A stretch of 60,440 nt of DNA from assembly GCA_045639255.1 (NCBI GenBank), contig JAZUCT010000007.1, positions 1 through 60,440 of the forward strand, in the 5' to 3' direction. This DNA is from Clostridia bacterium. GTDB taxonomy: Bacteria > Bacillota > Clostridia > Christensenellales > UBA1242. A program made the translations under genes and the position numbers. Shown here one piece after another: positions 1 to 60,440 of the stretch. Within the stretch, counting starts at the first letter, position 1. The number at the start of each line of letters is the position of its first letter. The notes below the pieces were generated by a model. It searched no databases. It saw nothing but the letters and a program-made list of their open reading frames with translations, and was not told the origin of the DNA.

Positions 1-118
1 GAATCTGTATAAATGAAACATTAATATGCGATGCGAGAATTAAAAAATTTATAAAAAGTTTGCCAAGATATTTAAAATATTATAAAATATATTAACAAGA
101 AAGGGGGGTTTATAGGTT

Positions 119-694
119 TTGAGTGATTTAGATAATGTTGAAATTCAAATTGAAAATGCTGAAAACGAAAGTTTCGAAAATAACAAAAATGAAGAAATTG
201 TTATTGAAAACAACAAAACAAAAACTGATTTAAAACAAAATTCTGAAAAAGTCATAACACCTGCAAAAAATGCTGTGTTAATGAACTGCACAAGATTGGG
301 TGTGATTTTAAATAACTTTACAATTGCTGCCGGTGTTTTATTGTTGCTTTGCTTTATTGGAATGATTTTTTATCCAGTTGCAATAATTGTTAATTTCTTT
401 GTTGCAATTATGATGATTATTTTCACTTTGGGGTTAATTTTTTTAGAGTTTACTTTTGACGATTTAATTATTATTGATGGCGAAACGGTTAACAAAGTTG
501 TTGGTTTTATAACTTCTGCCCTTCCATATATCTTTGGCGCACTTTTAATAACTGCTGCTGCATCGCTTGTTTTGTTGCTTATTGATAAGCGCAACAGGTC
601 TGTGCCAAGAATTGCGTTAAGCATAACAATTTTAGGCACTGTTGTTATTGGATTTATTTTAATGTTGCTGGGCATTATAGGGGGTGCAAAATAA
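119..694 (+). CDS. hypothetical multi-pass membrane protein (191 aa, TTG start)
   Basis: Long ORF with a G-run RBS at 103-108. Acidic/Asn-rich N-terminus followed by about four hydrophobic helices. Stop overlaps the next ATG (TAATG, 692-696). No family recognised. Confidence 0.55.
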   Translation: MSDLDNVEIQIENAENESFENNKNEEIVIENNKTKTDLKQNSEKVITPAKNAVLMNCTRLGVILNNFTIAAGVLLLLCFIGMIFYPVAIIVNFFVAIMMIIFTLGLIFLEFTFDDLIIIDGETVNKVVGFITSALPYIFGALLITAAASLVLLLIDKRNRSVPRIALSITILGTVVIGFILMLLGIIGGAK

Positions 695-1188
695 TGAATA
701 AATTGTTTTTATCGGTAAGTAACTTGCCAGCACACACAGATATTTTTTTAGATGGAAAATATTTTAAACCTAAAAAAGTTAAAAGTCAAAATCCAGTTAT
801 TGAATATGAAACCTTAAACAGCACTGTTGAACTTACAATAAAAAGATATTCACACCTTAACACAAGGCTTTGGGTGTTGCAGGAAATAATTTTCTTTTTA
901 ATAAGCATTTTTGGAATATTTGATATGCGTTATGGAAAGTTCTTTTATAAAGCAAATCTTAAAGTTGTGTTTGATGTTTCTGCTGAAACAACAGCAAAAA
1001 TTAAATTTAACGCACCACTTTCAAATAGGCCAGTTATTAACTGCACAAGTGAAAATAAAGTATCTCAACTTGAAAATGTGTTTGAAATTGATAACAACTT
1101 AAAGAAAAAACATAAAATTTTAAAAATTATTAAATGGTTAATTGTTGTTGTGGCAATTGTTGTTGCAACATTGATAATTGTTTTATAA
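694..1188 (+). CDS. hypothetical membrane protein (164 aa)
   Basis: ATG overlaps the upstream stop by 1 nt (translational coupling). One central and one C-terminal hydrophobic helix. No family recognised. Confidence 0.5.
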   Translation: MNKLFLSVSNLPAHTDIFLDGKYFKPKKVKSQNPVIEYETLNSTVELTIKRYSHLNTRLWVLQEIIFFLISIFGIFDMRYGKFFYKANLKVVFDVSAETTAKIKFNAPLSNRPVINCTSENKVSQLENVFEIDNNLKKKHKILKIIKWLIVVVAIVVATLIIVL

Positions 1189-1200
1189 GGGGGAATAAGC

Positions 1201-1692
1201 ATGAAGTTATATGTAAGAAATAAAATTTTTTCACTAGGTGGCGGTTCAACTGTTAAAGATGAACAAAAAAACGATGTGTATAAGGTTAAAGGTAAGGTTT
1301 TCAGCCCAACACACAAGAAAAAAATTTATAACTTAAAAAACGAACACCTTTTCACTGTTAGAAATAAGTTTTGGCATTGGCTTACAAGACGAGCATTTAT
1401 TTTTAATGCACAAGGCGAAAAAATTGCAACACTAAGCAACAACACTTATTCAAGAAAATTTATTGTGGAAGATTATGTTGATGAAATTGAAATTATAGGC
1501 CATGCTTTTCAGTTTGGTTTAAGTGTTAAAAAAGGCGAACAAGAAATTGGAACAATAACAAGGCAACTAACCTTTATTGGCGATGCTTTTGTTTGTGAAA
1601 CTGATGATGAACAACTTATGCCTTTCCTTGTTGCATTAACCATTGCACTGGATAACATTGTTGATGATAAAGTTAAAGATTTAGATAAATAA
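1201..1692 (+). CDS. LURP-one-related / YxjI-family protein (tubby C-terminal-like fold)
   Basis: GGGGGA RBS at 1189-1194. 163 aa with N-terminal MKLYVRNKIFSLGG and C-terminal LVALTIALDNIV, resembling Bacillus YxjI/LOR-family proteins as I remember them. Confidence 0.6.
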   Translation: MKLYVRNKIFSLGGGSTVKDEQKNDVYKVKGKVFSPTHKKKIYNLKNEHLFTVRNKFWHWLTRRAFIFNAQGEKIATLSNNTYSRKFIVEDYVDEIEIIGHAFQFGLSVKKGEQEIGTITRQLTFIGDAFVCETDDEQLMPFLVALTIALDNIVDDKVKDLDK

Positions 1693-1717
1693 AAAAAGTG
1701 CTTAATGCACTTTTTTT
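1691..1717. terminator. bidirectional rho-independent terminator
   Basis: AAAAAAAGTGC-TTAAT-GCACTTTTTTT hairpin between the convergent genes ending at 1692 (+) and 1716 (-). Confidence 0.6.
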
Positions 1718-2144
1718 ATTTATCAAGTTGTTTAATTCTTGCTTCGTGCCTGCCACCTTCAAAATCGGTGGTTAAAAATGCTTCAATAAGTTTTTTTGCT
1801 TTTTCAATTGGAACATTTTTTGCACCTAAACACAAACAGTTAACATTGTTATGTTTTCTTGCAAGTTCCACTTCTGCAATGCTTGAAGAATTAACCGCCC
1901 TAACACCTTTTTCACGGTTAGCAGATATGCAAACACCCACACCACTTCCGCACACAAAAATTGCCCTTTCAGCCTTGCCTTTTGCAAGCAGTTTGCGTGG
2001 TTTTTTTGTGTTTTCGGCATAACTATCCAGCCCATCAAAACATTCTGGCATGCCGTTTATAACTTGGTGTTCTTTTTCCAAATATTCTTTAATTTGATTT
2101 GCAAGTTCCCACCCTGCGTGGTCGCATGAAATTATTATTTTCAT
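1716..2144 (-). CDS. rpiB: ribose-5-phosphate isomerase B (RpiB/LacAB family)
   Basis: MKIIISCDHAG...FVCGSGVGVCISANR...GGRHEARI motifs. ATG at 2144 has an AGGTG RBS, so the GTG at 2153 in the ORF track is probably not the start. Confidence 0.85.
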   Translation of the reverse strand: MKIIISCDHAGWELANQIKEYLEKEHQVINGMPECFDGLDSYAENTKKPRKLLAKGKAERAIFVCGSGVGVCISANREKGVRAVNSSSIAEVELARKHNNVNCLCLGAKNVPIEKAKKLIEAFLTTDFEGGRHEARIKQLDK

Positions 2145-2145
2145 T

Positions 2146-2577
2146 TTATTCACCTATAACTTTTATAAATTCTTCAACATATTCTTTAATTTGTTTTGCT
2201 GTTAAAACATATTCATCTTCACTTTTCATATATGGGTCGGCAACATCAACTGCACCCAAAATAAAATCTTGAAAACAAAACACATTTTCAAATTTGCCAA
2301 TATAGTTTTTTATATCTTTTGTTAAGGCAATGCAATAATCGTAACTAAACAAATTATCAAGGCAAAACTGTGTTGACTTATGTTTTATGTTGCGTATGCC
2401 AATTTTTTTAAGTGCTTTAATTGTGTTTTCGGTTGCACCGCTTCCAACATTTGCATATATGCCTGCACTTTCGGCTTTAAATTTAAGTTTTTTCTTTTTT
2501 GCAACATTATTAAATATTTTTTCTGCCATAACACTTCGGCAAGTGTTGCCAGTGCAAACAAATAATATTTTTTTCAT
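2146..2577 (-). CDS. low-molecular-weight protein arginine/tyrosine phosphatase (YwlE-like)
   Basis: N-terminal CX5R(S) P-loop (VCTGNTCRS). Sits immediately upstream of rpiB, as ywlE-ywlF does in Bacillus. Confidence 0.8.
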   Translation of the reverse strand: MKKILFVCTGNTCRSVMAEKIFNNVAKKKKLKFKAESAGIYANVGSGATENTIKALKKIGIRNIKHKSTQFCLDNLFSYDYCIALTKDIKNYIGKFENVFCFQDFILGAVDVADPYMKSEDEYVLTAKQIKEYVEEFIKVIGE

Positions 2578-3239
2578 TATTCTTCACCATTATTTATTGA
2601 ATTTGTTGTTTCTTCGGTTAAAGCATTTGTGTTAAGTTTTTTTATAACAATTTCTGCATTCCAAATTCGTGCATCAGTTATTAAACTTTGTTTAAGTTTT
2701 AAACTATTATAAAAAACATTATCAATGGCTTCCCATAAAAAGAACCAACCACCTATTGCAAAAATTTCGTAAATAAGGTCAATTTTGCCAATGAATCTGT
2801 TAAACACATATGCAAGCGCAAAAATTAACAATCCAAAAATTGAAAATGCAAGTGTTTGATGATGGCTTTCTTGCAAATCTTCTTTTGTGGTGGCAATGCG
2901 TTCTGCAAAGTGCCTTTTAAGTGTTTTTTTAACAATGGTTTGTTGTTTTTCGTTAAGTTCATCGTTAAAAAACATTTCAATAACCAAATCGTGCTTAATA
3001 TCAACATATTCAACATTATCAATAATAAATTCTGCAAAGGCTTGATCAAAAATTTCATAGTTAGGCATGCAATAATCTGAAACCACATTGTTATATTTTT
3101 CAACATTAAGTTGCAAAACTGCTTGACCTTTTTCGTTTAAAAAAACATTATCTTCTTGAAAATATTTATCTGAATTAATTATTTTTTTAAGTTGTTTATA
3201 TTTTTTTGTTATTTTTTTTCTGTTTTCAAATAATCCCAT
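2577..3239 (-). CDS. hypothetical membrane protein (220 aa)
   Basis: Long ORF whose stop overlaps the downstream ATG by 1 nt. Soluble N-terminal half followed by two hydrophobic helices. No family recognised. Confidence 0.5.
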   Translation of the reverse strand: MGLFENRKKITKKYKQLKKIINSDKYFQEDNVFLNEKGQAVLQLNVEKYNNVVSDYCMPNYEIFDQAFAEFIIDNVEYVDIKHDLVIEMFFNDELNEKQQTIVKKTLKRHFAERIATTKEDLQESHHQTLAFSIFGLLIFALAYVFNRFIGKIDLIYEIFAIGGWFFLWEAIDNVFYNSLKLKQSLITDARIWNAEIVIKKLNTNALTEETTNSINNGEE

Positions 3240-3276
3240 AAACTTATTTTATCAAATTTTTTTGCTTGAAACAAAT

Positions 3277-3301
3277 AAAACGAAGCATTAAACTTCGTTT
3301 T
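3277..3301 (-). terminator. rho-independent terminator-like hairpin
   Basis: AAAACGAAG-CATTAAA-CTTCGTTTT, followed on the minus strand by a T-rich run. Overlaps the stop of the small ORF at 3300-3467. Confidence 0.45.
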
Positions 3302-3467
3302 ATTTTTCATTTTCCGACTCTTTTTTTATTCTTGTTTCAATTTCGGCCTGCAACCTTTCAATTTGTTGTTCAAGGTCGAATTGCTTATCTTCATCTTTTT
3401 CGTTTTCAAGCAAGCACTGCAAAAAAAGCACTTCTTGTTGCATATCTTTAAGTGAATAATTTTTCAT
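3300..3467 (-). CDS. small acidic coiled-coil protein (55 aa), hypothetical
   Basis: Not in the ORF track (under 60 aa). ATG at 3467 is preceded by a GTGGGGGA RBS. Translation: MKNYSLKDMQQEVLFLQCLLENEKDEDKQFDLEQQIERLQAEIETRIKKESENEK. Followed by a hairpin. Confidence 0.4.
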   Translation of the reverse strand: MKNYSLKDMQQEVLFLQCLLENEKDEDKQFDLEQQIERLQAEIETRIKKESENEK

Positions 3468-3518
3468 AAGTTCCCCCACTTACAATAAGTTTAACATTTA
3501 TTTTTGTTTTATTCAACT

Positions 3519-4643
3519 TTATTTTGTTAAAAATTGTTTTTTTAACAGTTCGCTTATATAATTAAAACCTTTAACTGTGCCTAAATTTTTTCCGCCAGTT
3601 TGATTTTTTGAATATATTAAAATAGGTGTATATTCACGCGAGTGATCGGTGGACAGTGTTGTTGGATCGCAACCATGATCGCCGGTGATAATAAGTGTAT
3701 CTTCTGCGTTAAGCATTGAAATTATTTCTGGCAAAGTTTGGTCAATTTCTTTAAGTGCGTTTGCATAACCAACTGCATCGTTGCGATGGCCATATAACAT
3801 ATCGGTATCAACAAGATTTGCAAAAATAACACCATTATAGTTTTGTTTAAGCGCAAACTTTATTTGATTTAAACTTTGTGTGTTGTTTTTTGCAGTTAAA
3901 TTTTCTTTTAAGCCAACCATTGAAAAAATATCGCCAATTTTTCCAATTCCAATGGTGTCGAACCCTGCATCTTTTAAATCTTCAAACACAATTCTTGAAG
4001 GTGGTTCAAGTGCAAAATCGTGCCTGTTTTGTGTTCGTTTAAATTCGCCATTTTCTGTTGTGAATGGCCTTGCAATAACTCTTGAAACACCCCATTCGCC
4101 TTGCATAATTTGGCGGGCTTGTTCACACATTTTATATAACTCTTTAACAGAATAAACATCTTCGTGGCAAGCAATTTGCAAAACTGAATCGGCAGAAGTA
4201 TATACAATAGGTTTTTTTGTTTCAAGGTGAAGTTTGCCAAGGCGTTCAATAATTTCTGTTCCGCTGGCAACACAATTTCCTAAAATACCAACTCCCCACT
4301 CTTTTTCAAGTTTTTCAACAATTTCCTTTGGAAAACCATTTGGAAATGTTGGAAAAGGTTGCTTTAACACACAGCCCATCATTTCAAAATGCCCTGTTGT
4401 TGTATCTTTTCCCATGCTTAGTTCTTGCATTCTGCCATAGTTTGCTGTTGGAGTTTTAACTTGCAGGTTTAAATGTTCTAAGCCATCGATGTTAAACATT
4501 CCCAACTTTTGCAAATTTTCAAGTTCAACATTTGTGTTTTCAACAATATGCCCCAAAGTGTTGCTGCCTTCATCACCAAACAAGTGAGCATCTGGTGCTT
4601 CACCTACACCCAATGAATCGATAACCATAATTAAAGTTTTCAT
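3519..4643 (-). CDS. deoB: phosphopentomutase
   Basis: 374 aa with VIDSLGVGEAPDA near the N-terminus and ITGDHGCDPT near the C-terminus (alkaline-phosphatase-superfamily DeoB signatures). Confidence 0.9.
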   Translation of the reverse strand: MKTLIMVIDSLGVGEAPDAHLFGDEGSNTLGHIVENTNVELENLQKLGMFNIDGLEHLNLQVKTPTANYGRMQELSMGKDTTTGHFEMMGCVLKQPFPTFPNGFPKEIVEKLEKEWGVGILGNCVASGTEIIERLGKLHLETKKPIVYTSADSVLQIACHEDVYSVKELYKMCEQARQIMQGEWGVSRVIARPFTTENGEFKRTQNRHDFALEPPSRIVFEDLKDAGFDTIGIGKIGDIFSMVGLKENLTAKNNTQSLNQIKFALKQNYNGVIFANLVDTDMLYGHRNDAVGYANALKEIDQTLPEIISMLNAEDTLIITGDHGCDPTTLSTDHSREYTPILIYSKNQTGGKNLGTVKGFNYISELLKKQFLTK

Positions 4644-4748
4644 GCATTTATTCCTTTTATATTAATATATTAAACCAATAAAAACTTTTTTCAAAACAAT
4701 TTTTAATAAATATGCCAAAACTTTCCAATAAAACTTTTTAGTTTTAAC

Positions 4749-4777
4749 TTGCAAATTTGTTTTTTTAGTTATATAAT
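4749..4777 (+). promoter_or_regulatory. sigma-A-type promoter candidate for dinB (TTGCAA-17-TATAAT)
   Basis: TTGCAA at 4749-4754, a 17-nt spacer, then TATAAT at 4772-4777, about 40 nt upstream of the dinB ATG. Confidence 0.55.
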
Positions 4778-4782
4778 TTCAT

Positions 4783-4796
4783 AGAACATATGTTTT
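4783..4796 (+). promoter_or_regulatory. LexA (SOS/Cheo) box
   Basis: AGAACATATGTTTT matches the Firmicute consensus GAAC-N4-GTTC at 11/12 positions. Lies just downstream of the -10 element of a Y-family polymerase gene. Confidence 0.6.
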
Positions 4797-4814
4797 ATAA
4801 GTGGGGGTGAGTGA

Positions 4815-6041
4815 ATGGATATTTTGCATAGCGATTGCAACAATTTTTATGCCAGTGTTGAAATGCTTTCGCACCCCGAACTTAAAGATAAACCTATGGT
4901 TGTTTGTGGAAGCATTAAGGATAGGCATGGAATAATATTATCCAAAAACTATCCTGCAAAGGCACTTGGAATGTTTACGGGGCAAACTTTAATGGAAGCA
5001 TTTCAGATTTGCCCCACCCTTGTTGCCATTGAAGCAGATTTTGAAAAATATCTTAAAGTTTCAAAAAAAGTTAAGGATATATACAGGGAATATTCAGACC
5101 AAGTTGAAAGTTTTGGCATTGATGAAGCGTGGATTGATGTAACACATTCCAAAATTTTTGGTTCGCCCATTGAAATTGCCGAAAAAATCAGAACAAGAAT
5201 AAAAAAAGAAATTGGCATAACTGTTTCAATTGGTGTAAGTTTTAACAAGGTTTTTGCTAAGTTGGCTTCTGACCTTAAAAAACCAGATGCTGTTAGTGAA
5301 ATTTCACAACAGAATTTTAAAAATGTTGCTTGGAGTTTGCCTGTTAAAGACCTTTTGTTTGTTGGCAGGGCAACCACAAAAAAATTTTCAAAACTTAACA
5401 TTGAAACCATTGGCGACCTTGCAAACTATAACCTTTCAATTTTGGAAAAAAAGTTTGGCAAATGGGGCAATACTTTATGGAAATATGCCAACGGCTTGGA
5501 TAACTCTGTTGTTAGAAAAGTTGGCTGTTATGCAGAAATAAAATCGGTGGGAAACAGCCTTACTTGTTACCGCGACCTTGAAAATATGGAAGATGTTAAA
5601 GCGCTTTTAACTGTTCTTAGCGAAAGTGTTGCAAACAGAATGTTCGATTATGGAATATATAAGGCAAGAACACTTTCTTTAACTGCACGAAACACCGACC
5701 TTGTTTCAGTTACAAGGCAAATTAAGTTTATTGCACCAACTGCACTTTCGGGCGATATTCTTTCAACAGCAATTGAATTGTTTGAAAAAAGCAACATTCA
5801 ATTGCCACTTAGAAGCATGGGCATAAGTGTTTGTGATTTTGTGTTTGAAAGCGAACAACTTTCACTTTTCCAAAACACTGAAAAATATAATAAACTTTAT
5901 GCACTTGATCGCACCATTAAAAAAATAAGAGATAAAAACAACTTTTCAATGCTTACCCGTGGAAGTGTGGCAATAGATAGCCGACTTTCGCTTGTTAACC
6001 CACAAGCCGACCACACCATTCACCCTGTTGGTGTGATTTAG
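4815..6041 (+). CDS. dinB: DNA polymerase IV (Y-family translesion polymerase)
   Basis: ILHSDCNNFYASVEM start, SIDEAWIDVT-type catalytic motif, 408 aa, GGGGGTGAG RBS. Confidence 0.9.
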   Translation: MDILHSDCNNFYASVEMLSHPELKDKPMVVCGSIKDRHGIILSKNYPAKALGMFTGQTLMEAFQICPTLVAIEADFEKYLKVSKKVKDIYREYSDQVESFGIDEAWIDVTHSKIFGSPIEIAEKIRTRIKKEIGITVSIGVSFNKVFAKLASDLKKPDAVSEISQQNFKNVAWSLPVKDLLFVGRATTKKFSKLNIETIGDLANYNLSILEKKFGKWGNTLWKYANGLDNSVVRKVGCYAEIKSVGNSLTCYRDLENMEDVKALLTVLSESVANRMFDYGIYKARTLSLTARNTDLVSVTRQIKFIAPTALSGDILSTAIELFEKSNIQLPLRSMGISVCDFVFESEQLSLFQNTEKYNKLYALDRTIKKIRDKNNFSMLTRGSVAIDSRLSLVNPQADHTIHPVGVI

Positions 6042-6046
6042 ATAAC

Positions 6047-6091
6047 AAAAAAATGGAACGAATGTTCCATTTCTTTTGGCGCCTCAGGTAG
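6047..6091 (-). pseudogene. duplicated tRNA-Asn 3' end (15 nt) plus terminator hairpin
   Basis: 45-nt direct repeat of 6134-6178 with one mismatch. The following 42 nt (6092-6133) retain faint tRNA-Asn similarity (GACCTAT..CGG). Confidence 0.6.
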
Positions 6092-6163
6092 CGATTACTC
6101 ACACAATGGGGACCTATACCTTCGGCTTTTAATAAAAAAATGGAACGAATGTTCCTTTTCTTT

Positions 6164-6238
6164 TGGCGCCTCAGGTAGGATTCGAACCTACGACCTATCG
6201 GTTAACAGCCGAGTGCTCCACCACTGAGCTACTAAGGC
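6164..6238 (-). tRNA. tRNA-Asn (anticodon GTT), CCA encoded
   Basis: Reverse complement reads GCCTTAGTAGCTCAGTGGTGGAGCACTCGGCTGTTAACCGATAGGTCGTAGGTTCGAATCCTACCTGAGGCGCCA. It folds as a cloverleaf with anticodon loop CTGTTAA. Confidence 0.9.
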
Positions 6239-6260
6239 ATAACTCTATTAAGCAAGAGTT

Positions 6261-6289
6261 ATTATATCAAACAAACATCTGAATGTCAA
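6261..6289 (-). promoter_or_regulatory. consensus sigma-A promoter for tRNA-Asn (TTGACA-17-TATAAT with TG extension)
   Basis: Minus strand reads TTGACATTCAGATGTTTGTTTGATATAAT, ending about 20 nt upstream of the tRNA 5' end. Confidence 0.6.
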
Positions 6290-6316
6290 CAAATTTTTTT
6301 AAAATTATTAATAATT

Positions 6317-7012
6317 TTATTTTTTTAGTTGTTCAAGTTCCTCGGAAGTTAAAAATCGGCATTCGCCAAGTTTTAAGGTTTTATCCAATTTAACACCATT
6401 TTCCATTGTTCGTTTTAAAAATGTAACCTTGTTTCCCACCGCACCAAACATTCGGCGCACTTGATGATATTTTCCTTCTGTTATGGTTATTTCGCCACTG
6501 GTGTTGGTTTGCATTTCTATTTTGCAAGGTTTTGTGGTGAAACCATCTTTAAGTGTTATTCCTTGTTGAATTTTGTTGATTTCTGTTTGACCAATTTGGT
6601 CAGCAAGTTCAAAATAATATAACTTTTCCTTTTCGTGTTTTGGGTTTGTAAGTTTATGGCACAAATCTCCGTCGGTGGTTAAAAACAATAATCCTTCTGT
6701 TTCCTTATCCAGCCTGCCCACCAAAAACAAGCCAACATTTTTTAAGTTATCTGGCAAGATATCAATAACTGTTGTTTCAGTGCTATCTTGTGTGGCAGAA
6801 ACAACACCTTGCGGTTTGTTAAGCATTAAATAATAGTTTTCAATAAATTTAATTTCGTTGTTATTTACGCAAATTTTATCGGTTTTTTCACAAATATTAT
6901 GGTCTTTTTGTTTAATTATTATGTTATTTACCGAAACATTGCCTTTTTTTATTAATTCCACCGCATCTTTTCGTGAATAACCGGCGGTGGATAAAAATTT
7001 ATCAAGTCTCAT
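6317..7012 (-). CDS. rsuA: RsuA-family rRNA pseudouridine synthase (S4 domain plus catalytic domain)
   Basis: MRLDKFLS S4-like N-terminus, GRLDKETEGLL catalytic-Asp motif, KYHQVRRMF motif, 231 aa. The exact rRNA target cannot be assigned. Confidence 0.8.
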   Translation of the reverse strand: MRLDKFLSTAGYSRKDAVELIKKGNVSVNNIIIKQKDHNICEKTDKICVNNNEIKFIENYYLMLNKPQGVVSATQDSTETTVIDILPDNLKNVGLFLVGRLDKETEGLLFLTTDGDLCHKLTNPKHEKEKLYYFELADQIGQTEINKIQQGITLKDGFTTKPCKIEMQTNTSGEITITEGKYHQVRRMFGAVGNKVTFLKRTMENGVKLDKTLKLGECRFLTSEELEQLKK

Positions 7013-7056
7013 AGTTAAATTATAACATAACTATATTATTTTTCAAAATGTTGAAC

Positions 7057-7083
7057 AAAAAACTCGCAGTTTGCGAGTTTTAT
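7057..7083 (-). terminator. rho-independent terminator after proS
   Basis: CTCGC-AGTTT-GCGAG stem extended by A/T runs. A T-run follows on the minus strand. Confidence 0.55.
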
Positions 7084-8784
7084 TTATTTTTTTAATAAGT
7101 TTTGAATATAACTGTTTAAATCTGCAAGTTTAATTTCTTGTTTTTCGCCAGTTGCACGGCATACAAATTCCACCGAATTGTTTTCAAGTGTTCTTGCACT
7201 AACAACAACACGGAATGGAACACCAATAAGTTCACTATCGGCAAATTTATAGCCTGCACTAACATTTCTATCGTCAAGAATAACTTCAACGCCTAGGTTT
7301 GTAAGTTCTTCATAAATCTTATCGGTTTTAGTTTTAACAAGTTCATCTTGCGCATATTTAAGTGGGCAAAGATAAACATGCCAAGGTGCAATGCTTACTG
7401 GCCATACAAGACCTTTTTCGTCACTGCATTCTTCGGCAACGCAAGCAAGCGCCCTGCCAACGCCAATGCCATAGCAACCCATTATTGGATTAAAAGTTTT
7501 TCCATTATTATCGTGCACAAGCATGTTCATGCTTTTTGTGTATTTTGTGCCAAGTTTGAAAATGTTGCCAATTTCAACACCTTTTGAAATTGTTAATGGC
7601 TTGCCACAAACACTGCATAAACTGTTTTCTTTAACTTTGCTAACATCAACAAAAGTTGCGTTTGCAATATCGCGTTTGCAATTTAAGCCTTTGATGTGAT
7701 ATTGTTCTTTATTTGCGCCACAAACAAGGCTTTGTTCGTTTTCCAAACTGCTGTCAAGAATTAATGTAACATTTTCTAAGCCAATTGGGCCAATATTACC
7801 CGCTTTCATAAAAGAAAACTCTTCAAGGTTTGCAGGGTAAAGTTCGCATTTAACAACTTTTTTAAGTTTTGCTTCGTTCACTTCCAAATCGCCACGCAAG
7901 AACACAACAATAAGTTGTTTTTCATCGGCTTTGTTGCCATAGCAAACTGCTTTGCAAGTGTTTTCTGGCTTAATGTTTAAGAAACTGCAAACTTCTTCAA
8001 TAGATTTTGCTTCGCCTGTGAAAACTTCTTCAAGCGGTTGGCTTTTTGTGTTTATTATTTCTGGTTTGCAAGTTGCAACTTCCATGTTTGCTTTATATCC
8101 ACAATGTTTGCAAAGAACAAGTGTATCTTCGCCAATTTCGTTAAGGAACATAAATTCATGTGCGCCACTTCCACCCATCATGCCGGTGTCGGAAGCAACC
8201 GAGATGAAATTTTTTAATCCAATTTTTTCATAAATGTTCATATATGCTTGATGAACCCTATCATAATAACAATCCAAATCTTCTTGTGAAGAATGGAATG
8301 AATATGCATCTTTCATTGTGAATTCACGCACTCTTATTAACCCACCACGGCTTCGTGGTTCATCACGGAACTTGGTTTGAATTTGATAAATCATAAAAGG
8401 CATTTGGTTATAACTTGTTACAATATTTCGCGCCAAGTGAACGGCGGCTTCTTCATGCGTCATGCCCAGCAACATATCACGGCCAGTGCGATCTTTAAAC
8501 CTTGCCATTTCTTCGCCAATTGAATAATATCTGCCACTTTCTTCCCACATTTCTTTTGGCATAACAACAGGCAACAACACTTCTTGCCCATCAACCTTGT
8601 TCATTTCAGTGCGAATTATGTTTTCAATTTTATTTGTTACAAGTTTTGCGGGTGGCAATAACGAAAAAATTCCATTTGCAACTTGTTTGATAAAACCAGC
8701 CCTTAATAAGTTTGCATAACCTTTTGCATTTGCTTCGCTTGGCACAGTTTTTGTGCGTTCGCCCAGCATTTTTGACATTTTCAT
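7084..8784 (-). CDS. proS: prolyl-tRNA synthetase (bacterial type with editing insertion)
   Basis: 566 aa with class II aaRS motifs (FRDEPRSRGGLIRVREFTMKDAYSF, GCYGIGVGR) and a C-terminal anticodon-binding domain. Confidence 0.95.
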   Translation of the reverse strand: MKMSKMLGERTKTVPSEANAKGYANLLRAGFIKQVANGIFSLLPPAKLVTNKIENIIRTEMNKVDGQEVLLPVVMPKEMWEESGRYYSIGEEMARFKDRTGRDMLLGMTHEEAAVHLARNIVTSYNQMPFMIYQIQTKFRDEPRSRGGLIRVREFTMKDAYSFHSSQEDLDCYYDRVHQAYMNIYEKIGLKNFISVASDTGMMGGSGAHEFMFLNEIGEDTLVLCKHCGYKANMEVATCKPEIINTKSQPLEEVFTGEAKSIEEVCSFLNIKPENTCKAVCYGNKADEKQLIVVFLRGDLEVNEAKLKKVVKCELYPANLEEFSFMKAGNIGPIGLENVTLILDSSLENEQSLVCGANKEQYHIKGLNCKRDIANATFVDVSKVKENSLCSVCGKPLTISKGVEIGNIFKLGTKYTKSMNMLVHDNNGKTFNPIMGCYGIGVGRALACVAEECSDEKGLVWPVSIAPWHVYLCPLKYAQDELVKTKTDKIYEELTNLGVEVILDDRNVSAGYKFADSELIGVPFRVVVSARTLENNSVEFVCRATGEKQEIKLADLNSYIQNLLKK

Positions 8785-8885
8785 TTTAATTATTACTCTC
8801 CCCTTTCAATTTGAATATAAGTATAACACTTTGCTTTAAAACTTGCAAGTTGTTTATAAACCAAAACATTCAAATTTGTTAACAA

Positions 8886-8912
8886 AAAAAGTTACCGTTA
8901 AGATAACTTTTT
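8886..8912 (-). terminator. rho-independent terminator after the J-domain gene
   Basis: AAAGTTA-9 nt loop-TAACTTT stem flanked by A/T runs, immediately downstream (minus strand) of the stop at 8914. Confidence 0.5.
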
Positions 8913-8913
8913 G

Positions 8914-9327
8914 TTATAGATTTGCAAAAATAACAAGCAACACAATAAGAATTATTGAAAGCACCACAATAACAATAACATCGCCTTCAATTGCTTTAAT
9001 TGGAAATTTGGGTTTTGTTATGTTTTTTTTGTTTATGATTTTTTCGTTTTGTGGTTTAACTGTTTCTGCTTTTTGTGGTTTTGTTTTTATTGTTTGTTTT
9101 TTGTTTTGGTTGTTGTTTTGTTTTCTTATTGGTTTTGAAACATTGTTTTTGTTTAAAAATTTAAATGCAGAAACAACTTGCATTGTTTTTTCGGTTGCAA
9201 AGTTTTTATCGCCCTTATAAGTGTCGGGGTGATATTTTTTAATTAACTTTTTATAACTTATTTTAATTTGTTCGGCAGTTGCATCGGGTTTAACATTTAA
9301 AATTTTATAGCATTCTTCTTTTGTCAT
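8914..9327 (-). CDS. J-domain (DnaJ-like) protein with C-terminal membrane anchor
   Basis: YKILNVKPDATAEQIKISYKKLIKKYHPD (HPD motif), a Lys/Asn/Gln-rich linker, then a C-terminal hydrophobic helix. Confidence 0.75.
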   Translation of the reverse strand: MTKEECYKILNVKPDATAEQIKISYKKLIKKYHPDTYKGDKNFATEKTMQVVSAFKFLNKNNVSKPIRKQNNNQNKKQTIKTKPQKAETVKPQNEKIINKKNITKPKFPIKAIEGDVIVIVVLSIILIVLLVIFANL

Positions 9328-9336
9328 AATTCACCA

Positions 9337-9681
9337 CTATCTTTCTTCAATTTGTTTAATTTTTTTAAGCAATTTTTTGCGATTTGCACCTTCAAGGTTT
9401 GCAAAGTTATTAATTGCATCAACATTTTCGGTTTCAATTATTGCTTTTTCAAGTTTTTCAATTTCGGCACCAAAAACATCACGCGCAAATAAATATATAA
9501 GTTGAGCATTTCCACTTTTTATAACTATTTTTTGCAGTTGACTTGTTTCATCTTCACACTCAACTGCAAATTTATATGCAAGTGGTGCATTTTTTTCTTT
9601 AATAATTTTTGCTTTTATGGTTTCAAGTTGTTCAAAATCGTTATTTGAAAACGCTTGTTCAAATTGTTCTTCAAGTTCCAT
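9337..9681 (-). CDS. hypothetical helical protein (114 aa from ATG 9681)
   Basis: ORF with an AGGGAG RBS upstream of ATG 9681. The TTG at 9717 in the ORF track is less likely. No family recognised. Confidence 0.45.
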   Translation of the reverse strand: MELEEQFEQAFSNNDFEQLETIKAKIIKEKNAPLAYKFAVECEDETSQLQKIVIKSGNAQLIYLFARDVFGAEIEKLEKAIIETENVDAINNFANLEGANRKKLLKKIKQIEER

Positions 9682-9706
9682 AAAAATTAATACTCCCTGT
9701 TTTAAA

Positions 9707-10696
9707 TTAAAAATCAATTTCTTTCATTTCGTCTTCTGGCAAACTTGCAATAACTTCTGTGGCTTTGTTAATGAATTCGGTTTCAATTTTATCAATTGGC
9801 CCTTCAAACTGGAATGCACCAATTCCAGCACTTCCGCCACCACCAAAATACGAAGCAATTTCAACAACATCAACAGCACCTTTGCCCCTTAGCGAAACAT
9901 AATATTGCCCCGGTTGTTTTTCAATAAAGCATGCACAAATTTTAACATCTTCAATTGCAAGCCCACTATCAACAATGCCCATGCTATCTTCAAACACAGC
10001 AAAAGTTTGTGCAAAGTTTCGTTGTGTTATTTTCATGGTTGCAATGCTATCGTTGTTATAAAACCTTAGCGAACCAAATGCTTTTTGAGTAAGATAAATT
10101 TTTGATTTCGAGTTGTTTTGGAAAAAATAAACTTTAATTGCTTTATCATCAAAATTAAACTTTAATAACTCGGCAACACTGTGATAGGTGTGGCTGTTAA
10201 TTGAAATTTTGGAAAAACAATTTGTGTCGGTTATTATTGAAGTGTAAATAAGTTTTGCAATTGTGTCGGTTGGTTGAAAGTTAAACCTTTTCATTAACAA
10301 ATAAAGCACTTCGCCTGTTGAACTGAACTTTGGAAGCACAATGTTTGCTGTTCCGAACCAAGTGTTAGATGAATGATGATCTATGTTAATTATATGCTTA
10401 AAACCAGAAAGTTCATAACCGCCAAGTGCAATTCTGCCTTCGCTTGCACAATCCACACAAATTGCACATTCGTAACTTGTTAAGCGTGGATTGTTAAAAT
10501 TGCAAACACATAAATTTTCATAAGTTTCTTTGTTTTCATCTTTAATATCTAAAATAACATCAACTGTGTTTTTTGGGTTAATGCTTTCAAGCCACAGTTT
10601 TGTTACCATTGCAGAACAAATTGCATCGGCATCTGGTGCAGAGTGTGCAAATACAATAAAAGAGTTGCAATTTTGCAACACATCATAAAATCCCAT
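9707..10696 (-). CDS. DHH/DHHA1-family phosphoesterase (NrnA-like)
   Basis: AHSAPDADAICS, IDHH and C-terminal GGGGSAGIGAF motifs, 329 aa. Confidence 0.8.
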   Translation of the reverse strand: MGFYDVLQNCNSFIVFAHSAPDADAICSAMVTKLWLESINPKNTVDVILDIKDENKETYENLCVCNFNNPRLTSYECAICVDCASEGRIALGGYELSGFKHIINIDHHSSNTWFGTANIVLPKFSSTGEVLYLLMKRFNFQPTDTIAKLIYTSIITDTNCFSKISINSHTYHSVAELLKFNFDDKAIKVYFFQNNSKSKIYLTQKAFGSLRFYNNDSIATMKITQRNFAQTFAVFEDSMGIVDSGLAIEDVKICACFIEKQPGQYYVSLRGKGAVDVVEIASYFGGGGSAGIGAFQFEGPIDKIETEFINKATEVIASLPEDEMKEIDF

Positions 10697-10833
10697 AATT
10701 AAAATTCTCTCCTGTAAAAAATGTAAAAAATATTTATTTATGTTTATTTTTTACACATAATTATTATACCACAAAATCATATAATAAACAAACAAAACTT
10801 TTAACCTTTAAATTTAAAAAATTGTTTTAAAAA

Positions 10834-10863
10834 TTGACTTAATTATTTTATTAATGATATAAT
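10834..10863 (+). promoter_or_regulatory. sigma-A-type promoter candidate (TTGACT-18-TATAAT, TG-extended)
   Basis: Located about 50 nt upstream of the NfeD-SPFH operon. Confidence 0.4.
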
Positions 10864-10911
10864 TTATTTAGAATATAATATATTATTCAATATTTTAAAA
10901 GGAGTTTTGCT

Positions 10912-11346
10912 ATGCAATGGATGATTTGGGTTTGGCTTGCAGTTATTGTTATAAGCCTTGTGTTTGAATTTGTTTCTGTAAGTTTGGCTTCAATTTGGTT
11001 TGCCGTTGGCGCACTTGTTAGTTTAATTCTTGCCGCTTGCAAGGTTGAATTGATTTGGCAAATTGTTGTGTTTGTGCTTGTTTCACTTGTGTTCTTGCTA
11101 AGTTTCAGAAAACTTGCTTTAAAGTTTTTGTTCCGTAAGAATGAAGAAAAAACAAACAGTTCTGCATTAATTGGCCGTGAAGCTGTGCTAAAAGGCGAAA
11201 TTAATCAGTTTAACTCTGGAACAATTAAAATTGATGGTGTTGAATGGGCTTGCACCGCAAACAATGTTGGTGAAACAATTCCAGCAGGTTCTGTTGTTAG
11301 GGTTGAACAAATTAAGGGAAACAAACTTTTTGTTTCAAAAAAATAA
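10912..11346 (+). CDS. NfeD-family membrane protein
   Basis: Three N-terminal TM helices plus a C-terminal OB-like soluble domain (GEINQFNSGTIKIDGVEWAC). Immediately upstream of an SPFH gene. AAGGAG RBS. Confidence 0.8.
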   Translation: MQWMIWVWLAVIVISLVFEFVSVSLASIWFAVGALVSLILAACKVELIWQIVVFVLVSLVFLLSFRKLALKFLFRKNEEKTNSSALIGREAVLKGEINQFNSGTIKIDGVEWACTANNVGETIPAGSVVRVEQIKGNKLFVSKK

Positions 11347-11366
11347 AATAAAAGGAATTTAAAATT

Positions 11367-12314
11367 ATGAATTTATTATTGCTTGATGCATTCACAACTG
11401 CTGCAATTGTTATTGCCGTTATTGCTGTTGTTGTTCTTTTAATTATGGTTGCATGTTTAAGAATTGTTAAACAATCAACCGCTGTTATTGTTGAAAGATT
11501 GGGAAAATATAACAAAACACTTGATACTGGTGTTCACTTTATTTTGCCTTTCTTTGATAAAACAAGTGCACCTATTTCACTTAAAGAAAAGGTTGCAGAT
11601 TTCCAACCACAACCAGTTATCACAAAAGATAATGTTACAATGCAAATAGATAGCGTTGTTTATTTTCAAATAACTGATCCAAAACTTTTCACTTATGGCA
11701 TTGAAAGGCCACTTAATGCAATTGAAAACCTTACTGCAACAACTTTAAGAAATATTGTTGGTGAACTTGAACTTGATGAAACTTTAACTTCACGCGATAT
11801 TATTAACTCTAAAATGCGTGCAATCCTTGATGAAGCAACTGACCCTTGGGGAATTAAAGTTACCCGTGTTGAACTTAAAAACATTCTTCCACCAAAAGAT
11901 ATTCGCGATGCAATGGAAAAACAAATGCGTGCAGAACGCGAACGCCGTGAAGCAATTTTGCAAGCACAAGGTGAAAAAGAAAGTGCAATTCTTGTTGCGC
12001 AAGGTGAAAAACAAGCAAACATTTTAAGGGCAGAAGGCGAAAAAGAAAGTGCAATTTTAAGGGCAGAAGCAAAACGCGCTGAAATTTTGGCTGAATCAGA
12101 AGGAACTGCACAAGCAATTGTTAACATTATGAGTGCAAAACCAGATGCTGCATATTTAACTTTGCAAGGCTATGAAGCACTTAAACATGTTGCTGATGGA
12201 AATGCAACAAAACTTATTGTTCCAAGCGAACTTCAAAATGTTGCAAGTTTGTTTTCAACATTAACAGAAACAGTTCAAACTGCAAAAGAACCTGCAAAAA
12301 AGAAAACTAAATAG
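11367..12314 (+). CDS. SPFH/band-7 (stomatin-like) protein
   Basis: N-terminal TM helix, an SPFH core (IVERLGKYNKTLDTGVHFILPF...DNVTMQIDSVVYFQI) and a C-terminal AEGEKESAILRAE coiled-coil repeat. Confidence 0.9.
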   Translation: MNLLLLDAFTTAAIVIAVIAVVVLLIMVACLRIVKQSTAVIVERLGKYNKTLDTGVHFILPFFDKTSAPISLKEKVADFQPQPVITKDNVTMQIDSVVYFQITDPKLFTYGIERPLNAIENLTATTLRNIVGELELDETLTSRDIINSKMRAILDEATDPWGIKVTRVELKNILPPKDIRDAMEKQMRAERERREAILQAQGEKESAILVAQGEKQANILRAEGEKESAILRAEAKRAEILAESEGTAQAIVNIMSAKPDAAYLTLQGYEALKHVADGNATKLIVPSELQNVASLFSTLTETVQTAKEPAKKKTK

Positions 12315-12316
12315 TT

Positions 12317-12346
12317 AAAAAAGCAAGTTAATTCTTGCTTTTTTTG
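12317..12346 (+). terminator. rho-independent terminator
   Basis: AAAAAAGCAAG-TTAATT-CTTGCTTTTTTT. Confidence 0.65.
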
Positions 12347-12379
12347 TTTTATTATTAAAAGTTTGCATAAACTTTAACT

Positions 12380-13360
12380 ATGAATAATGAAATTTTTTAT
12401 TGGCCTTTAAAAGAAAAACTTGCATTAAAAAAGAACAAAGCAGAAATAACACTTGCAAGTTTTTTAATTAAAAAAGATATTAAACTTAAACATGTTAAAA
12501 GTTTGTTTAACTTGCCTTACAGCAAAGAAAATAACCCTTGTTTAACCTTTGATGTGCATACTCCAACAAACTTTTTATCACCTATGCCATGCATAATTTA
12601 TTTTCATGGCGGTGCATTGTTAAGTGGTGATAAAAGCATTTATACTTCTTTTTTAAAAAAACTTTGTAAGCTTGGGTTTGTTGTTTTTAATGTTAACTAT
12701 TCACTTATGCCCGAAGTGGAAATTGAAAACATTGTTTCAAATTGCGCTTGTGCTGTGAAACATATTGTTAAAAATTGCAAAAAATTTAACATTAACCCGC
12801 AAAAAATTGTTATGGGTGGCGATAGCGCTGGGGCTTACCTTGCATCGTTTTTAATAACTCAATTTCAAAACAAAAACTTTAAAACAAACCCACCAATTAA
12901 GTTTTGCGGTTGTTTTTTATATTATGGTTTGTTTGATTTAACAAAGTTTAACAAAAGCAAATTTCCAATTATAAAATCAATGCATTCGCGTTATGTTAAA
13001 CTTTTTGATAAGTATGAAAAACAAGAGTTTGATAAAATTAACCCAAACAAAAAATTTGTTTCGTGCGCAAAAAACTTTAAGAAAAGCAATTTGTATGCAT
13101 ATTATAAAAGTTATTCCACCACAACATACTTAACAAGCAAGTTTCCACCAACATTTGTGGCAAGTGGCAAAATTGATAAGTTGCACAATCAAACAAAGTT
13201 ATTTGTTGAAAAACTTAAAGAAAATAATGTGCCTGTTACGGCAGTTATTTTTGCACGCAACAGAGTTGATGCAAGGCACGCTTTTTTGAATGTTGAATTT
13301 TTGCCCAGTGCAAAAACTGCCTTTGCAACTCTTAAAGAGTTTCTGCAAAAAATAAAATAA
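12380..13360 (+). CDS. alpha/beta hydrolase (hormone-sensitive-lipase-like esterase family)
   Basis: HGGA oxyanion motif (IIYFHGGALLSGD) and GDSAGA nucleophile elbow, 326 aa. Confidence 0.75.
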   Translation: MNNEIFYWPLKEKLALKKNKAEITLASFLIKKDIKLKHVKSLFNLPYSKENNPCLTFDVHTPTNFLSPMPCIIYFHGGALLSGDKSIYTSFLKKLCKLGFVVFNVNYSLMPEVEIENIVSNCACAVKHIVKNCKKFNINPQKIVMGGDSAGAYLASFLITQFQNKNFKTNPPIKFCGCFLYYGLFDLTKFNKSKFPIIKSMHSRYVKLFDKYEKQEFDKINPNKKFVSCAKNFKKSNLYAYYKSYSTTTYLTSKFPPTFVASGKIDKLHNQTKLFVEKLKENNVPVTAVIFARNRVDARHAFLNVEFLPSAKTAFATLKEFLQKIK

Positions 13361-13387
13361 AAAAGCGAACAAATTGTTCGCTTTTTT
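13361..13387. terminator. bidirectional rho-independent terminator
   Basis: AAAAGCGAAC-AAATT-GTTCGCTTTT between the convergent esterase gene and giant gene 1. Confidence 0.65.
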
Positions 13388-13388
13388 G

Positions 13389-16300
13389 TTAGCCTGCATT
13401 AAGAACTGTTACTGAAACTTGTGCAGTTATTTTATCTGTTTTAACAACTTTACCGCTATCATCTTTAATTTCAATTGTGAAATTAAAAGTATGAATATCT
13501 TCTGTTGTTCCTTCTTTAATTGAAGTTGTGTATGAAACAGTGCTTTTTTCTGGATATTTGCTTTGATAATAATTTGTAACCACATCAACACAATCAAATT
13601 TTGATGGCATTGAAGTGTATTGAACCGTGTAACCCTTAGTTTCAAAGGTTATTGTTTCACAGTATGTGTTATCTGAAACCGTGCAATTATAAGTGTTATT
13701 TTGAGTTAAATCACCATTGCTATGAATTTCATAACTGTAACCAGATTTTAAAGTTCCAAACAATGCTTTTAATGCATTTTCTTTTTTAATTGAACCACCA
13801 TTATCAACAAGAACAAGTTCGTTTGATGTAACCATTGAGCTGTATCCAAAATCTGCAAATGGATAGTTGTCCACAAATCCAAGGTGCATATTGGTTTGTC
13901 CGCTATTATCTTTTTCAAAAACTTGAGTTGTTATTGGACTATTATTAGTGAAATTAACAGGATCATAATATGCATAAACGCTGTTATTCAAAATTGAATA
14001 TATTCCATTAAGCACCATAGTTCCTGTTTCGCAATAATATGTTGATGCATTCTTATTTGTCCATGTTGGATTAACATATGTTAATGCTAAGAATCCACCA
14101 TATCTTTCACTTATTGTTGTTAAATTTTTGGCAGAAGTTATGGTTTTAATTTTGTATATTTCATACATATTTTTGTTAATTGAAATATGGCTTCTTACTG
14201 AAAGTCCGTTAACTTCACAGGCTGTAAATCTTCCAGCTTCTTTACAAATTGTATAGTTGCCTGGAATCATGTAAGCCATACCTTCACTAAGATATTCAAC
14301 TGTTGAAGGAATAAATATAGCATTTTTTATTGAAGCAGATAATGAATATTTTCCAATTACTTTAACTCCACCACAAATATTAATATTTACATTTTCCATT
14401 CCTAAGCATGCCTTATCTGGCACAACAACACCTGTTATATAAAGATTTAGTGTTTTTGTTGACGGTGTCCAATAACTTGATAACTTAATATCTAAACTAA
14501 AATTAATACGATCATAGCTGTTTGAGTCTGGTGAGCAATTAACTGTTGCAGAATATTTTTTAGGTTCTTCTGACTTAAACACATCATAGAATGTGTAAGC
14601 AAAATTTTCATTTTCTGCACCATTTTCTTCATAAGTTGAAAGCGGCATTGTTAAATATTCAAGATTATTTGTGCCTGTAAATAGGCCTTTACCTATTTTA
14701 ATGGCTGTGTCCGCATCAATATTTGAAGTAAATCGTAATCTATCTGTATATTTATATTCAATAATTTCATCTTCTTTTGTTAAAAGTCTGGCACCGATAA
14801 CAACTTCGTTTAAGTTATTCATGTTACTGAATGCACCGTTGCCAACATATGTTAACACTGGGAAATAAACATTGTTAAGTGCAGTGTTTGTGAAAGCATT
14901 TGGCCCTAAATTTGATAAGGTTGTTAATGAGTTATATGCAACGCCATTAACTGTGTTTTTAATTAATGAAGTTAAATTTGCGCAACCTTGGAATGCTTTT
15001 TCTCTTATTATTGTAACTGCAGGTGCATATAATGTGGTTATGCCTATGCAACCATCAAATGCTGAAATTCCAATTGTTGTTGTTTTTGGCAATGATACGG
15101 CACCATTTGTGATTGCTGTATCATCTGTTACGCAAGCAACAGAAGTGTTGCCTTTAAATGCACCAGTGCCAATTGTTTGAACATTTGTTAAGCCAAGAAC
15201 CGCTTGAAGAGATTCTGCACCAGCAAATGTATATCTTTTAATTTCAGTGATTTTATTTAAGTTTGTAACCTTTTGAACAACTTTTGCACTGTTGAATGCG
15301 TATGCTTTAATTTGAGTGCAATTGTTATGAATAGCATAATTTAGTGTTTTGCTGTTATTTGCAAACATATAAAGAGTTGAATAATCTTGTGAATTATCTT
15401 CGTTATTGTTATATAATGCATCGAAATTATGTGTTAAATATTTTTCATTTTTTGAAACAAAACCAGATATATAAATATCCTTAAACACACCATAAACACC
15501 ATTATGTTCTGTATATTCTGTTACTCCACCGTTAACTGAGTTTATTTCGTTATCTCCAACATATTCAGGAATAAGAACTGGACGATCTTCATAACTGTTG
15601 TTCATTGCTGTTATTGTTGTTGATTTGGCGGTGTAAGTTCCTATTGCAAAGCTTCCAATAAAGTCAGAAGCATAATAAGTTTTAAGTGAAACTTCTTTTC
15701 CATATTCTTTTGAAACTAAGCCTTTTTCGTCTGAATTTCCGCCATAAATAAATTCAGTGTTTTGAAGTGTAGGCCAATGTTCTTTGTTTGCATATTCTAT
15801 TGTAGGGTCAAGGTCCACTGCAATAACTTGGTCGGTGTTATCCCTTACACTTACAACAAGTGGACTAAATGTATTTGTTACAAATTCTTCTGCAAGTTGT
15901 TCGTGGCTTACAGTTTTAAACTTGTTTTGTATATCTAAAAGGTCATCTGCAGATTTAAAATAACCACCAGATTGATAATTATATTTTATTTCAACATCAA
16001 CTTTAATATCGTTATCTAAGAATTTGCACTTACCGTTTCCAATAAAGTTGTTAACTTCGAAATATGCATTATTTTTACCTGTGATTTTTGGTTCACTTTT
16101 TGAAAGAATTGAAATATCGCCCAATTGAACAGATGAGTTATCTGATTGCCCTAAAAGAACACCAATGTTGTTATATTTTATTTCAGTATTATCGAAATCG
16201 TAGGTTTGTGCACCACCATTATCAAGTTTTCCATAGAAATCAATGTTACTTAATGTTAAGTTAACTGCGTTACCTACAAGTCCGCCAATATTGTTTTGTG

Positions 16301-19300
16301 CTTTTAAGGCGCCTGTGGTTTTATCGCTGCAAGAATCGTTTATTTCAACAATTGCTGTGTTGCTTACAAGCAAGTTAACAATTTTTGCAAATGCACCACC
16401 AGTTACCCTGCCAGTTGCACCAACAATTCCACCAAGGTTAACTTGTGCACCAAAAGTTTCAACTGCAATATGAACACCATTTGTTAAAACTGGAATTTCA
16501 ACTGTTGAAAGTGTTGTTTTTGAAGATTTTGATGGAGCAACATCAATCGAATTATCTGTTAAGATTGTTGAAGATTCAAGGTAACCAACAAGACCACCTG
16601 CATGAATATTTGTTAGTTTTGTGTTGTTTGCTTTAACATTAAGTTTATAATCTTCATCGGTTGAATAAATAAAACAATTGCTGAATGCTGTGCCATCTGT
16701 TGCATATGCAACAAGCAAGCCGATGTAAGCAGTGTTAAGTTCGTTGTTTTTTGTTGTTAATGATTGAATATTTTCTTCAACATTAATTTCTTTTTCAATG
16801 CGAACATTAACTTTATCGAACCACGCACCGTTTGACATTGCAAAAACTCCAAAGCAATGTTGTTCAACTTTATCGTCTTCGGCAATACTTTGCGAGCCAA
16901 CTTTTACTTGTGCAACATGAAGAGTTGATTTTGAATAATCATATTCACTGCCATATGAAGTATCGTTTGTGAACACAAAAGCAAAACCATTACCTTCAAC
17001 TGTGCCTGTGAATGGTTGTTCAATAATTCCTTGAACAACAATATCTTTTTCTAAGAATATATGTGCATCGCTTCTGTTATTAATTGCATTTTCAATTTCA
17101 TTCCAGCTTGAAACAGGAATTCTGAACAATTCAGTTCTTGAAGTTAATTCAATATATCTTAGTGAATTATCGGTATGACCTGTCCAAAGAACTTTGCTGA
17201 ATTTATCGTAAATTTTATTTTTTGAAGAATTATCTTCAACTCCAAGCGCCTCATCTGTTTTAACCATTTTTGCTGGGTGACAAAGTTTAATATCAACCCA
17301 ATCAAAGTTACCACTAACAACACCATCGATAACTGAAAAATCTTCGCCATTAACAAAATTACCATTAATATTTAAGCAATAATTAATCGTATCTCCATTC
17401 GAATCTGAATTATAGTTAAACATTTTTCCGTTATTATCAGTTTGGGTTGTTGAAGTTGAGAAAGAGTTTCCAAACATTATTGAAGTTGCATAGTTTTCAA
17501 CATAGGTTGTGCTTGTAGAACCCTTTGTTACTGCACCAATAAATGTGTTAAATGCATTACCCATTAAAATTGCTTGCTCATAATCGGCAAATAACCAGTT
17601 ATTAACTGCAACGCAATTTTGAACAATTCTTATGTTGTCATCAGAAGTGAATAGTGGTTCAAATTCTTCGTTTTCACTTTGATTTTCAAACAAAGCACCC
17701 TCTTTAATTAAAGAATCTTTATTTGCAACATGGCCAATAAAACCGCCAACAACTTCGGCAAGAACACTGCCAGATGCATAGGTGGTTGAAACTGAACCAT
17801 TAAGCAATCTGCCCACAGCACCGCCTGCAAATTTTGAAGTTTGATTTCGAACATCAATTTTTGAATAGCAATTTTTAATTTCGCCATGATTTAAGAAACC
17901 AACAATTCCGCCAATTGCTTGGTTAGTGCCTTTGAAATATGTTGTGTTTGCTGTGTTAGAAATTCTGCCAAGTTCAGTTTGTTCAACAAGTTTTTGTTGG
18001 CTATGTTCAATTTTTGACCTTTCAAGTGTTCCACGAAGTTCGCCCACAAGTCCGCCCGCAACTTTTGTTGCATAAAGCGAATTTTCACGGCTGGAAACTA
18101 AGTTATAGGCTGAAGAAACTTTTGTTTTTGCACCAACAAGACCAAATATTCCACCAACATTTTCGGCAAGAACACTTGCTGTGCCTGTTACTTGAACATC
18201 ATCAATATCGGTTTGAGAGTTAATGTTGCTTGAATCTGTTCCATAAACATCAACAATTCCACCAACTCCGCCTGCATAACTTAATTTATTTAAATCTGTG
18301 ATATTTGCAATAAAATATTTTGCTTCTGTGTCTGGATGATCTGGAATATTTTTTGTTGAATATGTTGCACTATATAGTGTGTAGCCATCTTCAACAATTT
18401 GATTGTTTCTGAATTCACTTGAAACACTGATTGAACTATCAAGGTTAACTGCCCTTGAACCGCCAAGCATTATTCCAAAAACACCACCAGTTATATTTTT
18501 GCCCACAGCAACAACATTTTTGCCTGAAACAGAAACATTAAGTAAGAATCCGTTTTCAACCTTACCAGCAACACCACCAACAATTGCAATGTTGTTGCCA
18601 TAAACTTCGGTGAATTCAAAGTTAAGGTTTTTAATTGTTGCACCATAGGTTGTGCGAAGAACTGAACCTTTAAATTGATTATCTGGGTTTCCGTTAAGTT
18701 CGCTGAAAAAACCAAGTGAATTTTGACCTTTAACCAAATTATTGGTGTTAACACGAATGTTTGAAATTGTCATTCCGTTTCCATCAAGTGCACCTTTGAA
18801 AATAACGCTTGCACTTGGTGAATTAACTAAGGTGTTATCGAATTCAATATCACAAACAAACCTTAAAATTGCATTAAGAACTTTGCGAGAAGATGTATCG
18901 TAAGTTCCATCGGCATGTTGTGTTTCATGTGTGGTTGTGTTTTTAATAACATTAACATAATCTTGTTGAGTTGCAATTATGTATGGGTTATTAATTGTTA
19001 ACATATCGCTTGTGCCGCTATAATTTGGAATTTCAGTTGTTCCACCGCGTTGTGGATAACCTGAAACAACACTTCCGCCAACCACGGTTTCGCCTGCAAT
19101 GTCGGTTTTTTCAATATAAACTTTTCGCATTGAAACAGTTATTTGATTTGCTGTTATAAGTTGTGGATATTCATGCATGCTTCCATCGTTAACATTTGTG
19201 TTAGGGCTTGCCATTTTCCAAATGTATTTATTTTCGTCAAGGTCAAAGTTTTTATCAGAATTAACAAACGAATATGTGTTAAAAGTTCCTTTTGATTGCA

Positions 19301-22300
19301 ATTCCAGCAAATCAATTTCACTTGCTGGTTCGTTTTCTGTGTTACCAAAATCTTCCGATTCTTCTGGGGAATTACCATTAATTCTTAAATAATAACTTGC
19401 ATAAACATTGTTGTTTGCAAGCACTTCGGTTGTTGATGTGCCTGTGAATGGTGTGTGTGCATTGTTGTTATATTCAATTGCACTTAGTGTGAAGCACGAT
19501 TCAATTGAACTTCCACTTGTGCTGTTATCATAAACAAATCCGCTTGCCCTTGCATTTGTTGAAACTTTTATGTTTGCATAGCAATTTGAAATGAAACCTT
19601 TGTTTAAATAAATGAATGCACCAATGTTTCCGTTTGAAGTTATTCCGCTTGCTGTTGCACGAACTTGTGTTGGTGTGTTTTCTTTAACTTTTTTATTTGC
19701 ATCATAATCGCTATCTTCAAATTGTTTGAATGTGCCTTCAACATAAGAATAAGCAATTTTTGCACTTGCACCATTTTCGCCAACAAATCCAGAGGTGGTG
19801 TTTTTAGATGAACTTTGTGCACCTTTATTGATTATTTCAATGCCTTTAACATAACTGCTTGCAATTATGCCTTGGTTGCTTGCAACAAGACCTGCAACAT
19901 TGCCATTTCCAACAAGTTTTGAACGGCATTCGGTTAATGCGGTTTTAACAAAATGTGGTTTATATGTGTTTTCAAGGCCTGTGCTATCAGCTGAACCTGT
20001 TATTTGTTTTGTTGGAATGTTAACAACTATGTTAAGTGGTTGTTCAACCTTGCTGTTTGTTATGTAACCATTGTTAACACCAACAAGTCCACCAATATTA
20101 TTAACTAAATCGCCAGCCAAACTTTCGTTTGTGGTGAATTCAAGCGAGAAAGTTGGTTTGCTTGCTTCAATAAATGTTTTGGTTGCTTCGTTATAAACTT
20201 TACCATAAGTTGCACCACTTACAGCATAATATTTTCGACCTAAAACATTTTCAACAAGTTTAACTTGAACATCTTCAAAACTTACTGTGCAGTTTGTTAT
20301 AACACCATTGTTGATTGCAGCAATTGTGCCATAGTTAACACTGCGATAAGTGTTTGATAAATCAAAGTTATTTTGGTTGTTAATAACAACTTTAACATTT
20401 TTTATGGTTGATTGTTTGCTTACTTCTTCAAATAAGCCAAGATTTAATGTGTCGGAAAGAGTTGAATTTTCGTTGTTTAAATCTATGCCATAATTTTTAA
20501 TGTTAATGTTAAATCCGTTACCATCGAAACTTGCAACTTTTGTTGAAATTGGCAAATAATTTTCAAGTTCTATATCATTCATAAGAATATAGTGTTGATT
20601 TTCTGCCATTGTTTCAAAATCTTCTTGACTATATATTGGAGCAGGAAGATTTGGGTCAGTATAAATTCCAATGTTAGTTGTGAATTGTGCTGACGCAGTG
20701 AAAGTTGTTTGTCCACTAGGTTCAGATTGTTTTACAAGGGTTAACTTACCATTGTTATAGTAATATTCAAATCGGCAAGCAATTGTTTGATTTGAAAGTG
20801 TGTTTTTTGCCCTTAAATAATGCTTACCATTATCGTCTGTTACAACTTCAATTGAGTTTGATAGATTTTGCGATAAATAATTAATAGGCTTATATTCTGT
20901 TGTTTTGCCTGATTCTTCAACAACAAACCAATATCTTGCAAGAATATCTCTTTTCACTGTAAGTTTATTATCGTTAAGTTCAACTTTTGATTTTGTTAAT
21001 TCGTTGATTATATCTTCAAAACCTGAACCAATCCAGTTTTCATCATAAATAAGCAGTTGTTGATCTTCTTTACCTACTTGAATATCCAAAATTTTATCGA
21101 TTGCAACGGTTGAATCTTTTGCAAGAACTAGGTTTGGAATAACAATATCTACAACAAGATAATTTAAGCATATTGTTTGTTCAACATTTGTTCCGTTTCC
21201 AAGCGGAATGTTAATTGATGCTTCAATTGTGCCAGTGTCACCCACTGAAAGCCCTTCTGTGCTTAATGTATATGGGTTGTTTCCGCCATGGCCTAAGTTA
21301 CCCCATTTAATTGTTGGTTCGCCATTAAAACCAATTGTTTTAATTATTAATTCGCCACCACAATTTTGTTTACCTGCTGGCAAATAAATTGTTGGTGCAT
21401 TGGTTTTGTCATTATCATTTTTGATTTCAATTGCAGATGCTGTTCTTACATCTGATCCGCCATTTTCGAATGCGTAAGTGTAAGTCATTTCAATTGAAAG
21501 TGAATGAACTGCTTTTAAAGTTATAACTTTTTGAATTGTTATGTTTTCAAGGGTTGTAACTGTTATTGTTAGTTCATACTTACTGTTTTCGCTAACACCC
21601 GATTTAATAAGTGTTTTTAAATAGATTTTGCCATCGAATAAATATTTAATGTTATCGTGGTTGAAAATTGTTCCAATATTATCGTTTTCAATGCCTGTTG
21701 TTTTTGAAATTGGAAGTGCTTTAATTCCATCGGTTATAAAGTCTGCCCTTGGGAATAAACTTTTATATGAATAGTTAAAGCCATCTTTTGTTTCATTTTC
21801 TTTAACATTGCCTGTGCGAATAACTTGTTCAAATGTTACATTATCTTCACTTGAACCAGTGTTAACAACAGTTATATCTTTAATGTTTGCATAGAATGGA
21901 TAAACATCAATTTCAAGCACGCTGGTGTTACCAGGTGTGATTGAGTTAGAGTTATCTGGATTAATATAAGTTAAGGTTGAAGAACTATCTTTTATGCCGT
22001 TATAGTTATTTGCATAAATGCTTTCAACTTTTTGTGCTTTAACAATAAAGTTAAATGTGAAGTTTGTGAAAATTTTGTTATTATTTTCAATTCTATAAAT
22101 TGTGCTATCAGTAAACACAATTTCAAAAGATGTATCTTCTGTGAACACTTGATAAGTGTTATTAAGTTTTGCTATGAATTTAACTGCAATTATGTTTTCT
22201 GCATATTCATATGGTGTTCCTGCAATAACTTGAAGTTGAGAGTTGTTATATGCATAAGTTAAATTTTCAAATGCACTTATATCTTCAACAGCAAATTCGT

Positions 22301-25300
22301 TAACTTCAACATCGGTGTTAACATAAACTGTGAATTCAACGGTGTCGATTTGTGAAACTTCCAGATTGTTATGGCTAAATGTTACATCTGTTGCACCTTC
22401 GGTAACAGAAACTGGAATGCTTATTTGTTGAAGTGAAGTTGTAACATTTTCGCCTTCAACTTTAAGGCTTGGTGTGAATGTGATTTTAACATCTTCGGTT
22501 GTTTTTTCAAGTGCTGAAACAACAATTGAACTGTTAAGGGTGTAACTATAAATATTTTTATCTAAATCAACATAAGATTTATCACTATCTTCTATGATTG
22601 CCTCTATTGAAATGCCGTTTGCAACTTTGCATTCAATTTCGCTAATAGCAAGTTTATAACTCATAACTGGAGTTAAAAGTGAATTTTGAGCCTTTCTTAA
22701 AACTAACTTTGAAGGTTCTTGGTTATTAGAGTTAATATAACTTATTTTGTTTGCAATTGGGTAACTTGAAATAACTTCAATTGTTTTTGGTTCGCAACTG
22801 TTAAAAATTGAACTTATTGTTAAAATTGCCTTACCCAATCCAACAACATGAAGTTTTCCTTGATTATCCAATGAAATAACATTTGAATTTGAAGTTTGAA
22901 CTATGAATTTTTGTGTTGCTTCTGCTGGAACACAACTAACTTTAATTAAATCTGCAATTTTATGTGTGTTTTTTGAATATATTGTTTCAGAATTTAGGTT
23001 TGATGCATTTAGTTCTTCAAAGAATGGAAGAAGAAGTTTTGTTTCTTCAAGTTTTGTTGGTTGATCTGCAAAAGTTTCGTTTTCAACTGAAACACTTGCT
23101 GTGATTGAAGTTGGAACAGTGTTAACTGTGTCGGCAATAACAAATTTTGTTGTTTCTTTATCAACAACTTGAACATAAACTGAACAAGTTGAAGTTGATG
23201 TTTGTGAATTTGTTAATCCAATTTTGTTATAGCCATCTTTATTAAAAACAAGAATATCGCCATAATAACCAGTTCCGCCTAAATTATCGGTTTCATAGTT
23301 TGAAATGCCGTTTGTGTAATTTTCAATTGTTCTTAATGAATAATATGAAAGAACATAGCAGTTTTCAATTTTTTCTTCATCATCGGCAACGCCAACAATT
23401 CCTCCAACTTTGTTATAGCCAACAATTGCTGTGTGATTAATTGTTTTGCCAACATAGTTGAATGCTTGCAAACTGCAATTTGAAATTGTGCCAGTTTTTG
23501 TTGTGCCACTTTCATCGATGATTGTTGTGTTATGTGCAACGATTCCGCCAATATGACTTCCGCCAACAGAATAAACATTGCCTTGGTTAACACAATTTGA
23601 AACTGCGCCAGAGTTTTGGCCAGCAATTCCGCCAAGTTTTGAATAACCTTTAAGAACTCCGCCATAAGCCATGTTTTGAATTGTGCCACTGTTTGTGCCT
23701 GCAACACCACCGAAGTTTACAGCGGTTAAATCTTCGTTTTCGTTAATTTTTATGTTTGCATTGGCAGTTGTTATGTTAAGCATAACATCAACATCGCTGA
23801 AATTATAACTTGAAACAAATTCGGTTGAGTTTGAACCTGTTTGTTTTGATTCAGTGCCTGAAATTGTGCCAGAGTTTTCGCCAGCAATTCCGCCAAAAGC
23901 AATGTTTGCAATGCTTGTTGTATAGCCCAATGTTACATTGCCTGAAACTTTGCAGTTTTCAATGTTGCCACCATTAATTCCTGAAATTCCACCAAACTTA
24001 ACATGGCCTGCAAGTGAATTTTTCGGATTTGGATTTGATTCACTGTTATGTTGGAATTCAATGTTGTTAACAAACACATTGCAGTTTGAAATTGTGCCTG
24101 TTGTGTTAATTGCAGAAATTGTGCCAATATAAACTTTACTTTGTGAGCCAAGTTGGAAGTTTGAAAGCGAAATTTTGTTAACATAAACTGTTAAATTTTT
24201 TATTTCTGCTGTTTGATTTAGTTTAATATCTTTATTAAGATTTCCAAACAAGCCAACATGAACACCTTGGTATGCAACACCTTCCAAATTTACATTTGAA
24301 ATGTTGAAATAATTATTGTTTCCATTTTTATCTTTAAGGCAACCATCAATTGAACCTGTGAATGGCTTAATTTCATATTGATTTGTTTCAACTGAATAAA
24401 CATAACCAATTGGATAAATTGAACCAACACCTGCAAGGTCGATGTTGTTATGAAGTTCATAGTGAAGTGAAAGACCTTTTATTGTGTTAATTGAAACAAA
24501 ATCTGCTGGTGTTTCAATTCTTATTTTGTTTGTTTTTGTTCCATCGGCAACTTGAACATAAATAATTTTTGTTAAACTTTGGTCGTAAAAATATTCTGTT
24601 CCGTTATAAGTTATTTTTGGTTTGCCTTCGATTGGTTCAGATAAGCAATCGGCAGGAATAACATATATTTTTGCAAAACCTGCTGTGTTTGCAAACACTC
24701 TGCCGTCGTTTGCAACAAGAACAACTGGTTTTTCAGCATTAACAATTTCAGAATCTGTTTCGTTATTCCAATTTTTAACAACATAAACAACATTCGAGTT
24801 TGTTACATTTGCTGGTGAAATGCGTGGTGTAAGTTTAAAGAAATTATCTTTTCCATCGCTTAATTCGGCTTCTGGAACGCTGTTAGAGTCTGCCAAACCT
24901 TTTGTTGCATTAAAATATAAATCATAGTTAGCAACTGCGGGATTTAAATATTCTTTAATGTTTGTAATTTCAAGGTTGTTAATTTGAACACATTTTTGAA
25001 CAGTTATTGTGCAACTTTGTGTGTAAGACCTTGCATATTGTTTTGCGGTTGCTGTTACTGTTATTGTTGCACTTTCCATTGTGCCATTTAAGAACACACT
25101 TACTTTTGTTTTGTTTGAATTTAAACTTGTGCTATCAAGTTTTATTCTGTGCCCTTGAAGTTCATAGCCGTTTTCGGTTAATTCAGCACCCGGAACACTC
25201 CAAGTTATATCATCGCCGGCATTAAATGTTGCATTAATTGGGCTAAGCCTTAACTCCAAAATGGTTTCGCCTGAACTTCTGTCAAGCGCACTTAGGGTGT

Positions 25301-27395
25301 TTGAATCAAGCAATGTTAAACTGTTATGGTTAAGTTGAACTTGTGTTAGTGGAACATAACTTTTTGCTTTAAATTCAAGCCTGTCAGTTTTGCGTTCGCC
25401 ATTTTCATTATAAGAATCGATATAAAGTGTTAAAGTTGCAAAAGTTTCGGCTTTTCTGCCTGTGATATAAAGTTTGTTAAACACTGCAACTGATAATGGG
25501 TCTGATGATGTTATGTATGCATTAAGAATTGTTGCATCAACTGGAATTTTCTTTTCTTCATCGGCAAAATATGAAATGTTAATTTTAAGTGATGAAGAAA
25601 GTGCAAACACCAATTTTTCAACACTGCTGTTTGAATTTGCACCATCAACAAATGTTTGTTCACCTATATCGCTGTTTGGCATTTCAAAATTTGCAGTGAA
25701 TGTTTTGTATGGTTGATAAACAATAACTTCAATTTCAAGTGAAATTCCGTTATTTGAATTGAAAATTATTTTTGTGTTTCCACAAGTGTTTGCAGTTATT
25801 TCAAATTCTGCTGGTTTTTCTGCGTTTCGTTGTGCACTTATGTAACTTGCACCAGTTACGCCAAAATCAAGTTTAATATTTTCTTCTGTTACTTCAATAA
25901 CTTCGTTGCTTGAACCTGTTGCTTTAACAGTAAGTGTTGCAATATTTCCTTTTATAATTTTTAAACTTGAAATGTTTTGTTCATCTTTTAAAACTGAAAG
26001 GTCTGAGATGCCTTTAACCAGCCTTACTTTAACCGCTTGTTTAACTTCGTTATTAAAATCTGAAACAATTTCAATTTCGAATTCAATTATTTCAGTTAAT
26101 TCAAAATCTTTGTTAACTTTAAAGAATAAATTAACTGTGTTTGATAAGTTTGTTAAATCTGAAACTGAACTTTCATCAGAATAAACAATATCAAGTTTAG
26201 ATAAATAGTTTCCTGTTCCAACCTCCCTTATTGAGAAAGTTGAATCGTTAACATCTGTTGGGGTTGGTGTAAGAACTGTTGTAAGTTGTGTTCCAAGAAT
26301 ACCAGTTGCATACACATCATAAATTGTTAAAACATCGGTTTCTTTAATAACAGTGCTTGCACCTGTTGAATAATCTTTTGTTATTAAATTAATTCCAGTT
26401 GGAACATTTTTAACTTTTACTGCCAATTCAAAAGTGTAAGATGCAAACTGCATATCGAAGCCAGTTACATATGCTGTTACAACAAGCTTTGTTTCGCCAA
26501 TTGTGTTTGCAACAATTGTGAATTCGTTAATGTTTGAAGTTGCAACTGGATTTGAAACTATGTTTAAGTTTTGTGATTCAACATGGAATGAATAATAACT
26601 TTCTTCCATTCCTAATTTGTTTTCAAATTTAAGTGCTACTTTTGTTTGAATGTTTGGTGCAATAACAAGTTCTTCAATTTCTTTGCCATCGGCATTAACA
26701 TTAACTTGTTCCCTTAAATTAATTGCACGAACAACGCTTACAGCAAAATTAACTGTTATGTTTTGCTTAGCATTGTTTGTTGCAATAAGGAAAATTTTGT
26801 TTTGTTCTGGCATGGTTTCGCCAACAATAAGTTCGCCATTTTCAATAAAAATTCCATTGGAATTATAGTTGGTTTTAAATTCTTCGGGGAAATCATATGT
26901 AAATTCATCTTCGGTGGTGTTTTCTGGCACCATATTAATTGCAAGCCCTGTGTTAATTTTTAATCTGCCATTTATGCTTACTGCTGGATTATATTCTTCA
27001 TTATATGATGCAGATTGAATTGCACGAACAAGGTGAACTGTTACATTTGCTGTTTTTCCACCTTCTTGGGTTGCAACTGTTACAACTGCTTGATTACCTG
27101 TGCCATTTGGGTTTGCAATAACCTTGCATTCTGTGGTGTTGTTAACTTGTTCTTGCGGAACAAGTGTTATGTTTGTTGATTGGGTTGAAAAAATAACAGC
27201 AGTTGAAACGCCTTTGCCTGCACCTGTTACAGTTGCTGAAATGTTTTTAAAGCTTTCTTCGCCTTCAACAACTTCAATTGTTATTTCATTGCTTTCCAAT
27301 TCAAGTTTTAAGTTTTTATATTTGTTTGTGCAACCAAACATAAAAAGCGAACAAACGCTTAAAACTATTGTTAATATGTAGGCAATTTTTTTCAT
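13389..27395 (-). CDS. giant surface lipoprotein 1 (about 4,668 aa): Ig-like repeats, four GLUG-motif modules, BspA-type LRR block, unrecognised C-terminal domain
   Basis: Uninterrupted 14-kb ORF. ATG at 27395 has a GGGGA RBS (the ORF-track GTG at 27419 is less likely). Signal peptide with lipobox LFMFGC. Big_2-like stretches. Dense GG[IVL][AVG]G..NC repeats. LRR_5-like repeats at roughly 14270-15330. Confidence 0.85.
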   Translation of the reverse strand: MKKIAYILTIVLSVCSLFMFGCTNKYKNLKLELESNEITIEVVEGEESFKNISATVTGAGKGVSTAVIFSTQSTNITLVPQEQVNNTTECKVIANPNGTGNQAVVTVATQEGGKTANVTVHLVRAIQSASYNEEYNPAVSINGRLKINTGLAINMVPENTTEDEFTYDFPEEFKTNYNSNGIFIENGELIVGETMPEQNKIFLIATNNAKQNITVNFAVSVVRAINLREQVNVNADGKEIEELVIAPNIQTKVALKFENKLGMEESYYSFHVESQNLNIVSNPVATSNINEFTIVANTIGETKLVVTAYVTGFDMQFASYTFELAVKVKNVPTGINLITKDYSTGASTVIKETDVLTIYDVYATGILGTQLTTVLTPTPTDVNDSTFSIREVGTGNYLSKLDIVYSDESSVSDLTNLSNTVNLFFKVNKDFELTEIIEFEIEIVSDFNNEVKQAVKVRLVKGISDLSVLKDEQNISSLKIIKGNIATLTVKATGSSNEVIEVTEENIKLDFGVTGASYISAQRNAEKPAEFEITANTCGNTKIIFNSNNGISLEIEVIVYQPYKTFTANFEMPNSDIGEQTFVDGANSNSSVEKLVFALSSSLKINISYFADEEKKIPVDATILNAYITSSDPLSVAVFNKLYITGRKAETFATLTLYIDSYNENGERKTDRLEFKAKSYVPLTQVQLNHNSLTLLDSNTLSALDRSSGETILELRLSPINATFNAGDDITWSVPGAELTENGYELQGHRIKLDSTSLNSNKTKVSVFLNGTMESATITVTATAKQYARSYTQSCTITVQKCVQINNLEITNIKEYLNPAVANYDLYFNATKGLADSNSVPEAELSDGKDNFFKLTPRISPANVTNSNVVYVVKNWNNETDSEIVNAEKPVVLVANDGRVFANTAGFAKIYVIPADCLSEPIEGKPKITYNGTEYFYDQSLTKIIYVQVADGTKTNKIRIETPADFVSINTIKGLSLHYELHNNIDLAGVGSIYPIGYVYSVETNQYEIKPFTGSIDGCLKDKNGNNNYFNISNVNLEGVAYQGVHVGLFGNLNKDIKLNQTAEIKNLTVYVNKISLSNFQLGSQSKVYIGTISAINTTGTISNCNVFVNNIEFQHNSESNPNPKNSLAGHVKFGGISGINGGNIENCKVSGNVTLGYTTSIANIAFGGIAGENSGTISGTESKQTGSNSTEFVSSYNFSDVDVMLNITTANANIKINENEDLTAVNFGGVAGTNSGTIQNMAYGGVLKGYSKLGGIAGQNSGAVSNCVNQGNVYSVGGSHIGGIVAHNTTIIDESGTTKTGTISNCSLQAFNYVGKTINHTAIVGYNKVGGIVGVADDEEKIENCYVLSYYSLRTIENYTNGISNYETDNLGGTGYYGDILVFNKDGYNKIGLTNSQTSTSTCSVYVQVVDKETTKFVIADTVNTVPTSITASVSVENETFADQPTKLEETKLLLPFFEELNASNLNSETIYSKNTHKIADLIKVSCVPAEATQKFIVQTSNSNVISLDNQGKLHVVGLGKAILTISSIFNSCEPKTIEVISSYPIANKISYINSNNQEPSKLVLRKAQNSLLTPVMSYKLAISEIECKVANGISIEAIIEDSDKSYVDLDKNIYSYTLNSSIVVSALEKTTEDVKITFTPSLKVEGENVTTSLQQISIPVSVTEGATDVTFSHNNLEVSQIDTVEFTVYVNTDVEVNEFAVEDISAFENLTYAYNNSQLQVIAGTPYEYAENIIAVKFIAKLNNTYQVFTEDTSFEIVFTDSTIYRIENNNKIFTNFTFNFIVKAQKVESIYANNYNGIKDSSSTLTYINPDNSNSITPGNTSVLEIDVYPFYANIKDITVVNTGSSEDNVTFEQVIRTGNVKENETKDGFNYSYKSLFPRADFITDGIKALPISKTTGIENDNIGTIFNHDNIKYLFDGKIYLKTLIKSGVSENSKYELTITVTTLENITIQKVITLKAVHSLSIEMTYTYAFENGGSDVRTASAIEIKNDNDKTNAPTIYLPAGKQNCGGELIIKTIGFNGEPTIKWGNLGHGGNNPYTLSTEGLSVGDTGTIEASINIPLGNGTNVEQTICLNYLVVDIVIPNLVLAKDSTVAIDKILDIQVGKEDQQLLIYDENWIGSGFEDIINELTKSKVELNDNKLTVKRDILARYWFVVEESGKTTEYKPINYLSQNLSNSIEVVTDDNGKHYLRAKNTLSNQTIACRFEYYYNNGKLTLVKQSEPSGQTTFTASAQFTTNIGIYTDPNLPAPIYSQEDFETMAENQHYILMNDIELENYLPISTKVASFDGNGFNINIKNYGIDLNNENSTLSDTLNLGLFEEVSKQSTIKNVKVVINNQNNFDLSNTYRSVNYGTIAAINNGVITNCTVSFEDVQVKLVENVLGRKYYAVSGATYGKVYNEATKTFIEASKPTFSLEFTTNESLAGDLVNNIGGLVGVNNGYITNSKVEQPLNIVVNIPTKQITGSADSTGLENTYKPHFVKTALTECRSKLVGNGNVAGLVASNQGIIASSYVKGIEIINKGAQSSSKNTTSGFVGENGASAKIAYSYVEGTFKQFEDSDYDANKKVKENTPTQVRATASGITSNGNIGAFIYLNKGFISNCYANIKVSTNARASGFVYDNSTSGSSIESCFTLSAIEYNNNAHTPFTGTSTTEVLANNNVYASYYLRINGNSPEESEDFGNTENEPASEIDLLELQSKGTFNTYSFVNSDKNFDLDENKYIWKMASPNTNVNDGSMHEYPQLITANQITVSMRKVYIEKTDIAGETVVGGSVVSGYPQRGGTTEIPNYSGTSDMLTINNPYIIATQQDYVNVIKNTTTHETQHADGTYDTSSRKVLNAILRFVCDIEFDNTLVNSPSASVIFKGALDGNGMTISNIRVNTNNLVKGQNSLGFFSELNGNPDNQFKGSVLRTTYGATIKNLNFEFTEVYGNNIAIVGGVAGKVENGFLLNVSVSGKNVVAVGKNITGGVFGIMLGGSRAVNLDSSISVSSEFRNNQIVEDGYTLYSATYSTKNIPDHPDTEAKYFIANITDLNKLSYAGGVGGIVDVYGTDSSNINSQTDIDDVQVTGTASVLAENVGGIFGLVGAKTKVSSAYNLVSSRENSLYATKVAGGLVGELRGTLERSKIEHSQQKLVEQTELGRISNTANTTYFKGTNQAIGGIVGFLNHGEIKNCYSKIDVRNQTSKFAGGAVGRLLNGSVSTTYASGSVLAEVVGGFIGHVANKDSLIKEGALFENQSENEEFEPLFTSDDNIRIVQNCVAVNNWLFADYEQAILMGNAFNTFIGAVTKGSTSTTYVENYATSIMFGNSFSTSTTQTDNNGKMFNYNSDSNGDTINYCLNINGNFVNGEDFSVIDGVVSGNFDWVDIKLCHPAKMVKTDEALGVEDNSSKNKIYDKFSKVLWTGHTDNSLRYIELTSRTELFRIPVSSWNEIENAINNRSDAHIFLEKDIVVQGIIEQPFTGTVEGNGFAFVFTNDTSYGSEYDYSKSTLHVAQVKVGSQSIAEDDKVEQHCFGVFAMSNGAWFDKVNVRIEKEINVEENIQSLTTKNNELNTAYIGLLVAYATDGTAFSNCFIYSTDEDYKLNVKANNTKLTNIHAGGLVGYLESSTILTDNSIDVAPSKSSKTTLSTVEIPVLTNGVHIAVETFGAQVNLGGIVGATGRVTGGAFAKIVNLLVSNTAIVEINDSCSDKTTGALKAQNNIGGLVGNAVNLTLSNIDFYGKLDNGGAQTYDFDNTEIKYNNIGVLLGQSDNSSVQLGDISILSKSEPKITGKNNAYFEVNNFIGNGKCKFLDNDIKVDVEIKYNYQSGGYFKSADDLLDIQNKFKTVSHEQLAEEFVTNTFSPLVVSVRDNTDQVIAVDLDPTIEYANKEHWPTLQNTEFIYGGNSDEKGLVSKEYGKEVSLKTYYASDFIGSFAIGTYTAKSTTITAMNNSYEDRPVLIPEYVGDNEINSVNGGVTEYTEHNGVYGVFKDIYISGFVSKNEKYLTHNFDALYNNNEDNSQDYSTLYMFANNSKTLNYAIHNNCTQIKAYAFNSAKVVQKVTNLNKITEIKRYTFAGAESLQAVLGLTNVQTIGTGAFKGNTSVACVTDDTAITNGAVSLPKTTTIGISAFDGCIGITTLYAPAVTIIREKAFQGCANLTSLIKNTVNGVAYNSLTTLSNLGPNAFTNTALNNVYFPVLTYVGNGAFSNMNNLNEVVIGARLLTKEDEIIEYKYTDRLRFTSNIDADTAIKIGKGLFTGTNNLEYLTMPLSTYEENGAENENFAYTFYDVFKSEEPKKYSATVNCSPDSNSYDRINFSLDIKLSSYWTPSTKTLNLYITGVVVPDKACLGMENVNINICGGVKVIGKYSLSASIKNAIFIPSTVEYLSEGMAYMIPGNYTICKEAGRFTACEVNGLSVRSHISINKNMYEIYKIKTITSAKNLTTISERYGGFLALTYVNPTWTNKNASTYYCETGTMVLNGIYSILNNSVYAYYDPVNFTNNSPITTQVFEKDNSGQTNMHLGFVDNYPFADFGYSSMVTSNELVLVDNGGSIKKENALKALFGTLKSGYSYEIHSNGDLTQNNTYNCTVSDNTYCETITFETKGYTVQYTSMPSKFDCVDVVTNYYQSKYPEKSTVSYTTSIKEGTTEDIHTFNFTIEIKDDSGKVVKTDKITAQVSVTVLNAG

Positions 27396-27455
27396 AACTT
27401 TTCCCCTAAAATTCGGCACTTTAAGTTAGTATGTGCCACATTTTCTTTATTATAT

Positions 27456-27484
27456 ATAATATAATAAAAAATTCTTTCAGTCAA
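27456..27484 (-). promoter_or_regulatory. promoter candidate for giant gene 1 (TTGACT-17-TATTAT)
   Basis: Read on the minus strand, about 60 nt upstream of ATG 27395 and downstream of the giant-2 terminator. Confidence 0.35.
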
Positions 27485-27496
27485 TTAAATGCAAAC

Positions 27497-27522
27497 AAAA
27501 ACAAGGCAATCGCCTTGTTTTT
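27497..27522 (-). terminator. rho-independent terminator after giant gene 2
   Basis: AAAAACAAGGC-AATC-GCCTTGTTTTT, 3 nt beyond the stop at 27525. Confidence 0.65.
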
Positions 27523-27524
27523 GA

Positions 27525-30500
27525 TTAATATGTGTTGTGATTATAAATTATTAATGTTGGGAATAAGCCAGATTTATTCCAGTTTAAACTAAATTTGCTG
27601 AACACATAATCCCTTAAATTAACTGAAACAACTTCTTTATCTATAACCATTTCCACTTTGCTGTTTTCAATATATTGTTGGAAAGTGTAAGTGTTATTTG
27701 TTTGACCAAAAGAATTTATTTTAACACCATATACAGAGTTTGGTGCTGTTATTTTTTGTTCTGAATAATTTGCGCTGTTCCAATCTGATGTGGTCCATAA
27801 TTCATTTCCCATAACAAAGTTTGATGAAATTGCTGAAACAGTTTCACTTTTCCATTTATTAAGTGCAACACAAGCTGAAATTCCAACCGTTGATGATTTA
27901 AGCCCAACAAGGCCACCAATTCTTGCAAAGATTTCAGTTTTTCCTTCGGTATAATTTAAGTATGCAAAAACCGAAGATGTTGCATAGCATTTAATTATGC
28001 TTCCATTTTTTGCTTCACCAACAAGGCCACCTGCTATATGGGCATTTCTGTTGCGAACATCAATGCGTGAATAACTGTTGCTTATTGTTCCGTCAATCAT
28101 ATAACCAACAAGCCCACCAGTTCTGTAATTTGTTTTTGCAAATAGGTTTGAAATATGTGTGTTTTCACTTGTTAATTGTGCTGTTGTTGAATCTGCAAGT
28201 TCTTTGTTTTCTTGCGAACAATCAAGGCGAACATAACCTATGCTTCCTGCACTGTGCGCAACAATTGCACCAGCGTTTCGCGTGCCATAAATTCCTTGAC
28301 TGAAATCGGTTGATTGTTGGTTCCAAACTGCAATAAATTCAGCATTGTTAATTGTTGAATTTTTGCTTAAATAACCAGCAATTCCGCCTGCATTTTCGCC
28401 TTTGATTATAACTTTATTTTCAGTTGTTAATTTGTTTAAAACACTTGATTCATTAATATCTGTTGTTAACGAATTATCAATATCATTTACAACACCAAAT
28501 AAACCACCTGCATATGAATAATTAACAAAATTTTCATCGCCATTAAATTTATAATTGGCATCATAGAACATGTTGTCTTTATACACATCTTCCATGCTGA
28601 ATTTGTTTTCGTTTTCAGATTTCCAAACTTCTGTTATGCTTCCGTGTGCAAATTCTGAACCAACAGAAACACCATTGTTAACACAATTAAATGCATTAAC
28701 ATTTTCAACATAACCAGCAATTCCACCAACCCAGTTTCTGCCTGTTACTGCTGTTTCGGTTTCACCATTTATTGAAATATCGAATAAGTGTGTGTTTTTC
28801 ATTTTTCCAGCAACTGTTCCAACAAAGTAGGATTTTGTTGCTGTTACTTCAACAACATTAAAGTTTGCATTTTTAATAACGGTTTGTTTTTCGGTTTCAA
28901 CTTTATATTCCATTGTTGAACCAAAGAAACCAAAACTGTGTGGTGCATTGGCACTTGCTTCGTTTGTTACAAGCGAAACATTTGAAATGTTAAAGCCATT
29001 TCCGTTAAATGTGCCTTTATAATTAAGTTTTTGCGATGTTATTTCTGATGCTTCAAAACTGATATCGCATACCAAAATTGCATGATAACTTGAATAACCT
29101 GTTGTTAATTTTATGAAATCGTTATAACTTTCGGCTGAATAAATAAGGTATGGTTTTGTTTTTGCTGAGCCATTCCATTGACCACCCACTTCGTTATAAC
29201 TGAATTCGTTAAGGCTTGATGTTGCTTTATTGTTTGAAGAAACAACTTCCCTTATTCTGCTTATGTTTTGTTCTGCAACAACCGGAACTGGACCAAAATC
29301 TTGATAAACATTCCAGTTAGCAGTTTCGTTGTTTATTGCAAAACTGTAAGGTGTTGAATTGTGGAAATTGTGATTATCGATCAGTGCAACACCTGATTCA
29401 ACATCAGTTACAACACTTAAATTGTTTTCTTGTTCATAAGCATAGCAATAACTTATTGAACCTTCGTTAAGCGATTGGTTAAGAGTGTTAATTGCGCTGA
29501 AAAGTGAATTTTTTGTGCTGTTAGGTGTGATTTTTGAAGATGAAACACAATTAATTATTTCACCTGAATTTTTGTTGTTATAAACAAATCCACCTGATTG
29601 AGATAAGATATTTTCAACCGAAATGTTTGCAGAACATTCTTTAATAAGGCCTGTGTTTTCATAAACAAAACCTGCGCCAGTGCCTTTTGAAATAAGAGCA
29701 TTGCCCGGGGTTGATATAACAAAATTTTCACCAAAACCTTCTGCATACGAATACATAATTCTTGCACCGTTGTTATTTGAAACAACAAAACCAGAAGTTT
29801 TTGTTTCTGCAATGAATGAACTTGTGTTTTCAAGTTTTATTGCTTTTGCATAACTTGCCGAAATTGCACCATTATTTATGCCAACAAATCCAGCAAGATT
29901 TCCGTTTGCTTGCAAGTGAATTTGTTCTTTTGAATATGTTTTATGTTTTGAAAGGTCGCCATTGTTAATTCCGTTAACCCTGGAATTTGAAATGTAACCA
30001 TTGTTTGTGCCAACAAACAAACTGAAATTTGATTTTGACACGCTTGAATTTGCTGTTAAGAATGTGTAGGTTAATTGATTTTCCTTTTCTGAATATGCTT
30101 TATATGAACCATTCAAGTTTTTATCGTAACCTTCATAATTTCCAACACTGCAATTGTTAATAATGCCGTTGTTAATTACTGCGAACAAACCAACATTAAC
30201 ATTGTTAAACATTGTTAAGTTTGTGCTTTCATCTTCATTAACATCTTGTAAATTGTTAACAAGTTTTGTGCTTTCAACAGTAAGAACAACATTTTTAATA
30301 ATTGAATTTTCACTTACTTTGTTAAACAAGCCAAGTGCAATGCTTTCGTTTGCAAAACCGCTTTCATAGAATGAACTTGCATCGAAGTTTTTAATTGTAA
30401 CAACTCTGCCATTTCCATCAACACTTTTTGCATTAAAGTTAATTGGAGTATAATTTTCCAAAACTATATTATTCATAAGAATATAATCAAGTGGATTTTC

Positions 30501-33500
30501 GGTTTCTTCGTTTAATTTTTTAATAAACTCTGCTGATGTATATATTGGATATGGATTATCGTCGCTTGAATAAACATTAACATTAATTGCAATATTACAT
30601 TCAATTTTATTGTTTTCACTTTCTGAAATTACAAATTCTCCATTTTCATTATATGAATATGCTGAATTTAAGAATATTTTTGACGAGTTTGTTGAATATC
30701 CTTGAACAGAGAAAGTTCCTTGTGTGTTAAAGAACATACGAATTATTCCATTTTCATTTGTATCTGGAATTTGGTTTTCTAAGGTTAAATATTTGCTGCT
30801 TATTAAACCACGAATTTTATTATAATCTTTCGAGTTTATTGTTTTACCATTTTTATTTTCTGCTGAATAATAAGTTGCAGAAATTAAATAATCACGCTGA
30901 CCATTATATGGAACATCGCCAAAACCATTAAATTCGTCTGTTTCACATGGTTCAATTGCAAAGTTAACCAATTTTTCTTTAACAAAAACAATTGATTTTT
31001 TTGTTTCTATTGTTTCAGTTAAACCATTTATGTTTGCAACAACTGTGAATTTAATTATATAAGTTTTGCCATATAATTCATTTGGATTTACATTAGGTTT
31101 TATTAAGTAAGGATATGTTGTTGTGTTGCCACTTACCATCGAAATGAAGTTGCCTTTTTCATCGGCTTTTCTTTCAACAGTGAAATCGTCTGTTGCACTT
31201 TCTTGTTTATCATATACTTTAACATCAATATTTTCGTTATTGAACCTTATTTGATTAAAGTTAATTTCAGCATCCATGCCAGCAACAAAAACAGAATTGC
31301 CTGAAAGTTCATTAACATATGCATTGTTTTTTGTTGGTGTTATGGTTGTTGTTGCTGAATTTTTAACAGTAAAATCGAAAGCACGAATAATATCTTCGCT
31401 GTTTGCCGAACCTTTTCCGCGAACAGTTATTGTGAATGTTGTGTTTTCAGCAATATCACTGCTGATGTAAGTTTTTAAATAGTAAATGCTTACATTTTCT
31501 TCAACATTAAGCGCAATGCTTCCATCTGGTTGATAAATTGGAAGTGGATAAACTTTTTCAATTTTATAAAAGCCTGTGTTGTTACTATCTGCAACATATT
31601 TAACTTGTTCAAAAGTTAGCCTATCACCACCCGCAGAAGATGAAGAAATATAAATATTTTCCATTTTTGCATAGGTTGGATATAAATCAAGTTGCAAAAT
31701 TCCCACATTGCCCGGAATTATAATATCGCTTGATGGCTCTGGCTCAACAGGTTTATCTGAATTTCCTTGCCTGTATGGTCCAACACCAAGTGGGAAATGC
31801 TGTGCTGAAATGTTAATAAGTTTTTGTGGAATAACTGTTAAGTTGTATGTTGCAAAAACTGTGATATTTTCTTCGTTTTCCCACAAATGTGTCCAGAACT
31901 TAAATTCAAACTGTTCGTTTTGTGAAATTGTTGCTTTTTTATTGTTATGAATTTTAATTAAGAAAGTGTAGGTTGTTTGATAATATGTGTTTCCATTAAT
32001 TTCAGTTGTGTTTATTTCACCTTGTTGAATATTAACAGATAAAATATCGCTTTTGCCTGTTAATTGGTGTTCCAATTTTTCGGCATTTGAATTTGAAACA
32101 ATATCTTTTGTTGTAAGAAGAGTTACAACAAATTCAGTTTCGTCAATTGGATAAATTGATTCGCTTGTTTTGTTAACTGAAATAAGGTTTGCCCTTTCGG
32201 TGCATTTAATTGTGAAAGTTATTGTGTTTGAAAGATAATGTTTAATATTTGCTGAAATTTGAATATATGGTTTTAAAGTTACTTTAACCGAACATTCTTT
32301 TATTGCTGTAAATGTTAAAGTGCTTGGGTTAAATGTTAAGCCATAAGTTGCAAGTTCGCTTTCTGAAAGTGAAAGGTCGCTGCCTGAAAGTGAAAGTTCA
32401 TAACTTATGTTTTTGTTAACATCAAAATTATCAAAAGTTGCGTTTGCATTAATTTTAACTGTTTGATATTTTTCAATTGTTAAAACATCTTTGTTTTCGT
32501 TAAATGCAGATGAAACATAGTTAATGTTATTAACTCCATTAACAACAAAGATATCAAAACTGCAATTAACATTTTTGTTTTTTAATGCTGTTAAGGTTAT
32601 TGTTGCTTTTCCTTCGCCATTAAGTTTGAATTTTGCAACACCGCCATCAATTACAATTGAAACAGCACTTGGGTTATCAGATTGTGCCACAAGTTGAAGA
32701 TGTTTAACGCTTGGATTTGGTGTTACAGTTAGCAATTCATTAAGTGCATATAGGTTTAGTGTTTCGCTTATTTTTTCAATTTCAATGATTGGTGTTTTTA
32801 AATACGCAATGAAAGTTGAGTTTAAATTTTCGTGATTAACAAAGTTTTCAATGGTGTTAAGTTTAAGTTCCAAACCTTCTGGGATTTTTTCAACTGGATT
32901 GTTTTTAAGTTCGTTTGCTTCCCAGTTATCTGAATTATCTTTGTGGAAATCAGAATTAACAAAATAATCTTGCAATGTTCCGCTGTTTTGTGCAACTGCA
33001 CTGATATTTGAGCCAAGAAGAGCATAAGTTTGTGAAATTGTGCCACTGTTTGTGCCAGCAAATGCACCGCAACGAGAAACCCCTGTTAACAAGTTATCAA
33101 TAACAAAACTGCGAACATAACTTAATGAAATTAAGCCATAATTATCGCCTGCAATTCCACCAACTGTGGTTCCTGAAATTGTTTCGTTTGACTTATATGC
33201 TTCAACATAACATTTTTCAATTGTTGTTCCCAAATCTTGAAGATTAATTCCAACAATTCCACCAACTGTGGTTCCGTTTATGTTTGCATTAACAAAACAA
33301 TTTGAAATGCTTTTACTGTTATAACCTGCAATTCCACCAACAACTCCACCTGTTAATGCAACGCCATCTTCGTTAACACAATGCACTGAAACGCTTTCAA
33401 TTTTGCCGTTATTTGTGCCTGAAACAGCACCAACGCTTGAATTTTCAGATGCTGAAATTATGCCAATTAAATCAAAGTTTTCAAAGTTAAATGAAGTTAG

Positions 33501-36500
33501 AATTTCTGTGCCTTCATTTTCAGTTGAACTATTATTGTTCCAGTGAACATAAGTTCCTGTTATTTCGCCTAAGTTTAAGCCAGCCAAACCACCAATATTT
33601 TGTGCTGTGCTTGATTGAATTTTAAAGTTAACAAGATTAATGCGTTCAAGTTTTGCACCATTTTTAAGGGTTGAAACAAACCCAAGGTTTTGAAGTGCAT
33701 ATTTTTCAGCATTAAGATTGCTTTCGATAATTGTTAAGTTTGAAATGGCAAAGTTTAAACCATCTCGGCCACCATATAAACCACCACTGAAACCAATTTC
33801 AATTCCGGTTTCATCTTTAAGCGAACCAATTGGTGCAAAGTTAATGTTGTTTAAGTTTATATGAGCATTAAGAACATAGAAATATGAAAGATTTTCTGCA
33901 CTTTGGTTAACTTCCAAAAGTTCTTCTGCGGTTTTTATTTCAAACGGATTTTCTTTTGTGCCATCAGCAACATAAATTTGAATGGTGGTTATTTCTGCTT
34001 TTGGTGCATTTTCAGGGTTTCCACCATTTTCAATTTCAACTTTTAAAACATCATTTTCTTTAATAACCGATGTAACACTATCTTCCCTTGCAACATAAAC
34101 ATAACATTCGCCGGCTGAAATTGGTGTTATTTTGCCCGAGAATTCATCTACGGTTGCAATGTTTGGATTTGAAGAAAAATATCTTAACTTTTTGTTAAAT
34201 GCGTTAAGTGGTGTTACTTGTGCATTAATTGTGAATGTGTTATTTTCTGAGTTTAACCCATTGCGTGCATCGAAATATTTTTGATATTTTAAAGATGCAA
34301 TTTTTTTGTTTCCGTTATATTCTTCAAGGTTTAAAATGTTAACATTTCCAATAATGGTTGCACGCACAAGTTTTATTTCTTTAAAGAATTTAACTTGGCG
34401 ACCATATTGGCTGAACGAAAGATTAACTGTGAAGTTTATGCTGTTAACACCTAAAAAGCCACTGCCTTCATCGTATGCATCAAGCGAAGCAAACGAAAGT
34501 GTTAACTTGTTATCGTTTTTGGTTGCTTTAATGTTTTGAAGCCATTTAATGTTTAAATAATCAACATCTTCTGCCCATTCAATTTCAACATCGTTAATTT
34601 GCCAATTAACTTCAACTTTATCTTCATTTTCAAGGCTAAGGCTGTTAAAAATGCTTTCATTAAGTGTTGCCGAAAGGCTGGTTTTTGATAGGTTTGGATA
34701 TAACGCGCCAACACTATCTGCCATATAAATTGTGTCACTGAAACCGCCATCAACAACAATGTTAACATTTGAAATGCCCTCAACAATTGTTACATTAATT
34801 ATGTAAGTTGTTTTAAATTCTGTGCAAACACTTTGTTCAAACTTCCAACCAATTATGGTTGCTGAAATTATTGCAGAGTTGCCTTTTGCATAACTTCCTG
34901 TTGTTATTGTGCCGTTTGAAGAAACTGAACAACAATTATTGTTTGCTTGAACAGAAAATTTTTCAATAACTGTTGCATTATTGTTTTTAACAAATGCAAC
35001 ATCAATTGATTTGTTTTGGAAAATTTTATATTTTGCAGTTTTATTTTCTGCATTATATTCAAGGTAAGCAACCCCTGAATTTTCGTTTATTGTTGGAAGT
35101 GAAAGTGAAATTTGTGTTTCATCAATTGCAACAACAACTTTTGCTTTAAACACAATATTAAAACTGTTTAAAGAAGAAAGTTCAATGTTAACTTCGCCAA
35201 CTTCCAAACCTGTTAGAACAAACACTTCTTTATTGTTTGAACCATCGGTTATGGTTGTTTTTTCAATATCAACAATTTCTGAACCATTTAAAACTTTTGC
35301 AACTAAATCTGTGTTTTCAAGGTTAATAACATATTCATTTGCGTCGGTTAAAACAAGGTTAAGTGTGCATGATTTGCCTTTTTCAATCATAAGCACATTT
35401 TCTGTTTTATCGGTTGCTGTTGAAATTTCGGTTAAATTTTCAATTTCTGCATTTGCTATGCCTTGATATGTTTTAACAATCATGTTGTTAGAAATATTTT
35501 CAAAATTTGTGCTTTCAAAAACAATTTCCATGCCATCAAGCCCATTAATTTCGCCATTTACAAATGCATAAATTGTTACACCGCTTGGAATGTTTTGAAG
35601 GTCTGTTATTTCAGTTTCGTCACTGAACAACCAAGTGATTTTTGAAAAATCTGGGTGCGAAGAACTTATTTTTATGTAACTGTTTTCTTCTTCAACTCCG
35701 TTTGGATAAACATTAAGTTTAACCGCTGTGCCTAAAACTCCATTTACATAAGATGTGAAAAGTGAAAGTTCTTGGCCAGTTTGATTTGAGTTGTTAATTA
35801 AAATATCGGTTGGAACAAAAACATTTTTAATTGGCAATTCAAAGTTAAAAGGTGAATATGTTTCATAGCCAGAAACAAAGCATGAAACACTTAAAACTGT
35901 TTCTTTTGCCACAAGCCCTGAAAGTTCGAAACTTTTTTCGTTAAGTTTTAAAACATTAACAATTGTTGAGTTTTGTGAAACAACATTAAATTCATAGTTT
36001 TCAGTTGTTGCGGTTTCAAAGGTTAAAACTGGTTTTGCGTTATCGTTTAGGCGAATTATAAGTTGTTCTTGAACATCTTGGTTATCAAGTTTTATTGAAA
36101 TTTCATCAAGTGATTTAATTGCTTCAATAACCCTTACTTCTAAGAATTGCTCTTCCCCTTGTTGATTTTTAGGGGTAAGGCTTGTTGCAATATTTTCAAC
36201 CTTAACACGAATTGCACCATTTTCTGTTGTTGGTTTTTTGTTGCCAACAGAAAGCAATCCTGATGGTGTTAACTCAATGTTTTCATATTCATCAACAAGG
36301 CTGAACTTAACATCTTTTTCGGTGATGTTATCTCCGCCTTCGCCATAGTTAACAGCCAAATCGCCGTTAAGTTGCAACTTGCCATTAACACTTACTGCTG
36401 GTTTATAACCTTCGTTTAAAAACATTTCAGTTGGCTTAATGCTTATGCTTACAGAAATATTTGCACTTTTTCCACCTTCTTGGCTGGCAACTGTTATAAC

Positions 36501-36815
36501 GGCAGATTTTTCGGTTGCACTTAAAATTGGCAAAATTGAAATCTCTGTTTCGCCTTTTTCGTTAACAACTGTTGAAAGGCTTATGCAACTGCTTTGAGTG
36601 GTTACAATAAGATTTTTTGAAACATTTTCACCCACCCCGCTTACACTTGCAGTAACAACTTTTGGCTGAATATCTTCTTGCTTATTTTCTAACTCAATTT
36701 TTATTTCAGTTTCGGAAAGATGGATTTTCATGTTCTTATATGGATTGGAACAACCCACAAACAATGAAACACAACCAATAAACAATGTTAAAAGTGCCAA
36801 AATTTTTGTTTTCAT
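27525..36815 (-). CDS. giant surface lipoprotein 2 (about 3,096 aa): Ig-like repeats and three GLUG-motif modules; paralog of giant 1
   Basis: Uninterrupted 9.3-kb ORF. ATG at 36815 has a GGTGA RBS (an alternative ATG lies at 36827). Lipobox LFVGC. Collinear with giant 1 up to its stop. Confidence 0.85.
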   Translation of the reverse strand: MKTKILALLTLFIGCVSLFVGCSNPYKNMKIHLSETEIKIELENKQEDIQPKVVTASVSGVGENVSKNLIVTTQSSCISLSTVVNEKGETEISILPILSATEKSAVITVASQEGGKSANISVSISIKPTEMFLNEGYKPAVSVNGKLQLNGDLAVNYGEGGDNITEKDVKFSLVDEYENIELTPSGLLSVGNKKPTTENGAIRVKVENIATSLTPKNQQGEEQFLEVRVIEAIKSLDEISIKLDNQDVQEQLIIRLNDNAKPVLTFETATTENYEFNVVSQNSTIVNVLKLNEKSFELSGLVAKETVLSVSCFVSGYETYSPFNFELPIKNVFVPTDILINNSNQTGQELSLFTSYVNGVLGTAVKLNVYPNGVEEENSYIKISSSHPDFSKITWLFSDETEITDLQNIPSGVTIYAFVNGEINGLDGMEIVFESTNFENISNNMIVKTYQGIANAEIENLTEISTATDKTENVLMIEKGKSCTLNLVLTDANEYVINLENTDLVAKVLNGSEIVDIEKTTITDGSNNKEVFVLTGLEVGEVNIELSSLNSFNIVFKAKVVVAIDETQISLSLPTINENSGVAYLEYNAENKTAKYKIFQNKSIDVAFVKNNNATVIEKFSVQANNNCCSVSSNGTITTGSYAKGNSAIISATIIGWKFEQSVCTEFKTTYIINVTIVEGISNVNIVVDGGFSDTIYMADSVGALYPNLSKTSLSATLNESIFNSLSLENEDKVEVNWQINDVEIEWAEDVDYLNIKWLQNIKATKNDNKLTLSFASLDAYDEGSGFLGVNSINFTVNLSFSQYGRQVKFFKEIKLVRATIIGNVNILNLEEYNGNKKIASLKYQKYFDARNGLNSENNTFTINAQVTPLNAFNKKLRYFSSNPNIATVDEFSGKITPISAGECYVYVAREDSVTSVIKENDVLKVEIENGGNPENAPKAEITTIQIYVADGTKENPFEIKTAEELLEVNQSAENLSYFYVLNAHINLNNINFAPIGSLKDETGIEIGFSGGLYGGRDGLNFAISNLTIIESNLNAEKYALQNLGFVSTLKNGAKLERINLVNFKIQSSTAQNIGGLAGLNLGEITGTYVHWNNNSSTENEGTEILTSFNFENFDLIGIISASENSSVGAVSGTNNGKIESVSVHCVNEDGVALTGGVVGGIAGYNSKSISNCFVNANINGTTVGGIVGINLQDLGTTIEKCYVEAYKSNETISGTTVGGIAGDNYGLISLSYVRSFVIDNLLTGVSRCGAFAGTNSGTISQTYALLGSNISAVAQNSGTLQDYFVNSDFHKDNSDNWEANELKNNPVEKIPEGLELKLNTIENFVNHENLNSTFIAYLKTPIIEIEKISETLNLYALNELLTVTPNPSVKHLQLVAQSDNPSAVSIVIDGGVAKFKLNGEGKATITLTALKNKNVNCSFDIFVVNGVNNINYVSSAFNENKDVLTIEKYQTVKINANATFDNFDVNKNISYELSLSGSDLSLSESELATYGLTFNPSTLTFTAIKECSVKVTLKPYIQISANIKHYLSNTITFTIKCTERANLISVNKTSESIYPIDETEFVVTLLTTKDIVSNSNAEKLEHQLTGKSDILSVNIQQGEINTTEINGNTYYQTTYTFLIKIHNNKKATISQNEQFEFKFWTHLWENEENITVFATYNLTVIPQKLINISAQHFPLGVGPYRQGNSDKPVEPEPSSDIIIPGNVGILQLDLYPTYAKMENIYISSSSAGGDRLTFEQVKYVADSNNTGFYKIEKVYPLPIYQPDGSIALNVEENVSIYYLKTYISSDIAENTTFTITVRGKGSANSEDIIRAFDFTVKNSATTTITPTKNNAYVNELSGNSVFVAGMDAEINFNQIRFNNENIDVKVYDKQESATDDFTVERKADEKGNFISMVSGNTTTYPYLIKPNVNPNELYGKTYIIKFTVVANINGLTETIETKKSIVFVKEKLVNFAIEPCETDEFNGFGDVPYNGQRDYLISATYYSAENKNGKTINSKDYNKIRGLISSKYLTLENQIPDTNENGIIRMFFNTQGTFSVQGYSTNSSKIFLNSAYSYNENGEFVISESENNKIECNIAINVNVYSSDDNPYPIYTSAEFIKKLNEETENPLDYILMNNIVLENYTPINFNAKSVDGNGRVVTIKNFDASSFYESGFANESIALGLFNKVSENSIIKNVVLTVESTKLVNNLQDVNEDESTNLTMFNNVNVGLFAVINNGIINNCSVGNYEGYDKNLNGSYKAYSEKENQLTYTFLTANSSVSKSNFSLFVGTNNGYISNSRVNGINNGDLSKHKTYSKEQIHLQANGNLAGFVGINNGAISASYAKAIKLENTSSFIAETKTSGFVVSNNNGARIMYSYAEGFGENFVISTPGNALISKGTGAGFVYENTGLIKECSANISVENILSQSGGFVYNNKNSGEIINCVSSSKITPNSTKNSLFSAINTLNQSLNEGSISYCYAYEQENNLSVVTDVESGVALIDNHNFHNSTPYSFAINNETANWNVYQDFGPVPVVAEQNISRIREVVSSNNKATSSLNEFSYNEVGGQWNGSAKTKPYLIYSAESYNDFIKLTTGYSSYHAILVCDISFEASEITSQKLNYKGTFNGNGFNISNVSLVTNEASANAPHSFGFFGSTMEYKVETEKQTVIKNANFNVVEVTATKSYFVGTVAGKMKNTHLFDISINGETETAVTGRNWVGGIAGYVENVNAFNCVNNGVSVGSEFAHGSITEVWKSENENKFSMEDVYKDNMFYDANYKFNGDENFVNYSYAGGLFGVVNDIDNSLTTDINESSVLNKLTTENKVIIKGENAGGIAGYLSKNSTINNAEFIAVWNQQSTDFSQGIYGTRNAGAIVAHSAGSIGYVRLDCSQENKELADSTTAQLTSENTHISNLFAKTNYRTGGLVGYMIDGTISNSYSRIDVRNRNAHIAGGLVGEAKNGSIIKCYATSSVFAYLNYTEGKTEIFARIGGLVGLKSSTVGISACVALNKWKSETVSAISSNFVMGNELWTTSDWNSANYSEQKITAPNSVYGVKINSFGQTNNTYTFQQYIENSKVEMVIDKEVVSVNLRDYVFSKFSLNWNKSGLFPTLIIYNHNTY

Positions 36816-36890
36816 AACTTTCACCATATCGCCTTTTTGTTAGTTTGTTTTAAATAGTGCAAAATATTTGTGCAATATTTATTTTCTTTA

Positions 36891-36919
36891 AGTATAATAT
36901 TATAAATAATATAAGTCAA
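36891..36919 (-). promoter_or_regulatory. promoter candidate for giant gene 2 (TTGACT-17-TATACT)
   Basis: Minus strand reads TTGACTTATATTATTTATAATATTATACT, about 75 nt upstream of the ATG. Confidence 0.45.
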
Positions 36920-37118
36920 ACAAACAAAAAACCAAACTTTAAGAAGTTTAATCTTAAAGTTCGACAATCTTTTTAAGCACATATTTTGAGTTTTGCCTTG
37001 TTTTTAAAGGGGATTAACAAATTTTATTTAATGCTTTTTAAAATTAATTAAATAATATTTATGTTGACACTTTTTCTGTTTTATGGCAAAATTTTTAGGA
37101 ATTTAAAAGGTGATTTTT

Positions 37119-37883
37119 ATGCAAAGAGTTTTAAGTTATGTAAGGCGTGCAGTTGAGTTATATAACATGATTGAAGAAGGTGATAACATTGCCGTTGGCG
37201 TTAGTGGTGGAAAGGATAGCCTTGTTCTTGTTAAAGCGTTGGCAATGCTAAGGCGATTTTATCCAAAAAAATTTGATATTCAAGCAATAACAATTGATTT
37301 GTTTGAAGGCAAAAGTGACTATTCAAAAGTTAAAGACTTTATGCAAGAACTGAATGTTAATTATTATGTTGTTGAAAGCAATATCTATTCGGTTATTTTT
37401 GAAGAACGCAAAGAAAAAAGCCCTTGTTCGCTTTGTTCCAAAATGCGCAGGGGAGCATTGAACACAAAGGCAAAAGAATTGGGTTGCAATAAAATTGCAC
37501 TGGGTCACCATGCCGATGATATTATGGAAACATTTTTGTTAAGCCTTATTTATGAAGGCAGGTTAAGTGTTTTTCACCCTGTTTCTTACATGAGTAACAC
37601 TGGGCTTTCAGTTATTCGCCCACTTGTGCTTGCACCTGAAAGACTTATTGCAAATGTTTCAAAAGATATGCCAGTTTTTCATAACTGTTGCCCTGTTAAC
37701 CACCAAACCAAACGGGAATATATGAAAAATCTTTTAATAGATTTGGAAAAAGATATTCCGTTTGTTAAAGATAGAATTCTTGGAGCAATTGTTAACACTG
37801 ACCGCTATAACATGCTTGATAAAATGGAAGAAAAAAACCATTTAAGCAAAATTGAACACTTAAATAACCCACCCCAAAATTAA
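37119..37883 (+). CDS. ttcA: PP-loop ATPase, TtcA-like tRNA 2-thiocytidine synthetase family
   Basis: SGGKDS PP-loop, CSLCSKMRRG and GHHADD motifs. ATG at 37119 has an AAAGG RBS (the GTG at 37110 is less likely). Confidence 0.75.
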   Translation: MQRVLSYVRRAVELYNMIEEGDNIAVGVSGGKDSLVLVKALAMLRRFYPKKFDIQAITIDLFEGKSDYSKVKDFMQELNVNYYVVESNIYSVIFEERKEKSPCSLCSKMRRGALNTKAKELGCNKIALGHHADDIMETFLLSLIYEGRLSVFHPVSYMSNTGLSVIRPLVLAPERLIANVSKDMPVFHNCCPVNHQTKREYMKNLLIDLEKDIPFVKDRILGAIVNTDRYNMLDKMEEKNHLSKIEHLNNPPQN

Positions 37884-37896
37884 GGTGGGTTTTTTG
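37867..37896 (+). terminator. rho-independent terminator
   Basis: ACCCACC-10 nt loop-GGTGGGT followed by TTTTTT. The loop contains the ttcA stop codon. Confidence 0.6.
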
Positions 37897-37938
37897 TTTC
37901 GTTTTTAAATTTATTGTTTATTGTTTTTTCATTTTTAG

Positions 37939-37967
37939 ACATATTCTTACAAATTAATTCATATATT
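37939..37967 (+). promoter_or_regulatory. sigma-E-like sporulation promoter candidate upstream of spoIIID
   Basis: ACATATT, then exactly 14 nt, then CATATATT. Compared with the Bacillus sigma-E consensus as I remember it (ZHATAXX-14-CATACAHT), the -10 element matches 6/8. Confidence 0.35.
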
Positions 37968-37995
37968 TTAACACCGAACATTAAGGAGTTAAAAC

Positions 37996-38250
37996 ATGAA
38001 TTACATTCACTTTCGCACCTTAGAGTGTGCAACTTATATGTTACAAAACAAATCCACCATAAGAAAAACCGCAAAACACTTTAACCTTGCAAAAAGCACA
38101 TTGCACGCAGATATTCATAGGCACTTACCCTTAATTGACGCAAAACTTTATAAAAAAATTTGTGCTTTGCTTGATAAAAATAATTTTGAAAAACACATTC
38201 GTGGTGGCCAAAGCACCAAACAAAAATATGCAAAAAAACATATTAATTAA
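37996..38250 (+). CDS. spoIIID: stage III sporulation DNA-binding protein D
   Basis: 84 aa with an HTH region (TIRKTAKHFNLAKSTLHADI) and a C-terminal basic helix (EKHIRGGQSTKQKY) typical of SpoIIID. AAGGAG RBS. Confidence 0.85.
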   Translation: MNYIHFRTLECATYMLQNKSTIRKTAKHFNLAKSTLHADIHRHLPLIDAKLYKKICALLDKNNFEKHIRGGQSTKQKYAKKHIN

Positions 38251-38305
38251 ACATAAAAAAAGTGTAAACAAAACTATTTTAAACAACAAAAAAACAAACA
38301 AAAAA

Positions 38306-38322
38306 AGTGAGAATTTCTCACT
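38306..38322. terminator. shared terminator hairpin between spoIIID and acpP
   Basis: AGTGAGA-ATT-TCTCACT flanked by an A-run and a T-run. Confidence 0.5.
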
Positions 38323-38577
38323 TTATTTTTTTTCAACTTCGTTTTGAATATAGCTTATCACATCGCCCACAGTTTTAAGTTCAACAACATTTTCGTCAGG
38401 AATTGTTAGTTCAAATTCTTCTTCCAATGTCATAAACATTTCAACAATATCAAGTGAATCGGCACCAAGATCTTCAATAATTCTTGCTTGATCGGTTACT
38501 TTATCTTCTTTAATATTAAGTTGACTTGCAATCATTTTTCTTAATCTGCTAGCAAGTGTTTTATCGTTGTTTGCCAT
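38323..38577 (-). CDS. acpP: acyl carrier protein
   Basis: 84 aa with a DLGADSLDIVE phosphopantetheine-attachment motif. Confidence 0.85.
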   Translation of the reverse strand: MANNDKTLASRLRKMIASQLNIKEDKVTDQARIIEDLGADSLDIVEMFMTLEEEFELTIPDENVVELKTVGDVISYIQNEVEKK

Positions 38578-38650
38578 AATAGAGTAAACTCCCCTTTTTA
38601 AATATTATATGTTAAAGTTTACAATATTAAACCATTTTTGTAAAGCAATT

Positions 38651-39238
38651 TTACTTAATTGCAATATACAGGCTTGGATCCACATTTGTTCCGTTTTTCA
38701 AAACTTCAAAGTGCAGATGTGCACCATCGTTTGCTTCGTTTGTGGCACTTAATGAAACAACTCCAATTTGTTGGCCTTTTAAAACGCTATCGCCAACACT
38801 GACTTTAACTGATTTGTTTAAACTGCCATAACTTGTTTCAAAACCATCGGCATGCGAAATAACAATAACAGTTCCATTCAATTGGTCGGTGGTAACACTT
38901 TTAACTGTTCCATCAAGCACTGCAAAAACTTCACTTCCAACTTCTGCGGCAAGGTCCACGCCATAATGTGCTCGCCAACAGTTCAGTGTGGAATTATATT
39001 GAAGTTCAGTATCTGAAAAGCCTTTAATTAATGTTGTGCTTGCAACAGGCATTGAAAACACAATTGCGTTTGTGCTTACTTGTTGTTCTGGCCCATTATT
39101 TTTGCTTGGCTGAACATTTGTAAGCACAATGGTAAGGCATAACGCAAACACTGCCACACCAAAAATTCCCCAATAACCAAATTTTTTCATGAAGTTGTTA
39201 AATTTTGCTTTCTTTGCAATTTGTTCTAACTCACTCAT
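38651..39238 (-). CDS. membrane-anchored M23 (LytM-type) peptidase, SpoIIQ-like
   Basis: N-terminal TM helix. Intact HxxxD (HYGVD) and HxH (HLHFEV) zinc motifs. Sits next to spoIIID, as spoIIQ does in many endospore formers. Confidence 0.75.
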   Translation of the reverse strand: MSELEQIAKKAKFNNFMKKFGYWGIFGVAVFALCLTIVLTNVQPSKNNGPEQQVSTNAIVFSMPVASTTLIKGFSDTELQYNSTLNCWRAHYGVDLAAEVGSEVFAVLDGTVKSVTTDQLNGTVIVISHADGFETSYGSLNKSVKVSVGDSVLKGQQIGVVSLSATNEANDGAHLHFEVLKNGTNVDPSLYIAIK

Positions 39239-39311
39239 ATAAATAACCTCCTATGGCAATTATTAACAAAATAAAAAAAGTTAAACATTATTTTTTTAAT
39301 TTGTTTAACTT

Positions 39312-39785
39312 TTAATAACTGCCTAAAATTACCGGTGTGCCAATGGTTATAACATTGTTGTTTATTGCAATTTGAATGTTAACAATTTTTCCATCGATGT
39401 TAATTGAATTATTTAATTTATTATTATATCCATAACAACATTTAACATTGCTAACATTTTCGGTTAACACCCTAACATTAATCAAATTGTTAACCATTGA
39501 GTTATATAATGTTTCATTGCCAGAAAAACTTATGCTTTGCCCGTTAATGTTTTTTATTTTGTTTTTAATTTGTTTGCAAAACTTTAAATCGCTTTCAACA
39601 AACACCGCTGTTCCGCACTTTGTAAGTTTTGCATTTTCAATTTCTTCACAAGAAGTTGTGTAAAAAACATTTTTAACATTTTGCAAATTAAAGCTTGTTA
39701 TTAAATCTTCCAATCCAGTTCTTTTTGTTGGCATTGCAATAACAACAATAACAACAATTAAAAAATATTTAATAAGTTTTTTCAC
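39312..39785 (-). CDS. hypothetical signal-anchored protein (about 157 aa from GTG 39785)
   Basis: ORF with an N-terminal hydrophobic helix. The C-terminus (NIQIAINNNVITIGTPVILGSY) vaguely recalls YwmB/DUF1779 proteins, which is unverified. Start uncertain (TTG 39803 or GTG 39785). Confidence 0.45.
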   Translation of the reverse strand: MKKLIKYFLIVVIVVIAMPTKRTGLEDLITSFNLQNVKNVFYTTSCEEIENAKLTKCGTAVFVESDLKFCKQIKNKIKNINGQSISFSGNETLYNSMVNNLINVRVLTENVSNVKCCYGYNNKLNNSINIDGKIVNIQIAINNNVITIGTPVILGSY

Positions 39786-39845
39786 AGTTAATAATCTCCA
39801 CAAATTAATTATTAACCAATAAATTTAATTTAAACTTATTAAACT

Positions 39846-40946
39846 TTAAAAATCCAACAAACCAACATTTCTTGCTTGTTTAAAAAGATTTTCAGTTTTT
39901 AAGTTTGCAACTTTTAAAATGCTGTTTTTTATGTTGCATTTTTGCAAAATTTGCGTTAATTTATAACCAAAATCACTAAAAATACACAAATAATCGTATT
40001 TTTTAAGAATTAATTTCGTTTTTATTTGAAACAACTCACTTAAAAAATATTCCTTATTAACCTGCAATTTATAACATAAATTTTTTGTTATAAGGGCATT
40101 TTTAAAATCAATTATGTTTTCGTTAAAATTATCTGGGCAAAACTTTAAACTGTTTTCATAACTGAATGTGTAACTGTTTTTAAACGATAATGCAAAATAT
40201 TTTTCCATTAAACTTGTTGCAAAAACACTTGCAACAAACATGTTTTCATAAAAATTTTTGAAAACGCTTTTTGTTAAATCGTGTGCAAAATTTGAAATGG
40301 TATCGAACTCTTGCAAATATGAATATTTTTGTTGAAGTTTTAAATATTTAATTATTGCATCTAAAATTTTAAGGTTTGCTGTTTGAATGTTTTTATGTTT
40401 GATTTCCATAATTCCATCAATTAAATTGCAAACTGAAAGCAATTTTTGTTTGATTTCCAAAACATAATTTTTTTCAAAAACCCGTGCATAATATTCTTTT
40501 TCAAACATTGAAACCATACGCGATTGCAAAAAAGAAACCACTGCAAGATTGTTTGAAAACGGTTGTTTTTTTATGTGTTGTTTTTCAAATGCAACAAACT
40601 TTGGTGAATTGATTTTTGTTAAAACTTCACCTTGCAAACAAGGCAAAATAAAACTGCTTTGGCTCAGATTTGAAACAACAATTCCATATGGTAAATTATG
40701 TTTTGTTATTTTTTTAAGGCAATCTTGTTGAAATTCATAACTGCCACATAAAACGCAAAATGCAACATCTTCACTTATTTCTTTGTTTTCAATCACTTTG
40801 TTTGTTAAACTTTTTTCAAGTGCATAAATAAGCGCTTGGTTAATTTCGTTTTCATCAACATACACCGCAACTTTTTTAAGTGGATAATTTTTTGAAATAA
40901 ATTCACTTACCAACAAAATAACATCGTCTTGACAAAAAATTTCCAT
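39846..40946 (-). CDS. hypothetical protein (366 aa)
   Basis: Long ORF. No motif recognised with confidence. Confidence 0.5.
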   Translation of the reverse strand: MEIFCQDDVILLVSEFISKNYPLKKVAVYVDENEINQALIYALEKSLTNKVIENKEISEDVAFCVLCGSYEFQQDCLKKITKHNLPYGIVVSNLSQSSFILPCLQGEVLTKINSPKFVAFEKQHIKKQPFSNNLAVVSFLQSRMVSMFEKEYYARVFEKNYVLEIKQKLLSVCNLIDGIMEIKHKNIQTANLKILDAIIKYLKLQQKYSYLQEFDTISNFAHDLTKSVFKNFYENMFVASVFATSLMEKYFALSFKNSYTFSYENSLKFCPDNFNENIIDFKNALITKNLCYKLQVNKEYFLSELFQIKTKLILKKYDYLCIFSDFGYKLTQILQKCNIKNSILKVANLKTENLFKQARNVGLLDF

Positions 40947-41016
40947 AACAAAAAACCACCTTTAAATTAAGCATACATTATGGCATAATTTTTTTAAAAG
41001 GTGGTTATTTTAACTT

Positions 41017-41847
41017 TTACACTTTTTTTGTTGTTTTTTGTTTAATTGTTACAATTATAAACGAACCAACAATAAACATGCCCGCAAGTGCAATTGCAAG
41101 CACATACCAAGCAAGCGGTTTTGCTTGGGTTAAATATAGTTCAAGTTTTTGGTTTTCAATAACGCCATTTTCGTTGGGAACTGAATTTAAATTCCAAACA
41201 TGATAGGTTAAATTGTTTTGCCTTGTTGTGTAGGTTGCGTTGGATTTATATCGTGAAGTGGAAAAAGCAATAACATGTTTTAAAGTTAAATCTTGTTCGC
41301 TGAATGGCCCATTTTCAACATATATTTGTTTAAGTTCAGCATAAAGTTGTGCTTCTTCAACACCAACAAATGCATTTTCTATTGTTTGAATTTGTGTTTT
41401 TGTGAATAATGTTTCGGTTAATTTTGTTGAACTTTGTGTGTTTTCATCAGGCACTGCGTTGGGGTTTAAGTTAACAAGGTTTGCAACAGTGCTGGAAGGA
41501 TATGTTATGGAAAGCATTAAACCATTTTCTAAGTTTTTAATTTCACCTTTAACGCTTTGAAAAAGAGTTGTGCGTTCGCTTGCAGTTAAATTGGGGTTAT
41601 TATTTAAGTTTGATATCATTGAAGATTGCTTATTTGCCCAATATGTTGCATAAATATTGTTAACGGTTGATATTAAGTTTGAGTAGGAAAAATTATTATC
41701 TTCAAGTTGTTGTTTATCAATGTTTGTGGTGAACGATTGAACAATTTCACCATTTTCTTTATATTCAACACAATATGTGCATTGTGCACAACCTGAAAAA
41801 ATAAAAATGCAAAAACATATTAAAATTGAAGTTATTATTTTTTTCAT
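41017..41847 (-). CDS. putative lipoprotein with an additional C-terminal TM helix (276 aa)
   Basis: Signal peptide with lipobox IFSGC. C-terminal hydrophobic helix followed by a basic tail (KQKTTKKV). Confidence 0.55.
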   Translation of the reverse strand: MKKIITSILICFCIFIFSGCAQCTYCVEYKENGEIVQSFTTNIDKQQLEDNNFSYSNLISTVNNIYATYWANKQSSMISNLNNNPNLTASERTTLFQSVKGEIKNLENGLMLSITYPSSTVANLVNLNPNAVPDENTQSSTKLTETLFTKTQIQTIENAFVGVEEAQLYAELKQIYVENGPFSEQDLTLKHVIAFSTSRYKSNATYTTRQNNLTYHVWNLNSVPNENGVIENQKLELYLTQAKPLAWYVLAIALAGMFIVGSFIIVTIKQKTTKKV

Positions 41848-41962
41848 AAATCACCAAAAATATATTAACAAAAATTAACAAATTTTCAAAGTTAATTAAT
41901 TGTTTTTATTATTGTTTAAAATTTTTTAAAACGGAAACAATTTTATGCAGGAGAATTTAATT

Positions 41963-42556
41963 ATGAACAATTTTGAACAATCACAAACTTACAAAAATCT
42001 TGCCCGAGCATTTGCGGGCGAATGTCAGGCAGGTGCAAGATATCAATTTCTTGCTGGCATGTGCGAACAAAATGGATATTTTTATTTAAAGAATATTTTG
42101 AAAAAACTTGCAAAAAACGAAATGAGCCATGCAAAAAGATTTTACGATACAATTGTTAACCAAAGCGAAAGCCTTGTTAAAAACATTGAAATATGTGCAG
42201 GATATCCATTTAAGGGCGGAAGTTTGGAAGAAGTTTTTATGCACACAATGGATAATGAGCGAAGTGAAAGCGAAAATATTTATCCAAGTTTTGCAAAAGT
42301 TGCAAACGATGAAGGTTTTAAAGATATTTCAAATTTATTTAACATGGTTGCAAATGTTGAAAAAACTCACACCGAAATGCTTGAAGAAATTTGGACAAAA
42401 TTAAAAAATAAAAAACTTTATAAGTCTGCAAATCCAATAAGTTGGAAGTGTGATGAATGTGGTTTTGAAAATGTTAACAAAACTGCGTGGAACACTTGCC
42501 CACTTTGCGAAAAAGAACAAGGCTATTGCCAAATTGCACTTAACACACAAAATTAA
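41963..42556 (+). CDS. rbr: rubrerythrin
   Basis: N-terminal ferritin-like diiron domain (NLARAFAGECQAGARYQF...EMSHAKRF) and C-terminal rubredoxin-like CDECG...CPLC. AGGAG RBS before ATG 41963. Confidence 0.9.
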   Translation: MNNFEQSQTYKNLARAFAGECQAGARYQFLAGMCEQNGYFYLKNILKKLAKNEMSHAKRFYDTIVNQSESLVKNIEICAGYPFKGGSLEEVFMHTMDNERSESENIYPSFAKVANDEGFKDISNLFNMVANVEKTHTEMLEEIWTKLKNKKLYKSANPISWKCDECGFENVNKTAWNTCPLCEKEQGYCQIALNTQN

Positions 42557-43018
42557 TTAAAAACAAGCAATAAGTTTTGAAATATGATTTTCGCAACAAG
42601 TTAAAATTTCAGTTAAAATTGCACTGTTTACATCATTTTTGCATACATTTTGACATAAAATGCAATATTTTAAAGAAAATATTTCGTAATTTAAAGCATC
42701 TTTAAAAAGTTTAACATAATTATTTGTTGCTTCATTAATCACTTCTGTTTCGCCCACCGAAGTGATTATTTTTGTTATTTTCTCGATGTTAACTGTGGTA
42801 TTTTTAAGAAGGTCTTTCATAAATCCCATTGCGTTTTGTTTTGCAAATTTAAGCAAAGAGTTATAACAAAATTGTGCCTTTTTTTGATTAACATAAAGTT
42901 CTTTAAGTGGCAATGAAAGTTTTTCAATTTGTTTTTGTTCAATGTTTTTTGCATATTCTTTTGCCATTTCGTTTAAGGTTGAAACATTGTTTATTATTTG
43001 ATTATCGTCATACATCAT
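42557..43018 (-). CDS. hypothetical helical protein (153 aa)
   Basis: ORF whose stop directly abuts the rubrerythrin stop (convergent, zero spacer). No family recognised. Confidence 0.45.
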   Translation of the reverse strand: MMYDDNQIINNVSTLNEMAKEYAKNIEQKQIEKLSLPLKELYVNQKKAQFCYNSLLKFAKQNAMGFMKDLLKNTTVNIEKITKIITSVGETEVINEATNNYVKLFKDALNYEIFSLKYCILCQNVCKNDVNSAILTEILTCCENHISKLIACF

Positions 43019-43256
43019 AAAGAAATTCCGCCTTGCATTTTATCTGTTATTAATATATAAAAAAAATGGTAAAAATATACATTTTTTGTTTTAAAGTTTT
43101 ATTTTTAACTTATAATTCATATTTTAAATTAAGTTAACTATTTAAAGATTGCAACTTAATTTTAGAATTTGGTTTAAATAATTTTACAAACAAAATTTTT
43201 TGTGTTACAATTTTTATGTATTTAAATTTTTATTTTATTAATTGGAGACAGTTCTT

Positions 43257-43514
43257 ATGAAACAATATATTTTTCCTGCCGTTGTGTATGTGGACGATGA
43301 AACTGATATGTTTGTGCTTTCAATGCAGGATATGACTTTGGTTGTTGAAGGCAACTCTGTTGAAGAAGTTTTTGCAGAAGCAAAAAGCACTTTGGAACTT
43401 TATTGCAAAACTGCGCTTGACCTTGATGGCGAAGTTGTTACTGCAACAAGTTATGTTGATGTGTTTAAACGCAACCGTGGCAACATTTGCTTGCTTGTGG
43501 ATTGCAAATGTTAA
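43257..43514 (+). CDS. HicB-like antitoxin N-terminal-domain protein (85 aa), orphan
   Basis: MKQYIFPAVVYVDDETDMFVLSMQDM...VEEVFAEAKSTLELY resembles the HicB_lk_antitox fold signature. GGAG RBS before ATG 43257. No DNA-binding C-terminal domain and no hicA nearby. Confidence 0.5.
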   Translation: MKQYIFPAVVYVDDETDMFVLSMQDMTLVVEGNSVEEVFAEAKSTLELYCKTALDLDGEVVTATSYVDVFKRNRGNICLLVDCKC

Positions 43515-43549
43515 TTAAAAAAATAAATTTAAAAAATTAAAATTGGGTA

Positions 43550-43578
43550 TTTACAAACCATTTCGTTTGTGATATAAT
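43550..43578 (+). promoter_or_regulatory. near-consensus sigma-A promoter (TTTACA-17-TATAAT with TG extension)
   Basis: TTTACA at 43550-43555 and TGATATAAT ending at 43578, about 30 nt upstream of the 59-aa ORF. Confidence 0.6.
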
Positions 43579-43611
43579 GGGCTAACAAATTAAAAAACAG
43601 GAGATAATTAT

Positions 43612-43791
43612 ATGGCTAATGTTACTTGCATATATAAAGATAAAAACGGAGTTGAACATGTTATAAGGAAAGATAACATGGTTGCTGAAACTTCTTGCAG
43701 ACTTATTAAAGAAGGCAAAATCTCTTTAAGTGAACAACGCAGAAGAGTTCACGAAATGAGAAAAGAAGAAAGAGAATATGATGAAAGATAA
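43612..43791 (+). CDS. small charged protein (59 aa), hypothetical
   Basis: Not in the ORF track (under 60 aa). AGGAG RBS. Translation: MANVTCIYKDKNGVEHVIRKDNMVAETSCRLIKEGKISLSEQRRRVHEMRKEEREYDER. Has its own promoter and terminator. Confidence 0.5.
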   Translation: MANVTCIYKDKNGVEHVIRKDNMVAETSCRLIKEGKISLSEQRRRVHEMRKEEREYDER

Positions 43792-43793
43792 TT

Positions 43794-43818
43794 AAAACAC
43801 CCTTTTGGGTGTTTTTTG
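43794..43818 (+). terminator. rho-independent terminator
   Basis: ACACCC-TTTT-GGGTGT followed by TTTTT. Confidence 0.65.
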
Positions 43819-43821
43819 TTT

Positions 43822-43850
43822 AAAAGGCAAACTTGTTTATTTGCCTTTTT
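43822..43850. terminator. second hairpin, probable terminator for tmk (minus strand)
   Basis: AAAAGGCAA-10 nt loop-TTGCCTTTT. Confidence 0.45.
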
Positions 43851-43909
43851 CATTGTTTATCCAATAATTATACCATTGCAAATGAACATAATGTTTGCTT
43901 TGTATTTTT

Positions 43910-44578
43910 TTAAATTCCGCTTTTTAAGCAAATTTCGTTGGAAATATCTTCAATGCACCTAAGTTCACCATTATTGTTAACACAATTAATAACTTCCCAA
44001 TCAAACATTTTGCAAATTTGTTTTCCGCAATTGTAACTTTTAATTAAAAAGTTTTCATCTTGCTCGTGAATATCTTTTTGAGTGCCTGCTTTAAGTGTGT
44101 TTCGTGCATGCGCCAAAGCAATTGATATTTCAGGTGGAATATCCAAAAAATAAATTTTATCGGGTGCTGGAAGCCCAAGCAATTCAAACTCGAAAGTGTT
44201 AAGCCACTTTAAAAAATTAATTCTTTCGTTTTCATTTTCAATTTTGCAGGCTTGATGAAGCATGTTTGAACTTGTATAGCGGTCAAAAACAACATAAACG
44301 CCCTGATCTATTTGTGATTGCAACTGTTTTAAAGTGCAAAACCTATCCACAGCAAACAACACGGAACTTTGATAAGCGTTTGTGTCGGTTGCAAATTCAC
44401 CTAAATCGCCTTGCAAATACATTTTCACTGGTGCTGAACTTGGGCTTGCATAGTTAGGAAAACTTTGGGTTATAACCTTTTTTCCCTTTTGTTTTAAATA
44501 TTCAACCAAAAGTTTTGTTTGTGTTTGTTTTCCGCTTCCATCAGTGCCTTCAATAACAAAAATTTTACCTTTTTCCAT
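43910..44578 (-). CDS. tmk: thymidylate kinase
   Basis: FVIEGTDGSGKQTQ P-loop and DRY-type motif (FDRYTSS), 222 aa. Confidence 0.9.
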   Translation of the reverse strand: MEKGKIFVIEGTDGSGKQTQTKLLVEYLKQKGKKVITQSFPNYASPSSAPVKMYLQGDLGEFATDTNAYQSSVLFAVDRFCTLKQLQSQIDQGVYVVFDRYTSSNMLHQACKIENENERINFLKWLNTFEFELLGLPAPDKIYFLDIPPEISIALAHARNTLKAGTQKDIHEQDENFLIKSYNCGKQICKMFDWEVINCVNNNGELRCIEDISNEICLKSGI

Positions 44579-44780
44579 ATAATCAATCCTTTATGTTTTT
44601 ATTATATCATTTAACAATTAAATTGCCAAACTTTAACCATGTTAAAACAAAAAATGTGCGTTTAATTAACACACATTTTATGAATTGTTAAAAGTTTTTT
44701 ACTTTAACAATTAATTTAACACCCTATGATGAAAGGTGTTTTCAACTGCCAAAAGTGACAGTTAGGTTATCAAATAAAGC

Positions 44781-44927
44781 TTAACCTTCGTAGTGACAGC
44801 CAGAATTAATGCATGGTGGAAGTGTATCGTCTTTATGAACATACACAGTGTTCACCGTTCTTCCTTGGCTATCAACCATTTTATAAGTGCCAGACCTTGG
44901 CGCTTTTTCACCGGGTTGATATTTCAT
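44781..44927 (-). CDS. YjzC-like small protein (48 aa)
   Basis: Not in the ORF track. GGAGG RBS. Translation: MKYQPGEKAPRSGTYKMVDSQGRTVNTVYVHKDDTLPPCINSGCHYEG. The KPGEKAP..G.Y pattern recalls the YjzC family. Confidence 0.5.
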   Translation of the reverse strand: MKYQPGEKAPRSGTYKMVDSQGRTVNTVYVHKDDTLPPCINSGCHYEG

Positions 44928-45139
44928 TATGTTTACCTCCTTTATTTGACAATTTTATTTTGTGTTGTTTAAATTTTGTTATGCATTGAAGCGGTTGGTT
45001 ACTTTTTCCAAACCATTAAATTTATTTAAAATGTAACATTTTAAAAAAAGAAAATTTAACAAACCACTAGCAAATATTAATGGATTGTGTTATACTATGT
45101 TGTTTTTTAAATTTAAATTAATATTTGGGGATAAAAATT

Positions 45140-46954
45140 ATGCAAAATCAAAACATAAGAAATATTGCAATTATTGCTCACGTTGACCATGGCAAAACAA
45201 GTTTGGTTAACGAAATGCTTAAACAAGGCGGAGTTTTCAGGGAAAATCAAGAAGTTCAAGATAGAGTTATGGATTCCAACGCATTGGAAAGGGAACGCGG
45301 AATAACAATTTTGGCAAAAAACACAAGTTGCATGTTTAACGGGGTTAAAATTAATGTTATAGATACTCCGGGGCATGCCGACTTTGGTGGCGAAGTTGAG
45401 CGTGTTCTTAAAATGACTGATGGTGTTTTGTTGGTTGTTGATGCTTATGAAGGCCCAATGCCACAAACAAGGTTTGTTTTGGAAAAAGCGCTTGCACTTA
45501 ATTTAAAAGTTATTATTGTTGTTAACAAAATTGATAAGCCAGATGCAAGGCTTAACGAAGTTGGCGATGAAGTTTTGGAACTTTTGTTGGAACTTGATGC
45601 AACTGATGAACAACTTGATAGCCCTATTATTTATTGTTCGGCAAGGCAAGGAACTGCATCGCTTGATAAAAACAACTTGGGAACAAGCATGCAACCATTG
45701 TTTGAAACAATTTTAAGCCATATTCCTGCACCATCTGGCGAACAAGACAAACCACTTCAAATGCTTGTAAGTTCAACTGAACTTAACGATTATGTTGGCA
45801 AACTTGCAGTTGGCAAAATAACAAGGGGTTCAATTAAAGTTAATCAACAAGTAACACTTTGCAACTATCACGATGAAACAAAACTTGTTAAAGGCAAGGT
45901 TGTTCAACTTTTCCAATTTGAAGGCCTTAAAAAAGTTACAACCGAAAGCGCAACTGTTGGTGATATTGTTTGCATTGCTGGGCTTGAAGATGTTAAAATT
46001 GGCGATACTATTTGCGACCCTAACACTGTTGATGCATTGCCTTTTGTTAAAATAAGCGAACCAAGTGTTGAAATGGGATTTATGGTTAACGACAGCCCTT
46101 TTGCTGGAAAAGAAGGTAAGTTTGTTACTTCAAGGCATTTAAGAGATAGGCTTTATCGTGAAGCGGTTAAAGATTTATCACTTCGTGTTCAAGATGGCGA
46201 CACAACTGAAAACTTCCGTGTTTGTGGCCGTGGCGAAATGCACCTTTCAATTCTTATTGAAAACATGCGCCGTGAAGGTTATGAGTTTCAAGTTTCACAA
46301 CCAAAAGTTATTTTTAAAGAAATTGATGGCGTTAAATGTGAACCTATTGACAGGGCTTTTATTGATGTTCCAGATACCTGCACAGGTGCTGTTATGAGCC
46401 GTATGGGTGAAAGAAAAGGCGAACTTGTTTCTATGACTCCGCATGGAAACAGAATTAAATGCGAATTTAAAGTTCCATCAAGGGGATTGTTTGGATATAA
46501 ATCTCAACTTCTTACAGATACAAGGGGTGAAGGTGTGCTAAGCACATTGTTTGATGGCTATGAACCATATAAGGGTGAAATTCAACGCCGTAACACAGGC
46601 TCATTAATTGCTTTTGAAAGTGGTGAAAGCATAACTTATGGTTTGTTTAACGCACAAGAAAGGGGTGCATTGTTTATTGGCGCTGGCGTGCCGGTTTACG
46701 AAGGTATGGTTGTTGGCGAAAACCCAAAATATGAAGATATTGTTGTTAATGTTTGCAAACGCAAAAACCTTACAAACACTCGTGCATCTGGCAGTGATGA
46801 TGCTTTAAGGCTTATTCCACCAAAAAACATGAGCCTTGAAGAAGCAATTGAATTTATTGCCGATGATGAATTGCTTGAAGTTACACCAAAAACAATAAGA
46901 ATAAGAAAGAAAATTTTAGATGCAAGATTAAGATATAAAGCAAATAAAGTTTAA
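45140..46954 (+). CDS. typA: translational GTPase TypA/BipA
   Basis: IRNIAIIAHVDHGKTS G1 motif, DTPGHADF G3 motif, NKID G4 motif, about 604 aa. ATG 45140 has a GGGGA RBS. Confidence 0.95.
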   Translation: MQNQNIRNIAIIAHVDHGKTSLVNEMLKQGGVFRENQEVQDRVMDSNALERERGITILAKNTSCMFNGVKINVIDTPGHADFGGEVERVLKMTDGVLLVVDAYEGPMPQTRFVLEKALALNLKVIIVVNKIDKPDARLNEVGDEVLELLLELDATDEQLDSPIIYCSARQGTASLDKNNLGTSMQPLFETILSHIPAPSGEQDKPLQMLVSSTELNDYVGKLAVGKITRGSIKVNQQVTLCNYHDETKLVKGKVVQLFQFEGLKKVTTESATVGDIVCIAGLEDVKIGDTICDPNTVDALPFVKISEPSVEMGFMVNDSPFAGKEGKFVTSRHLRDRLYREAVKDLSLRVQDGDTTENFRVCGRGEMHLSILIENMRREGYEFQVSQPKVIFKEIDGVKCEPIDRAFIDVPDTCTGAVMSRMGERKGELVSMTPHGNRIKCEFKVPSRGLFGYKSQLLTDTRGEGVLSTLFDGYEPYKGEIQRRNTGSLIAFESGESITYGLFNAQERGALFIGAGVPVYEGMVVGENPKYEDIVVNVCKRKNLTNTRASGSDDALRLIPPKNMSLEEAIEFIADDELLEVTPKTIRIRKKILDARLRYKANKV

Positions 46955-46968
46955 ACTTGTTAGCATAT

Positions 46969-46998
46969 AAAAAACAAAGGTTCGACCTTTGTTTTTTT
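46969..46998 (+). terminator. rho-independent terminator after typA
   Basis: CAAAGGT-TCG-ACCTTTG flanked by an A-run and a T-run. Confidence 0.65.
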
Positions 46999-47212
46999 AT
47001 TGTTCAAGTGTTAATTCTTTTGCATTTTTAATTAGTGGAAAATATTCTTTCCACATATGTTTTCGAATTGGCATAAGTGGGTGTTTAAAATCGTTAAAAA
47101 CCAACACCAATGCAGGCGAAATTTTGTTATGTTTGTTTGTGAAATAAAAGCCAATAAGTTTGTTTTGGCTTATTAATTTTTTTGCTGTTGCATGATAGTT
47201 ATAATATGACAT
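46997..47212 (-). CDS. hypothetical small protein (71 aa)
   Basis: ORF with a plausible start. Family not recognised with confidence. Confidence 0.45.
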   Translation of the reverse strand: MSYYNYHATAKKLISQNKLIGFYFTNKHNKISPALVLVFNDFKHPLMPIRKHMWKEYFPLIKNAKELTLEQ

Positions 47213-47275
47213 AATTTTATTGTTTGAATTTTTTTAAATTTTATTATGTTCTATTCGCAAGGCAATTAAACTCTT

Positions 47276-47322
47276 CTCTATGTCATTCTTGCAAGTGCGA
47301 AGCACATAGCGAGAATCTAGAG
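47276..47322. other. 47-nt G+C-enriched extended imperfect hairpin in a divergent intergenic region
   Basis: CTCTA/TAGAG outer stem, ATTCTTGC/GCGAGAAT middle stem (one G-U pair), and GTGC-GAA-GCAC apical stem-loop. About 17 bp are paired. No gene ends nearby, so a terminator is unlikely. Confidence 0.5.
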
Positions 47323-47376
47323 TAGCGTTGTCTTGATTATTTATAAAATTATGATATAATGTTATTGGAGATTATT

Positions 47377-47847
47377 ATGGAAAATTTGCAGTTTTTTTAT
47401 GATTTTGAAATTTCAAAACAAGGTTTGTTAGATTGCCTTAACACAATTTCAGCCGATAAGCAAGCAAATAAAACAACTTATGGTGATGCCACTTGTTATT
47501 ATGTTCAAATGGGGCTTGCAAGCATAACTCTTTTGGAAAATGCTTTTAAAGGTGTTATTTTTAATTTTCAAGAAAGTTCACTTGAATTTGTTAATTCACT
47601 AAATGCTGAAATTTTTAACAGATATAGCGAAAAATTAATAAGCGAAAAAGATTATTTAACTTATTTGCAAATGCTTGGTGCTTATTTGGGTTGGTGTGCT
47701 GTTAAAAAATATAAGGCATATTTTGCAACTTTTGAAAATCAAAAAGTGCTTGTTTTAAATAACAAAGCCTTTAACCCTGCGTTAATTCTTAAACTATGCA
47801 GTGAAGAAAATAAAAGTGTTTTAAGTTTTTTTAATCAATTAAATTAA
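47377..47847 (+). CDS. hypothetical protein (156 aa)
   Basis: GGAG RBS before ATG 47377. The ORF-track ATG at 47359 lies inside a TATAAT-like box. Confidence 0.45.
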   Translation: MENLQFFYDFEISKQGLLDCLNTISADKQANKTTYGDATCYYVQMGLASITLLENAFKGVIFNFQESSLEFVNSLNAEIFNRYSEKLISEKDYLTYLQMLGAYLGWCAVKKYKAYFATFENQKVLVLNNKAFNPALILKLCSEENKSVLSFFNQLN

Positions 47848-47963
47848 TAATTACTTAAAAATGGCAAAATATTTGCGGCTTTTTGTTTGTTTAATTTAGT
47901 TGTGTGAATTGATATAATATTATATAATAAAAATAATAAGAAATTTATTAAAAAGGATATTTT

Positions 47964-49382
47964 ATGGGGTTACAAGAAAATATTAAAAAAATTGAATCTC
48001 TGCAAGCAGATGTTGAAGTTTTAAAAAAAGCAAACTCTGACAGAAAAAAAATAACTTCACTTAATTCACAACTTAACAACGAACAAAAAGAATTTGATAA
48101 AATTAACAATGCAAAATTCTTTAAATCTTACAATGATTTGCGTTGGAACGATTATTATACAACAAAAAGCATTCAAAACCCATATGATGAATACAGTGCA
48201 AAGCGCGTAAATAAAGAACTTGCTGATGTTCGAGATTATTATTCTGCAAATATGAAAGAACAACAAGAAAAAAATAAGGCTGAACATATTAAAAGATGCG
48301 ATAATAAAACTAAAATTTTGAATATTTTTAAAATTATTCTAATTCTTGCAGCCGCTATTGTAGGTGCATACTTTATTTTCACAAGCATTTTTTCAGTTGT
48401 TTCAGTTAAATCTGGAATGGACAGTTTAACTTCTGGAATGAGTTATGCCGACATTAAGTATATGCAAGAAACCTTTACAGAGTTTATAATAACCCTTTCT
48501 ATTATTTCTGTTTCATATATTGCCGTGCTTATTTTATTGCTAACCAAAGTTAAATTCACTTACACTTTTATTCCTGCAATTATTCAAGTTCTTGTTTCTT
48601 TATTTATGCTTTATGTGTGTCATGCAACAAAACAACAACTTTACTTAGAAGACCTTACATATATAACACCTGAACTTAATTCTGCATTTCTTGCACTTGT
48701 TGACCCTACAAAAATAACTGTTTTTGTTCTAGGTGGCATTGCAATTTTCTTATCGATATATGCTTTCATTCACCTTGGTGTTGATTCATCAATCGATTAT
48801 ATAAATATTCCATATAATCTTGAACACAGAGGAATGGAAGAAGCTTACAAAAAAGATGTTGAATATGTTAATATACATAAAGCCGAAATGATTAAAAATC
48901 ACGAAGCAACAATTGACGAAATAAAAATTAACATTAAAAATGCAGAAGATAATTTAATAACAGACGAATTTAAACAGGCAGTTTTAAACTTAAAAAATAA
49001 CGATGTTATGGTATGCCCTGCAATAACTGAAAAAGGTGTTAATTGGAATCTATTAAATAAGTTCGATGAACTGTTAGAAAAAATTAAACAAGTTATTATG
49101 TCGGGAAGAACTGACGATTTGCGTGCAGCAATAAATATGGTTTATGAAGATGATAAGCACAAAGATTTAATGGAACATAATAAAAAAATTGAAGAGCAAA
49201 ATAAATTGCTTGAAGAACAAAACAATCAAATGCTTAACAATCAACAAAAAATTCAACAGCAAAACGAACAAATTCGAAGGCAAGCGGCTCAAAACGAAAG
49301 AAACGCTCAAGCCCGTGCTGCTGAACAAGCTAAGCGTGATGAAGATATTTTTTGGCAAGCATGGATTAGCGGTCTTAAATAA
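47964..49382 (+). CDS. hypothetical membrane protein with coiled-coil ends (472 aa)
   Basis: AAGGA RBS. N-terminal coiled coil, about five central TM helices, and a C-terminal Gln/Asn/Glu-rich coiled coil (EEQNKLLEEQNNQMLNNQQKIQQQNEQIRRQAAQNE). Confidence 0.55.
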   Translation: MGLQENIKKIESLQADVEVLKKANSDRKKITSLNSQLNNEQKEFDKINNAKFFKSYNDLRWNDYYTTKSIQNPYDEYSAKRVNKELADVRDYYSANMKEQQEKNKAEHIKRCDNKTKILNIFKIILILAAAIVGAYFIFTSIFSVVSVKSGMDSLTSGMSYADIKYMQETFTEFIITLSIISVSYIAVLILLLTKVKFTYTFIPAIIQVLVSLFMLYVCHATKQQLYLEDLTYITPELNSAFLALVDPTKITVFVLGGIAIFLSIYAFIHLGVDSSIDYINIPYNLEHRGMEEAYKKDVEYVNIHKAEMIKNHEATIDEIKINIKNAEDNLITDEFKQAVLNLKNNDVMVCPAITEKGVNWNLLNKFDELLEKIKQVIMSGRTDDLRAAINMVYEDDKHKDLMEHNKKIEEQNKLLEEQNNQMLNNQQKIQQQNEQIRRQAAQNERNAQARAAEQAKRDEDIFWQAWISGLK

Positions 49383-49386
49383 AAAC

Positions 49387-49411
49387 AAAAAGGTGATTAA
49401 TCACCTTTTTT
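49387..49411 (+). terminator. rho-independent terminator
   Basis: AAAAAGGTGA-TTAA-TCACCTTTTT. Confidence 0.65.
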
Positions 49412-49487
49412 GTTATTATTATTTAAGCTAAATTTTTAACTAAAATCTATATTATTTAACAATTTAATTTTATGTGCAAGTCAACAA

Positions 49488-49515
49488 TTGATTTTTTAAA
49501 AAAAGTGTGTTATAA
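49488..49515 (+). promoter_or_regulatory. strong sigma-A promoter candidate (TTGATT-16-TATAAT, TG-extended) upstream of the first tRNA fragment
   Basis: TTGATT at 49488-49493 and TGTTATAAT ending at 49515, about 24 nt upstream of fragment 1. Confidence 0.5.
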
Positions 49516-49538
49516 TGCAAATGCAAATTTACAAAATA

Positions 49539-49578
49539 AGTTCCAATAGCTCAGTTGGATAGAGCGTCCCCCTCCTAA
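49539..49578 (+). pseudogene. orphan tRNA-Arg(CCU) 5' half, fragment 1 (40 nt)
   Basis: GTTCCAA-TA-GCTC-AGTTGGATA-GAGC-G-TCCCC-CTCCTAA-G. It has an acceptor 5' strand, D-arm, anticodon-stem 5' strand and anticodon loop. No complementary 3' half follows. Confidence 0.7.
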
Positions 49579-49661
49579 GTACCGACTTGTACTAAAATAA
49601 ACTTGCTACAATCCCTAAAACACGGACATTTCACAATAACAACAAACTCACACAACCACGA

Positions 49662-49683
49662 ATTGCACCCAAATTGCACCCAA
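49662..49683 (+). repeat. tandem 11-mer ATTGCACCCAA x2
   Basis: Perfect direct duplication in the C-rich, G-poor spacer between the tRNA fragments. Confidence 0.7.
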
Positions 49684-49703
49684 ACCACTAAAAAATAAAT
49701 CAC

Positions 49704-49743
<40 letters not shown>

Positions 49744-49925
49744 GAATGCCCTGACAAAAATAATAACCCTCAAAACCCTTGTAATTACGGCACTTTTACC
49801 ATTATTACAAATTACCAAAATAAAAAACTGACCCCAAATCTGTAAAAAGTTATCAAATTACATTTCTTGCAGTATATTGCATTTGATGACATTTGGTGCT
49901 AAAATAAGCACATAAATTCCCATAT

Positions 49926-50004
49926 GTTCTCGTAGCTCAGCTGGATAGAGCACTGCCCTCCTAAGGCAGGTTTGTCGGTGGTTCGAATCCACTCGGGAAC
50001 ACCA
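49926..50004 (+). tRNA. tRNA-Arg (anticodon CCT), CCA encoded
   Basis: GTTCTCG/CGGGAAC acceptor stem (one G-U pair), D-arm GCTC..GAGC, anticodon stem CTGCC/GGCAG with loop CTCCTAA, and T-arm GGTGG-TTCGAAT-CCACT. By my parse the variable region is 7 nt, longer than the usual 5. Confidence 0.85.
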
Positions 50005-50007
50005 ATT

Positions 50008-50029
50008 GCAGTCTTATGACTGCTTTTTT
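50008..50029 (+). terminator. rho-independent terminator after tRNA-Arg
   Basis: GCAGTC-TTAT-GACTGC followed by TTTTTT. Confidence 0.6.
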
Positions 50030-50052
50030 ATTTTTAAATCCGACTAATATAA

Positions 50053-50082
50053 TTGACAAAATTGAATATTCTCTGCTATACT
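50053..50082 (+). promoter_or_regulatory. promoter candidate (TTGACA-18-TATACT)
   Basis: About 155 nt upstream of the ATG at 50240. Confidence 0.45.
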
Positions 50083-50239
50083 ATATGTAGGTTTTATGGC
50101 AAGCCTGCTCGTTCGTGCAAAGATTTCATCAGCCATTTATGAGATAATATAATCTTTATGTAAAGGTTTATTGTCTAAAAAGTTTACGAACGCACTATAT
50201 TTACAGACAATAAACACAATAAATAAGGAGAATATTATT

Positions 50240-51040
50240 ATGACAAATATAGAATTTTTTAAACAACAAGCAAAAAATCTTTTAAAAGATTTCAATACAC
50301 GAGTATATAATGAAGACGAGGGGTTCTACGATTATAGTCCTCGCTTTTTTAATGACATTGACGAAATTATAAACAATTTTAATATTAATGAAGAAGAGCC
50401 TTTTTCTTTAATGAATGCTCAACATGTAATTTCCAGACTTGCAGGTTTTTATAAATGGACAGAATTAATAAAAGCTTCTGAATCAAGATTGGAATTGGGT
50501 AAATTATTATTAACTTGTCGTGAAGAGTACCAAAAGAAACAAGGTTATTTCACCAACATGGTTGAAAGCATGATAGTTGCAGACTGGAAACTTTATGAAC
50601 AAGAGAACTTAAAAGATTTTGATGATGATGCAAAACTGGAGATATTTAAGAAAGTTTTTCTAGAAGATGCGCCTGTAAAAAATACAAGACCTAAAATAAC
50701 TTTTAACTTCAAGAACGCCACAAATCCACAGGACATGTTAAAGAAAATAATGCGTGAAAAAGGCTTAAGTGCTGAAAAAGCAATTTTATCATCAATAACT
50801 CAAAAAAATTGCATTCGTATTATTGAAACTGGATATGCAGGCATAGCACTACAAATGTGGGGACATGCAGATCCTGACGGAGAAAGAGAAAAACTAGACA
50901 ATCCTGTTGTTGAATTTAAACTTTCCAAAGACAAAGAAAGACTTGTTGGTTTGATAATGGACAAAGAAAATGTTAGTTTCGAAGTTGCTATTTTATACTT
51001 TATGCTTTTTACATTAGAATCATTGGGATATCATATTTAA
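50240..51040 (+). CDS. hypothetical protein (266 aa), element cargo
   Basis: TAAGGAG RBS before ATG 50240 (the ORF-track start at 50171 lacks an RBS). Predicted helical. No family recognised. Confidence 0.5.
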   Translation: MTNIEFFKQQAKNLLKDFNTRVYNEDEGFYDYSPRFFNDIDEIINNFNINEEEPFSLMNAQHVISRLAGFYKWTELIKASESRLELGKLLLTCREEYQKKQGYFTNMVESMIVADWKLYEQENLKDFDDDAKLEIFKKVFLEDAPVKNTRPKITFNFKNATNPQDMLKKIMREKGLSAEKAILSSITQKNCIRIIETGYAGIALQMWGHADPDGEREKLDNPVVEFKLSKDKERLVGLIMDKENVSFEVAILYFMLFTLESLGYHI

Positions 51041-51055
51041 TTTTAAAACAAAAAA

Positions 51056-51087
51056 AGCCCCTAAGAGATTTTACTCTCCTAGGGGCT
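51056..51087. terminator. bidirectional terminator hairpin
   Basis: AGCCCCTAAGAG...CTCCTAGGGGCT (one mismatch) between convergent genes. Confidence 0.55.
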
Positions 51088-51092
51088 ATGTT

Positions 51093-51446
51093 TTATTTTG
51101 TTAAATTAATAAATGAGTCACTTGGTTCACAATCAATGAATGCTAAAAAAGATGTTCCGTTATTTGATTGTTTTACATGCCAAATCAATGATCCCATATC
51201 ACATTCAAATCCTGTTTCTATAAAAGGGGGAATCCAAATAAGTTGGATTTTTCCATCACCCTCCCAACCAGCCTTAACAAAAGCTTTTGAAACTTGACTC
51301 CTTGTATGATCATATTGCTCTTCCATGAACTCATCACCATAATATGAAAAATCCTCCCAGTAAAAAGCCTTATACAGTTCAAAGGTATTATCTTTTATAT
51401 TAGGTCGAAGATCTATATAGTGATATTTGTAAACTTTAATTTCCAT
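51093..51446 (-). CDS. hypothetical protein (117 aa), last gene of the integrase operon
   Basis: Starts 12 nt downstream of integrase 1 on the same strand. Trp/Gly-rich motifs (GWEGDGKIQLIWIPPF, WHVKQSNNGTSFLA). No family recognised. Confidence 0.5.
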   Translation of the reverse strand: MEIKVYKYHYIDLRPNIKDNTFELYKAFYWEDFSYYGDEFMEEQYDHTRSQVSKAFVKAGWEGDGKIQLIWIPPFIETGFECDMGSLIWHVKQSNNGTSFLAFIDCEPSDSFINLTK

Positions 51447-51458
51447 TTTATTTCTCCT

Positions 51459-52844
51459 TTATTCAAATATTTTATCAATAATATTACTTGCTTTCTTGTC
51501 GCTTGATTGCAGGAAGTGGGAATATATATCTGTTGTGGTTGATGTTTGGCTGTGACCAACTCTTCCAGCAACTGTCTTTATATCTATTCCTGCCATTAAT
51601 TGCAATGATATGTTTGTATGCCTTAGTGAATGCAGGGTTACCTTTGTTAAACCTGCTTGCTCTAGAATCTTTCTAAGCCATGTTATGAATATACTTGGGT
51701 TGTACGGCATTAAAGTATCTTTCTTGAATAATGCATCCTTAAACTTTGGATCTATGAAATATGGTCTATGTTCATCCCACCAAACTTTGTATTCCTTTAA
51801 TTGTTCTGTAAGTGCTTGTGGCATACTTACTTCACGCTTTGAACTTTCTGTTTTTGTGGATTTGTAGTATAGTCCAATACCCTTAGTTGAGTGCATTGAC
51901 CTTTGTATTTTCATAACATTGTTTTCTAGATCTATGTCTTGCCATTGTAGTCCTGCGAGTTCACTTCGTCTTATTCCCATATATAAGCAAGCCATAAGTG
52001 AAGTTTTTATAATAATATTTTCTTCTTTCTCTAATTCCTGTGCAAGTTTGATTGACTCCTTTTCGTTCAGAATAACGGTATCTCTCTTTGTTCCGTTTGG
52101 AGTTTCGATATAATCTCTACTTGCATAGTTGTGCGCTATTAATCTTTGCCTTTTCGCCGAGGAAAGAGTGGCACAAAGGCTTTTTCTGTACGAATTGATC
52201 GTTGCCTTTGCGAATGGTTTTCTAGTGGTTATAATGTCGAAATAATCTTTTATTTTTATGCCTAGTGGCTTGCATATCTTTTCAGCAGTCGCAAGTGATA
52301 TTTCTTGACCTCGTTCTGCTTTTTCGAATGTTTCTTTGGATATTTTTGCTTTCTTTACAAAGTTTTTAAGTTTCCATCTCTTACTTTTTAGAACTGGTTT
52401 CAAACTTTTCTTTAACAAGGCTTTTTCTATAATAATGCCTTGTTTTTGTTTCTTATCCAGGTATTCTTGAATTAGTGCTGGAGACACATCTTTCAACTTA
52501 ATCTTTCCAAAGAACTTTCGCATTTCTTCGTGCATTCTTACGCCTGTAATGTATGAGTGTGGAGAGATATCATTTCTCATTCTTTCTAATCGTTCTAGAC
52601 CGTAGTCAATTAGTGAGATATCAGTATCTTTCACACCTTTACCATTGAGTTCGTTGATTATTTTTTCTTCAAACTCATAGGCAACTTTATGAATGTAATG
52701 CTTTGCTTCGTTGTCCGTCATATCATAAGGTTTTTTCCAGGTCATTGACCTTACAACTGCTTTGTTTGAATTTGGTTGCTTTTGCCTAACCATAATTCTA
52801 TAAGATATGCCATTTTTAAGATTGTTTCTAATTATTGTCGCCAC
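51459..52844 (-). CDS. tyrosine recombinase/integrase 1 (about 461 aa from GTG 52844)
   Basis: Catalytic set GIRRSELAGLQW (R), HSLRHT (H-x-x-R) and GHSQTSTTTDIYSH (Y). N-terminal arm-type/SAM-like domain plus an inserted HTH-like segment. AAGGGG RBS before GTG 52844. Confidence 0.85.
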   Translation of the reverse strand: MATIIRNNLKNGISYRIMVRQKQPNSNKAVVRSMTWKKPYDMTDNEAKHYIHKVAYEFEEKIINELNGKGVKDTDISLIDYGLERLERMRNDISPHSYITGVRMHEEMRKFFGKIKLKDVSPALIQEYLDKKQKQGIIIEKALLKKSLKPVLKSKRWKLKNFVKKAKISKETFEKAERGQEISLATAEKICKPLGIKIKDYFDIITTRKPFAKATINSYRKSLCATLSSAKRQRLIAHNYASRDYIETPNGTKRDTVILNEKESIKLAQELEKEENIIIKTSLMACLYMGIRRSELAGLQWQDIDLENNVMKIQRSMHSTKGIGLYYKSTKTESSKREVSMPQALTEQLKEYKVWWDEHRPYFIDPKFKDALFKKDTLMPYNPSIFITWLRKILEQAGLTKVTLHSLRHTNISLQLMAGIDIKTVAGRVGHSQTSTTTDIYSHFLQSSDKKASNIIDKIFE

Positions 52845-54249
52845 TATATAACCCCTTTTCTCTGTTGAATATATCATTGATTTTTGCACTTGCATTTTTA
52901 TCGCTAGATTTTAAGAAATGAGAGTAGAACTCACTTGTTGTGCTGGCTCTAGCGTGACCAGCCCTGGTTGATACAGTTTTCATATCTACTCCTGCAATTA
53001 GTTGCAGGGTGATGTTTGTATGCCTTAGTGAGTGTAATGTTACTTTTGGCAATCCTACTCGCTCTAATATTACATGCAACCATTTCACATACATTGTAGG
53101 GCATACAATTCGTCCGTCGTCTGATAATAGCAATCTATCGTTGTCTTTCCATACTGCCTTTAATAATGATTGTCGATTTTGCCACCATTCTCTATATTTG
53201 AGTAAATACTCAACCAGTTTGTCTGGCATTGTAATACACCTAACAGACGATTCCGTTTTGGTGCTTTTTGTATAAGTTTTGCCACCTTTATCTCTAAAAC
53301 TTGATCGTGCTATTGTCATCGTTTTATTTTCAAAATCAATATCTTTCCATTCAAGTCCTGCAAGTTCTGCTCGACGAACACCCATGAGTAGAACTATCAT
53401 TAAAGATATTTGCTTTTTAGGATCGATTTCTTTTTCTAATTCCTTTTGCAGTATCTTTGCTTCTAGCTCATTGAGTATAGGAACTTCAACCTTAAAACCT
53501 CTTATAGGTTCTAGGTATTCAGGGGAAGCATAGTTATCTTCTATGAGCCCAAGTTTCTTTGCACTTGCAAGCAGTGAACTTAATACCACTCGATGCTTTT
53601 TGATTGATTCTTTTGCATATGGTTTTTCTACTTTAATATCTTCAAAGTATTCTTCATATGGTATTTGCAATCCTTTGCACATTGCAACTGCATTTTCATA
53701 TCTTATTGGATTGCCAGCCAATGCACTTTCATATACACTTCTTTTTACTCCAGATAACTCTGTTAACTGGCGTATTTTTAGAAGTTTTGCAAGCATTACA
53801 TTTTTTAAGTTTTTTATCATTCTTGAACTATGCCTTGTAACAATATGTTTTGATATGCTATCCATATAATCTTGAACTGATACTGGGGTTATTTCGGAGA
53901 GTTTAATATCTCCGAAAAACTCCTTTATATTTTTTGTTGATGCATCGGCTATTCTATAAAAGTTTTTACTTCTATTTAATGCCAATCGCTCTAACCATTT
54001 ATCGATGAATTGATATAATCGCATAGTGTTGTTGTTTGCTTTGAAAGATGTTTCTTTACATTTTTCATTGAATTCAAATTCATCTGCAACTTGTTTTAGT
54101 TGTTTTTGAACTTGATCATCACTCAAGCCTTTTGGAACTTTCCAAGTCATACTTTTTGTTTCGACTTTGCCAGTTCTTTGGCTTTTAACTTTAACAACTA
54201 TTCTATACGATGTGCCATTTTTTAATTCGTTTTTTCTTATCGATGCCAC
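52828..54249 (-). CDS. tyrosine recombinase/integrase 2 (473 aa)
   Basis: Catalytic set GVRRAELAGLEW, HSLRHT and GHARASTTSEFYSH. Paralogous to integrase 1 along its full length. Its stop overlaps the start of integrase 1 by 17 nt. Confidence 0.9.
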   Translation of the reverse strand: MASIRKNELKNGTSYRIVVKVKSQRTGKVETKSMTWKVPKGLSDDQVQKQLKQVADEFEFNEKCKETSFKANNNTMRLYQFIDKWLERLALNRSKNFYRIADASTKNIKEFFGDIKLSEITPVSVQDYMDSISKHIVTRHSSRMIKNLKNVMLAKLLKIRQLTELSGVKRSVYESALAGNPIRYENAVAMCKGLQIPYEEYFEDIKVEKPYAKESIKKHRVVLSSLLASAKKLGLIEDNYASPEYLEPIRGFKVEVPILNELEAKILQKELEKEIDPKKQISLMIVLLMGVRRAELAGLEWKDIDFENKTMTIARSSFRDKGGKTYTKSTKTESSVRCITMPDKLVEYLLKYREWWQNRQSLLKAVWKDNDRLLLSDDGRIVCPTMYVKWLHVILERVGLPKVTLHSLRHTNITLQLIAGVDMKTVSTRAGHARASTTSEFYSHFLKSSDKNASAKINDIFNREKGLYSGDNN

Positions 54250-54260
54250 TTTTAACCTCC

Positions 54261-54497
54261 TTAAATCTTTATTTGTTTTGCTTCGAACTCATATTCTGTA
54301 CCTTGCAGAAATGCTATAAGCGAATCAAAGTCAACAAGCAACTTTCTTCCAGATTTTAACGATCTGATTTTTTCTCCATTAGCAAGTTTTACAATGTAAA
54401 ATCTTGTAATGCCAGTATCGTTATCTTTTTCCTTTATAAGATCACATGCTTGTTGAGCAGTGCGCCAGTTAATCACTCTAGTATTTTCTAAATTCAT
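54261..54497 (-). CDS. putative excisionase / recombination directionality factor (78 aa)
   Basis: Small ORF directly upstream of the integrases with an AAGGAGG RBS. HTH-plus-wing-like pattern ending in KLLVDFDSLIAFL. The assignment rests on position and pattern only. Confidence 0.45.
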   Translation of the reverse strand: MNLENTRVINWRTAQQACDLIKEKDNDTGITRFYIVKLANGEKIRSLKSGRKLLVDFDSLIAFLQGTEYEFEAKQIKI

Positions 54498-54781
54498 TTT
54501 GCCTCCTTAAACCTGGCTCTCACTTTTCACGACACATTAAGCCGCAAAGAAATGAAAAAGTCCAGTGTTATTCCTTTAATTTTTTTATAAAAACAATATT
54601 AAGTTGTAAAAAATCTTTTTACTTGCCGAAATTCGCCCCAGAAACGCCTTACATTTCGCTATTTGTCTTACATTTGAGATTTGTTTGCTTAAACATAAAA
54701 CTCGCCACAGGTTGCGAATTATTGTAAATAATTTGATTTTCTTTTGATTTATTTGTTTTTTCAAATAAACCTTATAGTAAT

Positions 54782-54814
54782 AAAAAATACTAGCAGATAT
54801 TTTCTACTAGTATT
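54782..54814 (-). terminator. rho-independent terminator (minus strand) after the primase-helicase operon
   Basis: AATACTAG-13 nt loop-CTAGTATT with a T-run following on the minus strand. Confidence 0.5.
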
Positions 54815-54948
54815 AAAAACTACTATTTTGATTTTTGATTACGCGAAAGTTTGTGCGTGATTGCCGCCCCGCTCATTAGGGGTGAACTCGTAGAGATTTA
54901 GATCCCCCTGGGGTGTAGTAATAGCATATTATCTCTATATACCTTTTT

Positions 54949-55013
54949 GATGTTATTAATGTTATTGATGTTATTTTAATTGTCCCCGTAACATCAATAA
55001 CAAGAATAACATG
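54949..55013. repeat. 26-bp imperfect inverted repeat built from 9-mer NATGTTATT iterons (3 direct plus about 3 inverted)
   Basis: Left arm 54949-54974 is GATGTTATT AATGTTATT GATGTTAT. Right arm 54988-55013 is its reverse complement at 22/26 positions. 13-nt spacer. Ends 3 nt from the primase stop. Confidence 0.65.
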
Positions 55014-55016
55014 TAT

Positions 55017-57017
55017 CTAATATATAGAGGTTTCTTCTCGCTTTTTCGCTATATAATAAAAACGGTGAGACCTACCATTAGTCCCACCATTAGGATTGAT
55101 ATATAGGTGAATTATATTATCAATCGCTTTTAGATCAGCAGATATTCCATTAAGTTCTTTTCCAACATTTTTAGGATTTGGATTTATAGGAAATCCGTTG
55201 GGATATAACTTGCCGAGTTCTTCTATAAACTTAGTCGAAGAACCACTCCAATCTCCATTATGCATTGCTAATAAATGTTTAATAGTTATCACATAAGGAT
55301 TATTATTGTATTCTTTAAGTTTCTTTTTATGGGCTTCTTCTTCGGCTGTGCCAATCTTATACCAGGTCATATCGTCGTTTTGACTTATAGTCCAGTTATC
55401 GCACCTTATCTTTCTACCTGTAAAAGCGAATTGAACTTCTTGTTCGCCACGCTTTCTATCCAATAAAAAAATACAGTCAGCACTTGCCATAAGCCCATTA
55501 GTTCCACTAATCTTAGCAAATGGATCGCCATCTGTATCTCTATCTTTCATTTTATTGGTGTGATGAATAATGATTATTGCAATATGCAACTCATCAGCAA
55601 GTTTTTTCAGTGTGGATATATCTCTATAATCATGTGCATACATGCTTTCGCCATAGGCTGATGCACTTCGCACTTTTTGAAAAGTATCCACAACTACACA
55701 TTTTATCTCTGGATTTCGCTTTATATTTTCAGCAATATATTCCATTAATGTAGGTCTATCTTTGTCAACTTTGTCCATTGGATATATTTCGTAAGATATA
55801 AAAAAGTTGGCTGGTGCAGTTTTACCTTTCAACATCATTTTAAGTCTTGTTTGAGATAGGCTTTCATCATCTTCGAGAGCCATATACCAACAAGCATGTT
55901 TTGATGTAGGTTTATCTAAAAATTTGTCCCCGTTACTTATAGATAAACAAAGGTTTTGCACAAACCAACTTTTTCCAATTTTAGATGCACCACATATAAT
56001 GCTTAGTCCTGTAGGGAATAAATCGTTGACCAACCAATTCACGGGTTTTAATGTCATATTTGTTATTTCCTGTGCCGACTTTAAATCTCCATACGATGTG
56101 CATTTGCTGAAAAACTCGTTTCTTGCTTTTACAATATTCTTTACTAACGACTCCGATGATTTCTTTAACAAATCATTAGGGTCTTTTTCTTTGCCAGATA
56201 TATTACATATAACATATCTGATTCTTTTGGCTTTGAAATATGTTACAAATTCGTCTGTATATCTTGCACCAGTGTCATCATTGTCTAAGGATAGAATAAA
56301 CCCCAGATTCGATATTTTCTTGCCTTTAAGTGCCTTATCTAATTTTGAAACACCACCACCGCCACATATCGCAATTGCTTTTGAGTTATATTGTTCAACG
56401 CTCATTGCACATATTGGACTTTCAACAATAAATATTGGCTCATTATCTTTATCGTTGATTACATTTTCATTATAGATTGGCTCTGCACCAACATCATTTG
56501 TAGGTGGTTTCCAAAATCTTTTTTCATTAATATATCGAATTTGTCCATAATTCATTTTGCCATTGTAAGGTATTGTTACTGCCTTTTTAACTTTATCATA
56601 GCCAAGCCTATGTTTCTTAATTGTTGTAGGTAACAAACCTCTTTTAATAAAGTAATCTGTTTGATCAATGTCTTTCTCACATGCAAGCAGATACTTTTTA
56701 ATATCAATTTTCTTTTTGCTTTGCTCTTTAAAACTGAGCCCTAGGTTAAAATCTTCATTAAGCATATTTATTGCTTGGACTTTATCAACTCCTTTATACA
56801 TCATAACAAAGTCAATAACACTGCCACTTTTATCGCACCCAAAGCATCTAAATGTATTATTGTCTTTCAGTATTGATAACGACGGACTCTTTACATCTTG
56901 ATGATCTGGAAACGGACAATGGCATTTATTATCTCTGTTAAATGTTGCAAGGGAGTAATGCTCAATAACATCCTTTATGGATAAACGATTTTTAACCTCT
57001 GTAAAAATGTTTTCCAT
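55017..57017 (-). CDS. primase-helicase fusion (CHC2 zinc finger, Toprim, RepA/DnaB-like P-loop ATPase)
   Basis: CHCPFPDHQDVKSPS...FRCFGCDKSG zinc finger, Toprim-like IVESPICAMS...LSLDNDDTG, and Walker A GASKIGKSW. AGGAG RBS before ATG 57017. Confidence 0.85.
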   Translation of the reverse strand: MENIFTEVKNRLSIKDVIEHYSLATFNRDNKCHCPFPDHQDVKSPSLSILKDNNTFRCFGCDKSGSVIDFVMMYKGVDKVQAINMLNEDFNLGLSFKEQSKKKIDIKKYLLACEKDIDQTDYFIKRGLLPTTIKKHRLGYDKVKKAVTIPYNGKMNYGQIRYINEKRFWKPPTNDVGAEPIYNENVINDKDNEPIFIVESPICAMSVEQYNSKAIAICGGGGVSKLDKALKGKKISNLGFILSLDNDDTGARYTDEFVTYFKAKRIRYVICNISGKEKDPNDLLKKSSESLVKNIVKARNEFFSKCTSYGDLKSAQEITNMTLKPVNWLVNDLFPTGLSIICGASKIGKSWFVQNLCLSISNGDKFLDKPTSKHACWYMALEDDESLSQTRLKMMLKGKTAPANFFISYEIYPMDKVDKDRPTLMEYIAENIKRNPEIKCVVVDTFQKVRSASAYGESMYAHDYRDISTLKKLADELHIAIIIIHHTNKMKDRDTDGDPFAKISGTNGLMASADCIFLLDRKRGEQEVQFAFTGRKIRCDNWTISQNDDMTWYKIGTAEEEAHKKKLKEYNNNPYVITIKHLLAMHNGDWSGSSTKFIEELGKLYPNGFPINPNPKNVGKELNGISADLKAIDNIIHLYINPNGGTNGRSHRFYYIAKKREETSIY

Positions 57018-57025
57018 AATCACTC

Positions 57026-57208
57026 CTAGTTATTTTGTTCTTTTATCCACTTTTGCAATAAATCGTAGTGAACAACGATTCTTCCACAAACTCGCTTTGC
57101 AGGGTAGAACTCTTTATCGTTTGCAAGTTTGTAGGCTGATGTCATTCCAATACCAAGCAACTGAGCCATCTCTTGGATTGAAATACACATTCTTTCTTTT
57201 TGCTCCAT
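57026..57208 (-). CDS. excisionase-family (HTH_17/AlpA-like) DNA-binding protein (60 aa)
   Basis: ISIQEMAQLLGIGMTSAYKLANDKEFYPAKRVCGRIVVHYDLLQKWI matches the MerR-superfamily excisionase HTH pattern. AAGGAGG RBS. Confidence 0.7.
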   Translation of the reverse strand: MEQKERMCISIQEMAQLLGIGMTSAYKLANDKEFYPAKRVCGRIVVHYDLLQKWIKEQNN

Positions 57209-57399
57209 AATCGCACCTCCTTTTAGACATGAAAAAAGAGAGAACTAAATTCTCCCTTTTTGCGATGTCGATATTAAATTTTTGATAGTGCAAAATTCAC
57301 AAGTTTTTTACACTATCTATATATATTATAATTTTTAGAGCGATTTTGTATCTTTTTTGTAACCTTGAAAAATCAAAATAAATCAAAAAAATCAAAACT

Positions 57400-58155
57400 T
57401 TAATTATCGTTTTTGCCAGGTTTTTCCTGGAGATTTTGATTTTCGAAAACAAATGGTTCTAGCTCGGCTGATTCAAACTCGAAAGTAGCAGGTTTAAGAT
57501 CATTAATTAATTCAGCCAACTGTTGTCTCATTGTATCCAAATCGTTAGGATCTTGAGAGAATGGACGCCCAGTAAATTGTTCGAAAGTTACATCTGCAAC
57601 TTTCATTTTGTAGGCATTATTTGACAAACATTCTATGTAAATTGAAAATAGTTCGGTTTTTGCTTTTTGCAATTTTTTTATTGTCCAACCCTGTGCTTTA
57701 TATTTGTTAACGAACTTTCTCATTGATAATTTATTTATGTAAAGCTCACCTAAAACTAACTTATATTTTCCAAGGTCAGTTTTTCTTGTACACCAATTTA
57801 TAAAGGTTAAGTTCTTTTTTACAAATTCAAATTCGGGAGGTAGGATTCCCCAGTATTTTTTAAGTTCTATTGAGCGCTTGTATCTATGATTATCTCTCTT
57901 GAGATTTTTTAAGATATATCTTGCTTTCATCATAAAATAATATGGATAATCCGCAAGATCTTCATCGTTTGTATAGAATTCCCACTCTGCAAGATCTCTA
58001 AACATCATTTGTCTATTATCTTCTTTAATTTCAGGTTTAAAGTGAGCAGAGCTGTTCGCCTCTAACTCTAAAACAGACTTATAATAAATAGAAGCATCTT
58101 TAACTTCTTTTACCTTTTTAATTTTATCAATACCTAATGTTGTGTACTTTTCCAT
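57400..58155 (-). CDS. hypothetical protein (251 aa from ATG 58155)
   Basis: GAGG RBS and a TGTTATAAT box just upstream of ATG 58155. Possible HTH near residues 150-185. No family recognised. Confidence 0.45.
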   Translation of the reverse strand: MEKYTTLGIDKIKKVKEVKDASIYYKSVLELEANSSAHFKPEIKEDNRQMMFRDLAEWEFYTNDEDLADYPYYFMMKARYILKNLKRDNHRYKRSIELKKYWGILPPEFEFVKKNLTFINWCTRKTDLGKYKLVLGELYINKLSMRKFVNKYKAQGWTIKKLQKAKTELFSIYIECLSNNAYKMKVADVTFEQFTGRPFSQDPNDLDTMRQQLAELINDLKPATFEFESAELEPFVFENQNLQEKPGKNDN

Positions 58156-58220
58156 AATAACCTCAAAATCATTATAACACATAATATCATGAATAGTGTA
58201 GGTTTAATGTTAAATAAATA

Positions 58221-58248
58221 AAAAAGAACGGATTAATTAGTCCGTTCT
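58221..58248 (-). terminator. rho-independent terminator (minus strand) after the methyltransferase/nuclease operon
   Basis: AGAACGGA-8 nt loop-TCCGTTCT with a T-run on the minus strand. Confidence 0.6.
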
Positions 58249-58253
58249 AAATA

Positions 58254-59510
58254 TTATCTATTGTACGATACTGCCAATTTTGTTAGAATTCCATTATAAT
58301 CATTTTCCTCAACTAATTCATAAGAATCATCATCTAAACCTGTTTTAAGCACATACAAAAACTTTCCAAATTCATAAATTCTAAATTCAGCTTCTTGAGC
58401 CAAGTTTTCTTCGATAATAGAAGTTTTTGCAACCAAACATGTATATTGATAGTCTGGATTAATAGATTGAGTTTTATTGTTTGGATGAGCTTTAACAAAG
58501 TGTTGATTTGGAGTAAGGGCAATTAAGTTTTCGTAATATCCAGCAATAACAGGGAACTGTGCCTCTGGGAATATGTGATGAATTTGAGTTGCTGGAATAT
58601 TCTTTTCTGTTTCTTCAAATATTTCAGACAAGCCTCCTCTATAAATATTATTAAACTTTTTAAGATATGCTTTAGCCTTGTTTGAAAGATAAGAGTAGTA
58701 TGCTTGATTTGGCTTATATTTAATTTGAGATACATAATCTTTTCGTGAAACAGATTTTGGTTTGTTTGCATAAATATCTCTAAAGTTATCTCTGTTATAC
58801 ATCATCATATCATAAGAGATAATATCTTTGGATATAGTTCCTCTTTCTGATCCTTTTAGGTTTCTAGCATAAGCTAATGGATTTAATACTTTAGTAAATA
58901 TTCTTCCACATTCCGTTCTTCCTGCATCAGGGTTATTTCCAGTTTTGCTACCAATGTCTGTATATTTCTTTGTAAAAACATAGAAATCCTCTTTAACCAT
59001 ATCATAACTCATCTTATCTTGCTTATTTAAGAAATTATCAAATGATGAATATAATCCAGAATCCTGTAAAACTTTTGTAATATATAAATTCAAAAATACA
59101 AGAACATTTCTCTCTCTGATCGCTAAGTGTTGTAAAATTTCTTCATTTACCACTTTATAAATATTTTCTCTTCCTTTTTTTGTTTCAGAAAGAACGCCAG
59201 CATAAGCAAGTAATTTCATTGGTTGTTGAAAGAACTTGTCATACTCATTTTCTGCAGAATCAGACTCAACATTTACTTTTTTGAAAATATTTTGTATATT
59301 TTCTACAGAATATTTACTATACCAAATATCACGAGAAGTGAATTCTACGTCTCCGTTTTCTTGATAATAATTTAAAACACAGTCAGAAATTATACAAATT
59401 ACATCCGCTGTACACTTTTGATCAATCCATCTTGCATTACCTGTTTTTCTAACATCATAATCATGGGTATTTATAAATTCTAATATATCTTTATCTGTTA
59501 AAAATTTCAT
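58254..59510 (-). CDS. putative HNH-motif endonuclease (418 aa), restriction-enzyme candidate
   Basis: C-terminal H311-H312...N328...N335-x-H337...H342 pattern (IHHIFPEAQFP...NLIALTPNQHFVKAHPNN). Its ATG overlaps the upstream stop by 1 nt (TAATG). The large N-terminal region is unrecognised. Confidence 0.45.
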   Translation of the reverse strand: MKFLTDKDILEFINTHDYDVRKTGNARWIDQKCTADVICIISDCVLNYYQENGDVEFTSRDIWYSKYSVENIQNIFKKVNVESDSAENEYDKFFQQPMKLLAYAGVLSETKKGRENIYKVVNEEILQHLAIRERNVLVFLNLYITKVLQDSGLYSSFDNFLNKQDKMSYDMVKEDFYVFTKKYTDIGSKTGNNPDAGRTECGRIFTKVLNPLAYARNLKGSERGTISKDIISYDMMMYNRDNFRDIYANKPKSVSRKDYVSQIKYKPNQAYYSYLSNKAKAYLKKFNNIYRGGLSEIFEETEKNIPATQIHHIFPEAQFPVIAGYYENLIALTPNQHFVKAHPNNKTQSINPDYQYTCLVAKTSIIEENLAQEAEFRIYEFGKFLYVLKTGLDDDSYELVEENDYNGILTKLAVSYNR

Positions 59511-60079
59511 TAATTTCTCCTATCATTTAATAGATCTTTTATATCAAGAAGACAACTTGTTTTAATTGGTAGTGCTGAAAAAGGATATAATCCACCGTCT
59601 GGTCTCTTATTTGTAATTTTATAATTGCTTATAAGATAGTTAGTATATTGGTATCCAATAGGATACCATTTTGAATAATCTCCTCTTTTAAAAGCACCAA
59701 AAATAACAATATTATATTTGCTTAATAATGGCACTTGTCCCTGATTTATCAATCTTCTACCAAAAACATCATCATCTCTGACTTGTCTATTAATTACTTT
59801 ATTAAAATATGGCTCTGGTATGGTTTCTGTTTTTACATCATATACTAAACTTTGAATTTCGCCATCACCAGAATCAATGGTAAAATAATTTTCTCTGATT
59901 TGATCCTTGAAATTTATCCCTAAAAGTTCAGACATGGCAAATTCCCCAAGAAATCCTATCATATCTCTATCATGTTCTGTTAAATGTTCTACAGAAAAGT
60001 GATGCTTTATAAAGGGGTCTCTTCTTTTTATTTCAATATTGGCTCTATCAACCATTTCTTTAGTTATTGGTACAAACAT
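59510..60079 (-). CDS. putative PD-(D/E)XK-fold nuclease (189 aa)
   Basis: E46...D69/D72...D81-V-K83 pattern (GEFAMSE...IDSGDGE...YDVKTE). AAGGAG RBS. Overlaps the methyltransferase stop by 20 nt. Confidence 0.4.
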   Translation of the reverse strand: MFVPITKEMVDRANIEIKRRDPFIKHHFSVEHLTEHDRDMIGFLGEFAMSELLGINFKDQIRENYFTIDSGDGEIQSLVYDVKTETIPEPYFNKVINRQVRDDDVFGRRLINQGQVPLLSKYNIVIFGAFKRGDYSKWYPIGYQYTNYLISNYKITNKRPDGGLYPFSALPIKTSCLLDIKDLLNDRRN

Positions 60080-60440
60080 TTTTTCTCCTTATTCCAAAGT
60101 AAAATATTGAATTACGATCAATATTTAACGATCGTGTTCCATAATTTCTTGCAACGCGATAATATTGTCTAAACTCATCAGTTTCAAAGATTTCTAGATC
60201 TTTCTCATTAATATCTTTTGTTGTTTCCAACAAAGCAACAGAACCATCTGCTAAACAATCTTTAGGTAAAAAGCATGCTCTTGGGCTATAGGACAAATTA
60301 GGAATACAAATCACATTTGGTTTATTTAAATACTTATTAATTGCAAAATTATCTATATTGTCTAAATACAAATCGTATCCTGGCAGATCAATAATTTTAT
60401 TTGTAGCAATGTTTCTTGATCTTAAAATTCTATATTTACC
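60060..60440 (-). CDS. C-terminal part of a DNA methyltransferase (TaqI-like target-recognition domain); 5' part lies outside the window
   Basis: The frame stays open to the window edge (GKYRILRSRNIATNKIIDLPGYDLYLDNID...). GKY.ILR.RNI and NIDRNSIFYFG resemble the C-terminal specificity domain of gamma-class N6-adenine methyltransferases. Catalytic motifs are not visible. Confidence 0.5.
   Translation of the reverse strand, partial: GKYRILRSRNIATNKIIDLPGYDLYLDNIDNFAINKYLNKPNVICIPNLSYSPRACFLPKDCLADGSVALLETTKDINEKDLEIFETDEFRQYYRVARNYGTRSLNIDRNSIFYFGIRRKNVCTNN

Follow-up and report, generated by a model that had tools for sequence, protein, structure and literature searches.

Tandem giant lipoproteins with a probable adhesin-like role from an uncharacterised family of gut Clostridia

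In the Lig proteins, an N-terminal lipobox precedes a series of bacterial Ig-like domains, and Ebh and Embp are examples of giant Ig-repeat adhesins of Gram-positive bacteria. LigA and LigB of Leptospira are described in PMC7821625 as lipoproteins with tandem Big_2 domains, and another giant Ig-repeat adhesin of Gram-positives, that of Mobiluncus mulieris, is 7,651 aa long (PMC10619420). In Apilactobacillus kunkeei, the genes of the extracellular proteins Giant1-5, of 3,000-8,000 aa, form tandem arrays (PMC12863079). The beta-helix of IgA1 protease is a non-catalytic gating domain located at the active site, which must open for IgA1 binding (PMC9637739). Here we describe two giant genes, g1 (the long gene) and g2 (the short gene), found in a stretch of 60,440 nt (the window), and we lean, with modest confidence, towards reading their products as anciently diverged paralogs from a family of giant (3,100-7,700 aa) lipid-anchored surface proteins that would form adhesin-like, non-enzymatic fibrils.

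The two genes are arranged head-to-tail on the minus strand, to which all feature coordinates given below refer, and they occupy 38.5% of the window, in agreement with the tandem giant ORFs covering about 39% reported in the initial annotation. Their open frames are listed among the ORFs of the window as 13389..27419 and 27525..36827. The likely start of g1 is the ATG at 27395, with AGGGG just 5' of it, which gives a gene at 13389..27395 (stop codon included) encoding a long-form protein of 4,668 aa, 509 kDa and pI 4.8; the GTG at 27419, which sits within a leader hairpin, is disfavoured. For the short form, g2 (27525..36827; 3,100 aa, 340 kDa), the likely start is either the ATG at 36827 or the one at 36815, the latter yielding 3,096 aa, four residues fewer. 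Using a stop-codon probability of 0.080 per codon, derived from the base composition of the g1/g2 strand, ORFs of such length would occur by chance with P of ~1e-170 (g1) and ~1e-112 (g2), and across the g1 region 237 and 564 stops interrupt the two remaining frames of that strand. Neither tandem repeats nor long near-identical direct repeats were found between 13000 and 37200, where the longest repeat families measure 30-45 nt and are mostly ~60-90% identical; repeat collapse is therefore unlikely in this region, whose GC content matches that of the flanks. Given the chance probabilities, the lack of long repeats and the intact collinear orthologs present in two independent assemblies, g1 and g2 are real genes.

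Separate transcription signals were found for both genes, as anticipated from a TTGACT-type promoter candidate for each and a terminator for g2. Sigma-70-like consensus matches are present at 27456..27484 for g1 (TTGACT-17-TATTAT) and at 36891..36919 for g2 (TTGACT-17-TATACT), and intrinsic terminators follow g1 (13359..13387) and g2 (27496..27523). In a related Logan assembly (L084), a TTGACT hexamer can be read by eye in the intergenic sequence, and a similar hairpin with a T-run lies between its two giants. Each gene is probably transcribed from its own housekeeping-type promoter, as suggested by the consensus matches and the recurrence of TTGACT in L084.

Both proteins begin with a predicted lipoprotein signal peptide. 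That of g1 (MKKIAYILTIVLSVCSLFMFG-C22; 27330..27395) includes an AF2 helix at residues 2-19 and ends in the lipobox LSVCSLFMFGC (Cys22), which matches the PROSITE PS51257-type rule; that of g2 (MKTKILALLTLFIGCVSLFVG-C; 36750..36815) was delimited by the same rule and by the family N-terminal alignment, its lipobox, FIGCVSLFVGC, ending in Cys26 (Cys22 counted from the MKTK start), with an alternative Cys at 19. The lipobox Cys (Cys22 of g1) is the sole invariant column among 42 family N-termini (alignment A4), and 134 of 145 full-length family representatives and 59 of the 66 ORFs of genome loci carry a lipobox, which bears out the signal peptides initially proposed. The accompanying statement that no LPXTG, SLH, choline-binding or TM anchor is visible also agrees with our scans: neither protein contains an LPxTG motif, SLH or choline-binding domains (Pfam), or hydrophobic segments beyond the signal peptides, except for a short stretch at g1 2073-2075. 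From the signal peptide and the family-wide conservation of the lipobox, we infer that each protein would be exported by Sec and that the invariant Cys would be lipidated and cleaved by Lgt and Lsp, leaving the N-terminus seated in the outer leaflet of the cytoplasmic membrane.

The domains follow a common order: the lipobox Cys, about nine Ig-like domains, a GLUG beta-helix module (M1), a middle stalk, and the beta-helix modules M2 and M3; g1 adds a fourth beta-helix-like module (M4), a BspA-type LRR and a unique tail. The N-terminal stalk of g1 (residues 23-960; 24516..27329) is predicted to consist of about nine Ig-like beta-sandwich domains, since the AF2 model of residues 1-1000 (pLDDT 85.4) shows about nine all-beta domains, for which Foldseek returned NUP210, DSCAM, contactins, cadherins and the S-layer proteins SbsB, Sap and SbsC (E 1e-25 to 1e-11). 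The corresponding stalk of g2 (residues 27-954; 33966..36749) is Ig-like by homology to g1, on the basis of the BLAST block at 8-501 and the family alignments, and matched the Sap S-layer Ig domain in the PDB (E 0.04). The Ig-like fold assigned to this region in the initial annotation is thus supported by AF2 and Foldseek, but its Big_2 type stays below threshold by sequence (17.3 bits at g2 863-913, cut-off 22.8), with Big_2 matches in 6 of 42 family members. Scanned as single modules, M1 of g1 (residues 961-1447; 23055..24515) and of g2 (residues 955-1400; 32628..33965) scored 41.7 bits, in four stretches, and 28.6 bits against Pfam Glug (cut-off 20.5); the former also shows weak matches from the M2 and M3 profiles and GG[ILV]xG motifs at 1168-1331, and the latter a weak Peptidase_M26_N match (Pfam). 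The middle stalk (g1 1448-2253, 20637..23054; g2 1401-2094, 30546..32627), into which a BLAST block common to both proteins extends, gave no Pfam match in either; its first ~100 residues in g1 resemble Ig domain D5 (hhalign probability 81%).

M2 and M3, the signature of the family, are located at g1 2254-2726 (19218..20636) and 2794-3242 (17670..19016), with hmmsearch scores of 450 and 536 bits, and at g2 2095-2505 (29313..30545; 421 bits) and 2548-3022 (27762..29186; 530 bits), M3 being the distal end of the short form. Their AF2 model has a beta-helix core with pLDDT 70-90 and a moderate mean pLDDT of 54, and Foldseek matched it best to the S. pneumoniae IgA1 protease 6xjb (prob 1.0), with generic right-handed beta-helices next in the ranking. 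Structural assignments cover g1 except for about 1,900 residues. These matches, the Glug scores of M1 and the hundreds of PF07581/PF05342 proteins drawn in by the family profile uphold the GLUG-type modules originally described. In the lineage-specific extension of g1, M4 (~residues 3470-3900; 15696..16988) shows weak M2/M3 profile matches at 3506-3834, GG[ILV]xG motifs at 3600-3704 and a Glug score of 19.1 bits, under the threshold. A BspA-type LRR region, absent from the initial annotation, follows at residues 4009-4300 (14496..15371; Pfam LRR_5 86.5 bits, E 1.7e-24; PDB 4fs7, E 3.4e-6) and continues weakly (16 bits) into the C-terminal tail (residues 4301-4668; 13392..14495), a unique, fastest-diverging part for which no homologs were found.

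BLASTP aligned g1 and g2 in three collinear blocks, namely g1 3-500 with g2 8-501 (30% identity), 1168-1944 with 1079-1802 (25%) and 2148-3213 with 1977-2955 (28%, E 2e-76), and revealed no self-matches within either protein. By sequence comparison, they are old paralogs, 25-30% identical in these blocks, with g2 collinear with the first ~3,250 residues of g1. Of the N-terminal collinearity over ~960 aa claimed earlier, the peptide pair VTVATQEGGKTANVTV / ITVASQEGGKSANISV is present in g1/g2, VADGTK occurs at ~residue 950 in both (its Gly952 is the only invariant column of the 40-sequence alignment A5), and the family alignments are collinear, but pairwise similarity is detectable for residues 1-500 only. 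Overall, the initial reading of both giants was essentially right.

As judged from profile searches and gene order, the pair is no one-off; both genes are members of a large, conserved, syntenic and uncharacterised family. The search yielded 1,710 50%-identity clusters at E<=1e-30, with lengths mostly of 3,100-7,666 aa among the best 150, and 147 loci in genomes of GTDB species, most of them Christensenellales-like MAGs from gut or rumen; only a few members carry a source name, and these are called "hypothetical". Tandem copies occur in at least seven relatives (the loci L039 and L075 share one contig). L084 keeps the tandem pair with the order and synteny of the window, and an ENA assembly (L083) keeps the long gene and its downstream neighbours, showing that gene alone because the contig starts 81 bases upstream of it. 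The g1 ortholog P0012 is 52% identical over g1 1-4389, the second giant of L084 is 52% identical to g1 over the 3,254 aa that this locus contains, and the g2 ortholog P0017 is 53% identical over 5-3008; the L084 ortholog retains the LRR_5 region. The core architecture is conserved across the family, and the distal pair M2-M3 is its most conserved part. Between relatives, the giants are 52-55% identical and the flanking proteins 66-93%, and the identity of g1 to P0012 in 100-residue bins is 45-80% in the core but drops to 14-47% in the tip. Because the giants diverge more than their flanks and the tip diverges fastest, they seem to evolve in the style of surface proteins.

In the adhesin-like reading, the ~nine Ig-like domains, the GLUG beta-helix module and a middle stalk of ~700-800 aa would form an extended fibril, as the predicted structure suggests, with a length that we estimate very roughly at 80-120 nm, enough to span the wall. 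At its distal end would stand the signature pair of GLUG/M26_N-type right-handed beta-helices, to which the long form adds the beta-helix-like module, the LRR and the tail, and host mucus, dietary glycans and other cells are among the ligands that these distal modules may bind. The existence of two paralogs and a fast-diverging tip would allow different or changing specificities, to judge from the divergence rates. No catalytic domain was found in g1 or g2 with Pfam and NCBIfam, and apart from the generic LRR neither contains a domain whose ligand has been demonstrated. In the M2-M3 alignment, 35 columns are invariant (G, N, F, I, L, C and W), apparently as structural ladder residues; the near-invariant ones contribute just one Asp (DGNG cap) and one Arg. 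A variable adhesin would not usually have its distal pair M2-M3 as the most conserved part, which could mean that these modules serve a conserved enzymatic or structural purpose, and from the constancy of the chromosomal position one could suspect that the family has a core function in the envelope and is not an accessory adhesin.

Such a function would be that of a structural coat or envelope spacer, a core, near-universal S-layer-like or fibrillar component of these Clostridia in which adhesion is secondary at most, a reading that we consider unlikely but worth weighing. It draws on a position beside housekeeping and sporulation genes, with an M23 peptidase upstream in 29 loci, a PP-loop ATPase in 21 and rpoB-rpoC immediately downstream in at least 12 (M23 peptidase, SpoIIID and PP-loop genes adjoin some members, rpoB-rpoC others), on the size and spread of the family inside one clade and on its conserved core architecture. 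The Foldseek matches of the N-terminal Ig arrays to SbsB, Sap and SbsC point the same way; however, they reflect generic Ig-array similarity, ranked under NUP210 and DSCAM, no SLH or other wall-binding domain was found with Pfam, and the rapid divergence and variable C-terminal extension suit an interaction surface more than a lattice. The conservation of M2-M3 would also fit a surface polysaccharide-degrading enzyme, a beta-helix lyase or hydrolase (pectate-lyase, PL6, GH28, GH55 type) attacking dietary or host glycans from a long stalk, which appears distinctly improbable. The PL6 alginate lyase, fucoidan lyase, GH55, GH28, GH87 and phage depolymerases in the Foldseek list of M2-M3 have E of 1e-3 to >1 and TM-scores of 0.1-0.3, that is, generic beta-helix likeness, and the top structural match, NTD2 of IgA1 protease, is non-catalytic. 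A marginal CBM_5_12 match was seen in one relative's extension, but CAZy-type Pfam matches were found in neither g1, g2 nor the extensions of 14 relatives, and the invariant and near-invariant columns contain no Asp, Glu, Lys, Arg, His cluster for an active site. A relative of the M26 IgA1 metalloproteases (ZmpA, ZmpB, ZmpC) cleaving host immunoglobulin or mucin would share the GLUG/Peptidase_M26_N beta-helix and suit the gut habitat, but this idea is close to refuted, since Peptidase_M26_C and any metalloprotease domain, the G5 domain and LPxTG are absent and the sole HExxH (HETQH, g1 2823) lies within an insertion missing from g2 and homologs. That a misassembled repeat region or decaying pseudogenes resemble ORFs is scarcely credible, even though the window is probably metagenome-derived and its own proteins are absent from the contig collection, because chance, repeats and GC all argue otherwise and full-length collinear orthologs in independent assemblies conserve the start, lipobox, intergenic terminator and TTGACT hexamer.

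Returning to the adhesin-like fibrils that we favour, one of the closest known counterparts is the NTD2 region of the streptococcal and Gemella M26 IgA1 metalloproteases (ZmpA family), which are also large, N-terminally attached surface proteins with right-handed GLUG beta-helices. In contrast to these, g1 and g2 lack the M26 catalytic domain, the HEXXH+E motif and the G5 domain, use a lipobox instead of an N-terminal LPxTG or TM segment, place three or four beta-helix modules between Ig-like stalks, and are 2-4 times larger. With the Lig proteins they share a lipobox and an Ig-like chain that would display a distal binding region, but those are outer-membrane lipoproteins of a diderm, of ~1,200-1,900 aa and without beta-helix or LRR modules; sequence similarity was not detected, and no Lig domain appeared among the PDB matches of g1/g2. 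The A. kunkeei Giant1-5 and the serine-rich-repeat adhesins likewise combine an elongated stalk with a beta-solenoid binding domain in a host-associated Firmicute, and L. reuteri SRRP beta-solenoids are among the Foldseek matches of the M2-M3 model. However, the A. kunkeei beta-solenoid is N-terminal, where g1 and g2 have the lipid anchor, their beta-helices being internal and distal, and neither serine-rich repeats nor sequence homology to these proteins was detected. The BspA-like LRR surface proteins (LRR_5; PDB 4fs7) have a counterpart in g1 4009-4300, yet LRR makes up just 6% of the 4,668 aa of g1 and is absent from g2 and the family core. Like the giant Ig-repeat adhesins, g1 and g2 are very large chains of Ig-like beads that would project a binding region, but those adhesins have near-identical tandem repeats and an LPxTG or C-terminal TM anchor, whereas the domains of g1 and g2 are highly diverged and the anchor is a lipid. 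The pair thus represents an unstudied, fast-evolving family of uncultured gut Clostridia rather than a new kind of system.

Two very long open reading frames, together 38.5% of the window, lie in tandem on the minus strand. The longer one, g1, was called at 13389..27419, with ATG 27395, preceded by AGGGG, as its probable start, and encodes a product of 4,668 aa (509 kDa); the shorter one, g2, was called at 27525..36827, with ATG 36815 or 36827 as probable start, and encodes 3,096-3,100 aa (340 kDa). Both products have a pI of 4.8. With a stop probability of 0.080 per random codon on this strand, the chance of finding ORFs of this length is ~1e-170 for g1 and ~1e-112 for g2, and over the g1 region the remaining two minus-strand frames are interrupted by 237 and 564 stops; the two giant ORFs described in the initial annotation are real. 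The GC content of this region is the same as that of its flanks (~32% for the window). Tandem Repeats Finder and a repeat finder detected only families of 30-45 nt, mostly ~60-90% identical, which encode a recurring GGxxG coil motif, and the comparison of each protein with itself by BLASTP revealed no internal repeats. A misassembly by collapsed repeats, one of the doubts raised about these genes at the outset, was therefore judged unlikely from the sequence and was rejected.

The separate promoters that had been proposed for each gene, and a terminator for each, were found as consensus matches only: near-consensus sigma-70-type sites for g2 (TTGACT-17-TATACT, 36919..36891, minus) and g1 (TTGACT-17-TATTAT, 27484..27456, minus), and a hairpin followed by a T-run after g2 (27523..27496, minus) and after g1 (13387..13359, minus). 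L084, a locus of a relative in which the tandem pair is kept, also shows a terminator-like hairpin with its T-run, as well as a TTGACT hexamer, in the sequence separating its two giant genes. In the 5' leader of g1 (27415-27437, minus) a 13-nt loop is closed by a stem of 6 bp, UGGCAC/GUGCCG, and GTG 27419, the start chosen by the ORF caller, sits within this stem. In the leader of the L084 ortholog (~19670-19694) the stem is kept and the loop sequence differs (fold z-scores of −2.0 and −2.2 for the two leaders); it may act as an mRNA-stabilising or regulatory hairpin. Another hairpin, of 14 bp and followed by a T-run (36931-36965, minus), lies just upstream of the g2 promoter-like site, where no same-strand upstream gene needs a terminator, since the adjoining PP-loop ATPase gene (37110-37883) is divergent.

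Both products are predicted SPase II lipoproteins, according to their N-terminal sequences. The lipoprotein rule (PROSITE PS51257 type) requires a positively charged n-region, a hydrophobic h-region and the lipobox [LIVMFWSTAG]2-[LIVMFYSTAGCQ]-[AGS]-C, with the Cys at 15-35; g1 shows KK at residues 2-3 and LFMFG-C22, and g2 shows K and SLFVG-C. When g1, g2 and 40 relatives were aligned over their first 1,000 residues, the only invariant column was the lipobox Cys (Cys22 of g1), and Lys3 was nearly invariant. Of the 66 giant ORFs from genome loci that are complete at the N-terminus, 59 carry a lipobox, as do 134 of 145 full-length representatives from the database; it is followed by a conserved C-x3-Y-x2-L, here CTNKYKNLKLEL and CSNPYKNMKIHL. 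Neither protein contains an LPx[TA][GA] (LPxTG) motif or a C-terminal hydrophobic segment, and Pfam searches gave no SLH, choline-binding or CW_binding domain in either of them. Anchoring by sortase, SLH domains or choline binding was therefore rejected, leaving the lipid anchor as the only visible attachment, as first suggested. Neither lgt nor lsp is found within the 60-kb window.

The BLASTP alignment of g1 and g2 is collinear in three blocks of 25-30% identity, with g2 corresponding to roughly the first ~3,250 residues of g1. An AF2 model of g1 residues 1-1000, built from a 23-row alignment (mean pLDDT 85.4), consists of the signal-peptide helix and about nine all-beta domains of ~100 residues. 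Foldseek matched this model to NUP210 (E 3.5e-25), DSCAM, contactins, cadherins, titin, the GhpA neck, SbsB, Sap and SbsC, the last three being S-layer proteins. The model supports an N-terminal stalk predicted to be a bead chain of tandem Ig-like beta-sandwiches. Of the middle stalk only the first domain could be assigned, by its resemblance to the N-terminal ones (hhalign probability 81%). The initial annotation had assigned these repeats to the Big_2 type; the Ig-like fold is backed by the model and its matches, whereas by sequence Big_2 (PF02368) stayed below threshold in g2 (17.3 bits vs a gathering cut-off of 22.8), did not match g1, and reached E<=0.01 in only 6 of 42 family N-termini.

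Profile HMMs placed beta-helix modules at residues 977-1447, 2254-2726 and 2794-3242 of g1, with a weak one at 3506-3834, and at residues 955-~1400, 2095-2505 and 2548-3022 of g2. The first of these modules (M1), when scanned alone, exceeded the GLUG (PF07581) cut-off of 20.5 in both proteins (41.7 bits in four stretches of g1, 28.6 bits in g2), while the scan of the full-length proteins under-scored it (17.5 and 17.7 bits). A model of the second and third modules (M2-M3) had an overall pLDDT of 54, with beta-helix cores of 70-90, and its top PDB match in Foldseek was the pneumococcal IgA1 protease (6xjb, prob 1.0, E 8e-4); right-handed beta-helices of a generic kind came next. In addition, a 30-sequence family profile retrieved hundreds of proteins with PF07581 and PF05342 (Peptidase_M26_N). 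The GLUG-type assignment thus held, and M2-M3 are modelled as right-handed beta-helices like NTD2 of IgA1 protease. Of the pair, only g1 has a C-terminal extension, in which an LRR_5 region (PF13306, BspA-type; residues 4009-4300, 86.5 bits in three stretches, cut-off 27.7), matching PDB 4fs7 (E 3.4e-6), is followed by a 368-residue tail. No LRR_5 was found in g2. Relatives of the tail were not detectable, a homolog search with residues 3469-4668 gave no match, and the scan of JGI metagenomes with the g1 tip returned one distant LRR match and nothing else. NCBIfam gave no match for either protein, and the PDB sequence search returned the LRR match and marginal Ig matches only.

The pair belongs, as judged by shared sequence features, to a giant-lipoprotein family of Christensenellales-like Clostridia that we define here by a lipobox followed by CxxxYxxL, then a stalk of Ig domains, M1, the middle stalk and, at about residues 2,000-3,300, the double beta-helix M2-M3; this complete collinear core is present in both proteins. 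A profile search of 1.84 billion representatives retrieved 1,710 proteins at E<=1e-30 and 31,106 at E<=1e-3; generic proteins with GLUG beta-helices make up most of the looser matches. The best 150 matches all had E<1e-149 and were mostly either 3,100-3,900 aa long and ending in the double beta-helix, as g2, or 4,400-7,666 aa long with a further extension, as g1; about twenty were shorter. Among those of the 150 with a complete N-terminus, the M2-M3 match nearly always begins ~2,000-2,900 residues in. A scan of GTDB species genomes yielded 147 relatives, in ORFs of up to 7,056 aa; identities are 23-30% in the 80 loci kept, which all come from MAGs or uncultured-isolate assemblies, and where a source is named it is human, ruminant or chicken gut. 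Their labels are Clostridia, Christensenellales, Christensenella sp., Firmicutes, Lachnospiraceae, Catabacter, Eubacteriales and Ca. Onthoplasma. A word-indexed search with g1 residues 2100-3250 had given 10 matches, a rarity that reflects the limits of the word index, since the exhaustive profile search and the genome scan gave far more; the family was accordingly not taken as rare. In ten clusters checked, "hypothetical protein" was the only name present, and full-text literature searches returned no description of such a family. The contig of one homolog, P0002, opens (L001, 3-10744) with three ORFs in a row on one strand, of 1,380+, 1,088 and 1,098 aa, the M2-M3 match being confined to the last; this trio may represent a giant gene that has been split or frameshifted, or else a form made of separate subunits.

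The chromosomal position is also conserved. The divergent PP-loop ATPase gene upstream of g2 is found upstream of a giant gene in 21 fetched loci, and the M23 peptidase gene in 29. L084 keeps the order of the window (rubrerythrin, two unknown genes, SpoIIT-like, M23 peptidase, ACP, SpoIIID, PP-loop, giants), its giants being of 3,157 aa and then 4,782 aa with LRR_5, and in L083, whose contig begins 81 bases upstream of the long gene, a 4,427-aa g1 ortholog is followed by the esterase, Band_7, NfeD and DHH genes, as in the window. The identity between g2 and its ortholog P0017 is 53%; g1 is 52% identical to its ortholog P0012 and 52% to the L084 copy, and these two are 55% identical to each other. 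Flanking proteins in the L083 and L084 comparisons are 66-93% identical, so the giants, although intact, are diverging several times faster than their neighbours. In 100-residue bins, g1 and P0012 share 45-80% over the first 3,200 residues and 14-47% past residue 3,500. By bit score g1 is nearer to other family members, such as P0062, than to g2, which indicates that the duplication is old; tandem copies also occur in L022, L030, L044, L045, L069, L078 and the contig of L039/L075.

Four small genes upstream of the giants, at 37996-38250 (+), 38323-38577 (−), 38651-39238 (−) and 39312-39803 (−), are, in this order, an 84-aa ORF in the SpoIIID position, an 84-aa ORF in the PP-binding (ACP) position, the M23 peptidase gene and a SpoIIT/DUF1779-like gene, the first two being assigned by positional match to L084, where the cluster is also present. 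This cluster suggests that the organism belongs to an endospore-forming lineage. After a tRNA-Arg(cct) gene (49926-50004) come two tyrosine-integrase genes in tandem (51459-52895 and 52828-54249, minus), then a gene for a primase-helicase fusion (55017-57023; Zn_ribbon_DnaG, Toprim and AAA_25/DnaB_C) and three ORFs at 57400-60079 with no Pfam match; the segment 49926-60079 probably represents a mobile element that inserted at this tRNA gene.

What looks like a second conserved site is the rpoB-rpoC neighbourhood, with short-form giants (3,200-3,850 aa) directly upstream of these genes in L019, L034, L050, L053-L056, L065, L072, L073, L080 and L081. The ORFs of ~1,240 and ~1,180 aa after these giants are RpoB and RpoC, and were discarded as split-off parts of the family. 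At most of these loci an ORF of >750 aa, with no BLAST similarity to g1 or g2, precedes the giant. The MAG that contains L019 (CALURS010000002.1) bears the label Candidatus Gastranaerophilales (Cyanobacteriota-related), those of the remaining kept loci being Clostridia-type or Firmicutes; mis-binning or horizontal transfer may explain this label.

Regarding function, extended adhesin-like fibrils fit the predicted features best, because a predicted lipid anchor is combined with a long stalk of Ig domains, with beta-helix and LRR modules at the distal end and with an acidic pI, and because evolution is fast, most of all at the tip, and tandem paralogs recur. If each Ig domain is taken as ~4 nm and each helix coil as ~0.5 nm, such fibrils would be ~80-120 nm long. 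The synteny and ubiquity of the family would also suit a structural coat of the cell envelope, which we consider rather improbable. The strong conservation of M2-M3 favours a stalk-mounted glycan-degrading enzyme, a reading to which we give still less credence: the invariant columns of M2-M3, 35 in the alignment, contain G, N, F, I, L, C and W only, near-invariant columns add one Asp (in a DGNG cap) and one Arg, the invariant residues look like typical beta-helix ladder residues, and no catalytic family was detected in either protein or in the extensions that 12 long relatives carry. An M26 protease was rejected for lack of the catalytic domain: Pfam gave no match to Peptidase_M26_C, with its HEXXH and downstream Glu, in either protein, and the sole HExxH lies in a non-conserved insertion of g1, g2 having none. 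In IgA1 proteases themselves, the NTD2 beta-helix is non-catalytic and gates the active site, having to open before IgA1 can bind (PMC9637739). A polymorphic toxin was dismissed, as g1 is followed by a terminator and a convergent esterase gene only, with no immunity-like gene.

The description and interpretation in the initial annotation were thus essentially correct, and it is their context that has changed: the pair is part of a large and conserved family that lacks annotation and is assembled from module types already known. The window pair brings no new principle; it provides a clean and complete example of the short and the long form with which to define the family, and it is chiefly of use as a well-defined way into the surface biology of an uncultured gut clade. 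Christensenellales-like relatives are abundant in gut metagenomes and almost entirely uncultured, and they devote tens of kilobases per genome to this family, whose architecture and chromosomal position are conserved while it evolves several-fold faster than its neighbours. If expressed, the giants probably exceed all other molecules on these cells in length and exposure, and are therefore prime candidates for host, diet or microbe recognition, phage receptors and strain-level markers. Taken as a whole, the proposal that syntenic, clade-wide, fast-evolving lipid-anchored fibrils of 0.3-0.8 MDa are the dominant surface structure of Christensenellales-like gut Clostridia, with the conserved double beta-helix recognising a specific host or microbial glycan, is an unlikely one. 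If true, the fibrils would be the main molecular interface of a largely uncultured clade with its host and partners, and would represent a new way to display giant proteins through the Gram-positive wall from a lipid anchor.

Serine-rich repeat adhesins and the A. kunkeei Giants are defined by serine-rich repeat tracts, by a beta-solenoid at the N-terminus that serves as binding region, and by an accessory Sec locus. Unlike them, g1 and g2 contain 8.5-9.6% serine without repeat tracts, begin with a lipobox followed by Ig domains rather than a beta-solenoid, and have neither secA2 nor secY2 in the window, and membership in that group was rejected. As analogues, the predicted fibrils can be compared with Lig lipoproteins, with SRRP and A. 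kunkeei Giant proteins (PMC12863079), with BspA proteins and with other giant Ig adhesins.
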